Part shown: piece after piece, positions 1-64,000 of the stretch
Layout of the letters: the number at the start of each line of letters is the position of its first letter
Position numbering within the stretch: position 1 is the stretch's first letter
Assembly (NCBI GenBank): GCA_016866355.1
Contig: VGMN01000007.1
Span: 20,179-84,178, forward strand
From: Bacteroidota bacterium
Lineage (GTDB): Bacteria > Bacteroidota > Bacteroidia > Chitinophagales > Chitinophagaceae
DNA length: 64,000 bases
Direction of reading: 5' to 3'
Position numbers and translations under genes: made by a program
The notes under the pieces: generated by a model
What the model was told of the DNA's origin: nothing
Seen by the model: the letters and a program-made list of their open reading frames with translations, nothing else
Database searches by the model: none

Positions 1-951
1 GATAAATTCCTAACCAGTCGTATAGAGGGTGCCAGCCGCAATAAAATACAACAAGCCATGAATCTGGGCATGGTCCAAGTCAATGGTCAACCTGTAAAAG
101 CCAATTATAAAATAAAACCACTCGATCAAATAGTTATTTATTCAGATATCAGTCCGGAACAAACTGCCATTTCCCCTGAACCCATGGAATTGTCCATATT
201 CTATGAGGATAAAGAAATAATGATAATAAATAAACCAGCGGGAATGGTGGTACACCCTGGAAGTGGTAATTATACGGGAACCTTATTAAATGGTGTAGCC
301 TGGTACCTGCAACAACATAATCCCGGACTATCAGAGGAGATATTACCCCGTTTTGGAATGGTGCACCGCATTGACAAAAATACCAGTGGGCTTTTGGTAT
401 TAGCAAAATCAGATCTGGCAATGCGTCAATTAGCTAAACAGTTTTTTGATCACACAGTCAAGCGCGAATACATAGCGCTCGTGTGGGGTGATATACAGGA
501 AAACAAAGGAACTATTCACGCCCACGTGGGAAGGCATTTACGATTTCGAAAACTTTTTGAGGCCTACCCTGAAGGTGAACACGGAAAGGAAGCCATTACG
601 CACTATGAAGTTTTAGAACGATTTGGCTATGTAACCTTGATTCGATGCAAATTGGAAACAGGACGAACCCATCAAATACGCGTACACATGAAATACCTGG
701 GGCATCCCTTATTTAATGATGATTTTTATGGAGGGGATAAAATAGTCAAGGGAACTGTGTATGCACGATATAAACAATTTGTAGATAACTGTTTTAGCAT
801 TTGTCAAAGACAGGCTTTACACGCACGTACACTTGGGTTTGTACATCCCTCCACAGGGCTACCAATCGATTTTGAATGCCCTATTCCAGCAGATATTGAA
901 GAAGTAATTCAGAAATGGCGTAGCTACTCCGCTACCTATAAAAATAATTAA
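1..951 (+). CDS. rluD: RluD/RluA-family 23S rRNA pseudouridine synthase (5' end outside window)
   Basis: Frame is open from base 1 (DKFLTSRIEGASRNKIQQAM, S4-like). Motifs INKPAGMVVHP, catalytic HRIDKNTSG and LETGRTHQIRVH. Confidence 0.92.
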   Translation, partial: DKFLTSRIEGASRNKIQQAMNLGMVQVNGQPVKANYKIKPLDQIVIYSDISPEQTAISPEPMELSIFYEDKEIMIINKPAGMVVHPGSGNYTGTLLNGVAWYLQQHNPGLSEEILPRFGMVHRIDKNTSGLLVLAKSDLAMRQLAKQFFDHTVKREYIALVWGDIQENKGTIHAHVGRHLRFRKLFEAYPEGEHGKEAITHYEVLERFGYVTLIRCKLETGRTHQIRVHMKYLGHPLFNDDFYGGDKIVKGTVYARYKQFVDNCFSICQRQALHARTLGFVHPSTGLPIDFECPIPADIEEVIQKWRSYSATYKNN

Positions 952-1893
952 CTACCGAAAATCATAGAGGGTGGCTGTAAATACACCCCGCTCCCTTTCT
1001 TTAAATGGAACATCCCAATTTCCAACATAGCGAAGTACGGCGGGTACCACCCAATTCTTGTAACGCATCAATTCCGCTTCAATCTGTACATTAAAATCAT
1101 AAAAGCCTGCATGGTAACTCATGGCATAATTTCGGGCTAACACCTCCCCCGTGCGCACACTAAACCAAGTAGTCATATTGTCTATTACTATTTTATCTCG
1201 TTGCCCAGCAGTTAGGTTTGACTTAGCTTCTATAGTAAATAAATAACAATCCTCCCCCCGATACATAGCTCGATCGATGGCGTAATTGTACAGTCCTCTT
1301 CGATCGGGACTAAATACATCAACCTTGTCACCAATAAAGGGTATCCCTGGAATTTTTTTTCCAGGATTAAAAAGCAACATTTTTAATTGCTCTCGGTGAC
1401 GTGCCATTCCCTTTGTAGAGCGAGCCTGGAAATTTCGCTCGCGCACAATATTTGATTCCCCGCAAATTTTACCGGAAGCAAAAAAAAGTGACGCATACAA
1501 GGCAGCCGTGTAATAGCGAAAGGATCGATCTTTTTTGTAAAAATTACCCTGTGCGCTCTCCTCCAATACCGTTGTACTTCTACATCCCGCTTCGCGGACT
1601 TGTTTTGTTTTACTGATCATCCGAGCCAGCTGTGCAGCTTTTTTATCTCGTAAAAGAATGTCGTTACTAGACGTAAATTCCAACACACGGAGATTACGAA
1701 ACGCCTTATAAAAAGTAGTATCCTCTTTTACTTGTTGAATAAATCTGTCCACATCAAGGTTGCTACGCAACACCACCTCGGATAGATTAATGAGTTGTCG
1801 CATTCGTACTGCATCCAAACTATCTGAACTTATTGATTGGCCATGAGCCGATGCAAAAAACAAAAGCAGGATACCTGCAAAAAAACGGCTCAT
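952..1893 (-). CDS. Secreted hypothetical protein
   Basis: 313 aa ORF with Sec signal peptide (MSRFFAGILLLFFASAHG|Q). Overlaps the def stop by 4 nt. No family recognised. Confidence 0.75.
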   Translation of the reverse strand: MSRFFAGILLLFFASAHGQSISSDSLDAVRMRQLINLSEVVLRSNLDVDRFIQQVKEDTTFYKAFRNLRVLEFTSSNDILLRDKKAAQLARMISKTKQVREAGCRSTTVLEESAQGNFYKKDRSFRYYTAALYASLFFASGKICGESNIVRERNFQARSTKGMARHREQLKMLLFNPGKKIPGIPFIGDKVDVFSPDRRGLYNYAIDRAMYRGEDCYLFTIEAKSNLTAGQRDKIVIDNMTTWFSVRTGEVLARNYAMSYHAGFYDFNVQIEAELMRYKNWVVPAVLRYVGNWDVPFKERERGVFTATLYDFR

Positions 1894-2468
1894 ACTGAAA
1901 ATTTCATCTTGTAGTCAACCGCCACCTTCCCCTTGGTAATATCTGTAAGCTTTCCTTTTAACAGTTTGCGCTTAAGTGGCGCAAGGTGATCAATAAATAA
2001 CTTGCCCTCGAGGTGATCATATTCATGCTGAATTACTCGCGCTGTAATCCCGTTAAAAACTTCTTCTTTTATCTCCCATTGTTCTGTGGTATAGCGCATA
2101 CGAATGGTATCGGGACGAAAAACCTCTTCGTGAATTTTTGGTATACTTAAGCAACCCTCGCTATAACCCCAAGGTTGGCCACCTTGGTCTAGAATTGTTG
2201 CATTAATAAAAACCGCTTTGATGCCAGGCGCGTCTGGGTATTTAGCCCTTTCATCCTGGTCCATTGAATTAATAAGCTGTAATGTATCCACCGTGAACAG
2301 CCGAATGGAATGGTTGACTTGGGGAGCCGCTAGTCCAACGCCGCTGCTAGCATACATAGTCTCCCACATAGAGGAGATAAAAGTGGTCAGGTCTAATTGG
2401 CCTTGCTGGATAGGTTTTGCTACCTCTCTAAGAACTGGATTTCCGTATGCAATAATGGGCAGAATCAT
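1890..2468 (-). CDS. def: Peptide deformylase
   Basis: All three PDF motifs present: GVGLAAPQ, EGCLSIP, HEYDH. Confidence 0.97.
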   Translation of the reverse strand: MILPIIAYGNPVLREVAKPIQQGQLDLTTFISSMWETMYASSGVGLAAPQVNHSIRLFTVDTLQLINSMDQDERAKYPDAPGIKAVFINATILDQGGQPWGYSEGCLSIPKIHEEVFRPDTIRMRYTTEQWEIKEEVFNGITARVIQHEYDHLEGKLFIDHLAPLKRKLLKGKLTDITKGKVAVDYKMKFSV

Positions 2469-2477
2469 ACTGCAAAG

Positions 2478-2897
2478 TTACGATCCTTGAACAGAACGCA
2501 AGTATTCCTGCAATAGGATGGTGGCAGCCACTTCGTCAACTATTTTTTTATCACGACGATCTTTTTTCTTTAGCCCCATTTCAAGAATGGCATCCTTAGC
2601 CATTTTAGAAGTATAGCGCTCATCAACTTTTTCAACTGGTATTCTAGGAAAATTCTTTTCAAGCAATTGAATAGCCTTAGCTGCATGAGGTGTTCCATGA
2701 GTGGGCGTGTTGTCCCAATTGGTTGGCCATCCCACTACAAACCGTTCAATTTGTTCCGCTTTTAGATAGTTCTTAATATACTCAATCAATCTGTGCGCCT
2801 CGATGGTTCCCAATCCAGTGGCAATGATCTGTAAAGGATCTGTAACTGCAATCCCGGTTCGCTTTCCACCCACATCTATTGCCATTATTCTACCCAT
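2478..2897 (-). CDS. ruvX: RuvX/YqgF family nuclease (pre-16S rRNA maturation)
   Basis: IMAIDVGGKRTGIAVTDP, VVGWP and VDERYTS motifs. Confidence 0.95.
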   Translation of the reverse strand: MGRIMAIDVGGKRTGIAVTDPLQIIATGLGTIEAHRLIEYIKNYLKAEQIERFVVGWPTNWDNTPTHGTPHAAKAIQLLEKNFPRIPVEKVDERYTSKMAKDAILEMGLKKKDRRDKKIVDEVAATILLQEYLRSVQGS

Positions 2898-3772
2898 TAC
2901 ACAACAAAATAAAGATCTGAAATAACAAAAATGGCAAACACTATTGAAGCGATCCCATTTACAGTCATAAATGCAAGATTAACTCGACTGAGGTCATCTG
3001 GTTTAACAAGCCATTGTTGATAGATAAGTAAACTTCCATAAATCACAGTCCCTACCCAGTATAATGCCCCAAATGGACCGTACCATCCTGCTAACCCTAT
3101 CAAAATAAAACTAATTGTATGCAACACCCTTGAAACATTCAACGCTCTTTTGATCCCCAACCAAACGGGAATTGATTTTAGTTGTTGTTTCTTATCAAAG
3201 GCTTCATCTTGTAATGCATAAATAATGTCAAAACCGCTTACCCATGTTAATACCGCAAAGGAGAATAACAAAGGAACTAGTGCAAATTGGCTTGTCACGG
3301 CTAAATAAGCCCCGATAGGCGCTAATGATAGCCCGGCGCCCAATACAATATGACAGAATGGAGTAAATCGCTTTGTATAACTATATCCTAAAATAATTAA
3401 TAAGGCTAAGGGAGATAGAAAAAAACACAGCAAGTTTATCATCCAGGCACAACTTACAAATAACACTGACATGGCAACAATAAACCATAAAGCTTGTTGT
3501 GGAGCAATAACTCCTACAGGGATTTCTCGTTGCGCAGTACGAGGATTCAATGCATCAAAATAACGATCCAGATACCGGTTAAAGGCCATGGCAGCACTTC
3601 TTGCAAAAACCATACATCCAATTACCAATAAAAGTAACCGTGTTGTCTCTAACACTACTTCATTGGGGAATGACTGTATCCCAAGAAAAAAACCAATAAA
3701 AGCAAATGGCATAGCAAATACTGTATGTGAAAACTTAATCAGCTTAAAATAATTTACAACACCTCGCTTCAT
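2897..3772 (-). CDS. UbiA-family polyprenyltransferase (MqnP-like subgroup)
   Basis: Multi-TM protein with FSHTVFAMPFA, ARSAAMAFNRYLDRYFDALNPRT and GFDIIYALQD. Confidence 0.85.
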   Translation of the reverse strand: MKRGVVNYFKLIKFSHTVFAMPFAFIGFFLGIQSFPNEVVLETTRLLLLVIGCMVFARSAAMAFNRYLDRYFDALNPRTAQREIPVGVIAPQQALWFIVAMSVLFVSCAWMINLLCFFLSPLALLIILGYSYTKRFTPFCHIVLGAGLSLAPIGAYLAVTSQFALVPLLFSFAVLTWVSGFDIIYALQDEAFDKKQQLKSIPVWLGIKRALNVSRVLHTISFILIGLAGWYGPFGALYWVGTVIYGSLLIYQQWLVKPDDLSRVNLAFMTVNGIASIVFAIFVISDLYFVV

Positions 3773-4308
3773 CCGTTACTAATAATTTTTCTTCTTACAA
3801 TTTCCCACAACATGACACCAGCAGCTGTAGCAATATTGAGGGAGTGCTTCATTCCTAATTGTGGGATTTCCAAAACCTGTTCACAAGCTTTTAGTGTCTC
3901 TAGCTCAACCCCTGTTACCTCATTTCCCAACACTAATGCCAATCCTGGTCCAACCGGCTCCTCCCATTGATGAAGGGCCACACTCCTATCAGTTTGTTCC
4001 GCTGCCATGAGCGTATACCCCAGCTGATGAATTGCCTCTATGGCTTCTGCCATAGTCTTAAAATGTTTCCAGCTTACCGACTCCTCCGCCCCTAATGCAG
4101 TTTTATGTATTTCCTTATGCGGGGGGAAGGCCGTATAACCTACTAGATAAACCCCCTCCAACAAAAAGGCATCAGCTGTCCTAAATACACTTCCCACATT
4201 ATAAGCACTCCTGATATTCTCCAATACCACAATAACAGGAATCTTACTGGCCCCTTTTACCTCGGCTGCCGTTTTGCGGCCTAATTCGTCCATGCGTAAT
4301 TTTCGCAT
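3769..4308 (-). CDS. SpoU/TrmH-family RNA methyltransferase
   Basis: VLENIRSAYNVGSVFRTADAF, LGNEVTG and SLNIATAAG motifs. Start moved to the ATG at 4308 (MRKLRMDEL) because a promoter-like motif lies at 4313-4320. Confidence 0.92.
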   Translation of the reverse strand: MRKLRMDELGRKTAAEVKGASKIPVIVVLENIRSAYNVGSVFRTADAFLLEGVYLVGYTAFPPHKEIHKTALGAEESVSWKHFKTMAEAIEAIHQLGYTLMAAEQTDRSVALHQWEEPVGPGLALVLGNEVTGVELETLKACEQVLEIPQLGMKHSLNIATAAGVMLWEIVRRKIISNG

Positions 4309-4312
4309 GCGG

Positions 4313-4340
4313 CGAAGGTAAGCAGGGTTCCTTATTTTTG
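4313..4340. promoter_or_regulatory. Back-to-back Bacteroidota housekeeping -7 promoter elements for the methyltransferase (minus) and mutS (plus)
   Basis: Minus TACCTTCG at 4320-4313 (one mismatch to TAnnTTTG) and plus TATTTTTG at 4333-4340. Each lies just upstream of a plausible ATG. Confidence 0.6.
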
Positions 4341-4358
4341 TCCCCCTCACCCACTTGT

Positions 4359-6968
4359 ATGGCAAAAAGTACCTCTAACGACACCCCATTGATGCAACAA
4401 CATCGGGCTATCAAACAAAAATACCCGGATGCTATTTTATTATTTCGAGTGGGAGATTTTTATGAAACCTTTGGTCAAGATGCGGTAATTGCCTCACAAA
4501 TTCTTGGCATCACGCTTACCAAAAGAAATAACGGAGCAGCTGCCGATGCTGCCCTGGCTGGCTTCCCACACCATTCCTTGGACACTTACCTGCACAAACT
4601 TGTCAAAGCTGGTTATCGCGTTGCCGTTTGTGATCAGCTAGAGGATCCCAAGCAAGCTAAAGGAATTGTAAAACGAGGTGTAACCGAAATGTTAACACCA
4701 GGCACTACTACTAATGATAAAATACTTGATCAACGAAGCAATAATTTTTTATTGGGATTGCACATTGGTGCCGCAGAAAAATTGGGGCTTGCTTTTTTAG
4801 ATATTTCCACTGGAGAACTTTATGTCACGGAAGGAGACCGTGATTTTGCAGATAAACTTATTCAAGGATTGCCTACTGCTGAGCTAGTAGTGCAGCGACA
4901 ACATCAACATCGTCTCAAAGAGCAGCTAGGACTGAAAACATATACGTATGCGCTAGATGAATGGATTTTTGACGAGACATATACACGAGATTTATTACTG
5001 AAGCATTTTCAGGTACAATCACTGAAAGGATTTGGCGTGGAGGAACTTCCATTGGGTTGTATTGCTGCTGGTGCCATTTTCCATTACCTCAAAGAAACTG
5101 ACCACCCACACCTTCAGCATATAGTTCGTATGCAACGCATCGATAGACAATCATTCTTATGGATGGATCGTTTTACCATCAGAAATTTAGAACTGTTGAC
5201 ACCATCGCGGGAAGGCAACCCTACTTTACTAAGCGTCTTAGATCATACACAAACACCCATGGGAGGAAGAAGATTGAAGAGATGGATGCTTTTTCCGCCT
5301 ATTGAAATCGTGCAGATTCAAGCAAGACTTGATGCAGTAGAATGGTTAGTAAAAGAATCCGTCACTCGAAATGAATTGGAGGCAGCACTGGAGGGATGTG
5401 GTGATTTGGAACGTCTTGCTGCAAGACTATCCCTTCGAAAAACCGGACCAAGAGAAGTGAGAGCATTGGCAGCCTATTTGCATAAGCTTAAGAAAATTAA
5501 AGTTCAGCTTGATAAAACTTCATCGTCCTTGCTTTTGCAAATTGCCAAGCAAATTACACCGCTTGAAGACAACATACTCGATATAGAAAAAACGTTGGTT
5601 AATGATCCTCCCTCTCTCATTCAAAAGGGGGAAGCCATAGCATCGGGTGTACATGCGGAGTTAGATCAACTTCGTTCGCTTGCCACCAGCGGAAAACAGT
5701 TTTTACAATCCATTCAAGAACGGGAAGCATTACAAACTGGAATTACTTCCTTAAAAATTGGCTTCAATTCAGTATTTGGTTATTATCTGGAGGTTACCCA
5801 TGCACACAAGGAAAAAGTTCCACAAGATTGGATACGCAAACAAACGCTTACTAATGCGGAGCGCTATATAACACCTGAACTGAAAGAGTACGAAGAAAAA
5901 ATCATGGGTGCAGAAGATAGAATACGTACCCTTGAAATTTCCATATTTGAAGAATTAATAACAAGACTTCAGCCGATTGTATCGACTTTACAAGTCAATG
6001 CAGATGCCATAGCAAACGTAGATTGTCTTTGTTGTTTTGCCAGCAACGCATTGCAATACAATTATTGCAAACCCGTCATACATACAGGACTATCATTAGA
6101 AATTGAAGAGGGGCGTCACCCAGTAATTGAAAGATTTCTTCCAGCCGGAGAAACATACATCGGGAATGATTTATTGTTGGATCCAAACACAGAACAACTT
6201 TTAATTTTGACGGGTCCTAACATGAGTGGTAAATCTGCCTTGCTGCGGCAAACAGCATTAATTTGCCTGCTGGCACATATGGGGCACTATGTTCCAGCCA
6301 AACAGGCAAGCATACCAATCACCGATAAAATTTTTACCCGTGTAGGTGCCGCAGACAATTTAGCGGGTGGAGAATCCACTTTTATGGTTGAGATGACTGA
6401 AACGGCCTCTATCATCAACAACTTAAGTGAAAAAAGCCTAGTTATTTTGGACGAAATAGGCAGGGGTACCTCCACTTACGATGGCGTTTCGATTGCCTGG
6501 AGTATTGCAGCCTATTTACACGAGTCTCCAGCAAAGCCAAAAACACTTTTTGCTACCCACTATCACGAGTTAAATGAGCTGGAGCAACAGTTTACCAGGG
6601 TCAAAAACTTTCATATTACCTACCAGGAGTCAGGGAATAGGGTGATATTTTTACGTAAACTTTCACCTGGAGGCTCCTTACACAGCTTTGGCCTACATGT
6701 AGCGCGAATGGCGGGGATGCCGGCCTCCCTATTAGAAAAAGCTGCAAAAAAACTGATAGCGCTAGAAGCGGGGACCTCTTCAACTGGCCCAAAGCCCCAA
6801 AAACCACCCAATAAAAGCACTCCCTCGCAACTACAATTATCCATTTTTGGAGGTGAAAACGCTGCCCTTTTGGAAATAAAAAAAGAGCTTGAAGAAATTG
6901 ATATTGAGCACCTAACCCCCTTTGATGCCCTTTTAAAACTACAGGCTCTTAAAAAGAAAATAGGCTAG
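4359..6968 (+). CDS. mutS: DNA mismatch repair protein MutS
   Basis: TPLMQQH...LFRVGDFYE mismatch-binding motif, Walker A TGPNMSGKS, STFMVEM, DEIGRGT and FATHYHEL. Likely start is the ATG at 4359. Confidence 0.98.
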   Translation: MAKSTSNDTPLMQQHRAIKQKYPDAILLFRVGDFYETFGQDAVIASQILGITLTKRNNGAAADAALAGFPHHSLDTYLHKLVKAGYRVAVCDQLEDPKQAKGIVKRGVTEMLTPGTTTNDKILDQRSNNFLLGLHIGAAEKLGLAFLDISTGELYVTEGDRDFADKLIQGLPTAELVVQRQHQHRLKEQLGLKTYTYALDEWIFDETYTRDLLLKHFQVQSLKGFGVEELPLGCIAAGAIFHYLKETDHPHLQHIVRMQRIDRQSFLWMDRFTIRNLELLTPSREGNPTLLSVLDHTQTPMGGRRLKRWMLFPPIEIVQIQARLDAVEWLVKESVTRNELEAALEGCGDLERLAARLSLRKTGPREVRALAAYLHKLKKIKVQLDKTSSSLLLQIAKQITPLEDNILDIEKTLVNDPPSLIQKGEAIASGVHAELDQLRSLATSGKQFLQSIQEREALQTGITSLKIGFNSVFGYYLEVTHAHKEKVPQDWIRKQTLTNAERYITPELKEYEEKIMGAEDRIRTLEISIFEELITRLQPIVSTLQVNADAIANVDCLCCFASNALQYNYCKPVIHTGLSLEIEEGRHPVIERFLPAGETYIGNDLLLDPNTEQLLILTGPNMSGKSALLRQTALICLLAHMGHYVPAKQASIPITDKIFTRVGAADNLAGGESTFMVEMTETASIINNLSEKSLVILDEIGRGTSTYDGVSIAWSIAAYLHESPAKPKTLFATHYHELNELEQQFTRVKNFHITYQESGNRVIFLRKLSPGGSLHSFGLHVARMAGMPASLLEKAAKKLIALEAGTSSTGPKPQKPPNKSTPSQLQLSIFGGENAALLEIKKELEEIDIEHLTPFDALLKLQALKKKIG

Positions 6969-7047
6969 TTTTCCCCAACCCACGAACCAAACTCCCAAAA
7001 ATGGGGTCAATCAAAAAATTGTATTACTTTTACTAAAATCTGTTTCA

Positions 7048-7557
7048 ATGAAACTGTTCCAAACTACTGCTCGTTTTTTAGTTGCGGCTACCCTTTTACT
7101 TTCCTTAGAAGCCTGCGATCGTGATGACGATCTTTTTGTTAGAAAAGAGTATAGTCGCGTAGATGTTCCTCTTACAGGAGCTCAAAATTTCCCTCCAAGT
7201 CCTTCGCCTGCCTTGGGTGCTATGGACATTCATTACAATACAGCCACTAAATTATTATCCTACACCATTCGTTGGTCCGGATTAAGCGGCCCTGTTGCTA
7301 CTTCTCCAATCCCTGGCATGTCTATTCATGGAATGGCACCGGCTGGGTTTCCTGCCAACCCCATTCAGCTTTTTACCTTATCAGGAATCACTAGATGCGC
7401 AACCGTATCTAATACTAGTTGCGGAACATACAGTGGCCGTTTGTTTGTTGATGGCGTACTTATCACAGAGGAGAATTTGCTAAACGGCTTTTACTATGTT
7501 AGTATTCGCACCGCTGCATTTCCAAATGGTGAGTTAAGAGCACAAATTAAATTCTAA
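7048..7557 (+). CDS. CHRD-domain lipoprotein
   Basis: Lipobox LEAC then acidic DRDDD. LTGAQNFP, YVSIRTAAFPNGELRAQI resembles the CHRD consensus. Confidence 0.8.
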   Translation: MKLFQTTARFLVAATLLLSLEACDRDDDLFVRKEYSRVDVPLTGAQNFPPSPSPALGAMDIHYNTATKLLSYTIRWSGLSGPVATSPIPGMSIHGMAPAGFPANPIQLFTLSGITRCATVSNTSCGTYSGRLFVDGVLITEENLLNGFYYVSIRTAAFPNGELRAQIKF

Positions 7558-7574
7558 TCTAGAAGACCGAATAC

Positions 7575-7602
7575 AAACCCCGCCTACCAGCGGGGTTTTT
7601 TT
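7575..7602. terminator. Intrinsic terminator between convergent CHRD and SET genes
   Basis: AAACCCCGC-ctacca-GCGGGGTTT stem followed by a T tract on plus. Confidence 0.85.
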
Positions 7603-7625
7603 ATGCAAATCAATTACTAAAAGAA

Positions 7626-8015
7626 TCATTGCTGCTCTATCGGAAACCACAAAGGAGAGGGATTGTCAAAATCTCCATGGTAATTAATAAAGAGCTCCTC
7701 CCCTTTTTGAATTGAAGTGACGGTGACTATGCGCATCAATTCCGCTGAAAAATCCATCTCATAAATGCAATTACTCGGGCAAGCATGATTATAAATAGAT
7801 AAGTAACCAAGTCCTACGGATACTTGGGAACGATCTTCTCCCCATTCAAAAATGTAATCATGCAAACGCGTTTTATCAACCAATAAGCGATCTGTATTCG
7901 CTAGAACAATTACTGGAGATATTTCAATGGTGGTTCCGGCCTCGAGCATTTCGTTTGTATAGACACCTCTTCCATGTTTAGCTGAGGGAGCAATAAAAAG
8001 ACAGGGCAGTTGCAT
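7626..8015 (-). CDS. Bacterial SET-domain protein (putative lysine methyltransferase)
   Basis: HGRGVY, SIYNHACPSNC (NH motif) and GEELFINY SET motifs. Confidence 0.88.
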   Translation of the reverse strand: MQLPCLFIAPSAKHGRGVYTNEMLEAGTTIEISPVIVLANTDRLLVDKTRLHDYIFEWGEDRSQVSVGLGYLSIYNHACPSNCIYEMDFSAELMRIVTVTSIQKGEELFINYHGDFDNPSPLWFPIEQQ

Positions 8016-8053
8016 AGCCTATTTGTTAACCACGAAGTACGCATTTTCCTTTG

Positions 8054-8061
8054 TACTTTTG
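8054..8061 (+). promoter_or_regulatory. -7 promoter element for mgtE
   Basis: TACTTTTG matches TAnnTTTG and ends 5 nt before the ATG at 8067. Confidence 0.65.
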
Positions 8062-8066
8062 CACTA

Positions 8067-9455
8067 ATGTCTATGGAGGAAACACAAGCCGTATTAGCAG
8101 CAGCATTTGAAACAATGCTGGCTGAAAAAGATATAGCAAAGCTGCATGCTTTCCTGGATGATCAAAACATCAGTGAAGTTGCGGAAATAGTAGAGCGATA
8201 CCCTGAGGAAGACACAACGATTATTGCCAGCATGTCTACCCACCGAGCTGCCAGTGTGTTTAAAATTCTAGATCTCTCTAGCCAAAAGAGTATTATCAAA
8301 AAATTACCAGCCAATACTACTGCGCTCTTACTAAATGAACTCCCAGCGGATGACCGAACTGACTTTTTAGAAGAATTGCCAAGCAATGTGGTAAGAGAAT
8401 TAATCAAATTGTTAGAACCAGAAGAAAGAAAAGTAACCCTCTCTCTTTTGGGATATCCCGAAAATAGTATCGGACGTTTGATGACACCGGACTATGTATA
8501 TGTATATGCCAGTAATACGGTAGAAGAAGTATTCACTACTATACGCAAGTATGGAAAAGATAGTGAGACCATTAACGTAATCTATGTTATTAACGAAATG
8601 GGCGAACTCATAGATGACATTCGCATCAGTGACATTATTTTAAGCGCTCCCCACAAAAAAGTTGAGGAGATTATTGATGGCAGGTTTATTGCCCTTCACC
8701 CAGAAGATGACCAGGAGACTGCCAGTGAAACATTTAAGATGAATAATAGAGTGGCATTGCCCGTAGTAAGCCAAAGCAATAAACTATTAGGCATCGTTAC
8801 TATCGATGATATACTTTGGGTGGCAGGAGAAGAGTTTAGTGAAGACATGCAAAAAATGGGAGGTACAGAAGCACTGGAAGAACCTTATTTAGATATCCCC
8901 CTCTTTAAATTATACAAGAAAAGAATTATTTGGTTATTGATACTTTTTATTGGTGAAACGCTAACTATAGCAGCTATGTCTGGGTTTCAAAAAACATTGG
9001 AACATGTGTTAGTGTTGTCCACATTTATACCGCTCATCATTTCTAGCGGCGGGAATAGCGGTTCACAAGCTGCAACACTAATTATTCAAGCAATGGCGCT
9101 GGGAGAAATAACCGTAAAGGATTGGTGGAGAATTGCTCGAAGAGAAATACAGTCAGGTCTCTTCATGGGTCTTACGCTAGGATTAATTGGATTTGGGATT
9201 GTAGTTGGTGGCCATCAGTTTCTTTCGCTCTTTGGTGAGCACTACTACCAAGTTGGCTTAGCCATTGGAATGGCCTTAATTGGTGTAGTGCTATGGGGAA
9301 CATTAATGGGATCCATGCTCCCCCTGCTTCTAAAAAGATTAGGAGCAGATCCTGCGGCTTCTTCCACTCCATTCATTGCAACACTTGTTGATGTAACAGG
9401 CTTGCTTATTTATTTTGGAACCGCTTATCTTTTACTCAGAGATATTCTACTCTGA
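8067..9455 (+). CDS. mgtE: Magnesium transporter MgtE
   Basis: N-domain, CBS pair (IGRLMTPDY; GIVTIDD) and TM motifs SSGGNSGSQ, DPAASSTPFIATLVDVTG. Confidence 0.96.
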   Translation: MSMEETQAVLAAAFETMLAEKDIAKLHAFLDDQNISEVAEIVERYPEEDTTIIASMSTHRAASVFKILDLSSQKSIIKKLPANTTALLLNELPADDRTDFLEELPSNVVRELIKLLEPEERKVTLSLLGYPENSIGRLMTPDYVYVYASNTVEEVFTTIRKYGKDSETINVIYVINEMGELIDDIRISDIILSAPHKKVEEIIDGRFIALHPEDDQETASETFKMNNRVALPVVSQSNKLLGIVTIDDILWVAGEEFSEDMQKMGGTEALEEPYLDIPLFKLYKKRIIWLLILFIGETLTIAAMSGFQKTLEHVLVLSTFIPLIISSGGNSGSQAATLIIQAMALGEITVKDWWRIARREIQSGLFMGLTLGLIGFGIVVGGHQFLSLFGEHYYQVGLAIGMALIGVVLWGTLMGSMLPLLLKRLGADPAASSTPFIATLVDVTGLLIYFGTAYLLLRDILL

Positions 9456-9535
9456 TCTTACTTTTTAATTTTTTTTATAAATAGGGGTTATCTTATAAAA
9501 GACCACCAATTCGTACAACGTATTGAGTCTCCCTA

Positions 9536-9543
9536 TATATTTG
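9536..9543 (+). promoter_or_regulatory. -7 promoter element for glmS
   Basis: TATATTTG matches TAnnTTTG, about 20 nt upstream of the ATG at 9563. Confidence 0.6.
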
Positions 9544-9562
9544 AGCCAATAAACAATTGTAT

Positions 9563-11398
9563 ATGTGTGGAATTGTTGGCTATACCGGTTATCGTGACGC
9601 GTTTCCAGTTGTCATTAAAGGATTAAAAAGACTTGAATACCGAGGATATGATAGTGCAGGAATTGCCTTGCACAATAAGGGGCTACATGTTTATAAAAAG
9701 ATGGGGAAAGTAGCAGACCTGGAGGAGCATGTAGTAGGAAAAGACATTGCAGGTAAAACTGGCATCGGTCACACACGTTGGGCTACACATGGAGAACCAA
9801 GCGACAAAAATGCGCATCCACATCGTTCAGCAAGTGGAAAATTGGCTATGATTCACAACGGAATTATTGAAAACTATAGTCAATTAAAACAAGAACTACT
9901 TCAAAAAGGATACCACTTCAACAGCGATACTGACACTGAAGTATTACTCAATTTTATAGATGAAATAAAAGAAAATAATCACTGTTCGTTAGAGGAGGCA
10001 GTTCGTATTGCATTAAAACGTGTAACTGGCGCCTATGTGATTCTACTGATCGAACAAGACGCCCCCGATACAATTCTAGCAGCTCGAAAAGGGAGCCCGC
10101 TGGTAATAGGTGTAGGAAAAGGAGAGCACTTTTTAGGTTCAGACGCTTCTCCTATGCTTGAATACACTAAAGAGGTAGTTTATGTAAACGACTATGAGCT
10201 AGCCATTATTAGTCCAGATGAACTTATCTTAAAAAACTTGGGTAACGAAATAGTAACCCCCTATGTACAAAAGCTAGATATTGAATTAGCTGCTATTGAA
10301 AAGGAAGGTTTTGATCATTTCATGCTAAAGGAGATTTTTGAACAACCGCAGACAATTTATGATTGTTTGCGTGGCCGCTTAGATGCACAAAAAAATAAAA
10401 TTACACTTAGTGGCATTGAGCAATATGCCAAAGAGATCTGCTATGCAAATCGAATCATCATGGTTGCATGTGGTACCAGTTGGCATGCCGGTTTGACAGC
10501 AGAATACTTTTTTGAAGAGTGTTGCCGCATTAATGTAGAAGTTGAATATGCATCAGAATTTCGTTATAGAAACCCCGTCATCACTCCAGGTGATGTTATT
10601 ATTGCTATTTCACAAAGTGGTGAGACTGCTGATACGTTAGTGGCCATAGAAAACGCTAAGTCAAAGGGTGCAATTATTCTTGGAGTAGTAAACGTAGTAG
10701 GATCCTCGATTGCACGCATCAGTCATGCGGGAGCGTATACACATGCAGGTCCTGAAATTGGAGTCGCTTCTACCAAAGCCTTTACTGCACAATTAGCGGT
10801 GCTAAGTATGATTGCCCTAAAAATTGCGCAACTAAAAGGAACCATGCCTACTGAAAAAATCAATTACTTGTTGAATGAACTGGAAGAGATCCCTGGAAAA
10901 GTACAGCAACTACTAAATGACACCACTGCCATTCAATCCATAGCAAAGAAGTATGCTGCAGCCCGAGACTTCTTATATCTTGGCAGAGGCTTTAACTTTC
11001 CGGTAGCACTTGAAGGCGCACTCAAGTTAAAGGAGATATCCTATATCCATGCAGAGGGCTATCCAGCAGCTGAAATGAAACATGGTCCCATAGCCTTAGT
11101 AGATGACCAGCTTCCAGTGGTGTTTGTAGCCACCAGGGATGGTTATCATGAAAAGGTAATTAGTAATATGCAAGAAATTAAAGCAAGGAAAGGAAAAGTT
11201 ATTGCAGTAATCACTGAAGGAGATGAAATGGCTACATCCCTAAGTGAGTCCGTTATGACAGTGCCGGCTTGTGATGAAATGCTCGCTCCTTTATTGACGG
11301 TGGTTCCCTTACAACTACTAGCTTATTATATAGGGATAGAAAGAGGATGCGATGTAGATAAACCTCGTAACCTGGCTAAGTCTGTAACGGTGGAGTAA
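9563..11398 (+). CDS. glmS: Glutamine--fructose-6-phosphate transaminase
   Basis: N-terminal MCGIVG, RLEYRGYDSAG, GHTRWATHG, SQSGETADT and C-terminal PRNLAKSVTVE. Confidence 0.98.
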   Translation: MCGIVGYTGYRDAFPVVIKGLKRLEYRGYDSAGIALHNKGLHVYKKMGKVADLEEHVVGKDIAGKTGIGHTRWATHGEPSDKNAHPHRSASGKLAMIHNGIIENYSQLKQELLQKGYHFNSDTDTEVLLNFIDEIKENNHCSLEEAVRIALKRVTGAYVILLIEQDAPDTILAARKGSPLVIGVGKGEHFLGSDASPMLEYTKEVVYVNDYELAIISPDELILKNLGNEIVTPYVQKLDIELAAIEKEGFDHFMLKEIFEQPQTIYDCLRGRLDAQKNKITLSGIEQYAKEICYANRIIMVACGTSWHAGLTAEYFFEECCRINVEVEYASEFRYRNPVITPGDVIIAISQSGETADTLVAIENAKSKGAIILGVVNVVGSSIARISHAGAYTHAGPEIGVASTKAFTAQLAVLSMIALKIAQLKGTMPTEKINYLLNELEEIPGKVQQLLNDTTAIQSIAKKYAAARDFLYLGRGFNFPVALEGALKLKEISYIHAEGYPAAEMKHGPIALVDDQLPVVFVATRDGYHEKVISNMQEIKARKGKVIAVITEGDEMATSLSESVMTVPACDEMLAPLLTVVPLQLLAYYIGIERGCDVDKPRNLAKSVTVE

Positions 11399-11415
11399 AT
11401 TTTTAAATCACCCCT

Positions 11416-13629
11416 ATGAATAAAATTAATAAACAACCTCTTTCCTCACTGGGGTTTGGATTTATTGACCCCGCTTTTATTCCCAAAGGGAAGGATGAAT
11501 ATTATTTACGAAACAGACAACATCGATCTAAGACACCCTACCGCAAATTGACGGCAAAAGAAATACAGACCCTTCTTCGGAATGATAATAGCGCTGATGA
11601 TTGGAACAATATTGAGGTGGCTCCAACATTTGATCCTAAACTTGTTAAACGTTGCAGTTTTTTTGGAAAAATCAGAATCGGTAAGCTAGAGGCACTATTT
11701 CATGAGTTCAACAACTTAAGAATGCCTGTGGGTATTTATAACAGTACCATTATCAGTTGTGATATCGGAGACAATGTTGTGATTGACCAGATTAGTTTCA
11801 TGAGTCACATTATTACAGGAAATGACGTACTGCTTGTCAACATTCAGGAACTATCCAGTACTGATCATGCAAAGTTTGGAAATGGAGTGGTAAAAATTGG
11901 CGAAGACCCCGCCGTCAGAATATGGATGGAGTTAGCAAATGAAAACGGGGGAAGAAAAGTACTTCCCTTTAATGGTATGCTTCCAGGAGATGCGTGGATT
12001 TGGTCAAAATATAGAGATAATCCCAAGCTCCTAGAAAAACTTCAAGAGTTTACTGATGATAAATTTGATCGAAAAAGAGGTTACTATGGAAAAATAGGCG
12101 ACCGTACAGTTATTAAAAACTGTGAAATTATTAAAGATGCTTGGATAGGAACCGATGCCTACATCAAGGGTGCCAACAAACTAAAGAATATCACGATTCT
12201 TTCCTCACCTGAGGCAACTACACAAATTGGAGAAGGTTGTGAATTAGTCAATGGTATTGTGGGTTATGGATGTCGCATTTTTTATGGCGTGAAAGCAGTA
12301 CGATTTGTTATGGGCACAAACTCCCAATTGAAGTATGGAGCCCGTTTGATTAATTCCTACTTAGGAGACAATTCTACTATCTCCTGTTGCGAGGTATTGA
12401 ACTCCCTGCTTTTCCCTGGACATGAGCAACATCACAATAACTCATTTCTTTGCGCAGCAGTAATTCAAGGTCAAAGCAACTTGGCTGCTGGAGCAACTAT
12501 AGGCTCTAATCACAATTCACGTGCAGCCGATGGGGAATTAGTTGCTGCACGCGGTTTTTGGCCGGGTTTGTGTGTTAGCTTAAAACATAACTCCTATTTT
12601 GCCTCTTTTAGCATACTTGCTAAGGGAGATTTTCAAGCTGAAATCAATAACAGACTTCCCTTCTCATTGATTAGTAACAGCACAGATAATAATGAGCTGG
12701 TAATAATGCCAGGGTATTGGTTTGAGTATAACTTATATGCGCTGGCACGTAACAGTGAAAAATATGAAGCACGCGATGGAAGAACTGATAAAAGAATCTA
12801 CTTGGAGTTTGATTACCTCGCACCAGATACAATTAATGAAATGATTGAAGCCCTCTCCATTTTAGCATCCAGCACGGGTGAGGCTTATATAAAAAAGAAT
12901 CGAAAAAAAAGTAACCAATCTACAGAAGCGATTGGTAATACCTTGTTACAAAATGATCCTGAAACAGTAGCGCAACTGACTATTTTGCTGAAAGAAGCTG
13001 AGAATAGCCGTAGATCTGTTCGATTGACCAAAGTGAATGCAGCTTATCGTAATTACCATCGGTTAATTCGTTACTACTGCATCAAAGAGTTATTTCGCTT
13101 AACTCCTAATGGGACTGATTGGATGCAATACCTAAAAATTCGTTGTCAAAAGATAAAACAGCAACCCGCAGCTTGGATTAATGTAGGCGGTCAACTACTA
13201 CGTGAACAAGCCCTTGATCAGTTAAAGAAAAATATCTGTGCAGGTAAAATTAATAGCTGGGATCAAATTCATGATTGGTATCATCAGCAAAGTGAGCGAT
13301 ACCCTATAGATAAAATGGAACATGCGTTAGCAGTGTTACTGCTAATTACAAACACCAGTGCCAACCGGTTGAGTCGGAACAAGATGCTCTCCCTATTAGC
13401 AGAAGCAGAGGAAACACAGGCGTGGACTATGCAGCAAATAAAAAAATCCAGGGCTAAAGATTATCAAAACCCATTTCGAAAAATGTTATACAACAATGAG
13501 CGTGAAATGGAACAGGTGATGGGCAAACTAGAAGACAATCCATTCATCAATAGTCTGGAAATCAAACAAAATCTTTTCTACCAACAAGCTGCACAGCTAC
13601 GGCTTACCTTGACAAAAAAGAAAAAGTAA
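11416..13629 (+). CDS. DUF4954-family protein with left-handed beta-helix (hexapeptide) repeats
   Basis: Opens with YRKLTAKEIQTLLRNDNSADDW. Hexapeptide runs (IGDRTVIKNCEIIKDAWIGTDAYIKG) and GSNHNSR. Starts 17 nt after glmS. Confidence 0.8.
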   Translation: MNKINKQPLSSLGFGFIDPAFIPKGKDEYYLRNRQHRSKTPYRKLTAKEIQTLLRNDNSADDWNNIEVAPTFDPKLVKRCSFFGKIRIGKLEALFHEFNNLRMPVGIYNSTIISCDIGDNVVIDQISFMSHIITGNDVLLVNIQELSSTDHAKFGNGVVKIGEDPAVRIWMELANENGGRKVLPFNGMLPGDAWIWSKYRDNPKLLEKLQEFTDDKFDRKRGYYGKIGDRTVIKNCEIIKDAWIGTDAYIKGANKLKNITILSSPEATTQIGEGCELVNGIVGYGCRIFYGVKAVRFVMGTNSQLKYGARLINSYLGDNSTISCCEVLNSLLFPGHEQHHNNSFLCAAVIQGQSNLAAGATIGSNHNSRAADGELVAARGFWPGLCVSLKHNSYFASFSILAKGDFQAEINNRLPFSLISNSTDNNELVIMPGYWFEYNLYALARNSEKYEARDGRTDKRIYLEFDYLAPDTINEMIEALSILASSTGEAYIKKNRKKSNQSTEAIGNTLLQNDPETVAQLTILLKEAENSRRSVRLTKVNAAYRNYHRLIRYYCIKELFRLTPNGTDWMQYLKIRCQKIKQQPAAWINVGGQLLREQALDQLKKNICAGKINSWDQIHDWYHQQSERYPIDKMEHALAVLLLITNTSANRLSRNKMLSLLAEAEETQAWTMQQIKKSRAKDYQNPFRKMLYNNEREMEQVMGKLEDNPFINSLEIKQNLFYQQAAQLRLTLTKKKK

Positions 13630-14643
13630 CTAACGCTGCTTTATTAATAAGGCACTAATAACAGGGCGTTCCACTCCATTGTCTCCGGGTCTAACAGTAA
13701 GTCTATTTCCGATTACCATAGCCGTAGAGCCTCCCCCATCAAGATTAATAGCATCTGTACATCCAATAGATTTTAATAAGTTGGCAAGGTCGGCTAAATT
13801 AATTCCCGGATAACCAGCAGTAGCATTATCCCCCTCTACAGCTAGTAATACTAACCGACCAGCAGCAGTATATCCGATTGCCGTACGAGGTCTGGAGGTT
13901 GTATTATTGATATTTATTAACTCCTCCACATCGCTGATCCTGACGGAACCAGCTTGCAATAAAAGCGGAGAACCACCAATAGCAGCAACAACATTCCATA
14001 CAGATCCCCCAGCTGGAAACGTTTCGGTAGGTTGTGGCTGCGGTGCTGTTCCCTCGGCGTTAGGGCTTGGTGAAGTGTATTGATATATTAAATCATTACC
14101 AGCTCCAACAGAATAGATCCATGCAGTGGTGGGAGCCCCTGTTGGCGTAATACCCAATGCAGCACGAGTAGGATAATAAGAGGTAGATGAGCCATTATAG
14201 GTCCTTGTAACGGCTTTAATATTGGGCGAACTAACAACGTTATTGTATTTCACCAAACTATATGATTGCGTGCCTCCATAATAGCCTCCATTAATGGCTA
14301 CATAAACTAATCCAGTTTCTGCAGCAGCAAATTGACTGGGAGTCCGTAAAGTGGAAGACTGTACAGGCTTGAACTCAAAACGCCCTGAGGAGTAATCAAG
14401 TGCCACACAAAATGCTTTAACAGTTCGTCCGTTAAAAATTGTATCAAAAGTAAATGCTTGGATACCCGATGGAAAATTCAAGGAGAGTGTTGCGGAATAT
14501 TTCCACCCAGGAGCTAACGTGATCAATGGCGTAATAGGTGTAGGAGTTGGCGTGGGTGTACTACCTCCACCAGATTTTGATTTAGAGCAAGCCCCACTCG
14601 CTAGCAAAATTAAGAAGGGAACAAAAAGCAGAATTTTTTTCAT
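13630..14643 (-). CDS. Phosphodiester glycosidase (NAGPA/DUF2233-like) lipoprotein
   Basis: Lipobox SGAC and a PT-rich linker. AINGGYY, RPRTAIG, LLAVEG and AINLDGGGSTAM are NAGPA-family motifs. Confidence 0.88.
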   Translation of the reverse strand: MKKILLFVPFLILLASGACSKSKSGGGSTPTPTPTPITPLITLAPGWKYSATLSLNFPSGIQAFTFDTIFNGRTVKAFCVALDYSSGRFEFKPVQSSTLRTPSQFAAAETGLVYVAINGGYYGGTQSYSLVKYNNVVSSPNIKAVTRTYNGSSTSYYPTRAALGITPTGAPTTAWIYSVGAGNDLIYQYTSPSPNAEGTAPQPQPTETFPAGGSVWNVVAAIGGSPLLLQAGSVRISDVEELININNTTSRPRTAIGYTAAGRLVLLAVEGDNATAGYPGINLADLANLLKSIGCTDAINLDGGGSTAMVIGNRLTVRPGDNGVERPVISALLIKQR

Positions 14644-14648
14644 AGAGT

Positions 14649-15752
14649 TCAATCTTTATACAAAGAAAAAGGGATTCGATTTAGGGTTTCAAAATAAAAA
14701 AATACTTCGCCATTAAAACCAAGCGAGCGATTCAGCTGCACCATCTTCTGCATAAGTTGCAGGTCTGCCTGATAGCCATCACCTAATGAAGTAAGTATTC
14801 CTGGAACAATTTTGTGAAGAAGTGTGTCTGGGATCTGACTTCGCAATTGCTTTATTATGGTACTATATGCTTCAAAATTATATCGATAAAGTTGTGGAAT
14901 AACAAGATCCGCATGATTCCCCATGAGCCATTTAGGCCAATCTTGCAAATACTCCTCAAGACTCCAAGGATAGATACTAGGTGCCCATGAAACTATGCAT
15001 GCAGGCTTTACCTTTTTAACAGATTGATAAATTTTTGCAGCGTAGTTCGATAGCTGGTCAGCCTTCCATTGTATAAAAGTCTTTTCTTTAGGATTAGCTG
15101 GCACGGCAGACCCATCAAATGCTTGCTGATATAACTTACGCGTGTAAGTATCATAACCGCCCTCAGCTGGCATGGCAGGTAAACGGTCATCACCTTGAAT
15201 GCCATCAATATCATAGTTTCTAACTACTTCTAGAATTAATGATGCTAAAAATTGCTGCGGACCAGGGTGCAAAGCATTCCACCAATAAAATCCATTTTTT
15301 TGCAATAACTCTCCTTTTACATTTCTACCACACCAATCAGGATAGCGCTGTAGCCAAACAGAATTAGTATCTCTATAGGCGTATGAGAATCCAAACTCAA
15401 ACCATGCATGAATTTTCAAACCAGCTTGATGCCCCTCCTCAATAATCTCACGCAAGGGATCTCTACCTTTAAAAGCTGGATGTTGACTGATGCCTATGTA
15501 CTGCTCCTGAATAGTACTTGGGAAAAGAGAGTAACCCCCATTCCATACCACTACAAATAAAGTGTTCAGCCCCGCTTGTTTTGCTTGCGAAACGGTTTGT
15601 TTTATATTCTCTCTAGAGTTTAAAGCTTTACTAGCCACATTGGTGACCCAAGTGCCTTTTATAGTTTCAGCGGTGGGTGTTTGCGCTATCGATAAAACAG
15701 CAGTACAACTAACAATAATAAAAAGAAATATACCTGGTAATAAAAGTTTCAA
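14649..15752 (-). CDS. GHL10 / UPF0748 (YddW/DigH-like) glycoside hydrolase, Sec-secreted
   Basis: IKGTWV, DPLREIIEEGHQAGLKIHAWFEFG, YDIDGIQGDD, YLQDWPKW and PQLYR. Signal peptide ends in A|Q. Confidence 0.85.
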   Translation of the reverse strand: MKLLLPGIFLFIIVSCTAVLSIAQTPTAETIKGTWVTNVASKALNSRENIKQTVSQAKQAGLNTLFVVVWNGGYSLFPSTIQEQYIGISQHPAFKGRDPLREIIEEGHQAGLKIHAWFEFGFSYAYRDTNSVWLQRYPDWCGRNVKGELLQKNGFYWWNALHPGPQQFLASLILEVVRNYDIDGIQGDDRLPAMPAEGGYDTYTRKLYQQAFDGSAVPANPKEKTFIQWKADQLSNYAAKIYQSVKKVKPACIVSWAPSIYPWSLEEYLQDWPKWLMGNHADLVIPQLYRYNFEAYSTIIKQLRSQIPDTLLHKIVPGILTSLGDGYQADLQLMQKMVQLNRSLGFNGEVFFYFETLNRIPFSLYKD

Positions 15753-15764
15753 ATCAACTAAGTT

Positions 15765-16703
15765 TTAGGTAGTGATTGTTTTTCGATATTCTTGGTATCG
15801 ATTGTATAAATGGTGTGCCGCTCCATACATGGACTGGGGGCTCATAAAATGAGAAAACTCGAATGTGATTGCTTTATCATATCCTGCGCGAGCCGCTGCG
15901 GCTAACTTTAGTTTTAATTTTTCAAACTTAATAGGCAAAAACTTGATAGGCATATCCCGATCAAAAGATTCGGCATTTGTCCAACATTGCATTCCATATC
16001 GATTGGCTAGCTTTTTATTAATAGTAAAAAAATCTTCCAATTCGTGGTAGCCGATATGTCCATCCTGAAACGCTACTGCATCTACAGCACCTTGTATGCC
16101 TTGGAAAATTTCATTCCACTCTTGTTCATGCGCTTGTAAGGATACTGCATCAGCCTTTGATAATTGCCCAGAAGCTGCCAATACGGCTTTTTTACCGTCA
16201 ATCCAGGGCGAAATAAAAGTGGGAAGCCCCCCGCTTACATCCTTACACAATTTTCCCAGTGTATGAAAAGCCTCTATGGCACCCTTGGTTTTACGACTAA
16301 TCTCCATACTGAGATACCAGCCCTGAAATGAGGCATGATGTCCATACCGAGACCACACCTCATCAATAACAAAACGATTAAGTTCTATCTCCTCTTTCAT
16401 GTCACCCGTATCCCAATAATGGCCGCTATCATAAAGCCCAAAATAAAATTTCATATGGTACCGATCAGCAAGCGTACAAAATAGTTCCACCAAATCTATG
16501 GGAGGTTCATAGCAACCACGGTGCTTCAATAAATAAAGCGAAGGATAAGTGAGAAAAGAACGGTAGCCGCTTCGGATGAGAATGACAGTGTCAATACCTG
16601 CATTTTTCATATGCACAAAATCCCTTTCCCATTCAAGCGGACCCCAGTTCTGGTGAGGTATATCATGACTAATCTCGTCCAAAAATGTACCGGTAATTAA
16701 CAT
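15765..16703 (-). CDS. DUF4434-domain protein (putative TIM-barrel glycoside hydrolase), no signal peptide
   Basis: MLITGTFLDEISHDIPHQNW, GIDTVIL, GWYLSME and WTNAESFDRD. Confidence 0.78.
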   Translation of the reverse strand: MLITGTFLDEISHDIPHQNWGPLEWERDFVHMKNAGIDTVILIRSGYRSFLTYPSLYLLKHRGCYEPPIDLVELFCTLADRYHMKFYFGLYDSGHYWDTGDMKEEIELNRFVIDEVWSRYGHHASFQGWYLSMEISRKTKGAIEAFHTLGKLCKDVSGGLPTFISPWIDGKKAVLAASGQLSKADAVSLQAHEQEWNEIFQGIQGAVDAVAFQDGHIGYHELEDFFTINKKLANRYGMQCWTNAESFDRDMPIKFLPIKFEKLKLKLAAAARAGYDKAITFEFSHFMSPQSMYGAAHHLYNRYQEYRKTITT

Positions 16704-16717
16704 GCAAACAATTTAAA

Positions 16718-17992
16718 TTAAGTTCCTGGTTCTATTTCTTTTTCTTTGAGCGGCACCAACCAACTTACCAAAAAGGCAGGTAGCGTTGACACCAATACCC
16801 AAATAAAAAATTGAGCATAGCCTAAATAATCACTGATAGCACCACTGATCATTGAAGCAATAGTATAACCAAAATAAGTAATAGCACTTCCAAATGCATA
16901 ATGCGCCATTTGATATTTACCTGGTGCAATTTGCTGCATAATAAAGATGATAATTCCAATAAACCCAAATCCGTACCCAAAATGCTCAATGGCAATGGCC
17001 GCTCCAATCACCCATAGGGAAGTTGCTTGTGTAATGGCTAAGTAGGCATAAGCTGCAAAGGGAAGATTAAAAAATGCACAAAGCAATAATAAAGTGCCTC
17101 GATTTAACCCCTTGTTGGAAACAAAATAGCCTGCTGCCAATGATCCCAGTACAAAAGCAACCGTGCCATATATGCCCGTGAGCAATCCTACAGTAGACTC
17201 GGTTAAACCTAACCCCCCTTCCGCCATTGATGCCTTCAAAAATAATGGCATGATTTTAATTCCTTGCCCCTCCGCAAATCGGTATAGCACAATAAATAGT
17301 ATTCCTGCTCCAATATGTTTTTTTTGGAAAAAACTAATCATCACATCTTTCAACGTGTACCAAACTTGAGCAGCAGTTTGCATAGATTGTTGTACTGCAT
17401 TATCAGGCAACACCCGACGGTTATAAATTCCCAAAAACAACAGCACCAATGCATAAATTGCCAACACAATAGCCCAAGCGTCTCGATCACCCAACAGCGG
17501 TATCAATATACCTGCCAGAAATACCATACCTCCATTTGAGAAAAGCTTAGCTACATTATAAAAAGTTCCTTGCCACCCTACATAACGTGCTTGTTGGCTA
17601 GCAGATAATTCACTGAGATAAATTCCATCAGCAGCCATATCCTGTGTAGCTCCAAAAAAAGCAATGAGAAAAAAGAGAGTAACCGATAATGGGAAAAAAA
17701 AGTTGGTGTATAAAGAAAGTACAGCTAATGCAAAAAGTACGCCGCAGGCCAATTGAGATAACTGGATATAAAACTTCTTTGTTTTATAAAGTTCCATGAA
17801 TGGACCCCACAATGGCTTAAAACTCCAAGGCAATACAATAAGTCCTGTCCAAAAAGCAATTTGAGCATCTGAATATCCCAGGCTTTTATAAAGTAGGGAT
17901 GCAATGGTTCCACCCAGCACAAGGTTTGGCAGACCCATCGCAAACCAGGTAGTGGGAATCCAGGATAGTGGGTGACGTGAATGTGTTGGCAA
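16718..17992 (-). CDS. AmpG-like MFS transporter
   Basis: About 12 TM segments. PWSFKPLWGP and ATQDMAADG resemble AmpG-family motifs. TTG start. Confidence 0.85.
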   Translation of the reverse strand: MPTHSRHPLSWIPTTWFAMGLPNLVLGGTIASLLYKSLGYSDAQIAFWTGLIVLPWSFKPLWGPFMELYKTKKFYIQLSQLACGVLFALAVLSLYTNFFFPLSVTLFFLIAFFGATQDMAADGIYLSELSASQQARYVGWQGTFYNVAKLFSNGGMVFLAGILIPLLGDRDAWAIVLAIYALVLLFLGIYNRRVLPDNAVQQSMQTAAQVWYTLKDVMISFFQKKHIGAGILFIVLYRFAEGQGIKIMPLFLKASMAEGGLGLTESTVGLLTGIYGTVAFVLGSLAAGYFVSNKGLNRGTLLLLCAFFNLPFAAYAYLAITQATSLWVIGAAIAIEHFGYGFGFIGIIIFIMQQIAPGKYQMAHYAFGSAITYFGYTIASMISGAISDYLGYAQFFIWVLVSTLPAFLVSWLVPLKEKEIEPGT

Positions 17993-18061
17993 GCAGCTTG
18001 ATTTAATAAATTATTTTAAAAACGTTTTGTGAATTTATAATATTATTTAAATAGATTCGCG

Positions 18062-19225
18062 ATGAACCTTTCATTTATTTACATGCGATTGGCCGCCCTT
18101 CTACTTCTGTCCATTTTCCTTACCGCCCAAGCTTGCAAAAAAAAATCCAGTACTGGCGGAGGCACACCTACACCCCCCACTCCAGTCTGGGATCCCAATG
18201 CCATGCGGGGGGCATGGATAACTACTACAGCTAGCACAGCCCTTGATAGCCGAGATAATATTCGTCAAATGGTAAGCACTTGCAAAGCCGCAGGCATTAA
18301 CCATTTATTTGTGGTAGTTTATAATAACGCCAGGACAACCTACCCCAGCGCTACCATGAGTGCCTTAATTGGCAAGCCCATTCTAGAACGGTTTGCGGGG
18401 AGAGACCCCCTTCAAGAGTGTATTGAGGAGGGTCATGCTGTTGGCTTAAAAGTACACGCTTGGTTTGAATATGGCTTCTCTTCTTCTTACAGTGCAGGAG
18501 GTGGAGCTATTGTCACGGCAAAGCCCCACTGGGCTGCACGTGATCTTTCAGGAAATCTTGTTGTGAAAAATGGATTTGACTGGCTTAATGGAATTCATCC
18601 CGAAGTCCAACAATTTATGGTTGATTTATTTAAAGAAGTAGTTACTAATTATGCTATTGATGGGGTGCAAGGAGATGATCGCTTGCCAGCTCTTCCCAAC
18701 ACTGGAGGCTACGACCCTTACACTATAAACCTTTACAAGAACGAAAATAATGGGGCTAGCCCTCCAACTACTGCAACTGATACCAGTTGGTTAAGATGGC
18801 GCGCAAGGAAGCTAAACAACTTTGTAAAAAGACTACGATCTGAGGTTAAAGGCATTAAACCAACTGTTTTGTTTACTATATCGCCAAGTCCTCACCCATT
18901 TGGATATAATGAGTATCTACAAGATTGGCCCACCTGGGTAGATAGCAGTTGGGTAGACGCCGTGCTTCCTCAATGTTACAGATACGATATCAACGGATAT
19001 GCTGCTGTTGTCCAACAGCAAAAGGCAGCGCACCGCAACCCAGCCGTACCACTTTACCCAGGTGTGTTACTACGATCAGGAACGTATACCGCAAGTGCTG
19101 CAATGCTGAGCCAAATGATACAGACCAACCGCAACAATGGGTTGAAAGGAGAATCTTTCTTTTTTTATGAAGGAATTAAGGACGTTAGTTCATGGTTTGC
19201 AGGACAATACCCTTTTATAAAATAG
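18062..19225 (+). CDS. GHL10 / UPF0748 glycoside hydrolase lipoprotein
   Basis: Lipobox AQAC and PT linker. MRGAWI, DPLQECIEEGH, HAWFEYG, GVQGDDRLP, YLQDWP and PQCYRY. Confidence 0.85.
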   Translation: MNLSFIYMRLAALLLLSIFLTAQACKKKSSTGGGTPTPPTPVWDPNAMRGAWITTTASTALDSRDNIRQMVSTCKAAGINHLFVVVYNNARTTYPSATMSALIGKPILERFAGRDPLQECIEEGHAVGLKVHAWFEYGFSSSYSAGGGAIVTAKPHWAARDLSGNLVVKNGFDWLNGIHPEVQQFMVDLFKEVVTNYAIDGVQGDDRLPALPNTGGYDPYTINLYKNENNGASPPTTATDTSWLRWRARKLNNFVKRLRSEVKGIKPTVLFTISPSPHPFGYNEYLQDWPTWVDSSWVDAVLPQCYRYDINGYAAVVQQQKAAHRNPAVPLYPGVLLRSGTYTASAAMLSQMIQTNRNNGLKGESFFFYEGIKDVSSWFAGQYPFIK

Positions 19226-19231
19226 TTGCAA

Positions 19232-21391
19232 ATGATTTCTAGATATGCATTAGCCATTCTTTTACTATTTACCATACATAATGGATTCGCTCAAACTTAT
19301 ACCAAATGGGTAGATCCTTTTTTAGGAACAGGGGGACATGGCCATGTGTATCCTGGCGCTACCGTACCATTTGGCATGGTACAAGTAAGCCCAGATAATG
19401 GTGTGGAGGGCTGGGATTGGTGTAGCGGTTATCATTACAGCAGTACTACCATTGCGGGTTTTAGTCATACACATTTAAGTGGGACCGGTATTGGTGATTG
19501 GTGTGACATCTCTGTACTTCCCTTGACAGACACGACGCAAGTTGGTTCTAAAAAAATATTTATTCCCTTTCAACACCAAAATGAAAAGGCAGAACCTGGT
19601 TATTACAGTGTTATACTAGATAACAAAATAAAAGTAGAACTAACAGCCGCTGACAGAACTGGGTACCATCGCTACACATTTCCCGCAAATAAGGGTTGGG
19701 TTCGTTTTGACATGGGCTTTGCCATCAACTGGGACCAATCAACTGCAGGCCAACTTCAATTAATTGATTCATTTACGCTCGTGGGATATCGCTTTAGCAC
19801 TGGTTGGGCAAAAGGGCAAAAGGTTTTTTTTGCAGCGCGTTTCAATACACCCGTTCAGCAATTAGTTTTTATTGATGATTCCACGCATTCACGTTATCGT
19901 GCGGTGGGTAAACAAGTAAAAGCCTTGCTTGAATTCAACACTTCACAGCCCTTAGAATTTAGTGTGGCACTTAGCAGCGTTAGTACAGAGAAGGCGCAAA
20001 TGGAACTCTACAGCCAATTAAATAATCAATTTGATCAAGTAGCACAAAAAGCAACAAACCGCTGGGAAAGAGAATTAGAAAAAATAAAAATTGATACCAC
20101 TAACCGCGATCTAGCCATTCGTTTTTATACAGCGCTATACCGCACTTCATTAGCCCCGGTTGTTCAAAGTGATGCAGATGGACAATACCAAACACACGAC
20201 AACAAGATTCGTAGATTCACCAACGGTGTAAATAAGTATACCATTTTTTCGCAATGGGATGTATTTCGTGCTTCAAATCCACTTTTTACACTGCTTCAGC
20301 CAGAACGTTATAGGGACATGCTTAACAGCATGCTTGCTTTTTATGATGACAATGGGCTCCTACCCGTTTGGGATATTAGCACTTGGGAAGCCAATACAAT
20401 GACTGGGTATCACAGTGTGCCCATTCTGGCAGACGCCATTCTCAAAGAGATTAAAGGATTTGATATTTATAGAGCGTATGAAGCAATGAAAAAAAGTGCC
20501 AATCAATCCCAACGCGGAACACCGGCCTATCTGCAATATGGCTATGTACCCCATGACAAACATGGATGGAGTGTTACCACCACGTTGGAATATGCATTTG
20601 ATGATTGGTGTATTGCGCAAGTTGCAAAAAAGCTGGGTCGACATGCTGACTTCCAACTATACAGCCAACGCGCCAACTCATATAAAGCACTTTTTGACTC
20701 CACTACAGGATTTTTTAGAGCCCGCTTGAGTAATGGACAATTTAAAGAACCTTTTGATCCCTTATTAAGTGAGCACGGCTTTGAAGGACAATATATAGAG
20801 GGAACAGCGTGGCAGCATAGTTTTTTTGTTCCGCATGATGTAGAGGGCTTTGCTCGTTTACACGGAGGAAAAGAAAAGCTACTACAAAAACTAGACTCAC
20901 TTTTTACAGCCCCATCAGAGTTACATGGTCAGGATGTGTCGATAGATGTAACGGGATTAATTGGTCAATATGCACATGGAAATGAGCCAAGTCACCATAT
21001 CATTTATTTATACACGGCCCTGGGCGCTCCAGAAAAAGCAGCCCATTGGGTTAGGGTTGTAGCGGATAGCATGTACAAAAATGGGCCCGATGGTCTAACC
21101 GGCAATGATGACTGTGGACAGATGAGTGCTTGGTATATATGGTCTTCACTGGGAATGTATCCACTTAATCCCGCATCAGGCCAATACGTATTTGGATTGC
21201 CCCTTATTAAGGAAGCAGTGATTGAGTTGACACAAAATAAAAAAGTAAAAATTCAGGTATTAACTATACCTGGACAAGGAAAAAAAGGAATTGCAAAAGT
21301 GAAATGGAATAAAAAAGAAATTCCACTGTATGCCATTTCACATCAACAATTACAAGAGGGAGGCACATTGACTTATTATGTGTATGAGTAA
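19232..21391 (+). CDS. GH92 alpha-mannosidase family protein
   Basis: GTGGHGHVYPGATVPFGMVQ, FSHTHLSGTG, EGTAWQH (acid), HGNEPSHH and GNDDCGQMSAW (base). Confidence 0.93.
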   Translation: MISRYALAILLLFTIHNGFAQTYTKWVDPFLGTGGHGHVYPGATVPFGMVQVSPDNGVEGWDWCSGYHYSSTTIAGFSHTHLSGTGIGDWCDISVLPLTDTTQVGSKKIFIPFQHQNEKAEPGYYSVILDNKIKVELTAADRTGYHRYTFPANKGWVRFDMGFAINWDQSTAGQLQLIDSFTLVGYRFSTGWAKGQKVFFAARFNTPVQQLVFIDDSTHSRYRAVGKQVKALLEFNTSQPLEFSVALSSVSTEKAQMELYSQLNNQFDQVAQKATNRWERELEKIKIDTTNRDLAIRFYTALYRTSLAPVVQSDADGQYQTHDNKIRRFTNGVNKYTIFSQWDVFRASNPLFTLLQPERYRDMLNSMLAFYDDNGLLPVWDISTWEANTMTGYHSVPILADAILKEIKGFDIYRAYEAMKKSANQSQRGTPAYLQYGYVPHDKHGWSVTTTLEYAFDDWCIAQVAKKLGRHADFQLYSQRANSYKALFDSTTGFFRARLSNGQFKEPFDPLLSEHGFEGQYIEGTAWQHSFFVPHDVEGFARLHGGKEKLLQKLDSLFTAPSELHGQDVSIDVTGLIGQYAHGNEPSHHIIYLYTALGAPEKAAHWVRVVADSMYKNGPDGLTGNDDCGQMSAWYIWSSLGMYPLNPASGQYVFGLPLIKEAVIELTQNKKVKIQVLTIPGQGKKGIAKVKWNKKEIPLYAISHQQLQEGGTLTYYVYE

Positions 21392-23873
21392 AATAAATAA
21401 CCAAGTAATAAACAAGCATGGTGTTGCACTCCTTGTATTATTCCTCACACCCCTTATCAGCTTTGCACAATTTCAAGGAAAACTCATACCTAAGAAAGGC
21501 TTATTTGTTAACCAAGGTTCACTGCAATGGGCCATGGGCTCTGAAATCAATTTTCTTGATGCTGACAGACAACATCATGCATATTATTTTACATGGTGGG
21601 AACAAGATGCCGATACTAGCAATCCTGCTCAAGATATTTTATTTATTGGCAGCGCCAATACAGCAGTACAAGGCACATTTACGTTAGCAAAAAGTGAAAC
21701 AAAGTTAAAAACAACACTTGCCTGTACGTGGAATAATAGCACAGCAGGCGTTTGTGATTTATTGTATACCCGTCTTTGGTATCCCTTTTTTACGCAGGCT
21801 ACCTGGAGTAACAAAGAGGGTAAATTACTTAAGCATATCGAAAAAGAATTTGAGGACACTGTCTTAGTTGCCCAAACTCCCTTTGGTGTTTATCGATTCA
21901 GCTCCTCTCATCCTTTCTTGATACAATTAGACACGGCTCTTCATCCGCAAGAAACAGCCTTTACTGTTCGTTCACAGTTTATAAAAATCTTTAATCGCTC
22001 AATTAACTTAAGTGAAAAAGAAAATTTAGTACGAACATTTAGTATTGAGCTAATGGAAGCCCCCTTCAATCATAGAAAGAACCCATACCAGATTAAAGAT
22101 TCATTAGTAACTACAGATAAGTTATGGGAACCGCCAAGCGGAAAGCTCTTATTGCTTCCTAAACCAGCGGAGTGGGTTGCTAAAAGCGGTTTTACCACCA
22201 TCCCCACTTCTCAAAAACATTTAACTGATAGTAACCTTCGCTATTTTAATGAAGTGGCTAGTCGTTACTGGAAAACCAATAAAAATCTGCAACCTGCCTG
22301 GAGATTAATAAAAGATTCACTACTTCCTGTTGAGGGATACACCCTGTTCATTGAAGACAGTATATTCATTAGCTATGCCACTCCCAGTGGACTACAACAT
22401 GCCATAGAAACACTTGGTCAGTTAATAGAACAAAAAGAGCAGCAGCTAGTTTTGAAAAATGCAGTCATAAAAGACCAACCACAGAATAGTTGGCGTGGCA
22501 TACACATGTTCACCGGTCCACAGAGCTTAGCATTACATCAAAAAATGTATCAGCAGATTTTACAGCCGTTAAAAATCAACAAGGTGGTGTTACAATGCGA
22601 GCAAGCAACCTGGAATTCCTTTCCTTCGATACATAATGCCATCAGTATAAATAGGGCTGATCTAGCAGCAGAGTTTGCCTATTTACGCAAACACCATATC
22701 GAACCCATTCCTTTAATACAAAGTTTAGGACATATGGAATGGTTTTTCAAACCAATTGAAAACCGCTTCTTAGCCATAAATCCATCGTATCCCTATACAC
22801 TAAATGTTACGCAGCGTAAAGGGAAAAAGGCAATGTTAGTTCTTTGGAAGGAGGCTATTGAACTTTTACAGCCTCAAACAATACATGTGGGGTTTGATGA
22901 AATTGGAATGATTGGTTTTCATTGGCCAAGAGAAAAAGAATTACAATTATTTAAGCAACAACTTAACCGCTTAGACCGATTTAGCAAGAAAAGAAAACTA
23001 GGTTTAATGATTTGGGGAGATATGGGACTTGCTCCCGGAGAGGCCCCAGACGCGTGTAACGGAGTGAACAAAGAAAGAGCCGCTGCTATCAGAGCCAGCA
23101 TTCCAAAAAATACATGGATTGTTGACTGGCACTACCTGGGCAACCCTGATCCCAATGCGTATTTACCTTCTATTCAACTTTGGAAAAGAGAAGGATTTCG
23201 CCCCCTTGCCTCTCCTTGGTTTATTCCTAATAATATTAGAGGCTTTGCTATGGCTGCTAATCAAGAAAATGCTGGAATACTTCAAACAACCTGGGCAGAT
23301 TTTGAAAGCAGCGAGGTTAATATGCTGAAAAACATTGAGCAATTTGGTGCGTATGTACTAGCCTTGGATTACGCTTGGAGCGGTAGAAAAGAATTACCCA
23401 ATGAACTCCCTTACCAAGGTGTCACCGAATGGACACAACGATTCTACCGACAACCATTTCCTATTGCTACTAAAGTGGGAAAAAAATGGAATGGTTCAAT
23501 TTCAATGGAAAACCTAACTGATTTAGGGGCACAAGCGCTACCCAATCAACTTGTATTTACAATGGAGAATAATCAACAGGTAGAAGGAATTAAATTAAAA
23601 GGGAGCACGGCACTGATTCTGCCTGAATCAACGCCAGTTGCAATAGTAACGGGATGGAGAGATGGGCTAGTTGAATTTTCAATCCCACTGCTTTACGGAA
23701 GAGATATTCGTGCAACGCAGGACAAACGCCCCATTTACGTAGCTATAAAAGAAAAAGGAGAAAAAGAGTGGTATCATTTCCTTACAGAATCCAAAAAAGT
23801 GGATAGAATTGAAATAAAACAGATCCACCCAGGTGCTGGAATACAATTAACAGAAGTTGGATTCATACAATAA
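21384..23873 (+). CDS. GH20-like beta-N-acetylhexosaminidase with extra N- and C-terminal domains
   Basis: GH20b-like segment EGYTL...GLQHAIETLGQL, then DQPQNSWRGIH, PLIQSLGH and catalytic IHVGFDE. Confidence 0.8.
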   Translation: MSKINNQVINKHGVALLVLFLTPLISFAQFQGKLIPKKGLFVNQGSLQWAMGSEINFLDADRQHHAYYFTWWEQDADTSNPAQDILFIGSANTAVQGTFTLAKSETKLKTTLACTWNNSTAGVCDLLYTRLWYPFFTQATWSNKEGKLLKHIEKEFEDTVLVAQTPFGVYRFSSSHPFLIQLDTALHPQETAFTVRSQFIKIFNRSINLSEKENLVRTFSIELMEAPFNHRKNPYQIKDSLVTTDKLWEPPSGKLLLLPKPAEWVAKSGFTTIPTSQKHLTDSNLRYFNEVASRYWKTNKNLQPAWRLIKDSLLPVEGYTLFIEDSIFISYATPSGLQHAIETLGQLIEQKEQQLVLKNAVIKDQPQNSWRGIHMFTGPQSLALHQKMYQQILQPLKINKVVLQCEQATWNSFPSIHNAISINRADLAAEFAYLRKHHIEPIPLIQSLGHMEWFFKPIENRFLAINPSYPYTLNVTQRKGKKAMLVLWKEAIELLQPQTIHVGFDEIGMIGFHWPREKELQLFKQQLNRLDRFSKKRKLGLMIWGDMGLAPGEAPDACNGVNKERAAAIRASIPKNTWIVDWHYLGNPDPNAYLPSIQLWKREGFRPLASPWFIPNNIRGFAMAANQENAGILQTTWADFESSEVNMLKNIEQFGAYVLALDYAWSGRKELPNELPYQGVTEWTQRFYRQPFPIATKVGKKWNGSISMENLTDLGAQALPNQLVFTMENNQQVEGIKLKGSTALILPESTPVAIVTGWRDGLVEFSIPLLYGRDIRATQDKRPIYVAIKEKGEKEWYHFLTESKKVDRIEIKQIHPGAGIQLTEVGFIQ

Positions 23874-23874
23874 G

Positions 23875-25290
23875 CTAGCTTCGCCAGATCCATTTCCTTT
23901 GATTGAAATACAATGTTATTGTACTTACCATAGCAGTAAAAATAATACCCTTTAGTAAACCTTGCCAAGGTGCATGCGCCCAAGTACCCCATTGATCAAG
24001 CACATTACTAAGCGCAAATAATGGAAGTAGCAATAGTGAGCCTGCTACGTAGGCTACTAATGGATTTTTGCCAAGCCCTGCTAAGATTTTCCAACATACT
24101 TTAGTCCAGTTGCAAGCAACTATATCTCTGATAACAACAAGTCCAAAAAAACTGTATGCGCTGGTAATAAAATAATAACTAAATGTAGAGGGATCTTTTT
24201 TTATTCCACCCTCATAGGGCTCCAACACTAATCCAATCAACAAGAAAAAAAGACCATACCTGGCCAATACGTAAGACAAAGAGGTATCCTGCAACAAATA
24301 CTTCCGGCATATCACTAGAAGAAGTAGTGCAAGCCACAATATCCAACAAAGCATTTCTTGATTTCGCATAAAAAGCAATGCAAGCAGTAGCGCCAGCAAA
24401 AACAAAATAAGTATTGACCAGGCTCCCAATAGAAACGTCATTCCCCCTTTCGATTCATTCTTATTTTTTAAAAATAGTTCGCCAGCCCAACTACCTGGTA
24501 CGATAATAAATAAGTACTTTAAAAAGTAAAACTTATAAGCCCAATCAAAAGTAAGACCCCCAATGGAGCGAAAATTGAAAAAAGATTTTACGACATGATC
24601 TCCTGTTTCTCTAGCACTTAAAATTACAGCAGCAACTACTACAAGCACAGCAATACGCCATGAAGGATGATCAGCAGTAAACAAATAAATAAGGGTGCCA
24701 AAAAAAGCCATGTTCGCTAATACAACAATGATAATATCGCTTCGATAAAAATCAAAGCCACCCCCATCATGGAAAGGCAGTCGATACAGCAGGATTCCTG
24801 CCATCAGGTAAGACATTGGCTTTATCCACTTCAACCAATTCCAAACTCCTGTTTTTTTAAAATCAAATAGCTGGCCAAATAATAATACAAAAGCCAAAAT
24901 GGAAAGTACTTGATCGGTATTACCAGGATTCTTACTAAGCACCCACGCTTTCATGTGTTGTGAGAAAAGTGCAAAAAATAGTAGCTGAAAAAATCTTCTG
25001 CCTGCTACGCCAAGTAAGTTCACCCGAGTTGTTCCCCTTTCCAATTGCGTGTGTAAGGAAAGAGGTATTGCAGCACCCATACAGAATAAGAAAAAAGGAA
25101 ACACAAGATCAACCCATGTAATCCCTGCTCGGGTCGGTTCAAATTGGTGAAGAGGTGGCGGCACTTGCGCATGATACATCCAAGCAGGCAAGAGTCCTCC
25201 AAATGCAATACTTCCAGATAGTACCATTCCAAAAATAGCAACACCTCTTAATACATCTAGCTCTATCACTCGGCCAGTGCGGTTTGTCAT
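23875..25290 (-). CDS. DUF5009 / HGSNAT-NagX-like polytopic membrane acetyltransferase
   Basis: ELDVLRGVAIFGMVL, GITWVDLVFPFFLFCMG and IKKDPST. Start reassigned to the ATG at 25290 because the longer ORF start lies across a terminator. Confidence 0.82.
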   Translation of the reverse strand: MTNRTGRVIELDVLRGVAIFGMVLSGSIAFGGLLPAWMYHAQVPPPLHQFEPTRAGITWVDLVFPFFLFCMGAAIPLSLHTQLERGTTRVNLLGVAGRRFFQLLFFALFSQHMKAWVLSKNPGNTDQVLSILAFVLLFGQLFDFKKTGVWNWLKWIKPMSYLMAGILLYRLPFHDGGGFDFYRSDIIIVVLANMAFFGTLIYLFTADHPSWRIAVLVVVAAVILSARETGDHVVKSFFNFRSIGGLTFDWAYKFYFLKYLFIIVPGSWAGELFLKNKNESKGGMTFLLGAWSILILFLLALLLALLFMRNQEMLCWILWLALLLLVICRKYLLQDTSLSYVLARYGLFFLLIGLVLEPYEGGIKKDPSTFSYYFITSAYSFFGLVVIRDIVACNWTKVCWKILAGLGKNPLVAYVAGSLLLLPLFALSNVLDQWGTWAHAPWQGLLKGIIFTAMVSTITLYFNQRKWIWRS

Positions 25291-25315
25291 ATAGAAGCTA
25301 TTTAAATTCAAAGTA

Positions 25316-25347
25316 ATAAAAAAGGGGCACTTTAACGAGTGCCCCTT
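25316..25347 (-). terminator. Intrinsic terminator after susD
   Basis: Minus-strand 10-bp stem AAGGGGCACT-cgttaa-AGTGCCCCTT followed by a T run, 19 nt after the susD stop. Confidence 0.85.
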
Positions 25348-25365
25348 CCTTTTAAAAACAATCAA

Positions 25366-27147
25366 TTATTGCCACCCAGGATTTTGTGTAATATTTTTAT
25401 TTTTATCAATTTCTCCCTGTGGAATTGGCCATAGTTTGTACTTAGGATTTGTATTCACACGTGTTTGTGCGCGTGTTTTTAATCGCTTAGTAATGCTGGC
25501 AGCAGAATACACAGGTAACCCATTTGCATCAAATGAAGGTCGCTCTGCCGGATCAGCAGGATTAAGTGAAACACCCACTACAGGCATAGAATTTGCAACT
25601 GCATAGAGATCCCAACGTCTGAGATCAATCAAACGTAATCCCTCACCAGCAAACTCAACAGCTCTTTCACGACGAACTAAATTACGCAACTCCGCTGCAG
25701 AACCTCCTGTTACAGCAGGCTGCCCCGCACGGCTACGTACCGCATTAATAGCAGAAAGCACGGTCGCATCTGTTTCGCCCAACTCAATCTTTGCTTCGGC
25801 ATAGGTTAACAGAATCTCCGCGTAACGCATGTTGATGTATCCTGTTTTAGTTGTCCAGGAATACTGTGTTGAGTCTACATACTTTCTCCATACATAACCT
25901 ACCCCTCCACTAGAACCCGTTGCGCCTGCAAACCAAGGAGAGACTAAGTAGCCAATCCAATCAATATTATTAGCTACAGCATCAAACCGGTTAGTGTTCC
26001 AATTAAACTTGAAACGAGTGTTAGAATAAACATTAAATATTGTGCGTTCTTTAGGTTGAACATACGGCAAAGATGGAGCTAATGCAGTGTTGTGTACCAT
26101 TGTGTCTCCCTGCATGTACACAGTCCAAGCAAGACGTTTATCTCGATTTTGAGAGGGATTCGCCTGATTGTAAACAGCTGACTGATCAATTCGCTTACCA
26201 TCCCTCCCTTCATATGAATCCACTAACTGTTGGCTTGGGAAATGACTACTCTGTGAAGTACCAACCTGGCGGGGTATAGTTAAAACAATTCCCCAATTTT
26301 GGGGATCTAGTATGTCTGTAGGATACGTCTGTACATACATTAACTCACGGTTAACATTCGAACGCTGTCCTGCTAACATAAATAAATCAGTGTAACGTGG
26401 ATTCAACCCGTAAGCATTAGAGCTGATAATTGTTTGTGTAGCGGCTTTTGCCGTTGCATAATCTTTTATCAACATGGCTAAACGGGCTTTTAGTCCTAAA
26501 GCCACCCCCTTGTTAACACGACCATATTCAATAACAGGCGCTGCGCTGGATTGATCAAAGCCAGTAGCCGCTTCATCTAAATCACGATACAAATCAGCCA
26601 CAACCGTTGCCACTTTTGTGCGGCCGATTGTTTCATATTCACTGGGATCTAATGGCTTTCTAAAATAGACGGGATCACCAAACCAGCCCATGATATAATA
26701 ATATCCCCACGCACGTAACACTAAAGCTTCAGCGCGTAGTCTTGCATAACGAGCAGCCGACACATTAACCTGCCCCTTAGTCATTCCATCAAGCATAATA
26801 TTAGCGCGCGTAACGAGCTTGTACGCTTGATTCCAGGAAGTCCCGGGCAAAGAGTTACCAATTAAGAACGGACCTCCATCTCCCATAGCAACTTGGTCCT
26901 CGGCATTACCCGTGCGTTTGATTGCCAAATCAGTGGAGGACTCAATTGCAAAAAGCAAGGGAGTATTGTTAGGGAACTGCCAGAAAGCTGCCGCATACAC
27001 ACCATTAAGTGCCAGGTTCATTTCGTCCTCCGTTTGCATAAATGTGGCCGAGGAGGCGCTATCCAATGGTTGGCGGTCCAAGAACTTGTTACAGCCAGAT
27101 GCAACCAGCACTGCCGTAAACAACAGTATTGAACTTATCTTTTTCAT
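25366..27147 (-). CDS. susD: SusD/RagB nutrient-binding lipoprotein
   Basis: Lipobox SGC-NKFLDRQP. EALVLRAWGY, RYAEILLTYAEA, ERAVEFAGEGLRLIDLRRW and C-terminal LWPIPQGEI...QNPGW. Confidence 0.95.
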   Translation of the reverse strand: MKKISSILLFTAVLVASGCNKFLDRQPLDSASSATFMQTEDEMNLALNGVYAAAFWQFPNNTPLLFAIESSTDLAIKRTGNAEDQVAMGDGGPFLIGNSLPGTSWNQAYKLVTRANIMLDGMTKGQVNVSAARYARLRAEALVLRAWGYYYIMGWFGDPVYFRKPLDPSEYETIGRTKVATVVADLYRDLDEAATGFDQSSAAPVIEYGRVNKGVALGLKARLAMLIKDYATAKAATQTIISSNAYGLNPRYTDLFMLAGQRSNVNRELMYVQTYPTDILDPQNWGIVLTIPRQVGTSQSSHFPSQQLVDSYEGRDGKRIDQSAVYNQANPSQNRDKRLAWTVYMQGDTMVHNTALAPSLPYVQPKERTIFNVYSNTRFKFNWNTNRFDAVANNIDWIGYLVSPWFAGATGSSGGVGYVWRKYVDSTQYSWTTKTGYINMRYAEILLTYAEAKIELGETDATVLSAINAVRSRAGQPAVTGGSAAELRNLVRRERAVEFAGEGLRLIDLRRWDLYAVANSMPVVGVSLNPADPAERPSFDANGLPVYSAASITKRLKTRAQTRVNTNPKYKLWPIPQGEIDKNKNITQNPGWQ

Positions 27148-27164
27148 ATACTAATTTTTTTTGT

Positions 27165-30100
27165 TTAGAAGTTGATGTTTACACCTACAGTCATTGTACG
27201 CATCAGCGGATAAAATTCTGCGTTGGCATTATTGATCTCTGGATCAAATCCATCCCATGCATTTGTCAAGGTGAGTAAATTTTGTCCACTGATAAACACT
27301 TTGGCTCCACTCAGCGGCATACCTGATTTGTTGAACCAGCTGGCGGGAACACGGTAAGCGATATTTACATTCTTCAAACGCAAGAAAGAAGCGTCGCGAA
27401 CCCAGTGCGAGGAAGCTACATAGTTGTTGCCTCCACTTCCGGATGGCAACAAACGTGGAAAGCGGGCATTAGGGTTAGAAGCAGTCCAGTAGTCCTTATG
27501 ATGTTTCAATAAAGAAGCCGCAAAATCACTGCTGGCAAATGGAACAGCACCCGTACCACTGTAATAGTTGTTACGCATTCCAACACCCTGGCCAAAAATG
27601 CTGATATCTAAATTTCCAAAAGATAAATTCAGATTTAAACTGTACTCGTAACGTGGGAAGTTGTTACCAATGAATGTTCTGTCAAAGTTGTCAACCTTGC
27701 CATCAGGCTTACCATCAGGCCCACTTATATCAGCATACTTTACATCTCCAGGCTTGGAACCCACAGTTGGATTGGAACTCCAGGCCGTACCAAATTGTAC
27801 AGGTGAATTTTTGACATCATTGGAATCAGCAAAATAACCAATAGACTGATATCCAAAATAAGACCACAGCGCTTGACCAGGAGCGGTGCGAATAGATCCA
27901 CCATCTAAAAAAGGAACACCTGGAAGCGTTAATACCTTGTTGCGAACATCAGAGATCATTGCAGTTACATCCAACTTCACTTTTGCAGATAACGCCTTTT
28001 TATAATTAGCGCTAAACTCCCATCCACGATTCTCCATAGAGCCGGCGTTTATAAATGGAGCATTCAATCCAACATAGTTAGGAATCGGACGGCTCAGCAA
28101 CATCTGATCCACTTTACGGCGATATATTTCAGCCGTAAGGGTCAAGTTATTTTTAATTGTTAGGTCTAATCCAATATTTGCTTGTTCGGATTGCTCCCAA
28201 GTGATGTTTGGATTAGGAGCATCCAATAAAGCATAACCCAATGTGTTTACATTATTGATATAGTTATTCGTACCATTAATTGGATTTGAATAGGTAGAGG
28301 TACCAAAGTTTACTGCAAATGGATAGATCTCTGGTAATGCTTGGTTACCCAAAACACCCCAAGAACCTCTTAACTTACCAAAAGTGATTACATTAGAGAG
28401 ACCCGCAAAGAAATTCTCTCTGCTGAATATCCAACCAGCAGAAGCTGATGGGAAAAAGCCCCATTGCTTATCTAACTCTTGGGAGAAACGGGAAGAGCCA
28501 TCATAACGACCATTTACTTCAATAAAATACTTGTCATCATAATTGTAATTCAACCGTGCATAGAAACCTGCCAATGCTGTCTCATAGGCAGAACCACCAT
28601 TGTTAATATTTCCACTTCCCAAACTCAAATAAGGTTGGTTAGGATTAAGAAACCCAGTTCTAGACGCAGAAATTCCAGAGAAAGTAAATTCCTCTGTTTG
28701 GGCACCTCCCAAAAGCTTTATAGAATTAGCACCAAAACGTTTTGTCCAGGTAGCCTGTGCTAAATAGGTAGTACGAACGTTGGTTGAGTAAGACTCACCC
28801 AAACTTGTAGAACCAGGCCATACACCAACTTTATCATATCCCAATGTGGCAAGGTTAGGAACATAGATGTCTACATTCTTCACAAAAGATTTTCCATTAG
28901 GGGTCCAAAACTCACGAGCCCAGTAACCTTCAATTTCTAGGTTATTTACCGGCTTATAATTGAAACCAACTTTTGTGAGCATGGTATTATTACGAGAAAC
29001 AGAAGTACCTGCAGCCTCCGCCATAGCAAGCGGGTTTCTATTGTTTGTTTGTCCAGCAGTTCCATATATACCAGGTCCATATTTACCACCTCCTACAGCA
29101 GGCAAACCAATCGCCTGACGAATAATAAACTCTGGAGAACCAGTAGAGGGTGCAGTTGTTCTGCTACTATTAATATTCAATAGACCATTGATGCTTAACT
29201 TATCGTTTAGTTTAAAATCAGGATTAAAACGAAGGTCATAGCGCTGGTGGCTATTATTAGGTACTAAACCTTGCTGATTCAAATAAGTAATAGAAGCAAA
29301 AATGTTAGAATTATCACCTGCAGAATTAATAGTGACGTTATGATTCTGCATCAATCCAGTATTGGAAAGTAATAAACCCAGCCAATCTGTATCAATTACA
29401 TCCAAATTATTTGGCGCTGTTGTCTTATACTTATCAATAAGTGCTTGTGTAAAAAGAAAAGCATTTGGATTACCAGTTCTGTTACGTTCAGCAAGATTGC
29501 TCAACTCCATATGGTCAACTGCGGTAGTGCGCTCTGGAATGGCTGTTGCATCTTGTTTGCTTAAAAAAGCATTATAAGACACCTGTACTCCTTTACCTTT
29601 TGCTCTTTTGGTTTTAACAAGCACTACTCCATTAGCAGCACGTGCACCATAGATAGCTGTGGAAGCAGCATCTTTTAAAATTGTAATACTCTCAATAGCG
29701 TTAGGGTCAATCATATCAAACCCAGACACTACTCCATCCACCATAATTAGTGGACTTTGTCCAGCGTAAATTGAACCAAGACCCCGTATACGAATGGAAG
29801 CACCATCTGCACCAGGACGTCCTGATTGTTGTTGCACCGTTACACCAGGAGCTAAGCCTTGCAATAAGTTGCTAGCGGTAGCTACCTGACGCTTAGTCAA
29901 ATCCTCCTGCTTCAATGTAACAACAGATCCAGTCAATGTTGCTTTTCGTTGCTGGCCATATCCTACCACTACTACCTCAGATAAGGTGTTGTTGGTAGCA
30001 TCTAACTTAACCTGCAATGAAGTGCCACTAACCTTCACTTCTTTGTTGGTAAGTCCTACGCTGCTGAATACTAGTGTCTCTCCTGCACCAGCGGCGATAA

Positions 30101-30278
30101 CAAACTCACCAGACGTGTTAGTTACTGCACCGGTAGCCTTACCTTTCACGCTAACCGAAACACCTTCAATGGCGTTTCCGTTGGCATCGGTAACCTTTCC
30201 GGAGATTTTCGTTTGTTGCGCCTCAGCAAAACCCACAAAAAATGTGAGTAGCCAGCACAACAGGATTGCTTTTCCCAT
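27165..30278 (-). CDS. susC: SusC/RagA TonB-dependent transporter
   Basis: CarboxypepD-like N-domain, LSEVVVVGYG, ILKDAASTAIYGARAANGVVLV, RYDGSSRF, FLRLKN and terminal F. Confidence 0.97.
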   Translation of the reverse strand: MGKAILLCWLLTFFVGFAEAQQTKISGKVTDANGNAIEGVSVSVKGKATGAVTNTSGEFVIAAGAGETLVFSSVGLTNKEVKVSGTSLQVKLDATNNTLSEVVVVGYGQQRKATLTGSVVTLKQEDLTKRQVATASNLLQGLAPGVTVQQQSGRPGADGASIRIRGLGSIYAGQSPLIMVDGVVSGFDMIDPNAIESITILKDAASTAIYGARAANGVVLVKTKRAKGKGVQVSYNAFLSKQDATAIPERTTAVDHMELSNLAERNRTGNPNAFLFTQALIDKYKTTAPNNLDVIDTDWLGLLLSNTGLMQNHNVTINSAGDNSNIFASITYLNQQGLVPNNSHQRYDLRFNPDFKLNDKLSINGLLNINSSRTTAPSTGSPEFIIRQAIGLPAVGGGKYGPGIYGTAGQTNNRNPLAMAEAAGTSVSRNNTMLTKVGFNYKPVNNLEIEGYWAREFWTPNGKSFVKNVDIYVPNLATLGYDKVGVWPGSTSLGESYSTNVRTTYLAQATWTKRFGANSIKLLGGAQTEEFTFSGISASRTGFLNPNQPYLSLGSGNINNGGSAYETALAGFYARLNYNYDDKYFIEVNGRYDGSSRFSQELDKQWGFFPSASAGWIFSRENFFAGLSNVITFGKLRGSWGVLGNQALPEIYPFAVNFGTSTYSNPINGTNNYINNVNTLGYALLDAPNPNITWEQSEQANIGLDLTIKNNLTLTAEIYRRKVDQMLLSRPIPNYVGLNAPFINAGSMENRGWEFSANYKKALSAKVKLDVTAMISDVRNKVLTLPGVPFLDGGSIRTAPGQALWSYFGYQSIGYFADSNDVKNSPVQFGTAWSSNPTVGSKPGDVKYADISGPDGKPDGKVDNFDRTFIGNNFPRYEYSLNLNLSFGNLDISIFGQGVGMRNNYYSGTGAVPFASSDFAASLLKHHKDYWTASNPNARFPRLLPSGSGGNNYVASSHWVRDASFLRLKNVNIAYRVPASWFNKSGMPLSGAKVFISGQNLLTLTNAWDGFDPEINNANAEFYPLMRTMTVGVNINF

Positions 30279-30307
30279 AATAGATGTTTGTTTTTGGTTT
30301 ACGATTT

Positions 30308-32272
30308 TTATGATGAAGAATAATTTCCGAAGTGATTTATTTTTAAAACTGAAAACGGATCAATAATCTTGTCCAACAAAATGGCCAACTCTCTTTTAGT
30401 TACAGGACGCTCAGCCTGGAAATTAGTAAGCCCCCATGCCTCCCAATTAGCTCTTACCCACTCCGTCATGTATTGCTTCTTATCATCATAAGATTTATGA
30501 GTTAGAAAAGACATAGAATTATCTATAGCCTCGAGTAACTCAATAGCTCTATTCATTGAAAGTAAACCCTCACGTTTAGCGGGTTCGGTCCACTTACTAA
30601 GCGGATTGATAAATGAAGGATTGCCCAAATTTTTAGTGGGTACAAAAGCCGGTAATTGAGAAATAAATTGATAGACCGTGATAGTTGAGTCAGGTTCAAA
30701 CCAAGTTCTATTTGCCCATGCATTGGGCTGTCCTTTACCTCTTAAAAAGCCACTGGCACCAATACGTTGAATAGCTTCAAATCCCAGATCAGCACTACTT
30801 ACATCTGCATAGGGCATTAGGTATGCTTTTTGTTGTAGCAAAGTGGATTGTACCTGACGAACAGGAACCAGGCGTGCATCCCTTTTTTTATTTTGAACCG
30901 CTAAGGCCGCTAATGCTCCGGCAGCTTGCCCAATCAATACTACACAAGGTTGCAAACGTGTTGTACCATTCACTACATTACTAACACTAATTCCTTTCTC
31001 AGCCACCACCAGCCCTGTATGCATGGCAGGCAATAAAGTTCCCAACGGAATGGCAAAAGATGGGATAGGATAAAACCCAAGATGCTGAGGAGCAGCAGGG
31101 TTTTTTCGATGATGATGATCAATAGGATAATCTCCAACGGCTATCCCCGTCCTATACAAGGGATAAGGTTGATCAAAAGGCTTACTAATATCTTGTACTT
31201 TAAAGCGAACAATCCCTCTTAACCTTCTGCCTTCCCTGTTGTATGGAATTAAAGCCAGTCGATCAGCAGTAGGAAACTCGTCATCTGCCAACCCCAGGTT
31301 TTTATAACCCAGCTGCTGTTGTAAAAAGTATATATACCGAAGTGTTTGCTGCTTTGCTTTTACTAATTTGTTGGCCCTTTCTTCAGGAGCTAGTTGAATC
31401 AGATTTAAATAAATATCATTTCCATGGCCTGGCCAATTTAACATGTACTTATTGCCAGGCAGTTTTGCATACGTAATCATTTTAGCACAGTCAACACCCG
31501 GTTTAATTCGCGTAGTATCCTTATAAAAATCAAGACAGCAACCGTCAAATTCAGTGGGATCATATCCAGCGGGTTTGGCAATGGTACAATCAACACCGCT
31601 GCCATAGTCCTTTAGTATGGCTACATAGGTTAGGTCCTGAATAATATCATTAGAGGCAGGAACCTGTACATTTTCGCCAGTTAAGGCACTAGACTCCATG
31701 CCTAAATCAAAAGGTATGCCCGCGCTGGCCATCACATCCCCAAGCTCAGTAGCATCAACTACTTGGTTTGCATATACAACTAACGCATCCCCATTAATTC
31801 GGCTAATGAATCGTGCTCCGGCAACATGTGAATTTTTTTGCAGGATGGCGGACTTGAATTGATACTGATATAATACCTGTAAACTTTTTTCTGCAGCAGC
31901 CATCTCTTTCCAAATCTGGTTGGCAACATGTGGTTCAAAATGGGTATTACTCACCCATCCGGTAGCCACTTTTGAAGAACCTCCATAGTGCTTATAAATT
32001 AGCCCCCTAAACTCACCCCATAAACCAGCAGGAAGTAAATGATTTCCGTCCGTTGCAGAAACACCAGCTGCACTAAGCATTCCACCCAACCAAGTGGTTT
32101 CTTCCACTATCAAAGTATTAGCATGTGAGCGGGCCGCCTGTATACCTGCAGCAATGCCAGCAGTTCCACCACCTACCACTAACACATCAACATGAAGTAC
32201 ACGTTGCGCATATAGGAATTGGCTACCAGCAAGTAGTAAACTGAAAAAGAAATATGTTGTTCTTTTTTGCAT
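30308..32272 (-). CDS. Secreted FAD-dependent oxidoreductase (PF12831-like) with C-terminal SLH-like repeats
   Basis: Signal peptide ending A|Q, then DVLVVGGGTAG, TWLGGML, DATELGD, YNREGRR, GDYPIDHH and NGTTRLQP. Confidence 0.85.
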   Translation of the reverse strand: MQKRTTYFFFSLLLAGSQFLYAQRVLHVDVLVVGGGTAGIAAGIQAARSHANTLIVEETTWLGGMLSAAGVSATDGNHLLPAGLWGEFRGLIYKHYGGSSKVATGWVSNTHFEPHVANQIWKEMAAAEKSLQVLYQYQFKSAILQKNSHVAGARFISRINGDALVVYANQVVDATELGDVMASAGIPFDLGMESSALTGENVQVPASNDIIQDLTYVAILKDYGSGVDCTIAKPAGYDPTEFDGCCLDFYKDTTRIKPGVDCAKMITYAKLPGNKYMLNWPGHGNDIYLNLIQLAPEERANKLVKAKQQTLRYIYFLQQQLGYKNLGLADDEFPTADRLALIPYNREGRRLRGIVRFKVQDISKPFDQPYPLYRTGIAVGDYPIDHHHRKNPAAPQHLGFYPIPSFAIPLGTLLPAMHTGLVVAEKGISVSNVVNGTTRLQPCVVLIGQAAGALAALAVQNKKRDARLVPVRQVQSTLLQQKAYLMPYADVSSADLGFEAIQRIGASGFLRGKGQPNAWANRTWFEPDSTITVYQFISQLPAFVPTKNLGNPSFINPLSKWTEPAKREGLLSMNRAIELLEAIDNSMSFLTHKSYDDKKQYMTEWVRANWEAWGLTNFQAERPVTKRELAILLDKIIDPFSVLKINHFGNYSSS

Positions 32273-32285
32273 GACCACAGCGCTA

Positions 32286-33491
32286 CTATATTTCGTTAAT
32301 GGGAGTTTTCAATACATTCCAAATTTGATAGAGCGAACGAGGTATATGAAAACAACCTTTCCATTTGCCGCCTTTTAGTGAGAGCAATACCTCACCTCCT
32401 CTGTTCAAATACCCAAACCACTCACCATACTCGGGATCTCGAAAATGTTTCCATGTATATTGATGGACTTTCTCAAACCAAGCAGCGCAGGCTGGGTCTC
32501 CTGTCAATTGATACCCTTTTGCCAATGCTACCAGCGCTTCCACATGCACCCACCATAATTTCTGATCCCATTCTAATTGTTGCGTTGGATGACCTTTGTA
32601 ATCCAAGAAATAAAAAATACCCCCAAATTCCTGATCCCATCCAACTTTAAGCATATGCAACATGATATCCTTTGCTTTTACAACCAAGGAAGAATCATTC
32701 ATTCGCACAGCCAGATCCATTATAAACCACATGGCTTCAATGGCGTGTCCTGGATTTAATAAACGACCTTCAAAACTGTCGCAAAAACTTCCATCAGTAT
32801 ACACGTTCTCCAAAACCAACCCTGAATCAGGCTGGTAAAACACCTCCATTACCTCATGAATCACTCCAGGCAATATTGCATCCACTCTTTTTTTACCTAA
32901 AAGCGGCTCCAATTCAAGTGATAAATTGGAAAGAATCATAGGCAAACTAAAATTCTTAAGCACCCGCGTACCTGGTACAGCCTTGCTATAAATACCCTTC
33001 CAGTTATGTTGACGACGTAAAATATTTTCGAAGGTGTCAATGGCAATTTGTTTATACTGATCTGAAGGGCTGGCTTTATCTAAAGCCGCAAATCCCATAG
33101 TAGCAAAACAGTCACTGAAAATATTGTAAGGCTGAACTAATGGACGCCCATCCTGCGTTAAAGAGAAATACCAATTACCAGCCTTATCTCGTCCAAATTT
33201 CTCCATGAAATTAGCGCCATGCTTTGCCATCTCTAACCACTCAGGGCGAGCTTCCACTAAATTATACATGGTACTAAAACACCATACACCTCTGCCCTGT
33301 AGCCACATGAATTTATCAGTATCATAGACATTGCCCACACGATCTATACAAGTAAAATAGCCACCATGTGTAGTATCCTTGCTATATCGCAACCAAAAAG
33401 GAAGGATCTGTTCAGTTAATTCTCTATAGTATAAAGGGGCATATTGATGGATATCCACCCCATTTTGAACGGCAGTTTGATTGGCAAGCAT
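32286..33491 (-). CDS. N-acylglucosamine 2-epimerase (AGE family, GlcNAc/ManNAc epimerase type)
   Basis: WLQGRGVW, NPGHAIEAMWF, KLWWVH, EWFGYL and KGCFHIPR. No signal peptide. Confidence 0.92.
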   Translation of the reverse strand: MLANQTAVQNGVDIHQYAPLYYRELTEQILPFWLRYSKDTTHGGYFTCIDRVGNVYDTDKFMWLQGRGVWCFSTMYNLVEARPEWLEMAKHGANFMEKFGRDKAGNWYFSLTQDGRPLVQPYNIFSDCFATMGFAALDKASPSDQYKQIAIDTFENILRRQHNWKGIYSKAVPGTRVLKNFSLPMILSNLSLELEPLLGKKRVDAILPGVIHEVMEVFYQPDSGLVLENVYTDGSFCDSFEGRLLNPGHAIEAMWFIMDLAVRMNDSSLVVKAKDIMLHMLKVGWDQEFGGIFYFLDYKGHPTQQLEWDQKLWWVHVEALVALAKGYQLTGDPACAAWFEKVHQYTWKHFRDPEYGEWFGYLNRGGEVLLSLKGGKWKGCFHIPRSLYQIWNVLKTPINEI

Positions 33492-33643
33492 GATTAGAAT
33501 TCTTACAATTAAATAAGGCCTGACAGCAAATTCGTCAATAAAATTATAAAAAACAACAATCTTTTTAAATTTTTTTATTTAGTAGCCCCCCTGCACCAGC
33601 ATTTCAGGTCTTTTAAATACTTTAGACCTCCCATAAGATCTCC

Positions 33644-34891
33644 ATGAAAAGAAATACAGCCGTCACTACGCACAGAATTATTGAATTGTTTAACGATGTC
33701 AACGTATCAGGGGTTGCCTATAAAAACAAATCTTTAAAAAGAAGTATCCTAAGCCACCTGGACCAACATGGAGAGTTTACGATTACTGAGTTAAGCCGAG
33801 AGTTAAATACAAGTGTTCCGAAAATTACCAGTCTGGTTAATGAACTTATTGAGGATGGCTTAATTCGAGATAATGGAAAATTTGACTCGACAGGTGGAAG
33901 AAGGGCCAGCATTTATGGCTTAGTAGCAGACGCCTGCTATTTCATTGGGGTTGACGTTAAAAGATACTACATCAATATTGGCTTACTTGATTTTAAAAAA
34001 CACTTGGTCAGCTTGCGTGAAAAAATTCCATACAAGCTGGAAAATACGCAAGCCTCCTATCAGCAATTATTGAACTGCATTCGAGAATTTATTCAGACCG
34101 AAAACATTAAAAAAGAAAAAATTCTTGGTCTGGCCATCAACCTTTCAGGTAGAATTAATAATACTAGTGGATACAGCTATAGCTATTTTCATTTTCAAGA
34201 AGAGCCATTGGCAGAAACCATTCATCGAGAATTAGGGATTCCTACTTTTTTAGAAAACGACTCCCGCTCCATGGCATTCGGAGAGTTTCACTATGGAGAG
34301 GCAACTAATGCACAAAACGTGCTCTTTGTTAATATGGATTATGGTATTGGATTGGGAATCTTGTTGGACGGTAAACTATATTATGGTAAGTCAGGGTTTA
34401 GCGGAGAGTTTGGCCACATTCCTTTTTTCTCTAATGAGATATTGTGCCATTGTGGAAAAAAAGGTTGTTTGGAAACAGAAGCATCCGGACAATCACTGGT
34501 TAGAATATTCCGCCAAAAGATCAAACAGGGATATACCTCATCAGCATTGAAAAAGAAGAAAGATCTCTCAGAACTAAGTTTGTTAGATATCATCAATGCG
34601 GCCAATAATGAAGACATGCTCAGCATAGAATTATTGGCTGAAATAGGAGAAAACCTTGGAAAGGGACTGGCCGTACTCATCAATTTGTTCAATCCCGAAT
34701 TGCTAATCCTAGGAGGCATCTTGTCTGAGACGGGAGACTACATCCGTTTACCCATCAAAAGTGCAATTAATAAATACTCGTTGAGTCTCGTCAATAATGA
34801 CACACAGCTAAGAATATCCAGACTTGGCGAGAAGGCCGGGGTTATGGGGGCTTGCTTGCTTGCCCGTAACAAAGTGCTGACTCATCCTTGA
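33644..34891 (+). CDS. ROK-family transcriptional repressor
   Basis: N-terminal wHTH (TITELSRELNTSVPKITSLVNELIEDG; STGGRR), ENDSR, GEFGH and Zn motif CHCGKKGCLE. Confidence 0.93.
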   Translation: MKRNTAVTTHRIIELFNDVNVSGVAYKNKSLKRSILSHLDQHGEFTITELSRELNTSVPKITSLVNELIEDGLIRDNGKFDSTGGRRASIYGLVADACYFIGVDVKRYYINIGLLDFKKHLVSLREKIPYKLENTQASYQQLLNCIREFIQTENIKKEKILGLAINLSGRINNTSGYSYSYFHFQEEPLAETIHRELGIPTFLENDSRSMAFGEFHYGEATNAQNVLFVNMDYGIGLGILLDGKLYYGKSGFSGEFGHIPFFSNEILCHCGKKGCLETEASGQSLVRIFRQKIKQGYTSSALKKKKDLSELSLLDIINAANNEDMLSIELLAEIGENLGKGLAVLINLFNPELLILGGILSETGDYIRLPIKSAINKYSLSLVNNDTQLRISRLGEKAGVMGACLLARNKVLTHP

Positions 34892-34978
34892 TTAAGGTTA
34901 TAGTATTTTCACAATTGTTGATAAGTAATTATTGGAATTGCTACTTATCCATGTTAATATTGGTTTAAACCTCACGAA

Positions 34979-35947
34979 TTGACAGAAGCTATCATCAACC
35001 TTGAAACAGTTAACCCGATTGAATTTTTCGGCGTCAACAATGGAAAACTAGACATTCTCAAAAAGAAATTCCCACTGCTAAAAATCCTCTCTCGTGGCAA
35101 ACAGTTAAAATTGAGTGGTGCTCCCGAGCAAATAGAACCAGCTCGTGAAAAGATATCGCTGATAGTATCCTACCTGGAACGTAATGGGCACATGAGTCAG
35201 CAATATTTTGAGCAAGTACTCGGTGGAGATGACGCTGAGATAATTGATAATTTCCAAGAGAAAAATCCAGCAGAAGTACTTGTATTTGGCCCTAACGGAA
35301 AATCAGTTCGCGCTAGAACAGCCAATCAAAAAAAATTAGTACTGGAAGCAGATCGCAATGATATTGTATTTGCCATTGGTCCAGCCGGAACGGGAAAAAC
35401 ATATACAGCAGTAGCATTAGCCGTTCGGGCATTAAAGAATAAACAAGTAAAGAAAATTATCCTCACACGCCCTGCTGTGGAAGCCGGAGAAAGTCTTGGC
35501 TTTTTACCTGGTGATTTGAAAGAGAAGATTGACCCCTACTTACGGCCACTCTATGATGCCCTTGATGACATGATCCCTGCCGATAAACTTGGCTATTACA
35601 TGACCACCCGCACTATTGAAATTGCACCCCTGGCGTATATGAGAGGCCGAACGCTAGACAACGCATTTATAATTTTGGACGAATCACAAAATGCTACTGA
35701 TTTACAATTGAAAATGTTCCTCACCCGAATTGGGGCTAATGCTAAAGCTATCATCACGGGAGACATAACACAGGTGGACTTACCACGTAACCAACGCAGC
35801 GGACTGCAAACAGCCGTGCGCATCTTAAAAAATATTGATGGTATTGGACATATTGAATTGGATGAGGAAGATGTGGTACGTCACCGGTTAGTAAAACAAA
35901 TCCTTCGCGCCTACAATCATGAGAATGAGCGAGAAAATCCAAAATAA
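34979..35947 (+). CDS. phoH: PhoH-family ATPase
   Basis: [39 protein letters not shown] and [12 protein letters not shown] start. Confidence 0.95.
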
Positions 35948-35956
35948 CACTATTTG

Positions 35957-36379
35957 ATGCAGCAACTAATCTCCTTACTTTTTTTGCTATTAATTGGCAC
36001 AGCTTGTCAGCAAAAGGAACAGTCATCTACAACAGCTACTAATGAAGTTGATGCAGGTCGTAAATTTTTACGAGCGGCACTGGATGGGAAATTTGATATT
36101 GCCAAGGACTACTTATTGCAAGATTCGTTGAATTTAAATTACCTGGATGTAGCCGCAAGAGGTTACCAAAGACTGACGCAGGCTGATAAAGACAACTACC
36201 GAGGCGCCTCAATCATCATCCATGAAAATAAATTTGAAAACGACTCCACCTCGCTTTTAGTTTTTTCCAATTCCTTTAAGAATGATCAGGACACCCTACG
36301 AATTATCAAAAAGAATGAAAAATGGGTTGTAGAGCTGAGTTATTTATACGTTCACCCTACTGTGTTGGAAAAACCATGA
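35957..36379 (+). CDS. Hypothetical lipoprotein (DUF4878/NTF2-like)
   Basis: Lipobox GTAC. AGRKFLRAALDGKFDIAK and IKKNEKWVV resemble DUF4878-like proteins. Confidence 0.65.
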   Translation: MQQLISLLFLLLIGTACQQKEQSSTTATNEVDAGRKFLRAALDGKFDIAKDYLLQDSLNLNYLDVAARGYQRLTQADKDNYRGASIIIHENKFENDSTSLLVFSNSFKNDQDTLRIIKKNEKWVVELSYLYVHPTVLEKP

Positions 36380-36750
36380 ACGCCTTCTTATTTGTTTTTT
36401 TAGGTGGGGGAATCGGTTCCGTTTTACGCTATTTTATAGGAAGGGAACTCAATCCAATCGTAGGACCGTCTTTTCCAATGGGAACGCTCCTTGCAAATAT
36501 GGCAGGATCTCTACTTGTTGGATTGCTATGGGGAATCACTGAAAAATCAAATGATACCAATTCATCAATACAATTATTATTGATAACAGGCTTCTGCGGA
36601 GGTTTCACCACTTTTTCTGCTTTATCGCAAGAAACACTCTACTTCATCAAAACCGAAAACTGGGGATATGCTGTAGGCTATAGCTGTATTACCCTTTTGG
36701 GAGGAGTTCTACTCACTGCAATTGGCTACAAAATAGCTACGACTTTATAA
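36376..36750 (+). CDS. crcB: Fluoride channel Fluc/CrcB
   Basis: GGGIGSVLRY, GTLLAN and GFCGGFTTFS. ATG at 36376 overlaps the upstream stop (ATGA). Confidence 0.93.
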   Translation: MNAFLFVFLGGGIGSVLRYFIGRELNPIVGPSFPMGTLLANMAGSLLVGLLWGITEKSNDTNSSIQLLLITGFCGGFTTFSALSQETLYFIKTENWGYAVGYSCITLLGGVLLTAIGYKIATTL

Positions 36751-38133
36751 TTTGCTAAACAGCTCTTTGGCAAATTGCTCCAAAGAAGGATCTCGCGCAC
36801 CCATCAACAATAATACGCAATCAGGTAGCAGTGAATGGCTGACTGCTGATAAAAAATTCTGACGATCTTCTACAAAAGTTGCTTTAACACCTAAGGCTTG
36901 TAAATCTGCTATTAAATCTGCAGCTGAAATATCCTTCAGGGCTGTACCACCAGCGTAGTAGATTTCACTCATCCAGATTTCATCTTGCGGTCTTAATGAG
37001 GCCGCAATGGCTTGTACAAAATCATTTCTTAGAAATCGAGTGGGCTTATACCCATGAGGTTGAAACCAAGCAACAACTTTTGATGCCACAGGTTGACAAG
37101 CGGTGATAGCAGCTGCACATTTTGCAGGGTTATGAGCATAATCATCAATCACCCATACTCCATTTTTCTGACCCAGTACTTGGTGACGCCTATAAATTCC
37201 TTGATACTTTTTTAATGCCAAGGCTGCAGTTGAAAATGGAATTCCAATTTGATGCGCCACAGCAGTGGCAGCTAACGCATTTTCCATATTATGCTTTCCA
37301 ACTTGCTCCAATTCAAATGGCACTCCATTTATTGCAAATTGAATTTGTAATCCTTTTTGTAAAAAACCCGTTGCTCTATAGCGCACATTTCTAGCTGCAG
37401 AAGAGGGTTGTTCAACTATAAAATCCCTACTGCTATCAACTGATAAAGAGGCCGCCAGCGGATGTGTTTGATTGACTACAAAATACTTGCTTTGAGAAGC
37501 AAATTGACTAAATAGTTTAAGGAGGGTGTCTATTTCATCATGGTCCTTATCAACATTTAACAAAAGACCAATTTCTGGATGATATTGTATAATGGACCCA
37601 TCGCTTTCATCAGCTTCAATCACTAACCACTCTCCTTTTCCCACCACTGCATTTCCAACTTTCCCTTGTTGAATTATTCTTGTTAATCCCGCCCCACTGA
37701 TAATGCTGGGTGCATACCCACCCTGTTCTAATATATCATATAGCATGGCGGCTGTAGTGCTCTTGCCACTTGTGCCTGCCACCGCAATCGTTTTTTTGCT
37801 GGCGGCAATGATAGCTAGTAAGGCTGCCCGGTGAATAATGGGGATTCCTCTTTCCTGTGCAATTTTCACTTCCGGTACAGAAGATTCAATAGCGGTTGAA
37901 ACCACCACTAAATCAACAGTGTTATCAATACCTGTACCATCTTGCGGAAAACATCGTATACCTTCTTGTGCTAATTGAAATCGAACAGCTTGTCCACCTT
38001 CTGAATTAAATTGACGATCGCTACCAGCTACTTGCATGCCAATACCCTGTAGATATTGAGCTAATGCGCTCATACCTGTTCCAGCAACTCCAATAAAGAA
38101 AGGACGAGAGAAATCCTGCAAGCTGGTAATCAT
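36745..38133 (-). CDS. MurC-like UDP-N-acetylmuramate amino-acid ligase paralog
   Basis: FIGVAGTGMSALA, GSD, AGTSGKSTT, EADESD, DDYAHNP and FQPH. Not in a dcw cluster. Confidence 0.85.
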   Translation of the reverse strand: MITSLQDFSRPFFIGVAGTGMSALAQYLQGIGMQVAGSDRQFNSEGGQAVRFQLAQEGIRCFPQDGTGIDNTVDLVVVSTAIESSVPEVKIAQERGIPIIHRAALLAIIAASKKTIAVAGTSGKSTTAAMLYDILEQGGYAPSIISGAGLTRIIQQGKVGNAVVGKGEWLVIEADESDGSIIQYHPEIGLLLNVDKDHDEIDTLLKLFSQFASQSKYFVVNQTHPLAASLSVDSSRDFIVEQPSSAARNVRYRATGFLQKGLQIQFAINGVPFELEQVGKHNMENALAATAVAHQIGIPFSTAALALKKYQGIYRRHQVLGQKNGVWVIDDYAHNPAKCAAAITACQPVASKVVAWFQPHGYKPTRFLRNDFVQAIAASLRPQDEIWMSEIYYAGGTALKDISAADLIADLQALGVKATFVEDRQNFLSAVSHSLLPDCVLLLMGARDPSLEQFAKELFSKL

Positions 38134-38139
38134 GAGACC

Positions 38140-38757
38140 TTAGGCTCTTTGCTTCTGTCGGGGGGCGGGTTTATTAGCAGTAGCGGACACTTTTGCCTTT
38201 TTCGCAGGCGCTTTAGTTTTGGCCCTGCGTAATGCATTCTTGATAGCCGTACTTAAATTAGCAAATGTTGGTTTGCCACTAAAAGGAGTATCATTTATGA
38301 AAAAAGCAGGTAGCTCTTTTACACCACGACTATGCCCCTCTTTTAAATCATCTTGCACTTGCCAACCATAAACACCATTCACTAGATCATCTAAGAATTT
38401 TTTATTCTTAACACCAGCTTCTTTACTGTGTAGTTTCAAACTGGTAGTGCCTAGATTTCTTCTGTTATTAAACAATACATTATGCATTTCCCAAAACTTA
38501 CCCTCCTGTGCCGCTGCAATAGCAGATTCACTGGCCTTTAAGCTACGTTGGTGAATAAGTGTCAAGGGGAAATGTCTAAACTGAAAATTGATTTTACCAT
38601 CAAACTCCTCCAAGAGCTGCTTCACAACTTCATTAACCTTGGCACATTCTTCATTCTCATACTCTCCAAATTCCATTAAGGTAACAGGCGCATCTTTTTT
38701 TCCAACAAACACCTCGCGAGGTTCAATGATAATTATATCATCTTTTTTGAAAGCCAT
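38140..38757 (-). CDS. DsbA/Com1-like thioredoxin-fold protein with NxxC and a basic tail
   Basis: APVTLMEFGEYENEECA, FRHFPL, H..SLKASE.AIAAAQEGKFWEMH and cis-Pro loop ELPAFFIN. Confidence 0.85.
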   Translation of the reverse strand: MAFKKDDIIIIEPREVFVGKKDAPVTLMEFGEYENEECAKVNEVVKQLLEEFDGKINFQFRHFPLTLIHQRSLKASESAIAAAQEGKFWEMHNVLFNNRRNLGTTSLKLHSKEAGVKNKKFLDDLVNGVYGWQVQDDLKEGHSRGVKELPAFFINDTPFSGKPTFANLSTAIKNALRRAKTKAPAKKAKVSATANKPAPRQKQRA

Positions 38758-38976
38758 TTTTATTGATTTTTAAAAACCTATTTCTTGCCTACAATTTGTA
38801 TAACAATAATAGATCCAAAGTGTTGACGCTTACTACATTATTGTATAAGCGACAACTTTCTGAAGGTAGGGTATTTTGCCCTCAAGCCTACTGACATTCG
38901 TATTTTTTAACAATAATTGTATAATTAATAGATTATCAATCTATTAGAATGAAATACTAAACCAAAACCGGCCCTT

Positions 38977-41589
38977 TTAGCGCTGGCTCATTTCCATAGC
39001 TTCACTTCTAAATACAACAGTATTGTCAAACACATCCACTAAAACAGGCTTCCCTTTTTCGATTTCTCCCGCTACAATTTTTTTACTAAGTGCGTTCACT
39101 ATTTCTTTTTGTATCAACCTTTTTAACGGTCTTGCACCCATTTGTACATCGTATCCTTGTTCAGCAAGGTAACGCAATGCATAGTCGCTAAACCGAATTT
39201 CAATACCAGTTGTAGCTAACAATTGCTTTAATCCATTAAGCTGAATCCTCAATACTCCAATCAAATCTTTAGGGAGTAGTGGCTGAAACATAATGATCTC
39301 GTCAATACGATTCAAAAATTCGGGTCTCACCGTACTACGAAGTAAATCCATGACTTGATTGGTTGCCCGCTCAGTAACTGCTGAAAGTGTTTTTTCTGTG
39401 ACCCCGTCAAATGCATCCATGATTAATTCACTTCCTAAATTACTAGTCATGATTACAACAGTATTTCTGAAATTAACAACCCTTCCTTTGTTATCTGTCA
39501 GCCTTCCCTCATCAAGTACCTGCAGCAAAATATTCCATACATCAGGGTGTGCTTTTTCAATTTCATCAAGTAGTACAACACTGTATGGTTTACGTCTGAC
39601 GGCCTCAGTCAGTTGACCCCCTTCTTCATAACCCACATAACCAGGAGGAGCCCCAACTAACCGACTTACAGCATGTTTCTCCTGGTATTCGCTCATATCT
39701 ATCCTGGTTAGCATTGACTCATCATCAAATAAAAAATGTGCGAGTGACTTTGCTAACTCAGTTTTACCTACACCGGTTGTGCCTAAAAAAATAAATGACC
39801 CAATTGGACGTTTTGGATCTTGCAAACCAGCCCGACTCCTGCGAATGGCGTCAGCCACGGCAGTAATGGCTTCCTCTTGACCCACTACCCTTTCGTGTAA
39901 ATGATCTTCCAGCAAAAGCAAGCGATCTCTTTCTGACTGAAGCATTTTTGAAACAGGGATTCCCGTTGCTTTTGCAACAGCTTCTGCAATGTCTTCCGCA
40001 TCTACCTCCTCTTTAAGCAAACGCTTCTCAGTCTCTTGAGACAATTGATTACTCAGCGAGGCTACTAAATTTTCCTGTTCTTTAATTTTACCATAACGGA
40101 TTTCGGCAACTTTACCATAATCACCCTCCCGCTCTGCTCGTTCTGCTTCCAATCGAAGTTGTTCGATGGAAAGCTTTGCAGTTTGCAGTTGATCAACCAA
40201 CTCTTTCTCAGCCACCCACTTTGCTTTCAGCGTATCTCGTTGCACAGCCAAGTTGGCAATTTCGGTATTCAACTCCTTCAATTTCGATTCATCACTTTCA
40301 CGCTTGATCGCTTCTCTTTCAATTTCAAGTTGACGAATTTGTCGCTCCAATGTATCTAATTCTTCAGGCATTGAATTCATCTCAAGACGAAGTTTTGCAG
40401 CACTTTCATCAATCAAGTCAATTGCTTTATCCGGTAGAAATCGGTCGGTAATGTACCGATGAGATAACTCAACTGCAGCAATAATTGCTTCATCTTTTAT
40501 TCTAACATGGTGGTGTGTTTCGTACCGATCTTTTAAGCCGCGTAATATTGAAATAGCATCTTCTGTATTGGGTTCCTCAATGAATACCTTCTGAAATCTA
40601 CGCTCCAATGCTTTGTCTTTTTCAAAATACTTTTGATACTCATTGAGTGTGGTAGCGCCAACAGCACGAAGTTCGCCACGAGAAAGTGCAGGTTTCAAAA
40701 TATTAGCCGCATCCATAGCACCCTCTCCACCACCTGCTCCCACCAATGTGTGTATCTCATCAATAAATAAGATTATTTCGCCATTGGAATCACCTACTTC
40801 TTTTACCACAGCCTTTAATCGCTCCTCAAATTCTCCCTTATACTTGGCACCGGCAATTAACAACCCCATATCCAGTGCATAAATCACTTTGGTCTTTAAA
40901 TTCTCAGGGACATCTCCATTGATAATACGGTGCGCAATCCCTTCTGCAATTGCAGTTTTTCCAACACCAGGCTCACCCACTAAAATGGGGTTATTCTTAG
41001 TGCGTCTGGAAAGGATATGCAAGGTTCTTCTGATTTCCTCATCACGTCCAATTACCGGATCTAATTTCCCTTGTCGTGCTAAATCATTTAAGTTTTTTGC
41101 ATATTTAGACAACGCATTATATTGCTGGGACTGAGTGGAGGAAGTAACCTTCTCACCTTTTCGTAATTCTTTAATAGCCGTGATAAGGCCCGACTCGGAC
41201 AATCCTGCGTTTTTTAATAATTTTCCTACCGGATCATCCCCCTTTACTAAAGCCAACAACAGATGTTCTGGTGTAACAAATTGATCATTAAAAGTTGATA
41301 AGCAAGCTCCCGCGCGGAGTAACAAGGTATTAGCTTCTCTGCTTAGCTGCTGTGCAGGATCACCTTTAACGCGCGGTAATGTAGCTAACAAATCCTCGGT
41401 CTTAGTTGCTACAATAGAGATGGTCACATTATTTTTCTTTAGCAAATACTCAACGGGAGTATCAGCCGCCTCAATCAATGCTTTTAATATGTGAGAAGAT
41501 TCAATTGCGGGTGATTGTGCATTAAATGCCAATTGTTGCGCTTGCTGAATTACTTCGGCAGCCTTAATGGTATAATTTCCGAGATTCAT
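38977..41589 (-). CDS. clpB: Chaperone ClpB
   Basis: Two AAA+ modules (GEPGVGKT; GTTGVGKT), [11 protein letters not shown] and a long coiled-coil middle domain. Confidence 0.97.
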
Positions 41590-41774
41590 AGGTTACTATT
41601 TAGTTAGGAGGCACATATAGCGACACCAGTCTACATACTATCAAAAATCATTCAGGTCTGAGATTCCAGCTCAAGAGGAGTAACTTTGTCATAGAAGTTA
41701 ATAAAAGCCTGCATGAAAGTCAGTGTATTCTTTCTAAGCCTGCTAATATTGCAGCAGCCTTCAGTATATCCTTT

Positions 41775-42710
41775 GTGCTTTTAATAGAACAACATACCGC
41801 CATCGTTAAAAAAAGTGCCAGTCAATTAGGCTTTGATTATTGTGGGATTGCACAAGCCAGGAGATTAGAGGAGGACGAACGTAGGCTAACCAAATGGCTT
41901 CAAAAAGGATTACATGGGGAAATGCATTACATGGAAAATTACTTTGACCTACGAGTTGATCCTACCCGGCTCGTACCTGGGGCTCGTTCAGTAATTACCC
42001 TACTCTTGAATTACTTTCCCAGTCAGCAACAAGCTGCTGAAGCACCACGGATTTCAAAATATGCTTTCGGAAAAGATTATCACCTGGTCATAAAAGAAAA
42101 GTTACATGCTTTATTAGGTGAGCTCAAGGAAAAAATTGGCGAAATTGAGGGTAGAGGATTTGTAGACTCAGCTCCCGTACTTGAACGCGCATGGGCTAGA
42201 GAAGCAGGTTTAGGATGGGTAGGAAAAAATGGGAACTTAATTCATAAGCAAGCCGGCTCTTTTTACTTTATTGCTACCCTCATCACAGATTTAACGCTAA
42301 TACCAGATAATCCCTTTACAAAAGACTTCTGCGGATCCTGCACAAAATGTATAGAAGCCTGTCCCACTAGCGCCATATTACCAGAAAAAATAATCGATGG
42401 TAGTCGTTGTATTTCCTATTACACCATTGAACTAAAAGCACACCTAAAACCTTCTATAGAGAATGAAAAGATGGATGGTTGGCTGTTTGGGTGTGATACC
42501 TGCCAGGATGTATGCCCTTGGAATCGTTTCAGCAGACCGCATGTAGCCAACAACTTCAAACCCATTCCAGCAATTTTACAACTCAACACCAGTGAATGGG
42601 AAGAGATGACTGAGGAAACTTTCAAAGAAGTATTTTACAACTCACCACTTAAAAGGACAGGTTTCAACGGAATCAGAAGAAACCTTCAATTACTTAGAGA
42701 AACAAAATAA
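41775..42710 (+). CDS. queG: tRNA epoxyqueuosine(34) reductase
   Basis: ISKYAFGKDYH, VDSAPVLER, and Fe-S motifs CGSCTKCIEACP and GCDTCQDVCPWN. Confidence 0.96.
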   Translation: MLLIEQHTAIVKKSASQLGFDYCGIAQARRLEEDERRLTKWLQKGLHGEMHYMENYFDLRVDPTRLVPGARSVITLLLNYFPSQQQAAEAPRISKYAFGKDYHLVIKEKLHALLGELKEKIGEIEGRGFVDSAPVLERAWAREAGLGWVGKNGNLIHKQAGSFYFIATLITDLTLIPDNPFTKDFCGSCTKCIEACPTSAILPEKIIDGSRCISYYTIELKAHLKPSIENEKMDGWLFGCDTCQDVCPWNRFSRPHVANNFKPIPAILQLNTSEWEEMTEETFKEVFYNSPLKRTGFNGIRRNLQLLRETK

Positions 42711-42734
42711 CATAGGAAATTGCTAGCATGAAAT

Positions 42735-43175
42735 CTATTGGCTAGCCTTCCCTTTCAATTGCTGCAGTTCATTTTCTAATACAAGCCCAAATTTAGATTC
42801 CAGCAGTAAGCTTGAAAATTTCTCCCACGGATACCAATCAAAATAAAAGTCGTAGTAGCGTTGAACTGAACAAGCAGCCCCATTAGCTGCTGAAAACACC
42901 TGGTAGCCAGCAGCCATTTGAATAGCAGCAGTATGCTGAATAAGAATATGACATGTACTATCAGTACTTGTTTGCGTAGAAAATTGCGTACCTGCAGGTA
43001 GCACAGCTTTCCAATAGGAAGGATTTTGAAGTATCCCATTGACCAATGTAGATTCACGCTGAATATCAATAGCCCTTGATACACGAACATGGCTGGGGAA
43101 AAATGAGGAAAGAAGTGTTACTAATAAAAAAAGTGCCCCTACACTCAATAAAACCAACGAAACTATTCGATTCAT
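42735..43175 (-). CDS. Hypothetical membrane-anchored SRPBCC-like protein
   Basis: N-terminal TM, HVRVSRAIDI and WYPWEKFSSLL; typical Bacteroidota hypothetical pattern. Confidence 0.6.
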   Translation of the reverse strand: MNRIVSLVLLSVGALFLLVTLLSSFFPSHVRVSRAIDIQRESTLVNGILQNPSYWKAVLPAGTQFSTQTSTDSTCHILIQHTAAIQMAAGYQVFSAANGAACSVQRYYDFYFDWYPWEKFSSLLLESKFGLVLENELQQLKGKASQ

Positions 43176-43184
43176 TCTTGGCGA

Positions 43185-44303
43185 TTATTCCCAGCGTATA
43201 AGCCGGCTAGTTAAAAAATAAATGAGGAATGTCCAGCCAAGTAACACACCTAGCTCCGTGCCGCAAGCAAGTAAGGATTCCCCTTCAAATGAAATTTTAC
43301 GAAGCGCGTCATTAAAGTGGCGGAGCGGTAATAAAGCACTAATCTGTTGTATCCATCTCGGGAAAACATCTACGGGGAAAAAGGTACCAGACAAAATAAG
43401 CTGAGGCAGCGCAAATAAGTTGATCAAAAGCGGGATAGAGGAATCCACTTTTGCTACGCTACTGATCAATAGTCCGACCCCCATGAGTAAAAAAAGCATG
43501 AGTATGGTCAATAATAAAATAGACAAGAATGTAGTGAGGCCATTATGTAACGTGAAATCCATCACCCAATGTCCAAATGCAATCAATACAGAAACACTCA
43601 CTAATTGAAAAAATAATCTGCTGATCCCAATACCAATTAAAACATTAATAGGACGTATGGGGGTAGCAAAAAATCTTTTCAACACCAGCTGCTCACGTAA
43701 ACCATAGAAAGTAAACGCGATACCAAATAAAGTTGAAAAAAGAATGGAGAATCCAATTTGTCCAGGTAATACAAAATCAATGGGCCTGTAAGGCCTGACC
43801 TCTTCGATAGTGGGAGGAAGCAGTTGAATGGATCTGATACGGTTAGCTTGCGTAGCCTCCTGCTGTAGTATCAAATAATCTAATTGCTGAAGGAAACCAC
43901 CAGTGGTATTGCCACTAGCCGTAGTTGAAGTAAATCGAATTTTAATCGCAGGTGATGCGTTAGCAGATAGATAAGACTCAATAGCCAAGACCCCTGTTAC
44001 CTTACCCCGTAGTAATGCTTGCCGCAAAGAAACGCTATCTGAAAAACGAACAATTTTAACAAATGGATTTTTAATAAGCGCTTGGTAAAATGCATGTGTA
44101 GTATCACTTCCATCCTGAATAGCAACGGCATATTGCATTCCTTTATCCTGACGAAAGGCCCCAAAAATGATTACAAATAAAATAGGAAATGCAATGCTAA
44201 ATACTAGCGCACTTGGGTTTGCCAGTATGGCCTGAAAACTCGCTTTTATTATTGCCAACAAAGCGCGAGATTGGCTATACGTAACAGAATCATTTGAAGC
44301 CAT
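43185..44303 (-). CDS. ABC-2 type transporter permease
   Basis: Two TM blocks around a periplasmic domain. DFVLPGQIG, LKRFFATP and ILSGTFFP. Minus-strand TACATTTG promoter motif at 44316-44309. Confidence 0.9.
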   Translation of the reverse strand: MASNDSVTYSQSRALLAIIKASFQAILANPSALVFSIAFPILFVIIFGAFRQDKGMQYAVAIQDGSDTTHAFYQALIKNPFVKIVRFSDSVSLRQALLRGKVTGVLAIESYLSANASPAIKIRFTSTTASGNTTGGFLQQLDYLILQQEATQANRIRSIQLLPPTIEEVRPYRPIDFVLPGQIGFSILFSTLFGIAFTFYGLREQLVLKRFFATPIRPINVLIGIGISRLFFQLVSVSVLIAFGHWVMDFTLHNGLTTFLSILLLTILMLFLLMGVGLLISSVAKVDSSIPLLINLFALPQLILSGTFFPVDVFPRWIQQISALLPLRHFNDALRKISFEGESLLACGTELGVLLGWTFLIYFLTSRLIRWE

Positions 44304-44343
44304 GAGAACAAATGTATCTCAATTTTAAGGATATTTGAATAAC

Positions 44344-44826
44344 ATGAATCTTGTCTATTTGCTAACTGGTTCTAATCTTGGAGATCGAATTGAAAACCTT
44401 ACTAAGGCAGCTCAACTCATCAATGAAAAAGCAGGAAAACTAGTTACCCATTCTAATTTTTATCAAACAAGTCCTTGGGGGCCCTTGGACCAGCCCGATT
44501 ATATAAATCAAGCATTGTTAATTGAAACAATGCTGAGCCCTTCCTCGTTGATGGAGTTATTGCTTGCGATTGAAGAAAAAATGGGTAGAGTGCGAACCCT
44601 CAAATATGGACCCAGAATTATTGATATCGATATTCTTTTTTTCGGCAGTGAAGTGATTGATACCCCCCTGGTGAAAGTACCCCACCCGGCCGTACAAAAC
44701 CGTCGTTTTGCATTAATTCCGCTAGCAGAGATAGCAGCGTCCTACCTTGACCCAACCACAGGCAAAACCATCAGCCAACTTCTTACTGCTTGTCAAGACC
44801 AGGGTACAGTGTTGCAATTAAATTAA
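44344..44826 (+). CDS. folK: 2-amino-4-hydroxy-6-hydroxymethyldihydropteridine diphosphokinase
   Basis: YLLTGSNLGDR, QPDYINQA, GPRIIDIDILF and VPHP. Confidence 0.96.
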   Translation: MNLVYLLTGSNLGDRIENLTKAAQLINEKAGKLVTHSNFYQTSPWGPLDQPDYINQALLIETMLSPSSLMELLLAIEEKMGRVRTLKYGPRIIDIDILFFGSEVIDTPLVKVPHPAVQNRRFALIPLAEIAASYLDPTTGKTISQLLTACQDQGTVLQLN

Positions 44827-44839
44827 ATTGCAGGCAATT

Positions 44840-45472
44840 ATGAAGTATCAATTCATAACTATAGAAGGTAACATTGGAGCTGGCAAAACCACGCTGGCCC
44901 AATTACTAAGTAGGCATTACAAAGCCCGTTTAATCTTAGAAGAGTTTGCCGACAATCCCTTTCTTCCAAAATTTTACGAAAAACCTGATCAATATGCATT
45001 TCCCGTAGAGCTTTTTTTTATGGCGGAACGGTATAAACAGTTAAAAGAATTACTGCAACAACAAGATCTCTTTCAACAAATCACCATTTCAGATTATTTA
45101 TTCACAAAGTGTTTATTGTTTGCCAAAGTAACGCTACCAGCTGATGAGTACCGCCTCTATCAACGGCTTTTTGATATCATTCACCAACAACTTATACAAC
45201 CAGACTTACTGGTATACTTGCATGCGCCGGTTGAAAAGTTGCAAGAGAATATCAAAAAAAGAAATCGGGCATATGAACAAAATATTTCAGACAATTATTT
45301 ACAACAATTACAAGATACCTACACCCATTACCTTCGACAGCAATCCTCTCGTGCACTTTTTGTAGATGTTAGTGATGCAGATTTTCTTTATAACGATGCC
45401 CATCTACAATCATTGATTAATGCTCTCGATAAAACATACGAATCAGGAATACATTATATTGAGCTCTCATGA
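44840..45472 (+). CDS. Deoxynucleoside kinase
   Basis: ITIEGNIGAGKTT, FFMAER, SDY and PDLLVYLHA. Common neighbour of folK. Confidence 0.92.
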   Translation: MKYQFITIEGNIGAGKTTLAQLLSRHYKARLILEEFADNPFLPKFYEKPDQYAFPVELFFMAERYKQLKELLQQQDLFQQITISDYLFTKCLLFAKVTLPADEYRLYQRLFDIIHQQLIQPDLLVYLHAPVEKLQENIKKRNRAYEQNISDNYLQQLQDTYTHYLRQQSSRALFVDVSDADFLYNDAHLQSLINALDKTYESGIHYIELS

Positions 45473-46713
45473 AACGTTGGCATCAGATACCCTATTTATC
45501 ACAGCCTGTCATCAACACTGAATTCACCGCCTATATTGTTGCTCGCATTTTATTCATTGCCGGCTTACGAATGACCCCGGTGCTTTTAGGGTGGCGTCTT
45601 TATGAAATTACCGGAAGTAAACTAGCCCTGGGAATGCTGGGGTTATCAGAGGTGATCCCCGCTATTGCCCTAGCCCTACCCGCAGGAGTACGTGTTGACC
45701 GAAGTGATAAACGAAAACTGCTTACAATTTGCATGGGACTGTATCTAGTTTTAATGGCAGGGCTTACGATAGCAACTTCTGATTGGTACACGCAACACTA
45801 CTCCAGTAAAATAGCAGAGTGGACCATTTATTTGTTGATGGCAGGCACCGGAGCCGTTCGCGCCTATTCTGGTGCTGCATTTAATGCATTCTTAGCACAA
45901 CTGGTGCCCAGTGAATCGTTGGTAAAAGCTGCGTCTATTAATAGCATGGTTTGGTTGATTGCTGCGGTAATTGGTCCTGCATTTGCAGGATTATTGATGG
46001 GTTATACAAACATCACGGTTGCCTTTATACCTGTATTGGTTCTTCCTTCTATTGCCATATTATTATTTCAACGAATTGCACCAAAACCCATCAGCTGGCA
46101 AGGAAATGCTAAAACTTGGGAAGGGGTAAAAGAAGGATTGCACTTTGTGTGGAATCAAAAAGCATTATTAAGCGCCATGAGCTTAGATATGTTTGCCGTG
46201 CTTTTTGGAGGAGCCGTTGCCTTATTGCCCGCATTTGCCAATGATATCTTGAAAGTTGGACCACAGGGACTAGGCTGGCTGGTTGCCGCTACCTATATTG
46301 GAAATTTTATTGCATTAGCATGGTTCACCAAGAAACCGCTAAAAAAGAATCAAGGAAAAGCACTACTGATTGTGGTGGCCGGTTTTGGCCTTTGTATTTT
46401 AATTTTTGCCTTATCGCAAAGTTTTTGGCTTAGCTTTTTTGCGTTGTTAGCTTCCGGACTTTTTGATGGGGTTAGTATGATTGTTAGAGGTACGATTGTG
46501 CAACTTTTTGTGCCAGATGAGATGAGAGGCCGGGTTTCTGCGGTGAATTCGATGTTCATAAATTCCTCCAATGAATTGGGACAATTTGAAAGTGGTGTGG
46601 CTGCTACTGCAATGGGATTAATTCCATCAGTGATTTTTGGGGGATGTATGACACTACTAATTGCAGGCGTAACCTGGTTCAAAAGTCCCACTCTCCGAAA
46701 ATTTGAATACTAG
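45469..46713 (+). CDS. MFS transporter (EntS/H+ antiporter-like)
   Basis: 12 TM segments. MSLDMFAVLFGGAVALLP, PDEMRGRVSAVN and SSNELGQFESG. Confidence 0.9.
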   Translation: MKRWHQIPYLSQPVINTEFTAYIVARILFIAGLRMTPVLLGWRLYEITGSKLALGMLGLSEVIPAIALALPAGVRVDRSDKRKLLTICMGLYLVLMAGLTIATSDWYTQHYSSKIAEWTIYLLMAGTGAVRAYSGAAFNAFLAQLVPSESLVKAASINSMVWLIAAVIGPAFAGLLMGYTNITVAFIPVLVLPSIAILLFQRIAPKPISWQGNAKTWEGVKEGLHFVWNQKALLSAMSLDMFAVLFGGAVALLPAFANDILKVGPQGLGWLVAATYIGNFIALAWFTKKPLKKNQGKALLIVVAGFGLCILIFALSQSFWLSFFALLASGLFDGVSMIVRGTIVQLFVPDEMRGRVSAVNSMFINSSNELGQFESGVAATAMGLIPSVIFGGCMTLLIAGVTWFKSPTLRKFEY

Positions 46714-47201
46714 GGTTTAGGAATTGCTTCCATCAGTTTTTCTATCACAACATAGGTTATTGGGCAGAAACTAGTATTCTTTAAAGTGAGCGGTACCCTT
46801 TTTACTAAAACATCCTCATCCGTATAGGGAAATCGTCTACAATCAGAAGGCCTGTCCTCGTAAATGCTGCAGTAATTATCGCTACCTAAAAACGGGCAGG
46901 GTAATTGCTGCAATACAAAATCACCATCCTGGTCCTCCTTTAAATAGTTCTCAATAAACTGCCCCTCTTTCATTCCCAATACCTTGCTTATTCTCTTAAT
47001 ATCAGGTGTTTTAAATCGAGGGGAATAGCCCTTACAGCAGTTAGCACAGCTAAGGCAATCCACCTTGTCAAAGGCTTCCTCATGAAAGACCCCCTGACGC
47101 TTCAACACTTCATTTTTTGGCACGCGTTGAAGAAACTGCTTATAGAGTTTTTGACGCTCTGCAGATTTCTTTTCCCAGTTTACTAACAAGGGCTTGTTCA
47201 T
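46710..47201 (-). CDS. YkgJ-family cysteine-cluster protein
   Basis: CLSCANCC, PCPFL, CSIYEDRPSDCRRFPY and a final CP. Confidence 0.88.
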   Translation of the reverse strand: MNKPLLVNWEKKSAERQKLYKQFLQRVPKNEVLKRQGVFHEEAFDKVDCLSCANCCKGYSPRFKTPDIKRISKVLGMKEGQFIENYLKEDQDGDFVLQQLPCPFLGSDNYCSIYEDRPSDCRRFPYTDEDVLVKRVPLTLKNTSFCPITYVVIEKLMEAIPKP

Positions 47202-47225
47202 CAGGCAAAGAAAGGAACTTACCCG

Positions 47226-47233
47226 TAATTTTG
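47226..47233 (+). promoter_or_regulatory. -7 promoter element for gcvP
   Basis: TAATTTTG(CAC) matches TAnnTTTG, about 27 nt upstream of the ATG at 47261. Confidence 0.6.
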
Positions 47234-47260
47234 CACACAAATTGAACGCTTTACCCCACT

Positions 47261-50125
47261 ATGGATATTCTTCGTAACCAAACAACAGAATTTAGCAACC
47301 GACACATTGGCTCTATCAACCAGACCCAAGAAATGCTTGCAGTGATCGGTGAAAAAGACATTGCATCACTGATCAGCAAAACAGTGCCTGCTGGCATCCG
47401 AATGGATCGTGCGTTACAAGTACCCGACGCCATGACAGAGCACACCTATCTGCAACATATCAGCACTGTAGGGCAACAAAACCAAGTTTGGAAAACTTAC
47501 ATTGGACAGGGTTATTACAACACTATTACACCCTCTGTTATTCTTCGCAATATTTTTGAAAACCCAGGATGGTATACACAGTACACTCCGTACCAAGCAG
47601 AAATTGCGCAAGGCCGTTTGGAGAGTTTATTAAACTTCCAAACAATGGTTTCCGATTTAACAGGACTTCCTATTGCAAATGCTTCCTTACTTGATGAGGC
47701 TACTGCCGCTGCTGAAGCCATGACCATGTTCTTCAACACACTGAACAAGCAAGATCATATTGATCGACCTCGTTTTTTTATCGACAAGGAGGTATACTCG
47801 CAAACAAAAGATTTATTACGAACGCGTGCTTTACCTATCCAGATTGAGCTAGTAGAAGGAGATTATAAAACCGCTTCACTTGACGAAACCTACTTTGGGG
47901 CTATTCTTCAATATCCCAACGATAAAGGTGCCATTGTTGATTATCGTCAATTTATTCAAACCGCACATGAAAAGGGAGCCTTTGTAGTAATGGCTACTGA
48001 CCTGCTCGCCCTTACTCTTCTTACCCCTCCCGGAGAATTAGGTGCTGATGCGGCAGTGGGTTCTGCCCAACGATTAGGTGTGCCTTTAGGGTTTGGTGGC
48101 CCCCATGCCGCCTTCTTTGCTACCCGAGATGATTTTAAAAGAAATATCCCCGGACGAATTATTGGAGTAAGTATTGATGCAAAAGGAAAGCGCGCACTTC
48201 GTATGGCACTCCAAACCAGAGAGCAACATATCAAACGTGAAAAAGCAACCTCTAATATTTGTACAGCACAAGCATTACTAGCCAATATGGCTGCGATGTA
48301 TGCGGTTTTTCATGGACCAGATGGCTTAAAAAATATTGCTAGTCGTATCACCACGCTTACACAGTTAGTAGCAGATGCGTTGAAAGAAAGAGGCTACAAA
48401 CTCCTCTCCGCACATTATTTTGATACAATCACAATCCAAACTGATCGCGTATCAACGATTAGAGCTAAAGCAACTGCACAACGCATCAATCTTCGTTACC
48501 CTTGCAATGACTTGGTTGCCCTTTCACTGGACGAAACTACCAGCCTGGAAGATCTCTACGATTTGATCAATTGCTTTGAGGATGATAAACAACCAGTGAG
48601 TTTCTCCTTAGATAAAACACAAATAGCTCAAAACTGGCCCGCTGCATTAAACCGAAACAGTACGTATCTAACGCAGGCTGTTTTCAATACGTGCAAGAGT
48701 GAGAGCCAGATGATGCGCTACATCAAGCAACTAGAAAACAAAGACCTTTCGCTCAATACTTCAATGATCTCACTGGGAAGTTGTACGATGAAATTAAATG
48801 CCGCTAGCGAGATGATTCCACTTAGCTGGCCCGAGTGGAACAGCCTGCATCCTTTTATTCCAAAAGAGCAAGCAAAAGGATATCACACTGTAATGGAAGA
48901 ATTAAGCCAATACTTATGTGATGTGACAGCTTTTGACGCTTGTAGTTTGCAACCTAACAGTGGTGCGCAAGGAGAATATGCTGGACTATTAACCATACGT
49001 GCTTATCACGCCGCACAAGGTAATCCGCATCGTGATGTAATGCTTATTCCGATATCTGCTCACGGCACTAATCCAGCCTCCGCAGTAATGGCTGGTATGA
49101 AAGTGGTGGTAGTAAAAGCGCTAGATAATGGCTACATTGATTTGGATGATCTTCGTCAAAAGGCGGAGGCTAATAGCCAACAATTAGCTGGTATCATGAT
49201 CACCTACCCCAGTACCTATGGGGTATACGAAGAAACTGTAAAAGAAATTACCAGCATTGTTCACCAACACGGTGGACAAGTGTATATGGATGGCGCCAAC
49301 ATGAATGCGCAAGTTGGTCTAACTGCGCCGGGATTAATTGGAGCAGATGTTTGTCACTTGAATCTTCATAAAACATTTGCCATTCCGCATGGTGGTGGTG
49401 GACCTGGCATGGGACCCATTTGTGTAAAAGAACATTTAAAACCATTCCTGCCTGGACACATTACACAAGGCACAGCCGATGCTGTATCTGCAGCTCCCTA
49501 TGGCTCCGCCATGATTCTTTTAATTTCCTATGCCTATATCAGAATGTTGGGTGCAGCCGGTCTCAAAGGAGCCACTGAATATGCAATTTTGAATGCAAAT
49601 TATATGCGAGCAAGATTAGCTGGCCATTATGATATACTTTACACCAATCAAAGTGGACAATGTGCACACGAATTCATAGTTGATTTACGCCCATTCAAAA
49701 AATCAGCAGAAATAGAAGCAGAAGATGTAGCCAAACGATTAATGGACTATGGTTTCCATGCTCCCACAATGAGTTTTCCAGTTGCAGGAACTATTATGAT
49801 TGAACCAACTGAAAGTGAGGACAAGGCCGAATTAGATCGCTTTTGCGATGCCATGATTACTATTCGAGAGGAGATCAGAGCAATTGAAGAAGGAAAAGCA
49901 GATAAGAAAGATAACCCACTAAAAAATGCTCCGCACACCCAAGCAACAGTGATGGCTGATCAGTGGCCCCACGCCTATACGCGCACGAAAGCCGCCTTTC
50001 CGCTTTACTATGTAACACATAATAAATTCTGGCCATCCGTTTCAAGGGTTAACAATACACACGGAGATCGCAATCTGATTTGTACTTGTGAGCCTATGGA
50101 AAGCTACATACAGGAAAAAGCCTAA
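47261..50125 (+). CDS. gcvP: Glycine dehydrogenase (aminomethyl-transferring), single-chain P protein
   Basis: YTPYQAEIAQGRLE, REQHIKREKATSNICTAQ, PLP lysine in HLNLHKTF and EPTESE. Confidence 0.98.
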   Translation: MDILRNQTTEFSNRHIGSINQTQEMLAVIGEKDIASLISKTVPAGIRMDRALQVPDAMTEHTYLQHISTVGQQNQVWKTYIGQGYYNTITPSVILRNIFENPGWYTQYTPYQAEIAQGRLESLLNFQTMVSDLTGLPIANASLLDEATAAAEAMTMFFNTLNKQDHIDRPRFFIDKEVYSQTKDLLRTRALPIQIELVEGDYKTASLDETYFGAILQYPNDKGAIVDYRQFIQTAHEKGAFVVMATDLLALTLLTPPGELGADAAVGSAQRLGVPLGFGGPHAAFFATRDDFKRNIPGRIIGVSIDAKGKRALRMALQTREQHIKREKATSNICTAQALLANMAAMYAVFHGPDGLKNIASRITTLTQLVADALKERGYKLLSAHYFDTITIQTDRVSTIRAKATAQRINLRYPCNDLVALSLDETTSLEDLYDLINCFEDDKQPVSFSLDKTQIAQNWPAALNRNSTYLTQAVFNTCKSESQMMRYIKQLENKDLSLNTSMISLGSCTMKLNAASEMIPLSWPEWNSLHPFIPKEQAKGYHTVMEELSQYLCDVTAFDACSLQPNSGAQGEYAGLLTIRAYHAAQGNPHRDVMLIPISAHGTNPASAVMAGMKVVVVKALDNGYIDLDDLRQKAEANSQQLAGIMITYPSTYGVYEETVKEITSIVHQHGGQVYMDGANMNAQVGLTAPGLIGADVCHLNLHKTFAIPHGGGGPGMGPICVKEHLKPFLPGHITQGTADAVSAAPYGSAMILLISYAYIRMLGAAGLKGATEYAILNANYMRARLAGHYDILYTNQSGQCAHEFIVDLRPFKKSAEIEAEDVAKRLMDYGFHAPTMSFPVAGTIMIEPTESEDKAELDRFCDAMITIREEIRAIEEGKADKKDNPLKNAPHTQATVMADQWPHAYTRTKAAFPLYYVTHNKFWPSVSRVNNTHGDRNLICTCEPMESYIQEKA

Positions 50126-50868
50126 GCGTTTTTATACCTTCTTTCCAGGACCTCCCAATTAAATAAAGACCAGCACGCAGCAATGTAGTCTGGTCTTTTA
50201 TTTTGATATTTTAGATAATACGCGTGTTCCCACACATCCAATCCCAACAGTGGAGTGCCCTTGAGCTCACTCAAATCCATGAGTGGATTATCTTGATTAG
50301 GTGTAGAACCTACCTTTAATTTTCCATCTGTTGTTTTTACCAACCATGCCCACCCGCTTCCAAAACGATTACGTGCTGCATCACTGAATTGTGATTGAAA
50401 ATTTTCAAATGAACCAAATTGAGTAACTATTGCCTCGAGTAAAGCACCCGAAGGATTGTTGGTCTGCTTATCATGTACCGGTGCAAGCGAACGCCAAAAA
50501 AACTCATGGTTGTAATGCCCACCGGCATTGTTACGCATTTTGGTAGAATAGGTTGAAATTAGACCAAGTAGCTCCATTAATTTGACTTTTGATGTATCAA
50601 CCTTTTCCCCAGCACAAGCATCAATAAGATTTTTTGTGTAACCGGCCGCGTGCTTTGTATAATGAATCTCCATAGTCAGCGCATCAATCACTGGCTCTAA
50701 TGCGGCATACAAATAAGGAAGTGGTTGCTGAGCAAAGCCAATTTCCTCAGCTCCCAAAACTGGAATTTGCGTATCAGCGGCTATAACAGATTTAGCAATT
50801 GCCGGTGGAATGGCTCCCCAAACACTAACCAGGCCTGCTGCTTTAATAAAAGTTCTTCTGGATTTCAT
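50122..50868 (-). CDS. sodA: Tat-exported Fe/Mn superoxide dismutase (Mn-type residues)
   Basis: Twin-arginine SRRTFIK. IHYTKH, NNAGGHYNH, NQDNP and DVWEHAYY. Confidence 0.93.
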   Translation of the reverse strand: MKSRRTFIKAAGLVSVWGAIPPAIAKSVIAADTQIPVLGAEEIGFAQQPLPYLYAALEPVIDALTMEIHYTKHAAGYTKNLIDACAGEKVDTSKVKLMELLGLISTYSTKMRNNAGGHYNHEFFWRSLAPVHDKQTNNPSGALLEAIVTQFGSFENFQSQFSDAARNRFGSGWAWLVKTTDGKLKVGSTPNQDNPLMDLSELKGTPLLGLDVWEHAYYLKYQNKRPDYIAACWSLFNWEVLERRYKNA

Positions 50869-50908
50869 ACATAAGAAATTTACAACAAGTTACTGCATAA
50901 ATTTGGAG

Positions 50909-51697
50909 ATGCGAATGATCAGCAAAGCAACAGGTATTACAAAAAAGACGTTCTTGCTTTTTTCTTTTGTGGTTCTCTTGCAACAAACAAAAGGACAGCA
51001 AACTGGAAGAATGGACACAGATCGTCCAGATCAAACAGAATCCGTATCAATAACAAAAAAAGGGTATCTCCAAGCAGAAATTGGATTTAATAAAGAAAAA
51101 TACGGCACTGGATTTGCTTGGGTACATCCTACCGCCCTGTGGAAACTGGGTCTAAACCCCCGCTTTGAGTTTCGATTAATTACAGAGGCCAACACGCTGG
51201 AAAATGGAGCATCAAAAGTTAGCGGACTTATACCAACCCAAATTGGTGGTAAGATTGCGCTTTGGAAAGAAAAGGGGCTAAGACCGCAAACCTCGCTGAT
51301 TTTTCACACCGGTATTCCTGCGCTGGGATCTGTCAACTTTAAAACACCCAGTCTTTCTCCCAACTTTCGATTCACCTTGCAACACACACTGACAGATAAA
51401 ATAGCATTGGGTTATAATCTTGGGGCTGAGTGGGATGGTAATGGAGGATCTCCAGAATGGATATATACGCTTGCCCCTGGAATTAATTTGGGCCAAAGCT
51501 GGTATGCTTATGCTGAAATTTTTGGAAGCATTCGACCCTTAGATACACCATTACACGGAGTAGATGGAGGGATTGCTTATTATTTCAATGATAATTGCAA
51601 AATCGATTTTTCGGGGGGTAAAGGACTTACTAAAGAATCCGTCAACTATTATGTAGCATTGGGATTTTCCTTCCGAATAAACGTTCTTAATCCTTAA
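50909..51697 (+). CDS. Putative outer-membrane beta-barrel 'transporter' (Phenol_MetA_deg-like)
   Basis: TDRPDQTES motif, alternating beta strands and a C-terminal GFSFR. TAAATTTG promoter motif at 50898-50905. Confidence 0.75.
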   Translation: MRMISKATGITKKTFLLFSFVVLLQQTKGQQTGRMDTDRPDQTESVSITKKGYLQAEIGFNKEKYGTGFAWVHPTALWKLGLNPRFEFRLITEANTLENGASKVSGLIPTQIGGKIALWKEKGLRPQTSLIFHTGIPALGSVNFKTPSLSPNFRFTLQHTLTDKIALGYNLGAEWDGNGGSPEWIYTLAPGINLGQSWYAYAEIFGSIRPLDTPLHGVDGGIAYYFNDNCKIDFSGGKGLTKESVNYYVALGFSFRINVLNP

Positions 51698-52538
51698 CTT
51701 TTTTTTTCAATACTCCCAGAAAACTGGTTTCCAAACTAAGCAACCAACTTTCCTGCATCATTCGCTTCATGTCTCCTTTTACCTGGAATCGATAACCCAC
51801 ATTTAACTTTGTTTTGCTGGAAAAGATTAATTGAAAAGCGGGTGCCAAATCAACGTAGTATAAACTACGATCCAATGCACGCTGTGTAAGTAACTCCAGA
51901 TATAAATTAAAATTGGTTTGCTTATAGCTGGTGTAAGTCCTGGGAAACACCAAATACCCTCCAGAAATAGTAAACTGAGCGGAGGTAAAAGGATGCAATA
52001 CTCCATGTCTTACTTTATCCCAACGATAGTAATGAAATACCTGCGTTTGACTGATAGTACTAGAAAGCGCAAACTTATTCCAAAGCTGTGTAAGAATAAG
52101 ACCAGCTTCCACTCCAGAACGATCACCCCCTAAATTTATCTCATCATTCATGAATGGGGCGTTAGTGCGTGCCGCCTCCATGTAACCGGCCAATCGAAAA
52201 TGCCGATGAATAGCATCACGAGAGAGAAACCGATACTTAGCATATACATGAAAAGATTCCACCTTAGGCAGAGTGGAATACATGGATGAAACAGTACCGC
52301 CCAGGCGAATTGTCAAATTTTTATTTACGCCCATAAAGACCTGAGGAGTAGTTCGAAATGAAAACTGATTTAACAAATTGGTTTGTTGAACCAAATGATT
52401 CTTTAATTTAAAATTCAAGGAGCGTGCTGGTAATGTAGAAGCTGGCTCATTGAAGACATAGAGCTCCTGGCCAAAAAGTGGCATTACAAAAAGTACTTTA
52501 CAAGATAAAAGCACTATGTAAGATCTTAAACCTTTCAC
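51687..52538 (-). CDS. Hypothetical outer-membrane beta-barrel-like protein
   Basis: Signal peptide then QELYVFNEPAS. Amphipathic strands. Overlaps the TlpA stop. Confidence 0.65.
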   Translation of the reverse strand: MKGLRSYIVLLSCKVLFVMPLFGQELYVFNEPASTLPARSLNFKLKNHLVQQTNLLNQFSFRTTPQVFMGVNKNLTIRLGGTVSSMYSTLPKVESFHVYAKYRFLSRDAIHRHFRLAGYMEAARTNAPFMNDEINLGGDRSGVEAGLILTQLWNKFALSSTISQTQVFHYYRWDKVRHGVLHPFTSAQFTISGGYLVFPRTYTSYKQTNFNLYLELLTQRALDRSLYYVDLAPAFQLIFSSKTKLNVGYRFQVKGDMKRMMQESWLLSLETSFLGVLKKKVKD

Positions 52539-53017
52539 TGCTTTATTAATTTATCAATTCCCGACTCTAATGCTGACCCCATCAAGTTTCTGGCAATCAC
52601 ATTTCCCTCCTGGTCAATTAAAAAAGTGGAGGGTATTGAGTTTACATCCCAGGCAGCTGCTACAGGTGAATTCCATGCCTTTTTATCTATCAACTGTACC
52701 CAAGATAATTTATCCTTTTTCACCGCATGGAGCCAATCACTTGGCTGCTCGTCTAATGAAACACTTAAAAAAACAATATTCTTATTTCTATACGTTGGAT
52801 AAATTTTTACTAAGTGCTTGTTGGCCACTCTGCAGGGGCCACACCAAGATGCCCAAAAATCAAGAAGCACCACCTTACCACGAAATTGACTGAGGGTAAT
52901 GCTGTCACCTTTTGCATTTGGAAGCTTAAAATCCGAGGCCGGTTCTTGCTTTAGGGCTTGCGCAGAAACACCAAAGCTTGCCAGCAAAAAAAATGAAAAC
53001 AAGATGCTTTTACACAT
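52535..53017 (-). CDS. TlpA-family thiol:disulfide oxidoreductase
   Basis: Signal peptide, VVLLDFWASWCGPC and SIPSTFLID. Confidence 0.93.
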   Translation of the reverse strand: MCKSILFSFFLLASFGVSAQALKQEPASDFKLPNAKGDSITLSQFRGKVVLLDFWASWCGPCRVANKHLVKIYPTYRNKNIVFLSVSLDEQPSDWLHAVKKDKLSWVQLIDKKAWNSPVAAAWDVNSIPSTFLIDQEGNVIARNLMGSALESGIDKLIKQ

Positions 53018-53023
53018 GAGAAA

Positions 53024-53539
53024 TTATTTAACAAATAGTAACTGAAATAATGCTATGTCGGCTTTTAAAAACTCGCTATACTCCGTCCTTATCTTCCTCA
53101 AACTTTTTTCTGTCAAATACCCTTTCCCTACCACAATGCAATTAAATGCTTTTGAGGTAGCAGGTGTTTTAGCAGAAATGAACTCAAAAGTCTGTTCACC
53201 CCACACAAATGGAACACCCCGTTCAATTGGATCTTGATTCCAAGTGCCCGTCAATTGTAACTCACCAACAAAAAATCCAGCATCCTCAACAGCAGCCTTG
53301 AGTTTAGCAGGGCTAACACTACCATTACCACCAAAGGTCAAGGTAAAAGCAGAGGACTTGATATCAGCCTCCACTTTTGTAACAAAGGGTAGTTGTTCTA
53401 ACGATTGATGAATAGCTTTATTACAAAGCGCACAAGTGAGTCCCGTTGCTTGTAGCCTTCCCCCACTAAACTGGGCGAAAGTATACTGCTGCCCACCCAA
53501 AAAGAGGGGCAGCAGTATAACTAATAATAGTTTGTGCAT
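53024..53539 (-). CDS. Secreted heavy-metal-associated (HMA) domain protein
   Basis: Signal peptide ending A|Q, GLTCALC metal motif and AAVEDAGF. Confidence 0.85.
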   Translation of the reverse strand: MHKLLLVILLPLFLGGQQYTFAQFSGGRLQATGLTCALCNKAIHQSLEQLPFVTKVEADIKSSAFTLTFGGNGSVSPAKLKAAVEDAGFFVGELQLTGTWNQDPIERGVPFVWGEQTFEFISAKTPATSKAFNCIVVGKGYLTEKSLRKIRTEYSEFLKADIALFQLLFVK

Positions 53540-53544
53540 ACTGG

Positions 53545-54030
53545 TTACGCCTTTGTGCAATTAGCGCAACATGATTTTCCCTTTTTCCCTTTTTTTTCAC
53601 ACTGTCCATTTTTGCAACAGTCCTTACTAGTATCCTTGCAAGAACCATCTTTGCATTTTCCATCTTTGCAGCAAGATTCGCCATCAGTTGCAGCAGCAGC
53701 TGTACGATCATACTTGCAACATCCATGCAATTTTGCGTAGACATCATCTGATGCTTTTGCCCCAGCATTATCATGGCCTACCAGTGCAACTTGCTCTTGA
53801 ATTTTAGAAAGAGAGGTAGTGGCCGCGTCATAGGTTACAGCCAGTTTTTTACTATCAGCGTTCCAGGAAGCTTGTGTTGCACCTGCTTCTTTAGCCGCAT
53901 TTTCAATACGACCCTTACACATTCCACAGTTTCCGGAAACTTGGAAAATCTCTTTTTTGTTTTGTGCTTGAACACCCATTACGCTACTTATAATAAAAGC
54001 AGCTGCTAGAAATAAGTTTTTTGTTTTCAT
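53545..54030 (-). CDS. Secreted HMA (CopZ/MerP-like) protein with Cys-rich tail
   Basis: Start MKTKNLFLAAA at 54030. VSGNCGMCKGRIE, VGHD, LHGCCKY, then 10 Cys in 39 residues. Confidence 0.88.
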   Translation of the reverse strand: MKTKNLFLAAAFIISSVMGVQAQNKKEIFQVSGNCGMCKGRIENAAKEAGATQASWNADSKKLAVTYDAATTSLSKIQEQVALVGHDNAGAKASDDVYAKLHGCCKYDRTAAAATDGESCCKDGKCKDGSCKDTSKDCCKNGQCEKKGKKGKSCCANCTKA

Positions 54031-54068
54031 AAAATGAAAATTAATTGTTGAATTAAAAATAAATTGAT

Positions 54069-54094
54069 AAAAAAGAAACCCAGTATTGTGGGCT
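54069..54094 (-). terminator. Weak intrinsic terminator-like hairpin between the HYC_CC_PP ORF and the HMA gene
   Basis: Minus strand AGCCCA-caatac-TGGGTT followed by TCTTTTTT. Confidence 0.45.
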
Positions 54095-54110
54095 AAAGAA
54101 ATATAAAAAA

Positions 54111-54500
54111 TCAAATTCTAAATACGCGATGCCGTATAAATAAAGGCGACTGCTCTCCAGGAGGTGCCGTTGAAAAAGTTGCACTAGAGGCAACCAAGAA
54201 AAAATCAGGGAGGATTTCTTGAAAGCTGGTTGATGGCAATGTGAAAACTGCAGGCTGCAAATTAAAATGCAATGTTACTGGAGGTTTTTGATCCTGTATC
54301 AGTTTTACAAAAGCCGCCTCATCATGACAGCATCCCTCCGATTCATTGGCAGCCATCCCACAAGTACCGCAGGAAGACTTCTCCTTCTCAAACAAGTGAA
54401 CCGCGTCAACTTTTCCCATACAATAATGGATATCTAGCACCCAACCCATGGAGCTGAGCACGTAAACCACTACTGCAATAGCAAAAAATAATCGACGCAT
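54111..54500 (-). CDS. HYC_CC_PP family protein
   Basis: N-terminal hydrophobic segment, IHYCMG, CGTC, GCCHD and C-terminal TAPP. TATCTTTG promoter motif at 54514-54507. Confidence 0.85.
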   Translation of the reverse strand: MRRLFFAIAVVVYVLSSMGWVLDIHYCMGKVDAVHLFEKEKSSCGTCGMAANESEGCCHDEAAFVKLIQDQKPPVTLHFNLQPAVFTLPSTSFQEILPDFFLVASSATFSTAPPGEQSPLFIRHRVFRI

Positions 54501-54532
54501 ATCATGCAAAGATAAAAGAAAGAAGAAAACAA

Positions 54533-56626
54533 TTAGTTAACAAACTGCCAATGAATACCTACCCTGATATGTAGTCCATTTAATGCATATCCGGGTGCCA
54601 CTAAATTATTACGTGTAAACCCAAACCCCTGTAAATCACGGGCAGTGTTCAGATTTTCAGCTCGTACAAAAGCAGTAAATGAACGGATTTTAAAGTTGGC
54701 ATACGCGGCAATATCTGGCAACTGGTTTTGTATGGTCAGGCTGTCCTGATAAAAAAACTGCCCCAGTAACGGGGAATAGGCGTCCGCCTTATAAGGGGGG
54801 CGAACTCTCAACTCAACTCCCGTTGCCAATTTTAAATTCTTAAACCCAAGATTGCCTTCATACGCAATTCGATTTCTAATGTAAAAAGGAATGGTATGTA
54901 GCTGCGCAGTCCCCACTCGCTGCTGCCAATAGGCCTCTAAATGCCAACGCCAACTTTTTGCGAGACGAACTGTTTTCAGCAAGGAAACCTGCAACATGGT
55001 GAACAGACTCGACTCTTGTTGTGGTTCGTAGAAATTCGTGAAATAGGTATAATTAGTAAACAATAAATAATTTCCAATTAGTTTGGTACCAATGGCTGGA
55101 AAATGCAGATTGATGCCAATCTGTGTACGATTTTCTTTGTTGAGGTCAAGGAGCCGTTTAGAAAGATAAAAGCTACTTCGCTGATCAAATATAAAAGAAG
55201 GACTACGATTGGTATTGGAAGCATTTAATTCTATCGTATTTTTTTTACTTCCAACTATTCGTTGCATACGGGCAGCTGCCTGGTAGTCCCCTGCATTAAA
55301 ACCTGCAAAATATAGAACACCATCTATGGCCAAGTCCCATTTTTTATTCCGAGTAATATTTCGATAGGAGAAATTGCCAGCTGAATTGAAAAATGAATTG
55401 GACTGCAACGAAGTAGTACCCCATATTAATTGTAACGTGGCCCCAATTTTAAAATACTGCTTTAAATTTTTTTCATCAGGAAACTGATAGAGAGAAAAAT
55501 CATTAGTTAAGAGTTGCCACTTGTCTCGCAAGTCAATTGTATCACCCAATTGGAGGGGAATTTGGTAAAACTGGGAATAAAAAGTAGCCCCTGGGACCTT
55601 GTCGATAAAGGCGTATTGTTCTTTATCAAAACGAAGTTGATGTTCGATTCGTACACGAGGAAAAAAGAGGGGGACTACAGTTGAATCAGTAACCAAAGAG
55701 TCCTTTCTTCCGATGTCATATTGATTTCGCCAAAGCAAAACACGGTTATTGTATTGATTGCCCGTTTTAATGCGTGTACTGAAAAAATTAGAGGTAAAAT
55801 TATCAGGACCACCCAGCCAGACGGGAATATTGAAACGATCCACAAAAATGGGATCATTCAAGATATCCGTTGTGTCAACGATACCTCCATTTTCTTCTGC
55901 TTGTAACTTATTGGATAGCCAAAGCGCCCATGTTTGGTAGCGAAGGTTTTTAGACTGATAACGGGTAGAAAAAACAAAATTAGAATGATTAGAGCGCTGG
56001 TGTTGAAAAATTCCAGGTGAGTTAATCATTCGATAGCGAAAGAAAAAATTCCACCCCGCATTGATATTTTGTGTGTGTTGTAAACCAATTATTTGTTCTA
56101 CGCGTGTTCCTAAAGAATATTCAAGTTCCGTGTAAGGACGGGTAGTTTGAAAAAATGGAATCTCATTGGGGTTGAGTCGATAAGGATCATATGCGTGAAA
56201 TCCTGCATCAAATCCAGGTTGCCCGTAAGGAGAAAAAAGCAACGGACGCGTAGCACTCCCTAAATTACCCAAGTGTAGAGTAGTAGGTTTTAACGGAAAC
56301 CGGCTTGTGAAATCATTAACTGTTGAATCTAGTAGATAAACCAGGGGCTGATTCAACAAGCGATATGAAATGGTGATAGAATCCTCTAATTTATCTCTAC
56401 GCTTCATGCTATCCTGTGTGGCACCGCTTGTAACCATATTTCCCATTCGACTTAAACCAGTAGGCGCCCCCCCTTGCATAAGATTTCTGGAACGACCCTG
56501 ATTACGCAATACAGGCATTTCTTGACTGGCTACCCAAGTAGTAGCAGCCAACAACAATGGTAACAGTATGTAATTTCTTATAGCAGCCAAGGTGGCCACA
56601 AAAATAGCAGGTCCTTTCGAAAGCAA
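54533..56626 (-). CDS. Putative porin (Bacteroidota Porin_10-like)
   Basis: TTRPYTELEY, HTQNIN, PDIAAYANFKI and C-terminal GIHWQFVN. Start codon uncertain. Confidence 0.8.
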   Translation of the reverse strand: MLSKGPAIFVATLAAIRNYILLPLLLAATTWVASQEMPVLRNQGRSRNLMQGGAPTGLSRMGNMVTSGATQDSMKRRDKLEDSITISYRLLNQPLVYLLDSTVNDFTSRFPLKPTTLHLGNLGSATRPLLFSPYGQPGFDAGFHAYDPYRLNPNEIPFFQTTRPYTELEYSLGTRVEQIIGLQHTQNINAGWNFFFRYRMINSPGIFQHQRSNHSNFVFSTRYQSKNLRYQTWALWLSNKLQAEENGGIVDTTDILNDPIFVDRFNIPVWLGGPDNFTSNFFSTRIKTGNQYNNRVLLWRNQYDIGRKDSLVTDSTVVPLFFPRVRIEHQLRFDKEQYAFIDKVPGATFYSQFYQIPLQLGDTIDLRDKWQLLTNDFSLYQFPDEKNLKQYFKIGATLQLIWGTTSLQSNSFFNSAGNFSYRNITRNKKWDLAIDGVLYFAGFNAGDYQAAARMQRIVGSKKNTIELNASNTNRSPSFIFDQRSSFYLSKRLLDLNKENRTQIGINLHFPAIGTKLIGNYLLFTNYTYFTNFYEPQQESSLFTMLQVSLLKTVRLAKSWRWHLEAYWQQRVGTAQLHTIPFYIRNRIAYEGNLGFKNLKLATGVELRVRPPYKADAYSPLLGQFFYQDSLTIQNQLPDIAAYANFKIRSFTAFVRAENLNTARDLQGFGFTRNNLVAPGYALNGLHIRVGIHWQFVN

Positions 56627-56685
56627 TCGTTAAAAGAAGGTTTTACCCACCCTCTTTTGCCCTATCTTCGCGAAAATTTTTCCCT

Positions 56686-57897
56686 ATGAACCTGCATGAA
56701 TACCAGGCCAAGGAATTGCTAAAAAAATATAATGTCACCGTACAGGAGGGTATAGCTTGTTCAACTGCTCAGGAAGCAAAGGATGCTTACAAATCAATCC
56801 AGGAGAAATCTGGTAGTAAGTTTGCTGTAGTGAAAGCGCAAATTCATGCGGGGGGTCGAGGTAAAGGAGCAATTAAAGAGAATGGAATCAATGGCGTCAA
56901 AGTGGGTAAGAGTTTAGAAGACATTGCTGATTTTGCTGAAAAAATTTTAGGTGGCACATTGGTTACTCTCCAAACGGGACCAGCCGGAAAAGTGGTTAAT
57001 AAAGTGTTGGTGGCTCAAGATATGTACTACGACGGCCCCAGTGAAAGAAAGGAATTCTACTTATCCATTTTGCTAGATCGATCAAAAGGACAAAATGTGA
57101 TCATGTATAGTCCAGAGGGGGGGATGAACATTGAAGAGGTAGCCCATCACACTCCAGAAAAAATATTTAAAGAGTGGGTACATCCCGGAGGGGGACTGCA
57201 ACCCTTCCAAGCGCGTAAGATTGCATTTAACCTGGGACTTAGCGGCGAAGCGCTTAAAAACTGTGTTCGTTTTGTAACCAATCTCTATAACGCCTATGTT
57301 GGATTAGATTGCTCCATGTTAGAAATCAATCCCCTTTTCAAGGCTGCCGATGATAAAATACTTGCTGTTGATTGTAAGATGAATCTAGATGACAATGCGC
57401 TGATGCGTCATCCTGATTTGGCTGCATTGCGAGACGTAACAGAGGAAGATCCTACCGAAGTTGAAGCAGGCCAGTTCAACTTAAACTTTGTAAAGCTGGA
57501 TGGCAACGTAGGGTGTATGGTTAACGGTGCTGGTCTGGCAATGGCCACCATGGATATGATTAAGCTTAGCGGAGGCGAACCCGCCAACTTCTTGGATGTA
57601 GGAGGTACTGCCAACGCGCAAACAGTAGAAGCAGGTTTTAAAATTATCTTGAAAGATCCTGCTGTTAAGGCAATTTTAATAAACATTTTCGGAGGTATTG
57701 TACGTTGTGACCGAGTGGCACAAGGTGTCATTGATGCTTATAAAAATTTAGGTAACATCACTATTCCTATCATCGTGAGATTACAAGGTACTAATGCCGT
57801 GGAAGCTAAAAAACTGATTGATGAAAGTGGACTCAAGGTCCAATCAGCAATTTTATTAAGCGAAGCAGCTGCCTTGGTAAAAAAAGCAGTAGCCTAA
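56686..57897 (+). CDS. sucC: Succinyl-CoA ligase (ADP-forming) beta subunit
   Basis: MNLHEYQAK, KAQIHAGGRGKG, EINPL, GCMVNGAGLAMATMD and NIFGGIVRCD. Confidence 0.98.
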   Translation: MNLHEYQAKELLKKYNVTVQEGIACSTAQEAKDAYKSIQEKSGSKFAVVKAQIHAGGRGKGAIKENGINGVKVGKSLEDIADFAEKILGGTLVTLQTGPAGKVVNKVLVAQDMYYDGPSERKEFYLSILLDRSKGQNVIMYSPEGGMNIEEVAHHTPEKIFKEWVHPGGGLQPFQARKIAFNLGLSGEALKNCVRFVTNLYNAYVGLDCSMLEINPLFKAADDKILAVDCKMNLDDNALMRHPDLAALRDVTEEDPTEVEAGQFNLNFVKLDGNVGCMVNGAGLAMATMDMIKLSGGEPANFLDVGGTANAQTVEAGFKIILKDPAVKAILINIFGGIVRCDRVAQGVIDAYKNLGNITIPIIVRLQGTNAVEAKKLIDESGLKVQSAILLSEAAALVKKAVA

Positions 57898-57911
57898 GGT
57901 TTTACCTAGCA

Positions 57912-58535
57912 CTATTCTGTCAATCTTTCTACCTCATATACAGGTGAAAAGAGAAAGTAATTTCCCGTTTTCACCTCTTTGCATTTAAATCGTTTTCGAA
58001 GCAGCGCCTCCTTTCGAAAAACGCGCCCATCCTTTATTTTAAAAAATGCTCCCGCCGGTAATTCCTCCAAGAAAAGGTGATTTTCTTTGGGCTGATCATA
58101 CTGACGTAGCACCCGCATTAATCCATCTTCCGCACAACTACTGGCTGCCGGATTAATTAATACCTCTTGCAAAGCCTGTTGAAGTGGAAGCGGCAAAAGT
58201 TGAAGTGCTAAAAAAGAGTTTAGCAGATTAGCATAGCAGCGTTTCCATTCTTCCCCGTGCGCTTGTACGCGATTCCCAAACTTTTCAAAGGTCACTAAGT
58301 GAGCAAGCTCATGTAAAAGCGTTACCAAAAAAGCATAGGGATTTAAATTTCCATTTACTGTAATTCGATGATGTAAATCCTGGGTACGGTGTCGATAATC
58401 CCCTAGCACTGTTTTTCGTTCGCGGGTAATGGTAAGTTGGACACGGTGCTGTTGTAATAGGGAAAGAACTTGTTGATCGGTGCCAATTGGTAAATAGCGG
58501 GTCAAGTAATCAAGCGGAACCTCCTTTTTGGGCAT
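57912..58535 (-). CDS. SprT-like zinc metalloprotease
   Basis: RKTVLGDY, TLLHELAH (HExxH) and HGEEWK. Confidence 0.88.
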   Translation of the reverse strand: MPKKEVPLDYLTRYLPIGTDQQVLSLLQQHRVQLTITRERKTVLGDYRHRTQDLHHRITVNGNLNPYAFLVTLLHELAHLVTFEKFGNRVQAHGEEWKRCYANLLNSFLALQLLPLPLQQALQEVLINPAASSCAEDGLMRVLRQYDQPKENHLFLEELPAGAFFKIKDGRVFRKEALLRKRFKCKEVKTGNYFLFSPVYEVERLTE

Positions 58536-58538
58536 ATT

Positions 58539-58928
58539 TTATTTTTTCAATGCCTTGAGCAGTAGCCTTACTTCCACACCCGTGTAAATTAAGTATAGCA
58601 TTGCAGCACTAATAAGCGCGCGTAGATTAACGGATTGACGTTGCACATAGATGTAAACAAAAGCAGCAATAGCTAGCACAAAGAATTTAACCATAAAGGA
58701 GAGCATCACCGCTCTTATGGAAGCCTGAAGGTTGGGATTTGCAAAACTCTTTGCAGTAAGCGTTGCAGAGAAAATTGTAACCAAAAAAAGCAGAAGATTA
58801 GCAGCTAATACAATAGTTACATCCAACTGCAGCGCCGTAAGCCAAGAGCTAGTTAAAAGCAAAATACTACTGATCACTAAAAAGATCAGACTAAATAATA
58901 GATAGGTAGTTTTTGTAATTATTTTCAT
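58539..58928 (-). CDS. AtpI-like four-TM membrane protein
   Basis: Four hydrophobic helices with SFMVKFF and YLIYTGVE, directly after an AtpZ-like gene. Confidence 0.6.
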   Translation of the reverse strand: MKIITKTTYLLFSLIFLVISSILLLTSSWLTALQLDVTIVLAANLLLFLVTIFSATLTAKSFANPNLQASIRAVMLSFMVKFFVLAIAAFVYIYVQRQSVNLRALISAAMLYLIYTGVEVRLLLKALKK

Positions 58929-58934
58929 TTGTTA

Positions 58935-59159
58935 CTATGTTGAACCACCTGTCTCTTTAAAAAGTTTATAGAAGAGCGCTGCTAATGTAAGCAGCGGAAA
59001 CAAAATAGTTAACAAGGGGAATATTCCAGCCCATCGATCAATTTGCATGCCAGCAGCCACAGCAATAGCTAGATATGCCAACAACTGCGATGCAAGACCT
59101 GCATATCGAAGCAAATCTGCCTTAGCCTTATCGCGCGAGGACTTGGGATTGTTGTTCAT
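58935..59159 (-). CDS. AtpZ/AtpI (ATPase_gene1) family protein
   Basis: RYAGLASQL...AGMQIDRW...PLLTILFPLL two-TM pattern. Confidence 0.8.
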   Translation of the reverse strand: MNNNPKSSRDKAKADLLRYAGLASQLLAYLAIAVAAGMQIDRWAGIFPLLTILFPLLTLAALFYKLFKETGGST

Positions 59160-59547
59160 CTTTGGTCATGTCCACTACGTTAGCACCCATATGGCATTGT
59201 CCGTTGAAAGTTGCTGATGGCTCAACTTGCAATTTACCTGCGTAGATATTACCTGCTACCACACATTCACCACGTAATTGCAGTAACTCATTAGCACGAA
59301 TATTACCATTTACTTTACCTGTAACATCTGCCTGGTTACCGATGATATCCCCTTCTACTACTCCAGTGCTGCCAATTAAGATCTTGGAAGAGGTTTTAAC
59401 ATTTCCCATTACGGTACCATCAATGCGGAGGTCACCATTGCTACTGATATCGCCTTTTAAAACAGTACCTGCACTAATTAAAGTAGCAGCACTGCTAGAT
59501 TGAGGTAAGTTAGTTTGCATGTCTGTTTTTGGTTTGGTTGTAAACAT
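59128..59547 (-). CDS. Bactofilin (polymer-forming cytoskeletal protein)
   Basis: TLISAGTVLKGDI, LRIDGTVMGNV, VEGDI and VEPSATFNGQC beta-helical repeats. Confidence 0.93.
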   Translation of the reverse strand: MFTTKPKTDMQTNLPQSSSAATLISAGTVLKGDISSNGDLRIDGTVMGNVKTSSKILIGSTGVVEGDIIGNQADVTGKVNGNIRANELLQLRGECVVAGNIYAGKLQVEPSATFNGQCHMGANVVDMTKDEQQSQVLAR

Positions 59548-59562
59548 AATTTTATAATTGAT

Positions 59563-59961
59563 TCAATCATTAATTACCGAAGCTGAAGGAATATCAAGTT
59601 GCGTTGTATCCAAGGAAGTTTCAGATTGGCCTGTCAGGGCTTTTTTGAGACCCAAAATATACTGATTTTTTAAGGCATCCTCCCTGGCAACCGAATCCAC
59701 CCTGTACTGTAATCTTTTTAGAGCCATCACCGAGGCGTAATCAGAACCAGCGCCAGGAATATAGTATTTGAGGGGAGTAAAAATGATCAATGCGGTTGTC
59801 AATCCTACAAGCACTACAAACACCATGCTAAATGCTGTGTAAACACTAAGACGAGACAGCCTAAATGTCACTACCTCCTCATAGGTGTCATCATTCATGA
59901 CCACCAATCGGTATCGACTTCTTAATCGCTTCAACCCTGCTGGTAATTCCAATTTTGCCAT
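59563..59961 (-). CDS. Membrane protein resembling the N-terminal part of Bacteroidota M23 peptidases, with no catalytic domain
   Basis: RYRLVVMNDDTYEE..TFRLSRL, TM helix, FTPLKYYIPG and a coiled coil, then the stop. Confidence 0.7.
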   Translation of the reverse strand: MAKLELPAGLKRLRSRYRLVVMNDDTYEEVVTFRLSRLSVYTAFSMVFVVLVGLTTALIIFTPLKYYIPGAGSDYASVMALKRLQYRVDSVAREDALKNQYILGLKKALTGQSETSLDTTQLDIPSASVIND

Positions 59962-60101
59962 TAGTAATGCAATGGTATAAAGGTAAGGCACAGCAATACC
60001 CAAACCCATTGAATCTCAATCAAAATACTCACAAAAAATTAAGGTCTAACACACTAAATAATTTGAAAATCAGTTATTAAGGAGCTAGATTGCAAGAAGA
60101 T

Positions 60102-62927
60102 ATGCAGAAGGTGTGCTCCCTTTTTCGCCTTTTAATCCTACTAGCACTAGGATGGCCAGCCACGACCCTTTCTCAACAGGGCTTTCGCATTGACCTGCCC
60201 AAAGAGGAAGAATACAAAGACAGATTACTCCGTTCAGAAAAAACAAAAGAAGGAAAGCTGGGGCAACCTTCCCGGCTTGTTCAAAATACAGTAACGCATT
60301 ACAACTTTACATACAACGCGGCAAGGAAGCTAAACGAAGTATTACAAAAAGCAAAAGCATCGCACCAGGATGATTACAGCGCATTACTCCCTTTTTACAA
60401 TTTTAGTTTACGCACTACCCGAAAAGATTCGGTTGACTTGGATAGCGTTATACAAAAAGCTTCATCAGGAATTGCATTACATGACTTAAGAAATGATTGG
60501 AATGACAACCTTTACTTATTATGGGGTATGGCCTATTACCTCCAAGAAAAGTTTGACTCCGCTTATGATGTTTTCCAATTCATCAACTACTATTATGCCC
60601 CACGAGAAAAAGATGGCTATTTTAAATCTATAGGAAGTGGAAGGGATGGGAATCGTGCTAGTAGCATAGCCAGTGAAGAGAATGGTGGTGTCCTTCAAAA
60701 ATTAGGTACAGCTCCTCCCAAAAGAAATGAGGCACTCCTATGGATGATTCGGACGCAGCTGACACAGGAACAGCTGGCAGAAGCTGCCGGTTTAATCGAA
60801 ACCCTACGCAATGATCCCGCCTTTCCAAAAAGACTAAAAACAGAATTAGCAGAACTAACTGCACTATCTTTTTACAAACAAGAACGCTGGGATAGCGCTG
60901 CTTTTCATCTTTCAAAAGCACTGGATGGAGTTGCAACGCTAAATGAAAAAGCAAGATGGGAATTTTTAACTGGCCAATTATTTGAGAAAGCAGGCAATTA
61001 TATAGCCGCTAATCAATATTACAGTCGAGCTGTTCCTCACTCTACAGATTTAATTTTAGAAATACAAGCACGTATTGCTGCAATAAGAGCTAATAGAGGT
61101 GGGGCAGACTATGTCAATAGCAATGTGCAACGTTTACTTGAAATGGGAATAAAGGAAAAGTACAGCGCCTATCGGGATATCATTTTTTATACAGCGGCGC
61201 AAATGGATTTAACTGTGGGCAACAAAAACCGAGCAATTGAATCCTTATACCAAAGTACAACTGCTCCCACCAACAACACGCTCCAAAGAAACAAGGCATT
61301 CTTACAGCTGGCTGAGATCTCCTATGAATCAAGCTCCTATGCAAAAGCCGCTCAATATTACGATAGTCTCAAAACCACTGATAGCTTACCGGTAGACCCG
61401 GCCATGTTAGCCATAAAGAAAAAAGCACTACAAACACTTGTAACTAAACTAGCCATTATTGAAAGGCAAGACAGTTTACTAGTATTGGCATCCTTAACGG
61501 AGGAGGAGAGAAAAGATGCTGTAAAAAAAATTGTAAAACAATTACGCAAGCAAGCTGGCTTACAAGATGATCCTGCAACAGCGGTATCAAGACCCATGCC
61601 AACCAATCTACAGGCCCCTTCTCTATTTGGAACAGAAACAGATAAGGGCGAATGGTATTTCTATAATGCCTCCAGCCGCAGTAGAGGCCAGGCTGCCTTT
61701 ATTGCCCGGTGGGGAAATCGACCTAATATGGATAATTGGCGAAGAGCTGCCAGCATGCAATCCACCCTGGCTTTAGTACAAGCAAGCGGGAAAGATTCGT
61801 CAGGGGCAAAAAACAATTTGTCTGATGCAGCCATTGATTTTGAAACACTCTACGCAGGCCTGCCACTTACGGAGGAAAAAAAGAAAAATTGTACAGACTC
61901 ATTGTGTATAGCGCTATTCGATGCAGGCAGCACCTTGATACAAGAAATTGAGGATTGCCAGGCAGGAATAAAATTACTTGACCGCATTAATACGCAATTT
62001 CCCAATTTTCAAAAATTAGATGAAGTACTGTTTCATCTTCATAACTGCGCTTTACAAAGCGGGAATCGTAGTAAAGCAACCTTGATTTTAAAAGAAATGA
62101 ATGACCGTTTTGTAGACAGTAAGTTTACAGCCCTGCTCAATGGACAGCAAGCGAAAGGAACAAACGAATTATCTAAAAACTATGATAGTATTTACACTTC
62201 CATTTATACACTTTTTGCAAAAGGCGCCTATGAAGAAGCGGTGAAGCTGAAGCAAGAAACTGATCAATTGGCCGGAGAAAATCACTGGACACCACAACTT
62301 CTCTACATTGAAGCCGCTTATTATGTGCAACAACAAAAAGATAGTACAGCCATCCGCTTACTAAGAGAATTACAACTGCGTTTTCCAAATTCGCCACTTT
62401 ACATGCGTGCTGCTGATTTGTTGGAAGCTATTAGTAAACGCGCTAGGATCTTGGAACCCGAAAAACCAGCAACGGCACCTACCACTCCCACTCCCTTTAA
62501 CAATAACCCAAGTGCAAGTACGGACTCCACACAACTTAGTGCTCCAGAAAATTCATACAGATGGGAAGAACAAACAAGTCACCTGGCAATATTTGTCATG
62601 GAAGAAATAGAACCGGTGCTTGCAGCAGAAGCTATGCGATCTATTGACAATTACAACCGATCTGTTTTTAATACCCGAAGTTTTCAAAAAGAATTAGTGA
62701 ATTTAGACAACCGATATAGGGTGGTTGTGATTAGTAATTTTGGAAACTTCCAAGAAGTTTCTAGTTATTTGGCGAGCATAAAACCACAAACGGCCAACGA
62801 AATAGTACCCTGGTTGCCTGCTGGAAAGTATACATGGTTGCCTATTTCTGCTTCCAATTTAACGATACTCCGGCTGCGCAAGGACTTAGATGTCTATCAA
62901 CGTTTCCTTAACAGCAAGAGACCCTAA
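60102..62927 (+). CDS. sprE: Type IX secretion system periplasmic TPR protein SprE/PorW-like
   Basis: TPR-like helices, NTVTHYNFTYNA, GEWYFYN and WGNRPNMDNWRR. Lies beside M23-like/bactofilin genes as in other Bacteroidota. Confidence 0.78.
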   Translation: MQKVCSLFRLLILLALGWPATTLSQQGFRIDLPKEEEYKDRLLRSEKTKEGKLGQPSRLVQNTVTHYNFTYNAARKLNEVLQKAKASHQDDYSALLPFYNFSLRTTRKDSVDLDSVIQKASSGIALHDLRNDWNDNLYLLWGMAYYLQEKFDSAYDVFQFINYYYAPREKDGYFKSIGSGRDGNRASSIASEENGGVLQKLGTAPPKRNEALLWMIRTQLTQEQLAEAAGLIETLRNDPAFPKRLKTELAELTALSFYKQERWDSAAFHLSKALDGVATLNEKARWEFLTGQLFEKAGNYIAANQYYSRAVPHSTDLILEIQARIAAIRANRGGADYVNSNVQRLLEMGIKEKYSAYRDIIFYTAAQMDLTVGNKNRAIESLYQSTTAPTNNTLQRNKAFLQLAEISYESSSYAKAAQYYDSLKTTDSLPVDPAMLAIKKKALQTLVTKLAIIERQDSLLVLASLTEEERKDAVKKIVKQLRKQAGLQDDPATAVSRPMPTNLQAPSLFGTETDKGEWYFYNASSRSRGQAAFIARWGNRPNMDNWRRAASMQSTLALVQASGKDSSGAKNNLSDAAIDFETLYAGLPLTEEKKKNCTDSLCIALFDAGSTLIQEIEDCQAGIKLLDRINTQFPNFQKLDEVLFHLHNCALQSGNRSKATLILKEMNDRFVDSKFTALLNGQQAKGTNELSKNYDSIYTSIYTLFAKGAYEEAVKLKQETDQLAGENHWTPQLLYIEAAYYVQQQKDSTAIRLLRELQLRFPNSPLYMRAADLLEAISKRARILEPEKPATAPTTPTPFNNNPSASTDSTQLSAPENSYRWEEQTSHLAIFVMEEIEPVLAAEAMRSIDNYNRSVFNTRSFQKELVNLDNRYRVVVISNFGNFQEVSSYLASIKPQTANEIVPWLPAGKYTWLPISASNLTILRLRKDLDVYQRFLNSKRP

Positions 62928-62936
62928 CTTAGCATC

Positions 62937-64000
62937 ATGAAACCCTCTGTTCGTTTTTTCTGGAAATTTTTTGGCTGGGGCTTGGTAGCTTTTTTGCTAC
63001 TTATTTTATTAGCCAACCTGGGACTTTTTGGAAAAATGCCTTCGCTGTATGAGTTACAAAATCCCTCAATCCTGCAGGCTTCTGAAGTCTATGCAATAGA
63101 TGGTACATTGATGGGCAAGTATTACACGGAGCGCGGCAACAGAAGTAATGTAAAATATAGAGACCTTTCCCGACATGCCATTGATGCATTGATTGCTACG
63201 GAGGACGAACGCTTTTACGCACATAGTGGTATCGATTTTAAATCTACCCTACGAGCGGTAGTGACCTTAGGTTCCGAAGGAGGTGGTAGCACTATCACGC
63301 AACAATTAGCAAAAGCCTTACTGGCACAAGGAAGCAGAAATAAAGCTTGGCGAGTAATAGAAAAGCTCAAAGAGTGGATCATTGCAGTTAAACTAGAAAA
63401 GAATTTTACGAAAGAAGAGATCATCACACTTTATTTGAATGCTGTTCCGTTTGGCAATAATATTTACGGAATAAGAAATGCCTCTCGAACTTTTTTCCAA
63501 AAAGAACCTGATCGTCTTCATGTAGAGGAAGCAGCCCTCTTAATTGGAATGCTCAAGGGAAATAGCATTTACAACCCAGTACGAAATCCCAAGGCGGCCT
63601 TAGATCGTAGAAACGTAGTAATTGGCCAGATGGAGGTGAATAATAAAATTACCAGTGATGAAGCCACGCGACTAAAGGCATTACCCATCCAGTTGAATTA
63701 CAAAAAAATGGATGAAAATACCGGGTATGCACCCTATTTCAGAGAAATACTAAAAGAAGAGATCAAAGAGGCATTAAAAGGACTTACTAACCCGGAGGGC
63801 GAACCTTACAGTATCTATAATGATGGACTAAAAATTTATACCACCATCAATGTTCAATTACAGCAATATGCGGAAGAGGCGCTGGCCTTGCATATGTCGC
63901 AACTCCAAAAAAATGTTAACAACCGCAACTCCATCAAGTCTGGAAAAATTTGGGTTGGCAAAGAATCCATACTGGAGAGAGCTATGAAAGAATCGGACCG
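62937..64000 (+). CDS. Class A penicillin-binding protein (PBP1A-type), 3' end outside window
   Basis: Missing from the ORF track because there is no stop in the window. ATG at 62937 (MKPSVRFFWK), TM helix, and GT51 motifs ATEDERFY, GGGSTITQQLAK and LYLN. Confidence 0.93.
   Translation, partial: MKPSVRFFWKFFGWGLVAFLLLILLANLGLFGKMPSLYELQNPSILQASEVYAIDGTLMGKYYTERGNRSNVKYRDLSRHAIDALIATEDERFYAHSGIDFKSTLRAVVTLGSEGGGSTITQQLAKALLAQGSRNKAWRVIEKLKEWIIAVKLEKNFTKEEIITLYLNAVPFGNNIYGIRNASRTFFQKEPDRLHVEEAALLIGMLKGNSIYNPVRNPKAALDRRNVVIGQMEVNNKITSDEATRLKALPIQLNYKKMDENTGYAPYFREILKEEIKEALKGLTNPEGEPYSIYNDGLKIYTTINVQLQQYAEEALALHMSQLQKNVNNRNSIKSGKIWVGKESILERAMKESD

Follow-up and report, generated by a model that had tools for sequence, protein, structure and literature searches.

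The DUF4954 protein encoded directly downstream of glmS in a Bacteroidota genome resembles the C-terminal domain of GlmU in predicted fold, in residues and in gene context, and belongs neither to the canonical GlmU family (TIGR01173) nor to alt_bact_glmU (TIGR03991). The strongest evidence on its role is a near-exclusion between DUF4954 and TIGR03991 in two phyla, suggesting that both families do the same job. From these comparisons we infer, with a slight lean in its favour, that DUF4954 is a stand-alone trimeric glucosamine-1-phosphate (GlcN-1-P) N-acetyltransferase for UDP-GlcNAc supply, its catalysis, substrate and residue roles included; that it acetylates a GlcN-phosphate of one kind or another is probable.

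The glmS–DUF4954 locus

The window (the whole 64,000-nt stretch of DNA analysed) belongs to a 1.76 Mb assembly that is 96% complete and whose closest relatives are Chitinophagaceae. The features discussed are:

9563..11398, + strand: glmS, glutamine--fructose-6-phosphate transaminase (TIGR01135, 806.6 bits against a cut-off of 418)
11399..11415, + strand: 17-nt intergenic gap between the glmS stop (11398) and the DUF4954 ATG
11416..13629, + strand: protein of 737 aa with DUF4954 and DUF6819, from the long subfamily (about 735 aa); candidate glucosamine-phosphate N-acetyltransferase (Pfam, AF2 model, fold searches)
11416..12078, + strand: N-terminal part, aa 1-221, with early beta-helix rungs and an insertion carrying conserved Asn175, Glu176 and Arg180
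12079..12708, + strand: predicted left-handed beta-helix core spanning aa 222-431, similar to the GlmU C-domain and modelled as a homotrimer
12343..12513, + strand: putative active-site segment with Arg310 (12343), Glu326 (12391), His340 (12433), Phe344, Asn355 (12478), Ala358-Gly359, Asn365 (12508) and His366
12709..13626, + strand: helical C-terminal region, aa 432-737, including DUF6819

The initial annotation had DUF4954 starting 17 nt after glmS, which is borne out by the coordinates and by the TIGR01135 match of the upstream gene, which probably begins at ATG 9563 (Met-Cys), the ORF finder having placed its start at TTG 9557. Cotranscription of the two genes is likely, judging from the 17-nt gap and the absence of a terminator-like site, none being seen when the gap was searched for one. 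A promoter scan gave a result below chance, and an Rfam search of the window returned no match and hence no glmS ribozyme.

Domain architecture and predicted fold

Pfam matches in the 737-aa protein were DUF4954 (PF16314) at aa 42-484 (192.3 bits, cut-off 26.2) and DUF6819 (PF20683) at aa 583-715 (26.4 bits, cut-off 23.5), with weak beta-helix matches below the Pfam cut-off. The AF2 model (pLDDT 96.5) predicts a left-handed beta-helix of considerable length, interrupted at about residues 146-224 by an insertion and giving way to a helical region from residue 432, so that the hexapeptide repeats first noted by eye are backed by the model and by Foldseek and VIA searches. A Foldseek or HHpred comparison with the GlmU C-domain had been proposed at the outset, and GlmU was the closest fold in both searches carried out, with a Foldseek E of 5.6e-4 (TMq 0.21) and a VIA Z of 17.1 (rmsd 2.7, 199 residues aligned), the latter to the GlmU C-domain only. 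The VIA runners-up were QdtC (Z 15.5), LpxD (Z 15.0) and LpxA (Z 13.1); GlmU thus leads the other sugar acyltransferases by little, and the fold by itself does not fix function. The archaeal bifunctional GlmU ST0452 (TIGR03992) also matched through its beta-helix (Z 12.9, rmsd 2.5, 169 aligned) but is a bifunctional protein of ~400 aa without the extra domains of DUF4954.

The closeness of these scores bears on an alternative in which DUF4954 and TIGR03991 replace one another in some other acyl-transfer step, on another amino or nucleotide sugar, with a different enzyme acetylating GlcN-phosphate. QdtC, LpxD and LpxA share with DUF4954 a beta-helix plus helical extension, and no assay of either DUF4954 or TIGR03991 was found in the literature, nor do we know of one. 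These acyltransferases differ, however, in acting on nucleotide-linked sugars, in scoring lower and in having no matching gene context, and the glmS/nagB linkage, the GlmU-like residue spacing and the genomes with N-domain-only GlmU, all described below, point to the GlmU step, making this alternative distinctly unlikely.

Searches at the sequence level were less specific: phmmer found no significant hit among solved structures, Atlas searches returned DUF4954 clusters only, and a profile search of solved sequences ranked rungs of eIF2B and GDP-mannose pyrophosphorylase above GlmU. The ORF had no TIGR01173 hit at E 0.01, no hit on the TIGR03991 model and no detectable PF00483 or other nucleotidyltransferase domain, the four PF00483 hits of the genome lying elsewhere; no GNAT family appeared in its Pfam scan or, for the parts covered, was listed in the fold searches. 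Some 500 residues outside the beta-helix core carry conserved charged residues, those of the C-terminal region comprising, with Asn439, Arg445, Lys449, Arg453, Asp454, Arg456 and Lys681. With aa 430-737 folded alone (308 residues), no known fold stood out in the searches (best Z 6.1, Foldseek E 0.24), from which neither a novel fold nor any function can be concluded.

The acetyltransferase site of GlmU requires a trimer (PMC2675579). Three copies of DUF4954 aa 168-484 only were modelled together, giving a score of 0.84 against 0.00 for the best control, with contact agreement of at least 92% and pLDDT of at least 73 across runs. This score passes a mark reached by 20/30 proteins solved as pairs and 1/23 solved as single chains, and the pass may stem from resemblance to solved beta-helix trimers. 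Residues 310, 326, 340-344, 355, 358-359 and 365-366 fall in the interface of the predicted trimer.

Conservation of the putative active site

In E. coli GlmU we take His363, Asn377, Asn386 and Glu349 to be the catalytic and binding residues of the acetyltransferase site, and Arg333, Lys351, Tyr366 and Lys392 to be phosphate ligands. Positions 12430-12513, where a GlmU-like motif had been reported, do encode it (residues 339-366), and the alignment to GlmU made by eye agrees with a profile comparison of DUF4954 with TIGR03991 (P 93.6, E 2.2e-7, 150 columns), which has the same active-site register; when the E. coli GlmU sequence alone is compared, the alignment falls in a different register. 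In the profile register the counterparts are Arg310 (E. coli Arg333), Glu326 (Glu349), His340 (His363), Phe344 (Tyr366), Asn355 (Asn377), Ala358-Gly359 (Ala380-Gly381), Asn365 (Asn386) and His366 (Tyr387).

Across 128 DUF4954 sequences, reaching down to 20% identity, Glu176, Glu326, His340, Asn355, Gly380, Pro415 and Lys449 are invariant, and Asn365 is kept in 117/117 long-subfamily and 57/57 short-subfamily sequences. The family-wide conservation of His and Asn, on which the initial annotation had staked its proposal, was therefore found, with two amendments to the motif as first described. Its first histidine, His339, varies in the short subfamily, so the candidate base is His340, and the aromatic residue is not a family feature, Phe344 being Leu in the Bacteroides-type subfamily.

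The Arg310-Glu326-His340 spacing (16 + 14) equals that of Arg333-Glu349-His363 in E. coli, and Asn355 and Asn365 each lie one extra residue further along. In the Bacteroides-type short subfamily, ~23% identical to the protein studied here, the Glu/His/Asn/Asn spacing is exactly that of E. coli 349/363/377/386 in 57/57 sequences. A Glu-His-Asn-Gly-Asn spacing pattern, written post hoc, matched E. coli GlmU, 17/17 TIGR03991 proteins and 118/128 DUF4954 proteins, against a background of 4/1425 ORFs of the host genome (two of them the DUF4954 and TIGR03991 proteins) and 66/20,000 shuffles (0.33%).

The phosphate ligands are less well preserved. Arg310 occurs in 107/117 sequences of one subfamily only, Lys351 has no counterpart and Tyr366 is replaced by Phe or Leu; Lys351 is also variable in TIGR03991 and in some full GlmUs. 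That the phosphate-binding residues of GlmU appear, by alignment, only partly kept counts against GlcN-1-P as the substrate. Compared with the GlmU C-domain (EC 2.3.1.157) as a whole, DUF4954 shares the predicted left-handed beta-helix, the interface position of the site residues in the predicted trimer and adjacency to glmS, but has no N-terminal uridyltransferase domain, is only 16-18% identical, and is extended by the large insertion and by a helical C-terminal region of 300 aa. It shares catalytic spacing with TIGR03991 proteins too, which are, by contrast, ~400 aa long with a degenerate nucleotidyltransferase-like N-domain.

Gene neighbourhood and the proposed pathway

In 71/80 of the closest loci glmS lies upstream of DUF4954 on the same strand within ~1 kb, and in one more it is further off; a genome of another family (L197) likewise has glmS upstream and co-directional. 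The distant subfamily has glmS downstream of DUF4954 in five Bacteroidales genomes and nagB adjoining DUF4954 in other genomes, one locus (L199) having both; nagB is also the neighbour in six metagenome loci. Two Bacteroidales loci have an hflX-like gene as neighbour, and neither glmS nor nagB was found when looked for beside six very distant homologs. The link to glmS/nagB is thus recurrent across several independent lineages and not universal.

Within the host genome, a full-length canonical GlmU, which together with a lack of acetyltransferase activity had initially been named as telling against the proposal, was not found, the best TIGR01173 score (62.8 bits) being on another gene. The further suggestion that DUF4954 fills in for a missing glmU nevertheless fails for this genome, which encodes a TIGR03991 protein whose His/Asn residues are intact (C4:51215-52375, 332.6 bits, over the cut-off). 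In the host, DUF4954 would be either redundant with this diverged TIGR03991 protein or its replacement. The genome also encodes an archaeal-type GlmM (over the cut-off), NagA, NagB and candidate one-domain nucleotidyltransferases; the 332-aa product at G000 C1:188944 is a candidate uridyltransferase partner.

In the favoured pathway GlmS, or NagB in reverse, would supply GlcN-6-P, archaeal-type GlmM would convert it to GlcN-1-P, DUF4954 would form GlcNAc-1-P from GlcN-1-P and acetyl-CoA (the step of the GlmU C-terminal domain), and a separate one-domain uridyltransferase would make UDP-GlcNAc. Catalysis would rely on His340 as base, with Glu326 orienting it; Asn355 and Asn365 would bind substrates where the subunits meet, and DUF4954 would be interchangeable with the Bacteroidota-type GlmU (TIGR03991).

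The same neighbours admit another substrate. GNA1, the eukaryotic GlcN-6-P acetyltransferase, is a GNAT enzyme, and DUF4954 might do its job on a beta-helix, a mutase then making GlcNAc-1-P. Both conserved neighbours, glmS and nagB, handle GlcN-6-P, the GlmU 1-phosphate ligands are those only partly kept while new Arg/Lys residues are conserved, and this activity would account for the coexistence of DUF4954 with TIGR03991 or full GlmU. Neighbouring genes do not determine the substrate, however, since E. coli glmU likewise adjoins glmS; moreover, host nagA would reverse the reaction, and archaeal-type GlmM is over the cut-off in 4/5 DUF4954-only genomes as well as in the host. Acetylation of GlcN-6-P is accordingly judged unlikely.

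Distribution of DUF4954 and TIGR03991

Most genomes surveyed are draft or metagenome assemblies, so that absence in the following counts means not found, and kin genomes are not independent, so that Fisher and Mann-Whitney values are overstated. Among 301 Bacteroidota genomes, full-length DUF4954 was present in 10/17 without TIGR03991 and in 20/284 with it. Among 251 Bacteroidales, 53 had DUF4954 only, 166 TIGR03991 only, 22 both and 10 neither, that is, DUF4954 in 53/63 genomes without TIGR03991 compared with 22/188 with it. The anticorrelation with bifunctional glmU that had been anticipated therefore appears as one with TIGR03991, whereas canonical GlmU is uninformative, none being found in 74 TIGR03991-lacking Bacteroidota genomes or in any of the 53 DUF4954-only Bacteroidales; an N-domain-only GlmU was present in four DUF4954-positive genomes among the TIGR03991-lacking Bacteroidota.

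In a second phylum (171 genomes), 83 had DUF4954 only, 75 TIGR03991 only, two both and 11 neither. This phylum (that of G618) is very probably Spirochaetota, the gene order in one member (G684) matching the listing for Treponema pallidum, a species that carries DUF4954 (PMC6953169). Its 67 genomes with an N-domain-only GlmU are all covered, 55 by TIGR03991, 10 by DUF4954 and two by both. Taking the two phyla together, 14 DUF4954-only genomes have an N-domain-only GlmU, and DUF4954 was present in 136/157 sampled genomes with neither TIGR03991 nor canonical GlmU. The control genome, B. thetaiotaomicron, is a DUF4954-only species. Individual families or genera (f98/g192, f169/g264, f142 and f23/g85) show swaps between DUF4954 and TIGR03991 and so provide several independent contrasts.

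Seventeen genomes had neither protein on rechecking with the A1 profile, nine of them also lacking glmS; in one genome with neither (G393), a GlmU with an intact acetyltransferase site adjoins glmS. Overall, DUF4954 and TIGR03991 are nearly mutually exclusive in the two phyla, which suggests the same job, in a comparison that ties together two families both without an assayed function, TIGR03991 being a hypothetical equivalog.

Genomes holding both proteins

Observations against the favoured reading include the retention of TIGR03991 in the host and in most DUF4954-positive Chitinophagaceae, and the presence of full GlmU beside DUF4954 in four spirochete genomes, with a site apparently intact except for Lys351 to Thr. 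In Chitinophagaceae DUF4954 was present in 62/81 genomes and TIGR03991 in 79/81, with 60/62 DUF4954-positive genomes also keeping TIGR03991. TIGR03991 scores there are at most 385 bits with DUF4954 compared with 386-443 bits in the 15 top-scoring DUF4954-negative genomes, a divergence that follows one clade split (100/100) and so counts as one event. The TIGR03991 proteins of the DUF4954-positive group differ at Asp298, Asn300, Tyr308 and His333, which are invariant in the negative group, and remain ~70% identical over the beta-helix, little less than the 74% of the negative group, with His/Asn intact. The one clear exception to this pattern (G603) also lacks glmS. Bacteroidales holding both likewise had weaker TIGR03991 E-values (median 1e-119.5 vs 1e-132).

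The N-terminal part of TIGR03991 is often cut short in DUF4954-positive Chitinophagaceae. This decay prompted the idea that DUF4954 replaces the uridyltransferase step, an idea whose standing was lowered by the 14 DUF4954-only genomes that keep an N-domain-only GlmU, uridyl transfer being covered there, and by the finding that TIGR03991 is truncated in spirochetes without DUF4954 too. A broader version, in which acetylation by the beta-helix is combined with a second site (for uridyl transfer, mutase or kinase activity) of a new fold in the extra domains, draws on the same truncation and on the conservation of Asn175/Glu176/Arg180, Arg445/Lys449/Arg453/Asp454/Arg456 and Lys681 outside the GlmU-like site; it meets the same two objections, together with the lack of a nucleotidyltransferase match in the protein, and is very unlikely.

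Retention of DUF4954 beside intact GlmU-type enzymes would also fit a protein without catalytic activity that, as regulator or sensor, controls GlmS or NagB on binding an amino-sugar phosphate. The tight linkage to glmS and nagB, the large helical domain and the best sequence-level matches being to non-catalytic beta-helices such as eIF2B are consistent with such a role. A regulator is nevertheless very unlikely, as Glu, His and Asn are invariant at the catalytic positions, exclusion of TIGR03991 is not expected of a regulator, and 12/53 DUF4954-only Bacteroidales have no glmS. The broader proposal of the initial annotation, an amino-sugar(-phosphate) acetyltransferase, thus gains from the family-level residues, the predicted fold, the glmS/nagB context and the TIGR03991 exclusion, with gap-filling in the host the part that did not hold.

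Implications for UDP-GlcNAc synthesis

Peptidoglycan and lipid A synthesis draw on UDP-GlcNAc, and GlmU is generally regarded as universal, yet a recognisable GlmU acetyltransferase is missing from many Bacteroidales and spirochetes. For many Bacteroidales this absence led Renzi et al. to propose that most Bacteroidetes are unable to synthesise GlcNAc (PMC4358021). The same authors described a one-domain uridyltransferase in Capnocytophaga canimorsus, GlmU_Cc (Ccan_15070), with orthologs in 30/45 Bacteroidetes genera (PMC4358021); this enzyme, for which no relation to DUF4954 was found, exemplifies the splitting of the GlmU steps in Bacteroidetes and is the likely type of downstream partner. 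Fong et al. flagged an unidentified acetyltransferase in species with an N-domain-only GlmU (bioRxiv 10.64898/2026.06.23.733835). A literature search on DUF4954 returned mentions only, none about function.

A stronger proposal, which we regard as doubtful, is that bacteria without GlmU, Bacteroides and Treponema among them, could depend on DUF4954 as their sole and essential GlcN-phosphate acetyltransferase, its extra domains providing another site, catalytic or regulatory and of undescribed fold, through which acetylation is coupled to GlmS/NagB flux. If the favoured reading of DUF4954 as a GlcN-1-P acetyltransferase is correct, the chemistry itself, GlmU-type acetylation, would be already known; a widespread family would gain an assignment, a metabolic gap affecting the cell wall of spirochetes and major gut bacteria would be closed, and the enzyme might offer a narrow-spectrum drug target.

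Gene neighborhood of DUF4954 in the window

Two stretches of the window lie outside the glmS–DUF4954 gene pair:
7048-8015: CHRD-domain protein and small SET-domain protein, between mutS and mgtE
13630-34888: glycan-use locus, directly after the DUF4954 stop codon (0-nt gap)

The latter encodes a phosphodiester glycosidase (NAGPA), two GHL10-like hydrolases, DUF4434, an AmpG-like transporter, a SusC/SusD-like pair, a ROK regulator and an N-acylglucosamine 2-epimerase matching above cut-off, and probably serves amino-sugar uptake. In the relatives examined, it is not conserved as a DUF4954 neighbor.

DUF4954 across genomes and records

Both the long (~735 aa, including the source protein) and the short, Bacteroides-type DUF4954 subfamilies occurred together in genomes G188, G511, G364 and G620, and G561 carried two copies with equal scores. 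ORFs of ~850 aa with weak DUF4954 Pfam matches, found in G288, G008, G084 and others, probably represent the beta-helix of a different protein family; Pfam-based DUF4954 counts can run too high because one of these exceeds the cut-off. Chitinophagaceae-like glmS–DUF4954 loci (57–65% identity) also appeared in records labelled Methylophilus, Beijerinckiaceae and Sphingomonadales (L148, L174 and L100), which are likely mislabelled or mixed bins.

GlmU arrangements and TIGR03991

In G393, a Bacteroidales genome with neither DUF4954 nor TIGR03991 (the Bacteroidota-type GlmU), a 369-aa GlmU gene lies immediately 5' of a divergent glmS (L198:1851-4814); its product has a degenerate N-terminal motif and an intact acetyltransferase site, and the GlmU was probably acquired by transfer. 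In spirochete genomes (L342–L344 and others), the TIGR03991 match begins only at model position 141 in ORFs of ~350 aa, which together with the N-domain-only GlmU also carried there constitute a naturally split GlmU.

The source genome has its own TIGR03991 gene, compared with L069–L098:
L001:1435-2673 (contig C4): TIGR03991 gene

The TIGR03991 gene is followed by tpiA in 30 of the 31 Chitinophagaceae loci. Within the DUF4954-positive Chitinophagaceae clade, many TIGR03991 positions invariant elsewhere are altered, and because of these sequence changes the protein may act on a new substrate.

Follow-up and report, generated by a model that had tools for sequence, protein, structure and literature searches.

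The question raised by this locus is which glycan it serves. It spans 21 kb in three operons of the window (the whole stretch of 64,000 nucleotides analysed) from a small-genome freshwater (lake) Bacteroidota bacterium whose genome is 96% complete, and the original prediction had assigned it to ManNAc/GlcNAc-phosphate wall glycopolymers of other bacteria. ORFs and a Pfam/NCBIfam profile scan revealed 13 of 13 genes intact, and the earlier gene layout and family calls hold for all 13. We read the locus as a PUL for ManNAc-containing amino-sugar glycopolymers of other bacteria, feeding the GlcNAc pool, with a probability of about 55%. The substrate class, bacterial ManNAc/HexNAc glycopolymers, is well supported, and the enzymatic specificities and the identity of the polymer are what we infer.

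One operon, on the minus strand, begins with a cytoplasmic N-acylglucosamine 2-epimerase (AGE / NanE-II type, 32286..33491; PF07221, 250 bits), which scores 650 bits against a cutoff of 600 for the NCBIfam equivalog NF052547. It is followed by an exported PF12831 FAD-dependent oxidoreductase (30308..32278; 285 bits), a SusC-like TonB-dependent transporter (27165..30278; CarboxypepD_reg, Plug and barrel domains), a SusD-like lipoprotein (25366..27147; PF07980 and PF14322) and DUF5009, an HGSNAT-like transmembrane acetyltransferase (23875..25290, longest ORF to 25365; PF16401, 273 bits). The terminator proposed earlier between susD and DUF5009 is indeed present as a terminator-like hairpin on the minus strand (25318..25351; 14-pair stem, 6 GC pairs, T-run), directly 3′ of the susD stop. 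This makes the ATG near 25290, rather than the longest-ORF start at 25365, the probable true start of DUF5009, whose relatives have 462–472 aa. On the plus strand lie GHL10b, a lipoprotein of the GHL10 hydrolase family (18062..19225; PF02638, 204 bits; lipobox LTAQAC/K; E=7e-14 with Cwp19, PDB 5OQ2), an exported GH92 exo-alpha-mannosidase (19226..21391; PF07971, 530 bits, plus N-terminal domain; E=1e-167 with PDB 6F8Z) and an exported, divergent GH20-like beta-N-acetylhexosaminidase of 831 aa (21378..23873; GH20b domain), the last tail to tail with DUF5009. The remaining operon, again on the minus strand, comprises an AmpG-like MFS inner-membrane importer (16718..17992; TIGR00901, 109 bits against a cutoff of 350), DUF4434 (15765..16703; PF14488, 270 bits), a cytoplasmic GH-A-like TIM barrel without signal peptide and a candidate ManNAc-releasing glycosidase, GHL10a, an exported GHL10-family TIM-barrel hydrolase (14649..15752; PF02638, 191 bits) that is 42% identical to GHL10b, and a NAGPA-family phosphodiester glycosidase (13630..14652; PF09992, 100.9 bits). 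The NAGPA gene overlaps that of GHL10a by 4 nt. Its product is a lipoprotein, contains a Thr/Pro linker and shows LASGAC/S at the N-terminus; its match to human NAGPA (PDB 6PKU) has E=4e-8.

The clustering of these genes is far beyond chance; the full three-operon layout is kept at 45–95% amino-acid identity in ~35 Chitinophagaceae loci of other species. A distant Bacteroidia genome has the same gene set in another order, ROK-FADox-DUF4434(Tat)-Sugar_tr-AGE-SusC-SusD-DUF5018 (L080), continued by (GHL10-DUF4985-NAGPA fusion)-SASA esterase-GHL10-DUF5009-SGNH esterase-GH20 (L111), with GHL10 and NAGPA fused into one protein. Divergent from AGE stands a NagC/NanR-like repressor of the ROK family (33644..34891, plus strand; PF00480 and HTH_24), which has a winged HTH at its N-terminus and scores under the cutoffs of the NagC and Mlc equivalogs. 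With an operator PWM built from relatives only, a 23-bp palindrome has its top four genome-wide matches in the two promoter regions of the locus and in front of glmS and nagB. The highest-scoring one (33561..33583; 30.0 bits) is in the AGE/ROK intergenic region, the second (18001..18023; 29.2 bits) in the promoter region from which the AmpG-like and GHL10b genes diverge, and the third (9461..9483, plus strand; 21.1 bits) ~75 nt ahead of glmS-DUF4954, which lies outside the locus and probably belongs to the regulon. Four matches of at least 20 bits were observed versus 0.4 in local shuffles, and a PWM from one promoter region finds the other. From these four matches a single ROK (NagC/NanR-like) amino-sugar regulon is predicted, covering all three operons, glmS and nagB; the B. 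thetaiotaomicron counterpart of the regulator, BT0433, is named NanR (PMC3878776). The original prediction had the three operons co-regulated and syntenic elsewhere; synteny was looked for and found, and a specific predicted operator common to both promoter regions is consistent with co-regulation.

The ManNAc part of the reading centres on DUF4434. The window protein is 72% identical to BT_0435 (PDB 4H41), and Glu134 and Glu245, located after strands 4 and 7 of the TIM barrel, do not vary across 16 orthologues. DUF4434 almost always has an AGE epimerase and a transporter beside it, AGE being its most constant partner and directly adjoining it in 9 of 15 contexts from other genomes. The compartment of DUF4434 shifts together with the transporter type: proteins with a Tat signal adjoin Sugar_tr (L080, L081) or a nucleoside:H+ symporter-type MFS (L082), and cytoplasmic ones are accompanied by an AmpG-like or SSF transporter. 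E. coli YbcH is a PF14488 member (235 bits) and belongs to the nfrBA-ybcH operon, whose Nfr synthase uses UDP-ManNAc (PMC8669469). DUF4434 is thus linked to ManNAc by two independent lines, the AGE/transporter context and YbcH in a ManNAc-polymer operon, and the ManNAc part of the original prediction finds its support here.

The nfr operon also points to another target, a secreted ManNAc exopolysaccharide or capsule that is not wall-bound, such as an Nfr-type polymer, sometimes O-acetylated, or a ManNAc-1-phosphate polymer. Some NfrB homologues have links to acetyltransferase machinery (PMC8669469), relatives of the locus carry esterases, NAGPA could cut HexNAc-1-phosphodiesters, and the minimal core in several genomes consists only of transporter, DUF4434, AGE, flavoprotein and ROK. 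A homopolymer, however, leaves GH92, the GH20-like gene, DUF5009 and two GHL10 genes unexplained, together with the Amidase_3 and MurK/MurQ genes found nearby in relatives, and we regard such a target as unlikely, though one to be reckoned with.

Sialoglycan or sialic acid use in the style of nan clusters would make AGE a NanE and ROK a NanR, with esterases in addition. Ravcheev et al. placed BT0433-0438 in the NanR 'sialic acid; GlcNAc' regulon, and one relative of the locus carries a SASA-family esterase. Nevertheless, the 96% complete genome contains no BNR sialidase match and no plausible candidate for Neu5Ac lyase, and the ORFs flanking its second DHDPS-family gene, judged by eye, resemble an aldehyde dehydrogenase and an FAD oxidase, a non-nan context. 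From the lack of a sialidase match and this context it follows that, as far as gene content can tell, sialic acid cannot be the source of ManNAc here, and in this respect the genome inventory supports the original prediction. To our knowledge, B. thetaiotaomicron is also without the sialic acid lyase pathway, which counts against a sialic-acid reading, and we consider its probability next to negligible. We also know of no eukaryotic glycan of which ManNAc is a constituent except through sialic acid.

The AmpG-like MFS, whose gene is the genome's sole AmpG-family member, would probably import a disaccharide. In the tree it is sister to GH130/GH92-linked transporters, split 100/100 from the AnmK/NamZ-linked AmpG, and the transporters with which it groups sit beside GH130, several GH92 and BT1044-like GH18 in N-glycan-type loci. 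On this position it was rejected as an orthologue of peptidoglycan AmpG; the import of peptidoglycan fragments foreseen for it did not find support, and the grouping counts against the peptidoglycan part of our reading. It favours instead a PUL for eukaryotic N-glycans with GlcNAc-1-P-6-Man or alpha-GlcNAc caps (of algae, protists or zooplankton, for example), in which GH92 would trim mannose, NAGPA would uncover Man-6-P, the GH20-like enzyme would remove GlcNAc, and the MFS would import the Man-beta-1,4-GlcNAc core for cleavage by DUF4434. An alpha-mannosidase is recurrent (GH92 here, GH38 in L085), and two further points count against our main reading: the lysosome-like set of NAGPA, HGSNAT-like protein, hexosaminidase and mannosidase also fits phosphorylated N-glycans, and the homologous region of B. 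thetaiotaomicron adjoins a sialidase cluster and N-glycan genes, its BT0438 being activated on mucin O-glycans and responding to keratan sulfate. However, GH18, GH85 and PNGase were not detected in the locus, nor was GH130 in the genome, which has GH92 in a single copy. With AGE at equivalog level in a genome offering no route from sialic acid by sialidase match or plausible lyase, and with YbcH tying the DUF4434 family to a ManNAc polymer, a eukaryotic-glycan PUL appears distinctly unlikely.

In housekeeping recycling of the cell's own peptidoglycan, GHL10 would correspond to DigH, the MFS to AmpG and DUF4434 to NagZ. The sole AmpG-family gene does occur in a genome with AnmK, MurK and MurQ, and GHL10 / AmpG-like-DUF4434 here has a parallel in another Bacteroidota family, where GHL10-AmpG-GH3 form a cluster close to AnmK. 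Yet DUF4434 orthologues occur in 16 of 401 sampled Bacteroidota genomes and in 2 of 21 of the window's own family, the locus contains SusC/SusD, GH92 and AGE, the transporter falls outside the peptidoglycan-AmpG clade, and relatives send GHL10 and NAGPA out by T9SS, all of which render own-wall recycling very improbable. In our main reading, AnmK, MurK and MurQ and the GHL10-AmpG-GH3 parallel count as links to the peptidoglycan side, and these three genes, together with the NagA and NagB of the same genome, support the original prediction.

How far, then, does the wall-glycopolymer reading extend? Synteny, the operator, the DUF4434–ManNAc link and the GHL10–NAGPA association sustain the bacterial ManNAc/HexNAc class but not the linkage unit as the specific target. 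The proposed joint action of GHL10 and NAGPA is supported by their adjacency in three lineages (L090 among these) and fusion in one (L111); distant relatives have T9SS-secreted Amidase_3, GHL10 and NAGPA, with MurK or MurQ nearby. Classical teichoic-acid linkage units leave GH92, and the recurrence of an alpha-mannosidase, unexplained, which counts against the reading. The peptidoglycan-WTA linkage unit is only one of several candidates. They include secondary wall polymers bound to peptidoglycan and their linkage units, the polysaccharide attached to the peptidoglycan of cyanobacteria, and exopolysaccharides with ManNAc. The cyanobacterial polysaccharide is made up of GlcN, ManN, GalN, Man and Glc (PMC4488944), a composition that would explain the presence of GH92 in a bacterium from a lake. 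In our reading, the target polymers would be O-acetylated, partly N-deacetylated and phosphodiester-linked.

For such a bacterial glycopolymer the following route is proposed. SusC/SusD would take in soluble fragments, from which SGNH or SASA O-acetylesterases, carried by relatives, would strip O-acetyl groups in the periplasm. DUF5009, which intermixes with the HGSNAT clade (PMC12423673), would re-N-acetylate free glucosamine residues with cytoplasmic acetyl-CoA, so that the GH20-like enzyme, whose catalysis needs the acetamido group, could act. The earlier 'GH20' call holds for the family, by alignment with PDB GH20 chains (9FYL, E=7e-10, and 8HVB), against which alone the catalytic domain is seen, and by the kept Asp-Glu pair (IHVGFDE at the HxGxDE motif position); it does not extend to a Pfam catalytic-domain match, since only the GH20b accessory domain reaches the Pfam threshold. 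NAGPA and GHL10 would cut HexNAc-1-phosphodiester attachments and the amino-sugar backbone, and GH92 would take off alpha-mannose. The AmpG-like MFS may then bring in a disaccharide, proposed as ManNAc-beta-1,4-GlcNAc or similar, for hydrolysis by cytoplasmic DUF4434 with its two putative catalytic Glu in beta-mannosidase fashion. AGE would convert ManNAc to GlcNAc, which the genome's kinase, NagA and NagB would pass to central metabolism, the one ROK repressor governing the three operons plus glmS and nagB. The PF12831 flavoprotein, a member of the conserved core that co-occurs with DUF4434 in L080, L083 and L084, is without a place in this model and counts against it; in profile searches its PDB matches are confined to the dinucleotide-binding N-terminus, and the C-terminal 170 aa gave no family match.

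Among known systems, the ROK regulons of E. coli NagC and B. fragilis NanR likewise have an HTH+ROK repressor divergent from its target operon and an AT-rich 23-bp palindrome as operator, and the predicted glmS and nagB targets are shared with NagC. The regulon here differs in taking in a SusC/D PUL, and its regulator in lying below the NagC and Mlc cutoffs. Lysosomal NAGPA, HGSNAT and hexosaminidase belong to homologous families and follow the same logic of acetylating a free amine before cleavage; here, however, the enzymes would act in a bacterial periplasm, a GH20-like enzyme takes the place of GH89 as partner glycosidase, and heparan-type lyases and uronidases are absent from the set. Peptidoglycan recycling clusters, E. 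coli AmpG-NagZ-AnmK-MurQ and Tannerella forsythia Tanf_08345-08385, resemble the locus in the AmpG-superfamily MFS, the GHL10 homologue alongside and the genomic AnmK, MurK and MurQ, but the locus is without NamZ, NagZ and amidase. In a cluster of the T. forsythia type (L100), AmpG is preceded by genes for a Metallophos+PQQ protein, GT2 and DUF4922; should the first gene there be the equivalent of the 'xanthan lyase' Tanf_08345, then its product does not belong to PF12831. Sus-paradigm PULs, such as the N-glycan PUL BT1032-1051, share the SusC/SusD pair with exported glycosidases, and N-glycan PULs also share the AmpG-like MFS importing a disaccharide for a cytoplasmic enzyme. That partner is GH130 in L093 and L095, in contrast to DUF4434 and AGE here, where in addition an endo-beta-N-acetylglucosaminidase is lacking and a ROK repressor replaces the HTCS or ECF-sigma system.

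A close likeness is also seen in BT0433-BT0449 of B. thetaiotaomicron VPI-5482, a predicted NanR regulon with orphan SusC/D loci that carries the same gene set by published annotation: the ROK regulator BT0433 (NanR), DUF4434 BT0435, MFS transporter BT0436, AGE BT0437, SusC/D BT0439-0440, DUF5009 BT0446, phosphoesterase BT0448 and two 'family 10 glycosylhydrolase' genes, BT0447 and BT0449. The last designation is, in our view, the PGAP term for GHL10. Where NAGPA stands in the window locus, B. thetaiotaomicron has GH89 (BT0438) and a calcineurin-type phosphoesterase; its DUF4434 is annotated as exported whereas that of the window is cytoplasmic, and its block is without GH92 and the GH20-like gene. 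An orphan gene set of mostly uncharacterised enzyme families is thus common to this freshwater bacterium and B. thetaiotaomicron.

Thirteen intact genes make up the locus (13630-34891 of the window), arranged as three compact transcription units with a divergent regulator; neighbouring genes inside the operons overlap by up to 14 nt or are separated by up to 29 nt. Eight hydrolase-like genes are co-localised in these operons with SusC (27165-30278, minus strand; CarboxypepD_reg, Plug and barrel domains) and SusD (25366-27147, minus strand; PF07980 and PF14322). The adjacent SusC/SusD pair and the co-localised enzymes, which have a common predicted operator, mark the locus as a predicted Bacteroidota PUL. 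The gene families named in the original prediction were each borne out by Pfam and NCBIfam, and the proposed hairpin 3′ of susD is present at 25351-25318 as a 14-pair stem with a T-run; for this reason the start of DUF5009 is probably near 25290. By their N-termini, NAGPA, both GHL10 proteins, GH92, the GH20-like protein, SusC, SusD and the flavoprotein carry a lipoprotein or signal peptide, and DUF4434 and AGE carry none. The host contig (C7) belongs to a 1.76-Mb assembly, 96% complete and of 41% GC, whose closest named relatives are MAGs of freshwater Chitinophagales, among them a 'bacI' bin from Lake Biwa. The locus takes up ~1.2% of this streamlined genome.

Synteny of the three operons in other genomes, as was anticipated, is extensive. 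A scan with one genome per species gave 71 loci carrying the GH20-like gene, and in about 35 of them the complete layout is kept, i.e., NAGPA-GHL10-DUF4434-AmpG, GHL10-GH92-GH20-like, DUF5009-SusD-SusC-flavoprotein-AGE and ROK (45-95% identity; genera include Lacibacter, Hydrotalea and Ferruginibacter). Most relatives have one additional gene between DUF4434 and AmpG, a secreted GDSL esterase of 223 aa (L014, L030, L078 and other loci), which appears to have been cleanly lost in the streamlined genome because only 14 nt (16704-16717) are left at its position. One relative carries an SSF symporter in place of the AmpG-like gene. In a distant Bacteroidia genome the set is reordered over two loci (L080 and L111), comprising ROK, flavoprotein, DUF4434 with a twin-arginine (Tat) signal, Sugar_tr, AGE, SusC, SusD, DUF5018, a GHL10-DUF4985-NAGPA fusion, a SASA esterase, GHL10, DUF5009, an SGNH esterase and GH20. 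The same gene set is found, according to published annotation, at BT0433-0449 of Bacteroides thetaiotaomicron.

Co-regulation of the operons, also part of the original prediction, is upheld at the level of a predicted operator. The regulator is of the NagC/NanR type, with an HTH joined to a ROK domain, and its predicted operator is a palindrome found at the promoters of the putative targets. A 23-bp AT-rich palindrome, about TTAATAA-N7-TTATTAA, is common to the orthologous intergenic regions; it precedes AGE and recurs in the stretch that separates AmpG from GHL10b. A weight matrix built from the relatives only was scanned over the 1.76-Mb genome and yielded four matches of at least 20 bits, compared with 0.4 in local shuffles. 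The best genomic match (30 bits) lies at 33561-33583 and another of 29 bits at 18001-18023; with a matrix from one region alone, the other region was recovered among the top five genomic matches. Since the operator is common to the promoter regions, the three operons are predicted to belong to a single ROK regulon, NagC/NanR-like and tied to amino-sugar synthesis and catabolism.

A clue to the substrate comes from DUF4434, a full-length PF14488 protein (270 bits). Its model is a (β/α)8 barrel with a TM-score of 0.90 to 4H41, the structure of BT_0435, which is 72% identical to it. Two glutamates are invariant, Glu134 following strand 4 and Glu245 following strand 7, and in the model they take the arrangement of clan GH-A; the structural neighbours include the GHL10 protein Cwp19 and GH5 β-mannosidases. 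Few genomes carry an orthologue (16 of the 401 Bacteroidota sampled, 2 of the 21 from the family of the host), yet conservation is strong, with 66-81% identity across the class. Of 15 contexts in other genomes, nine have DUF4434 beside AGE and all have a transporter near it, often with the PF12831 flavoprotein, ROK, NAGPA or DUF5009 as well. The compartment of the enzyme shifts with the type of transporter: where it carries a twin-arginine signal (L080-L082), the transporter alongside is Sugar_tr in L080 and L081 and a nucleoside:H+ symporter-type MFS in L082, and a cytoplasmic enzyme is accompanied by an AmpG-like or SSF transporter. The simplest reading of this shift is that the product of DUF4434 is the monosaccharide used by AGE, i.e., ManNAc. 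Exopolysaccharide operons of the synthase type usually encode an enzyme that hydrolyses the polymer produced. Independently of the gene contexts, YbcH of E. coli is a full-length DUF4434 protein (235 bits) encoded in nfrBA-ybcH, and the Nfr synthase uses UDP-ManNAc, which leads to a putative ManNAc polymer (PMC8669469). A β-ManNAc glycoside precludes the neighbouring-group mechanism of GH20 enzymes, and with that route closed a two-carboxylate, β-mannosidase-like enzyme would be expected.

AGE itself passes the NCBIfam equivalog NF052547 with 650 bits against a cutoff of 600, while cellobiose 2-epimerase reaches just 73 bits. The genome holds NagA, NagB-II, a ROK kinase, AnmK, MurK and MurQ. 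A sialic-acid (nan) pathway was considered for this genome and rejected: BNR sialidase (BNR_2) gave no match in it, and it has two DHDPS-family genes, a presumable dapA and a second one that lies, by eye, outside a nan context. In the cluster at C4:87920-93906, on another contig, this second gene is followed by ORFs whose N-termini resemble, by eye, an aldehyde dehydrogenase and an FAD oxidase, and the cluster resembles a hydroxyproline-type catabolic one rather than a sialic-acid one.

The importer does not appear to be the muropeptide permease AmpG. The AmpG-like MFS protein, the sole AmpG-family gene in the genome, scores 109 bits against the TIGR00901 cutoff of 350, and its clade is split (100/100) from the AmpG linked to AnmK, NamZ and MurKQ; the suggestion of a peptidoglycan AmpG is thus not sustained. 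In the tree it groups with transporters adjoining GH130, several GH92 and BT1044-like GH18, and an importer of ManNAc-β-1,4-GlcNAc would plausibly be closely related to a Man-β-1,4-GlcNAc importer. The GH92 of the locus is closest to 6F8Z (E = 1e-167), and the occurrence of GH38 in a related locus (L085) indicates that α-mannose is a genuine part of the substrate in some lineages. These mannose-directed features bring up the alternative that the locus is a PUL for N-glycans. Such a PUL would be recognised by an endo-β-N-acetylglucosaminidase, GH130 and several GH92, a set that the locus does not have. This alternative is weakened because GH130 is absent from the genome, GH92 is single, the locus is without an endoglycosidase and AGE would be left without explanation. 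The reading as a PUL for ManNAc-containing glycopolymers of other bacteria is preferred. The peptidoglycan-bound polysaccharide of cyanobacteria fits the enzyme set and the lake habitat, and the secondary wall polymers that Bacillaceae build from ManNAc-GlcNAc fit as well (PMC6801904).

The remaining enzymes bear on how such polymers might be released. NAGPA (PF09992, 100.9 bits versus a cutoff of 25; human NAGPA, E = 4e-8) belongs by family to the predicted phosphodiester glycosidases and would match the GlcNAc-1-P link of wall polymers. Both GHL10 proteins are clear members of PF02638 (191 and 204 bits; Cwp19, E = 7e-14). A natural GHL10-DUF4985-NAGPA fusion of 727 aa in the distant Bacteroidia genome (L111:11539-13722) provides a Rosetta-stone link between predicted partners, GHL10 and NAGPA, whose genes overlap by 4 nt in the window; in a genome of another class a T9SS-secreted GHL10 is directly followed by NAGPA. 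DUF5009 (PF16401, 273 bits) is, by its domain and the placement of its family, a putative HGSNAT-like acetyltransferase, the family being intermixed with the HGSNAT clade (PMC12423673). In favour of peptidoglycan, the esterases and DUF5009 would match its two classical modifications, and distant relatives have a T9SS-secreted Amidase_3 beside AmpG-NAGPA, with MurK or MurQ close.

The designation GH20 is tentative. The protein aligns with GH20 catalytic chains, residues 396-648 matching 9FYL with E = 7e-10 (phmmer), and retains the Asp-Glu pair as IHVGFDE, in agreement with HxGxDE; the Pfam threshold was reached for the GH20b domain only, and PF00728 was not reported by the Pfam scan. In Saprospiraceae (L040, L047, L048, L061 and L064) the enzyme has a different setting: its gene runs divergently from a sulfatase of SGSH type, i.e., N-sulfoglucosamine sulfohydrolase-like, and from a T9SS animal-haem-peroxidase homologue, with SusC close by. 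The sulfatase hints at the handling of a modified HexNAc.

The PF12831 flavoprotein (30308-32278, minus strand) belongs to the conserved core. A PDB profile search matched the FAD-binding N-terminus alone, and the single-sequence AlphaFold model has a pLDDT of 33. The C-terminal ~170 aa (30308-30820) show the conserved motifs DV..HPHF.SIQRIGATG and ITRxELAVLLD. These may faintly resemble S-layer-homology repeats; Pfam SLH gave E = 0.025 and 0.084 in two of four orthologues and covered the TRxELA motif alone. Two assignments to PF12831 were dismissed. A de-pyruvylation role would have been implied if XalA of Paenibacillus, whose lyase activity is specific for pyruvated mannose, were a PF12831 protein; a review assigns it to PL8. 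For the 'xanthan lyase' at the start of the T. forsythia ampG operon, the equivalent cluster (L100) has a Metallophos+PQQ protein, GT2 and DUF4922 instead and gives no link to the flavoprotein.

The substrate originally proposed is supported as far as ManNAc/HexNAc glycopolymers of bacteria that would supply the GlcNAc pool, with one regulator in control, are concerned; the peptidoglycan linkage unit as the specific target is plausible. A more daring proposal, which we regard as rather unlikely, is that the locus family specialises in feeding on the 'hardened' walls of other bacteria. In that scheme all of the three modifications that shield peptidoglycan from muramidases would be undone in the periplasm: esterases would strip O-acetylation, the HGSNAT-like DUF5009 would reverse N-deacetylation, and the GHL10-NAGPA pair would cut the polymer attachment at MurNAc-O6. 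The freed ManNAc-β-1,4-GlcNAc would then be handled by DUF4434, and in lakes the chief prey polymer would be the mannose/mannosamine polysaccharide on cyanobacterial peptidoglycan.

In lakes, soils and guts, much organic carbon and nitrogen is stored in the debris of bacterial cell walls. To our knowledge, from a sparse check of the literature, no PUL has been linked with polymers that contain ManNAc or are bound to peptidoglycan. No paper was found by full text under 'N-acetylmannosaminidase', and the family names DUF4434, PF12831, GHL10 and DUF5009 returned almost nothing informative. If the proposal is true, DUF4434 would be the first known β-N-acetylmannosaminidase. The locus family spans a streamlined 1.76-Mb lake bacterium and, by published annotation, B. 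thetaiotaomicron, and it unites six families of predicted function (DUF4434, DUF5009, PF12831, GHL10, bacterial NAGPA and a divergent GH20). Cheap direct tests in E. coli K-12 and B. thetaiotaomicron could start from the predicted regulon with its operator, from the fusion of GHL10 with NAGPA and from the link to YbcH.

Also in favour of peptidoglycan, a GHL10-AmpG-GH3 cluster in a genome of another family (L096), with AnmK nearby, mirrors the GHL10 and AmpG-like-DUF4434 arrangement of the window. As for the regulator, the 20.6- and 17.1-bit matches on the two strands at C6:102799-102822, a further contig of the genome, fall in the spacer that separates nagB-II (C6:102834-104762) from a canonical GH20 (C6:100430-102751), which makes nagB a probable member of the ROK regulon. 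The third-best genomic match (21 bits, 9461-9483) is about 75 nt upstream of glmS (9557-11398), which is followed by DUF4954 (11416-13629). This match suggests that the ROK repressor also controls glmS-DUF4954. In E. coli, NagC controls glmUS, and the likely control of glmS-DUF4954 by ROK here would be its counterpart.

Follow-up and report, generated by a model that had tools for sequence, protein, structure and literature searches.

What does a DUF4434 protein without a signal peptide do directly behind a sugar permease, in a locus whose other hydrolases are exported? The question is raised by a window of 64,000 nucleotides, the whole stretch of DNA analysed here, from a Bacteroidota genome (1.76 Mb, 96% complete) whose closest homologues lie in Chitinophagaceae, the best of them, at 95%, in a Bacteroidota metagenome bin. 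A first-pass annotation had proposed that an AmpG-like permease imports a short oligosaccharide, that DUF4434 cleaves it in the cytoplasm with a beta-N-acetylmannosaminidase-type activity and that the released ManNAc goes to a cytoplasmic AGE. The literature searched, in which most subscription journals were not covered, contained no mention of an (N-acetyl)mannosaminidase, no characterisation or activity of the DUF4434 family (the one paper that names DUF4434 is unrelated) and no study treating ManNAc together with polysaccharide utilisation loci and AGE. From sequence and gene context, we consider that this family, present in several phyla, probably removes ManNAc from bacterial cell-surface glycans, a functional prediction with good support for a hydrolase family not yet assigned. 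The genes concerned are the following.

13630-14652, minus strand: NAGPA-like phosphodiester glycosidase lipoprotein, final gene of the operon (PF09992, E 1e-28; matches to NAGPA structures in the PDB)
14649-15752, minus strand: GHL10 hydrolase with a signal peptide, judged by N-terminal hydropathy (PF02638, E 3e-56)
15765-16703, minus strand: DUF4434 (PF14488) TIM-barrel protein, 312 aa (Pfam E 2.9e-80, residues 3-292)
16718-17992, minus strand: AmpG-like MFS permease, 424 aa, first gene of the operon (MFS_1)
18062-19225, plus strand: second GHL10, a lipoprotein (PF02638, E 4e-60)
19226-21391, plus strand: GH92 family protein with a signal peptide (PF07971 and PF17678)
21378-23873, plus strand: divergent GH20-like protein with the acid pair in GFDEIG (PF02838; 9FYL, E 7e-10)
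23875-25365, minus strand: DUF5009, HGSNAT-like membrane N-acetyltransferase (PF16401; human HGSNAT, E 1e-5 over 55 aa)
25366-27147, minus strand: SusD
27165-30278, minus strand: SusC TonB-dependent transporter
30308-32278, minus strand: exported FAD oxidoreductase (PF12831)
32286-33491, minus strand: cytoplasmic AGE, N-acylglucosamine (ManNAc/GlcNAc) 2-epimerase (NF052547, 650 bits, cut-off 600)
33644-34891, plus strand: ROK-family repressor with an HTH domain (PF00480 and HTH_24), divergent from AGE

The MFS, DUF4434, GHL10 and NAGPA-like genes form a same-strand operon of four genes, in which DUF4434 starts 14 nt after the MFS stop (gap 16704-16717), as read earlier from the open frames. 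It falls within a polysaccharide utilisation locus of 21 kb, to which DUF5009, SusD, SusC, the PF12831 flavoprotein, AGE and ROK also belong. The nearest structures to the GH20-like protein come from a study of disaccharide-releasing GH20s. Pfam detected no SLH motif in the tail of the flavoprotein, and a scan for sigma-70 promoters and terminators gave no signal above chance.

The AGE postulated by the first-pass annotation is thus present, but 15.6 kb away from DUF4434. An inverted repeat links the two.

18002-18050, no strand: conserved, AT-rich inverted repeat lying between the MFS gene and the divergent GHL10 gene; putative ROK operator (23.3 bits)
33534-33582, no strand: second copy of the repeat, between AGE and ROK (21.7 bits)

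The operator model was trained on 11 other genomes, and shuffled sequences scored at most 15.9 bits. The first copy is the top match genome-wide; apart from the second copy, the 1.76 Mb genome has no further strong site. Given that the repeat precedes both operons, the MFS and AGE operons appear to belong to one regulon despite the 15.6-kb gap.

The DUF4434 protein matches PF14488 with 270 bits against a cut-off of 30, covering model positions 1-282 of 283. Its open frame has only 315 codons and strand 1 begins at residue 3, leaving no room for a signal peptide; its N-terminal hydropathy peaks at 1.14, compared with 2.6-3.3 in the NAGPA-like, GH92, GH20-like and both GHL10 proteins, in agreement with the contrast drawn earlier between DUF4434 and the other hydrolases of the locus. 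The TIM barrel assumed at first reading is also supported: two AlphaFold models (AF2; pLDDT 94 and 95) contain a barrel of eight core strands, closest to clan GH-A enzymes. The orthologue BT_0435 of Bacteroides thetaiotaomicron (PDB 4H41) is 72% identical (Z 47.7, rmsd 1.4). After it, the nearest folds are Cwp19, a GHL10 relative and the top match outside the DUF4434 family, a GH164 beta-mannosidase, GH5 mannanases and GH42, all at Z 19-21; matches to GH164, GH5, GH42, GH1 and GH2 together span Z 17-21. The GH164 beta-mannosidase belongs to the nearest group of characterised clan GH-A structures (Z about 20, 13% identity). Cwp19/GHL10, GH164, GH5 and GH42 differ by no more than about 2 Z units, near ties that show fold, not substrate. 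Membership of clan GH-A is likely. By these comparisons DUF4434 does not belong to GH164 itself, being a single domain of 312 aa against multi-domain proteins of about 650 aa, with no profile match up to E 10, and an Atlas search with DUF4434 returned DUF4434 clusters only.

The two glutamates singled out by the first-pass annotation lie after strands 4 and 7 of the model (strand limits from DSSP).

16302-16304, minus strand: codon of Glu134, proposed acid/base, in GWYLSME after strand 4 (residues 126-130)
15969-15971, minus strand: codon of Glu245, proposed nucleophile, in WTNAES after strand 7 (residues 239-243)

Both are invariant in an alignment of 50 sequences from three subfamilies (15-78% identity), Glu245 also in YbcH of Escherichia coli. 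The only other positions invariant across the three subfamilies are Asp14, Trp25, Gly128 and Trp129, and Gln213-Asp214-Gly215 is almost invariant. In HMM comparisons, Glu134 aligns weakly (E 0.01-0.2) with the W..NE acid/base motif of GH2, GH42 and GH158. Since the alignments from PDB profile searches never extended to strand 7 of any characterised glycoside hydrolase, Glu245 is assigned as the putative nucleophile by its position. An Asn directly before the acid/base Glu is typical of clan GH-A, though not universal; in DUF4434 it is absent, position 133 being Met, His, Gln or Tyr.

The identity of the product is suggested by the neighbouring genes. Our Bacteroidota set comprised 301 genomes, 13 of which contain a DUF4434 orthologue. 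AGE was found in all 13 carriers, compared with 35 of the 301 genomes overall, and within 20 kb of DUF4434 in 9 of the 13, these being related genomes and not independent samples. AGE also lies within 10 kb in 34 of 80 Bacteroidota loci, often 3-60 nt downstream of DUF4434; the co-occurrence with AGE is supported. The window genome, 96% complete, has no detectable sialidase (BNR), NanA or NanE, and neither of its two DapA-family proteins scores as NanA; its AGE therefore needs another source of ManNAc. Sialidase-like BNR genes are present in several relatives, in two of which AGE adjoins these genes and not DUF4434; the absence of sialic-acid genes thus applies to the window genome and the loci, not to all carriers.

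Lineages that lack AGE would be expected to use NanE and a kinase instead if the product is ManNAc. In Actinomycetota, Bacillota, Thermotogota and one alphaproteobacterium, NanE and a ROK kinase do replace AGE. The locus of Nonomuraea purpurea encodes GntR, an ABC importer, DUF4434, NanE and ROK, and this species also has a second, longer DUF4434 protein with fn3 and F5/8 domains, a secreted paralogue. NanE and ROK are both present in one Firmicute and one Thermotogae DUF4434 locus. NanE was detected in 39 of 80 metagenomic loci of the NanE branch (NanA in none of the 80). Of the 30 non-redundant clusters in its core clade, 24 have NanE, as a raw count, and the others are mostly short contigs. 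A Devosiaceae orthologue 75% identical to the window protein is located behind an ABC importer and a ROK kinase, with NanE nearby, and links the AGE and NanE contexts through nearly the same enzyme. Considering that DUF4434 adjoins a sugar importer and a ManNAc enzyme in several phyla, it is probably ManNAc-releasing. Three unrelated ManNAc epimerases accompany the family: AGE, NanE and, with YbcH relatives, WecB.

The linkage of beta-ManNAc is 1,2-cis and cannot be cleaved by the oxazoline (acetamido-assisted) route of GH18, GH20 and GH84; the expected solution is an enzymatic nucleophile, as in beta-mannosidases. With the acetamido-assisted families excluded, a two-Glu retaining barrel is what the chemistry would call for. 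The three epimerases and a two-Glu barrel suited to a 1,2-cis bond together lead us to favour DUF4434 as a retaining beta-N-acetylmannosaminidase, a reading that we hold with reasonable but far from full confidence. Within the first-pass proposal, ManNAc as a likely product is supported by the AGE context and, independently, by the NanE/ROK and WecB/NfrB contexts; catalysis, beta stereochemistry, substrate and the order of steps are what we infer. In the window, the pathway could run as follows. SusC/D and the exported enzymes (two GHL10, NAGPA-like, GH20-like, GH92 and DUF5009) would cut a HexNAc glycan of bacterial origin down to a short oligosaccharide ending in ManNAc, the MFS would bring this into the cytoplasm, DUF4434 would free ManNAc there, and AGE would convert it to GlcNAc, which would enter the NagB route.

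Secondary wall polymers and several capsules contain beta-ManNAc. As substrate, we tentatively put forward ManNAc-beta1,4-GlcNAc, the linker of teichoic acids or secondary wall polymers, freed from its phosphodiester by NAGPA; this is the most plausible candidate, yet speculative and somewhat doubtful. Wall linkers of the ManNAc-beta1,4-GlcNAc-1-phosphate type are known, and the connection between wall teichoic acid and peptidoglycan runs through beta-ManNAc (PMC7086022). The linker would fit NAGPA, the wall-hydrolase relatives of GHL10 and the amidases that adjoin DUF4434 in three distant genomes (one of which also has GH3 and NamZ); NAGPA adjoins DUF4434 in distant lineages too. The wall-linker hypothesis is not general, since NAGPA and GHL10 are missing from most of the Gram-positive and Thermotogae loci.

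The recurrent neighbours in the 80 Bacteroidota loci are GDSL esterases (44), DUF5009 (40), GHL10 (33), GH92 (23), NAGPA (22) and the PF12831 flavoprotein (21). The N-acetyltransferase-like proteins (DUF5009, and the AAC(3)-like acetyltransferases found in 12 loci of the NanE clade) and the GDSL esterases suggest a modified sugar, and the flavoprotein may belong with them. DUF4434 may act in the same ManNAc-yielding pathway on a -1 sugar other than plain ManNAc, either by cleaving a modified manno-hexosamine (free-amine ManN, O-acetyl, pyruvyl or uronic) or by taking another sugar off X-ManNAc, with ManNAc freed as the aglycone; the gene context fits ManNAc as glycone or as released aglycone, and either subsite is compatible with it. 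Nevertheless, most of the modifying enzymes are exported and would act earlier in the pathway, no GDSL esterase was matched in the window genome, and YbcH, with the same core residues, would act on a polymer made from UDP-ManNAc; were this a homopolymer, ManNAc would be at -1. We regard the modified-sugar alternative as unlikely, though the most serious of those considered.

The permease bears on a second alternative, namely that DUF4434 is a cytoplasmic beta-N-acetylglucosaminidase, muramidase or beta-mannosidase served by true AmpG-type import of peptidoglycan or mannoside fragments, the epimerases being bystanders of a general amino-sugar regulon. The MFS is the sole AmpG-like match in the window genome; Cwp19 and other GHL10 relatives are wall hydrolases; amidase, GH3 and NamZ genes occur in some loci; and BT0433-0438 are upregulated about 10-fold on colonic mucin O-glycans (10.64898/2026.03.26.714468). 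On the other hand, release of GlcNAc or mannose needs neither AGE nor NanE, one of which follows DUF4434 in every lineage, often overlapping it. As for the AmpG-like importer of the first-pass annotation, the resemblance stands, but the MFS falls below the AmpG cut-offs (TIGR00901, 109 versus 350 bits; PRK11902, 63 versus 656 bits) and has no sequence match in the PDB. AmpG-like and SSF permeases switch several times across the DUF4434 tree, and elsewhere the importer is of the ABC type. General amino-sugar or peptidoglycan recycling is accordingly an improbable explanation.

Cytoplasmic location, right for the window protein, turned out to be lineage-specific. A twin-arginine (Tat) signal was found in 22 of 80 orthologues, all 22 of them accompanied by a sugar-porter MFS; the 58 without the signal have an AmpG-like MFS (30), an SSF permease (21) or neither, and never a porter. 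This fits a scheme in which monosaccharides are taken up after cleavage in the periplasm, whereas oligosaccharides are taken up first and cleaved in the cytoplasm. The Tat-signal orthologues form one clade (SH-aLRT 98, quick tree), and we rejected the 22/22 pairing as independent proof because a single clade represents a single event. BT_0435, by its numbering, has an N-terminal extension.

The E. coli protein YbcH also belongs to PF14488, aligns with the window family at a profile probability of 96.6 and retains both Glu and the QDG motif at about 17-21% identity. Its gene is the third of nfrBA-ybcH, a system for which the synthesis of a ManNAc polymer out of UDP-ManNAc has been proposed and in which YbcH is described as auxiliary and not as a hydrolase (PMC8669469, PMC8669472). 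The order wecB-nfrB-nfrA-ybcH on a Rhodanobacter contig adds the third epimerase. Synthase-type export systems usually come with a periplasmic hydrolase that acts on the polymer they make; beta links would be expected from an inverting GT2 that uses UDP-alpha-ManNAc. YbcH is dispensable for N4 infection and has been termed a putative scaffold (PMC8669469), which raises the alternative that the family consists of non-catalytic sugar-binding or scaffold proteins. This is very improbable, given that the two Glu stay unchanged at the catalytic positions in sequences of 15-78% identity (those of YbcH are also invariant in an alignment of 39 sequences) and that the cytoplasmic form sits directly behind importers.

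The structural-genomics entry 4H41 is titled 'putative alpha-L-fucosidase', a name also given to some JGI proteins, and DUF4434 has weak profile matches to GH29 proteins (E about 0.004-0.005) and a GH29 neighbour in one distant locus. These profile matches span only the first three strands. The fold comparison covered the top 50 entries, and a GH29 chain, not among them, could still match at a lower rank. The nucleophile of GH29 is an Asp after strand 4, where GWYLSME has a Glu, and the partner genes act on ManNAc, not fucose; we give a fucosidase hardly any credence. Least probable of all is a replacement of NanA by a sialic-acid lyase or sialidase supplying ManNAc to NanE or AGE: DUF4434 does occupy the NanA slot in GntR-ABC-X-NanE-NanK operons, where NanA is absent, but no Lys near strand 6 (which ends in AFQDG) is conserved across subfamilies for a Schiff base, some forms are exported by Tat or, in the fn3 and F5/8 paralogue, secreted, the context of YbcH is unrelated to sialic acid, and B. 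thetaiotaomicron, with BT0435 and AGE, does not to our knowledge catabolise sialic acid.

Taken further, retaining beta-N-acetylmannosaminidase activity would make DUF4434 a new glycoside hydrolase family for widespread, sialic-acid-independent scavenging of ManNAc from wall polymers (e.g. the ManNAc-beta1,4-GlcNAc-1-P linker), and YbcH would be the periplasmic hydrolase that the N4 phage glycan receptor system has lacked; this broader proposal is one that we advance with some reserve. An assigned enzyme would account for AGE and NanE genes without a sialic-acid supply and would show how bacteria recycle the walls of other bacteria. It would also serve to analyse ManNAc glycans, among them the N4 receptor polymer of E. 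coli, whose structure is undefined. The prediction is directly testable, as a 1.8 A structure exists for the 72%-identical orthologue.

Among the closest known systems is that orthologue itself: BT_0435 lies in an operon with ROK, a sugar transporter and AGE (BT0433-0437), but is longer by about 57 residues at the N-terminus and is accompanied by a porter of the monosaccharide type. BT0435 is still described as 'hypothetical', and its neighbour BT0438 cleaved only pNP-alpha-GlcNAc (10.64898/2026.03.26.714468). YbcH of the NfrBA-NGR system shares the Pfam family, the Glu pair, QDG and a tie to ManNAc through WecB, whereas its low identity, periplasmic location and biosynthetic/export setting separate it from the cytoplasmic window protein. 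GH164 Bs164, the GH5 beta-mannanases and mannosidases, and GH42 have the same (beta/alpha)8 barrel with Glu after strands 4 and 7 (Z 19-20); DUF4434 differs from them in its 10-13% identity, single domain, missing Asn before the acid/base and amino-sugar context. The nan operons (importer, NanA, NanK and NanE or AGE-type NanE) resemble DUF4434 loci in their ManNAc enzymes and importer-regulator layout, but in the latter a glycosidase-like gene takes the position of the absent NanA, which implies that ManNAc has a source independent of sialic acid. The mannan route of Bacteroides combines a symporter, an AGE-family epimerase and a cytoplasmic GH130; the epimerase acts first, on the disaccharide, which the phosphorylase then cleaves. 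The window shares with this route the import of a disaccharide and a cytoplasmic cleavage tied to a 2-epimerase, but has a true AGE (by NCBIfam) and a cleaving enzyme that looks hydrolytic.

A bipartite AT-rich inverted repeat, present in the window as two copies in common form and conserved in Chitinophagaceae, is a candidate operator for the ROK repressor. It is listed here with two other features of the window:

18002-18050 and 33534-33582: bipartite AT-rich inverted repeat
21378-23873: divergent GH20-like protein, 831 aa, nearest structure 9FYL
9557-13629: glmS, then DUF4954 (left-handed beta-helix signal), convergent toward the operon end

The adjacency of glmS-DUF4954 to DUF4434 is kept in the closest relative and not beyond, and the GH20-like protein, for which Pfam gave no catalytic-domain match, was found in only 5 of 80 loci. 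Pfam detected no SLH repeats up to E 0.5 in the flavoprotein tail (30308-30844). Elsewhere, the small host genome also encodes two NamZ, a GH3 and an amidase, and its contig C6 carries a second NAGPA-like gene adjoining a ROK protein and a GH20 adjoining a long NagB (about 68.8-70.5 kb and 100.5-104.8 kb).

Independent assemblies (L107/L108, 3752-5365 and 5158-6771) show frameshifts in NanE as well as in ROK, which lie behind a DUF4434 gene there; this suggests that the operon is in decay. Aminoglycoside 3-N-acetyltransferase-like genes (PF02522) repeatedly adjoin DUF4434 in the NanE clade (L112:8876-9703, L098:4263-5768 and 12 loci among L113-L192), and perhaps stand in for DUF5009 as the amino-sugar N-acetyltransferase. 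An alphaproteobacterial locus (Devosiaceae, L048:1854-10939) contains a Bacteroidota-type DUF4434, an apparent horizontal transfer, together with DUF4127, NanE, GntR, an ABC importer and ROK, and ties DUF4434 to DUF4127.

In three distant genomes (L089-L091), amidases and GH38 surround the AmpG-like MFS, NAGPA, DUF4434 and AGE, with GH3 and NamZ additionally present at L089. Three recurrent families of DUF4434 neighbours had no match in Pfam or NCBIfam, namely those typified by L079:13922-15112 (9 loci), L031:12043-13206 (6 loci) and L065:8783-9667 (9 loci). A genome of 30% GC encodes very large DUF4434 proteins of 957 and 2624 aa beside a short one (L101:4215-11585); the 2624-aa protein carries Ig-like domains. 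These large proteins are possibly secreted, endo-acting forms.

The distant E. coli homologue YbcH is encoded at this locus:

L082:3092-3982: ybcH, E. coli (further locus, L194)

Both catalytic-position Glu of YbcH are kept in 39/39 aligned homologues. YbcH is probably the periplasmic hydrolase of the N4-receptor polymer, a scaffold role being less likely.

In B. thetaiotaomicron, the DUF4434 locus is PUL8, and PUL8 and PUL9 are shuffled by inversion between the AGE genes BT0437 and BT0453 (10.1101/2025.06.24.661248).
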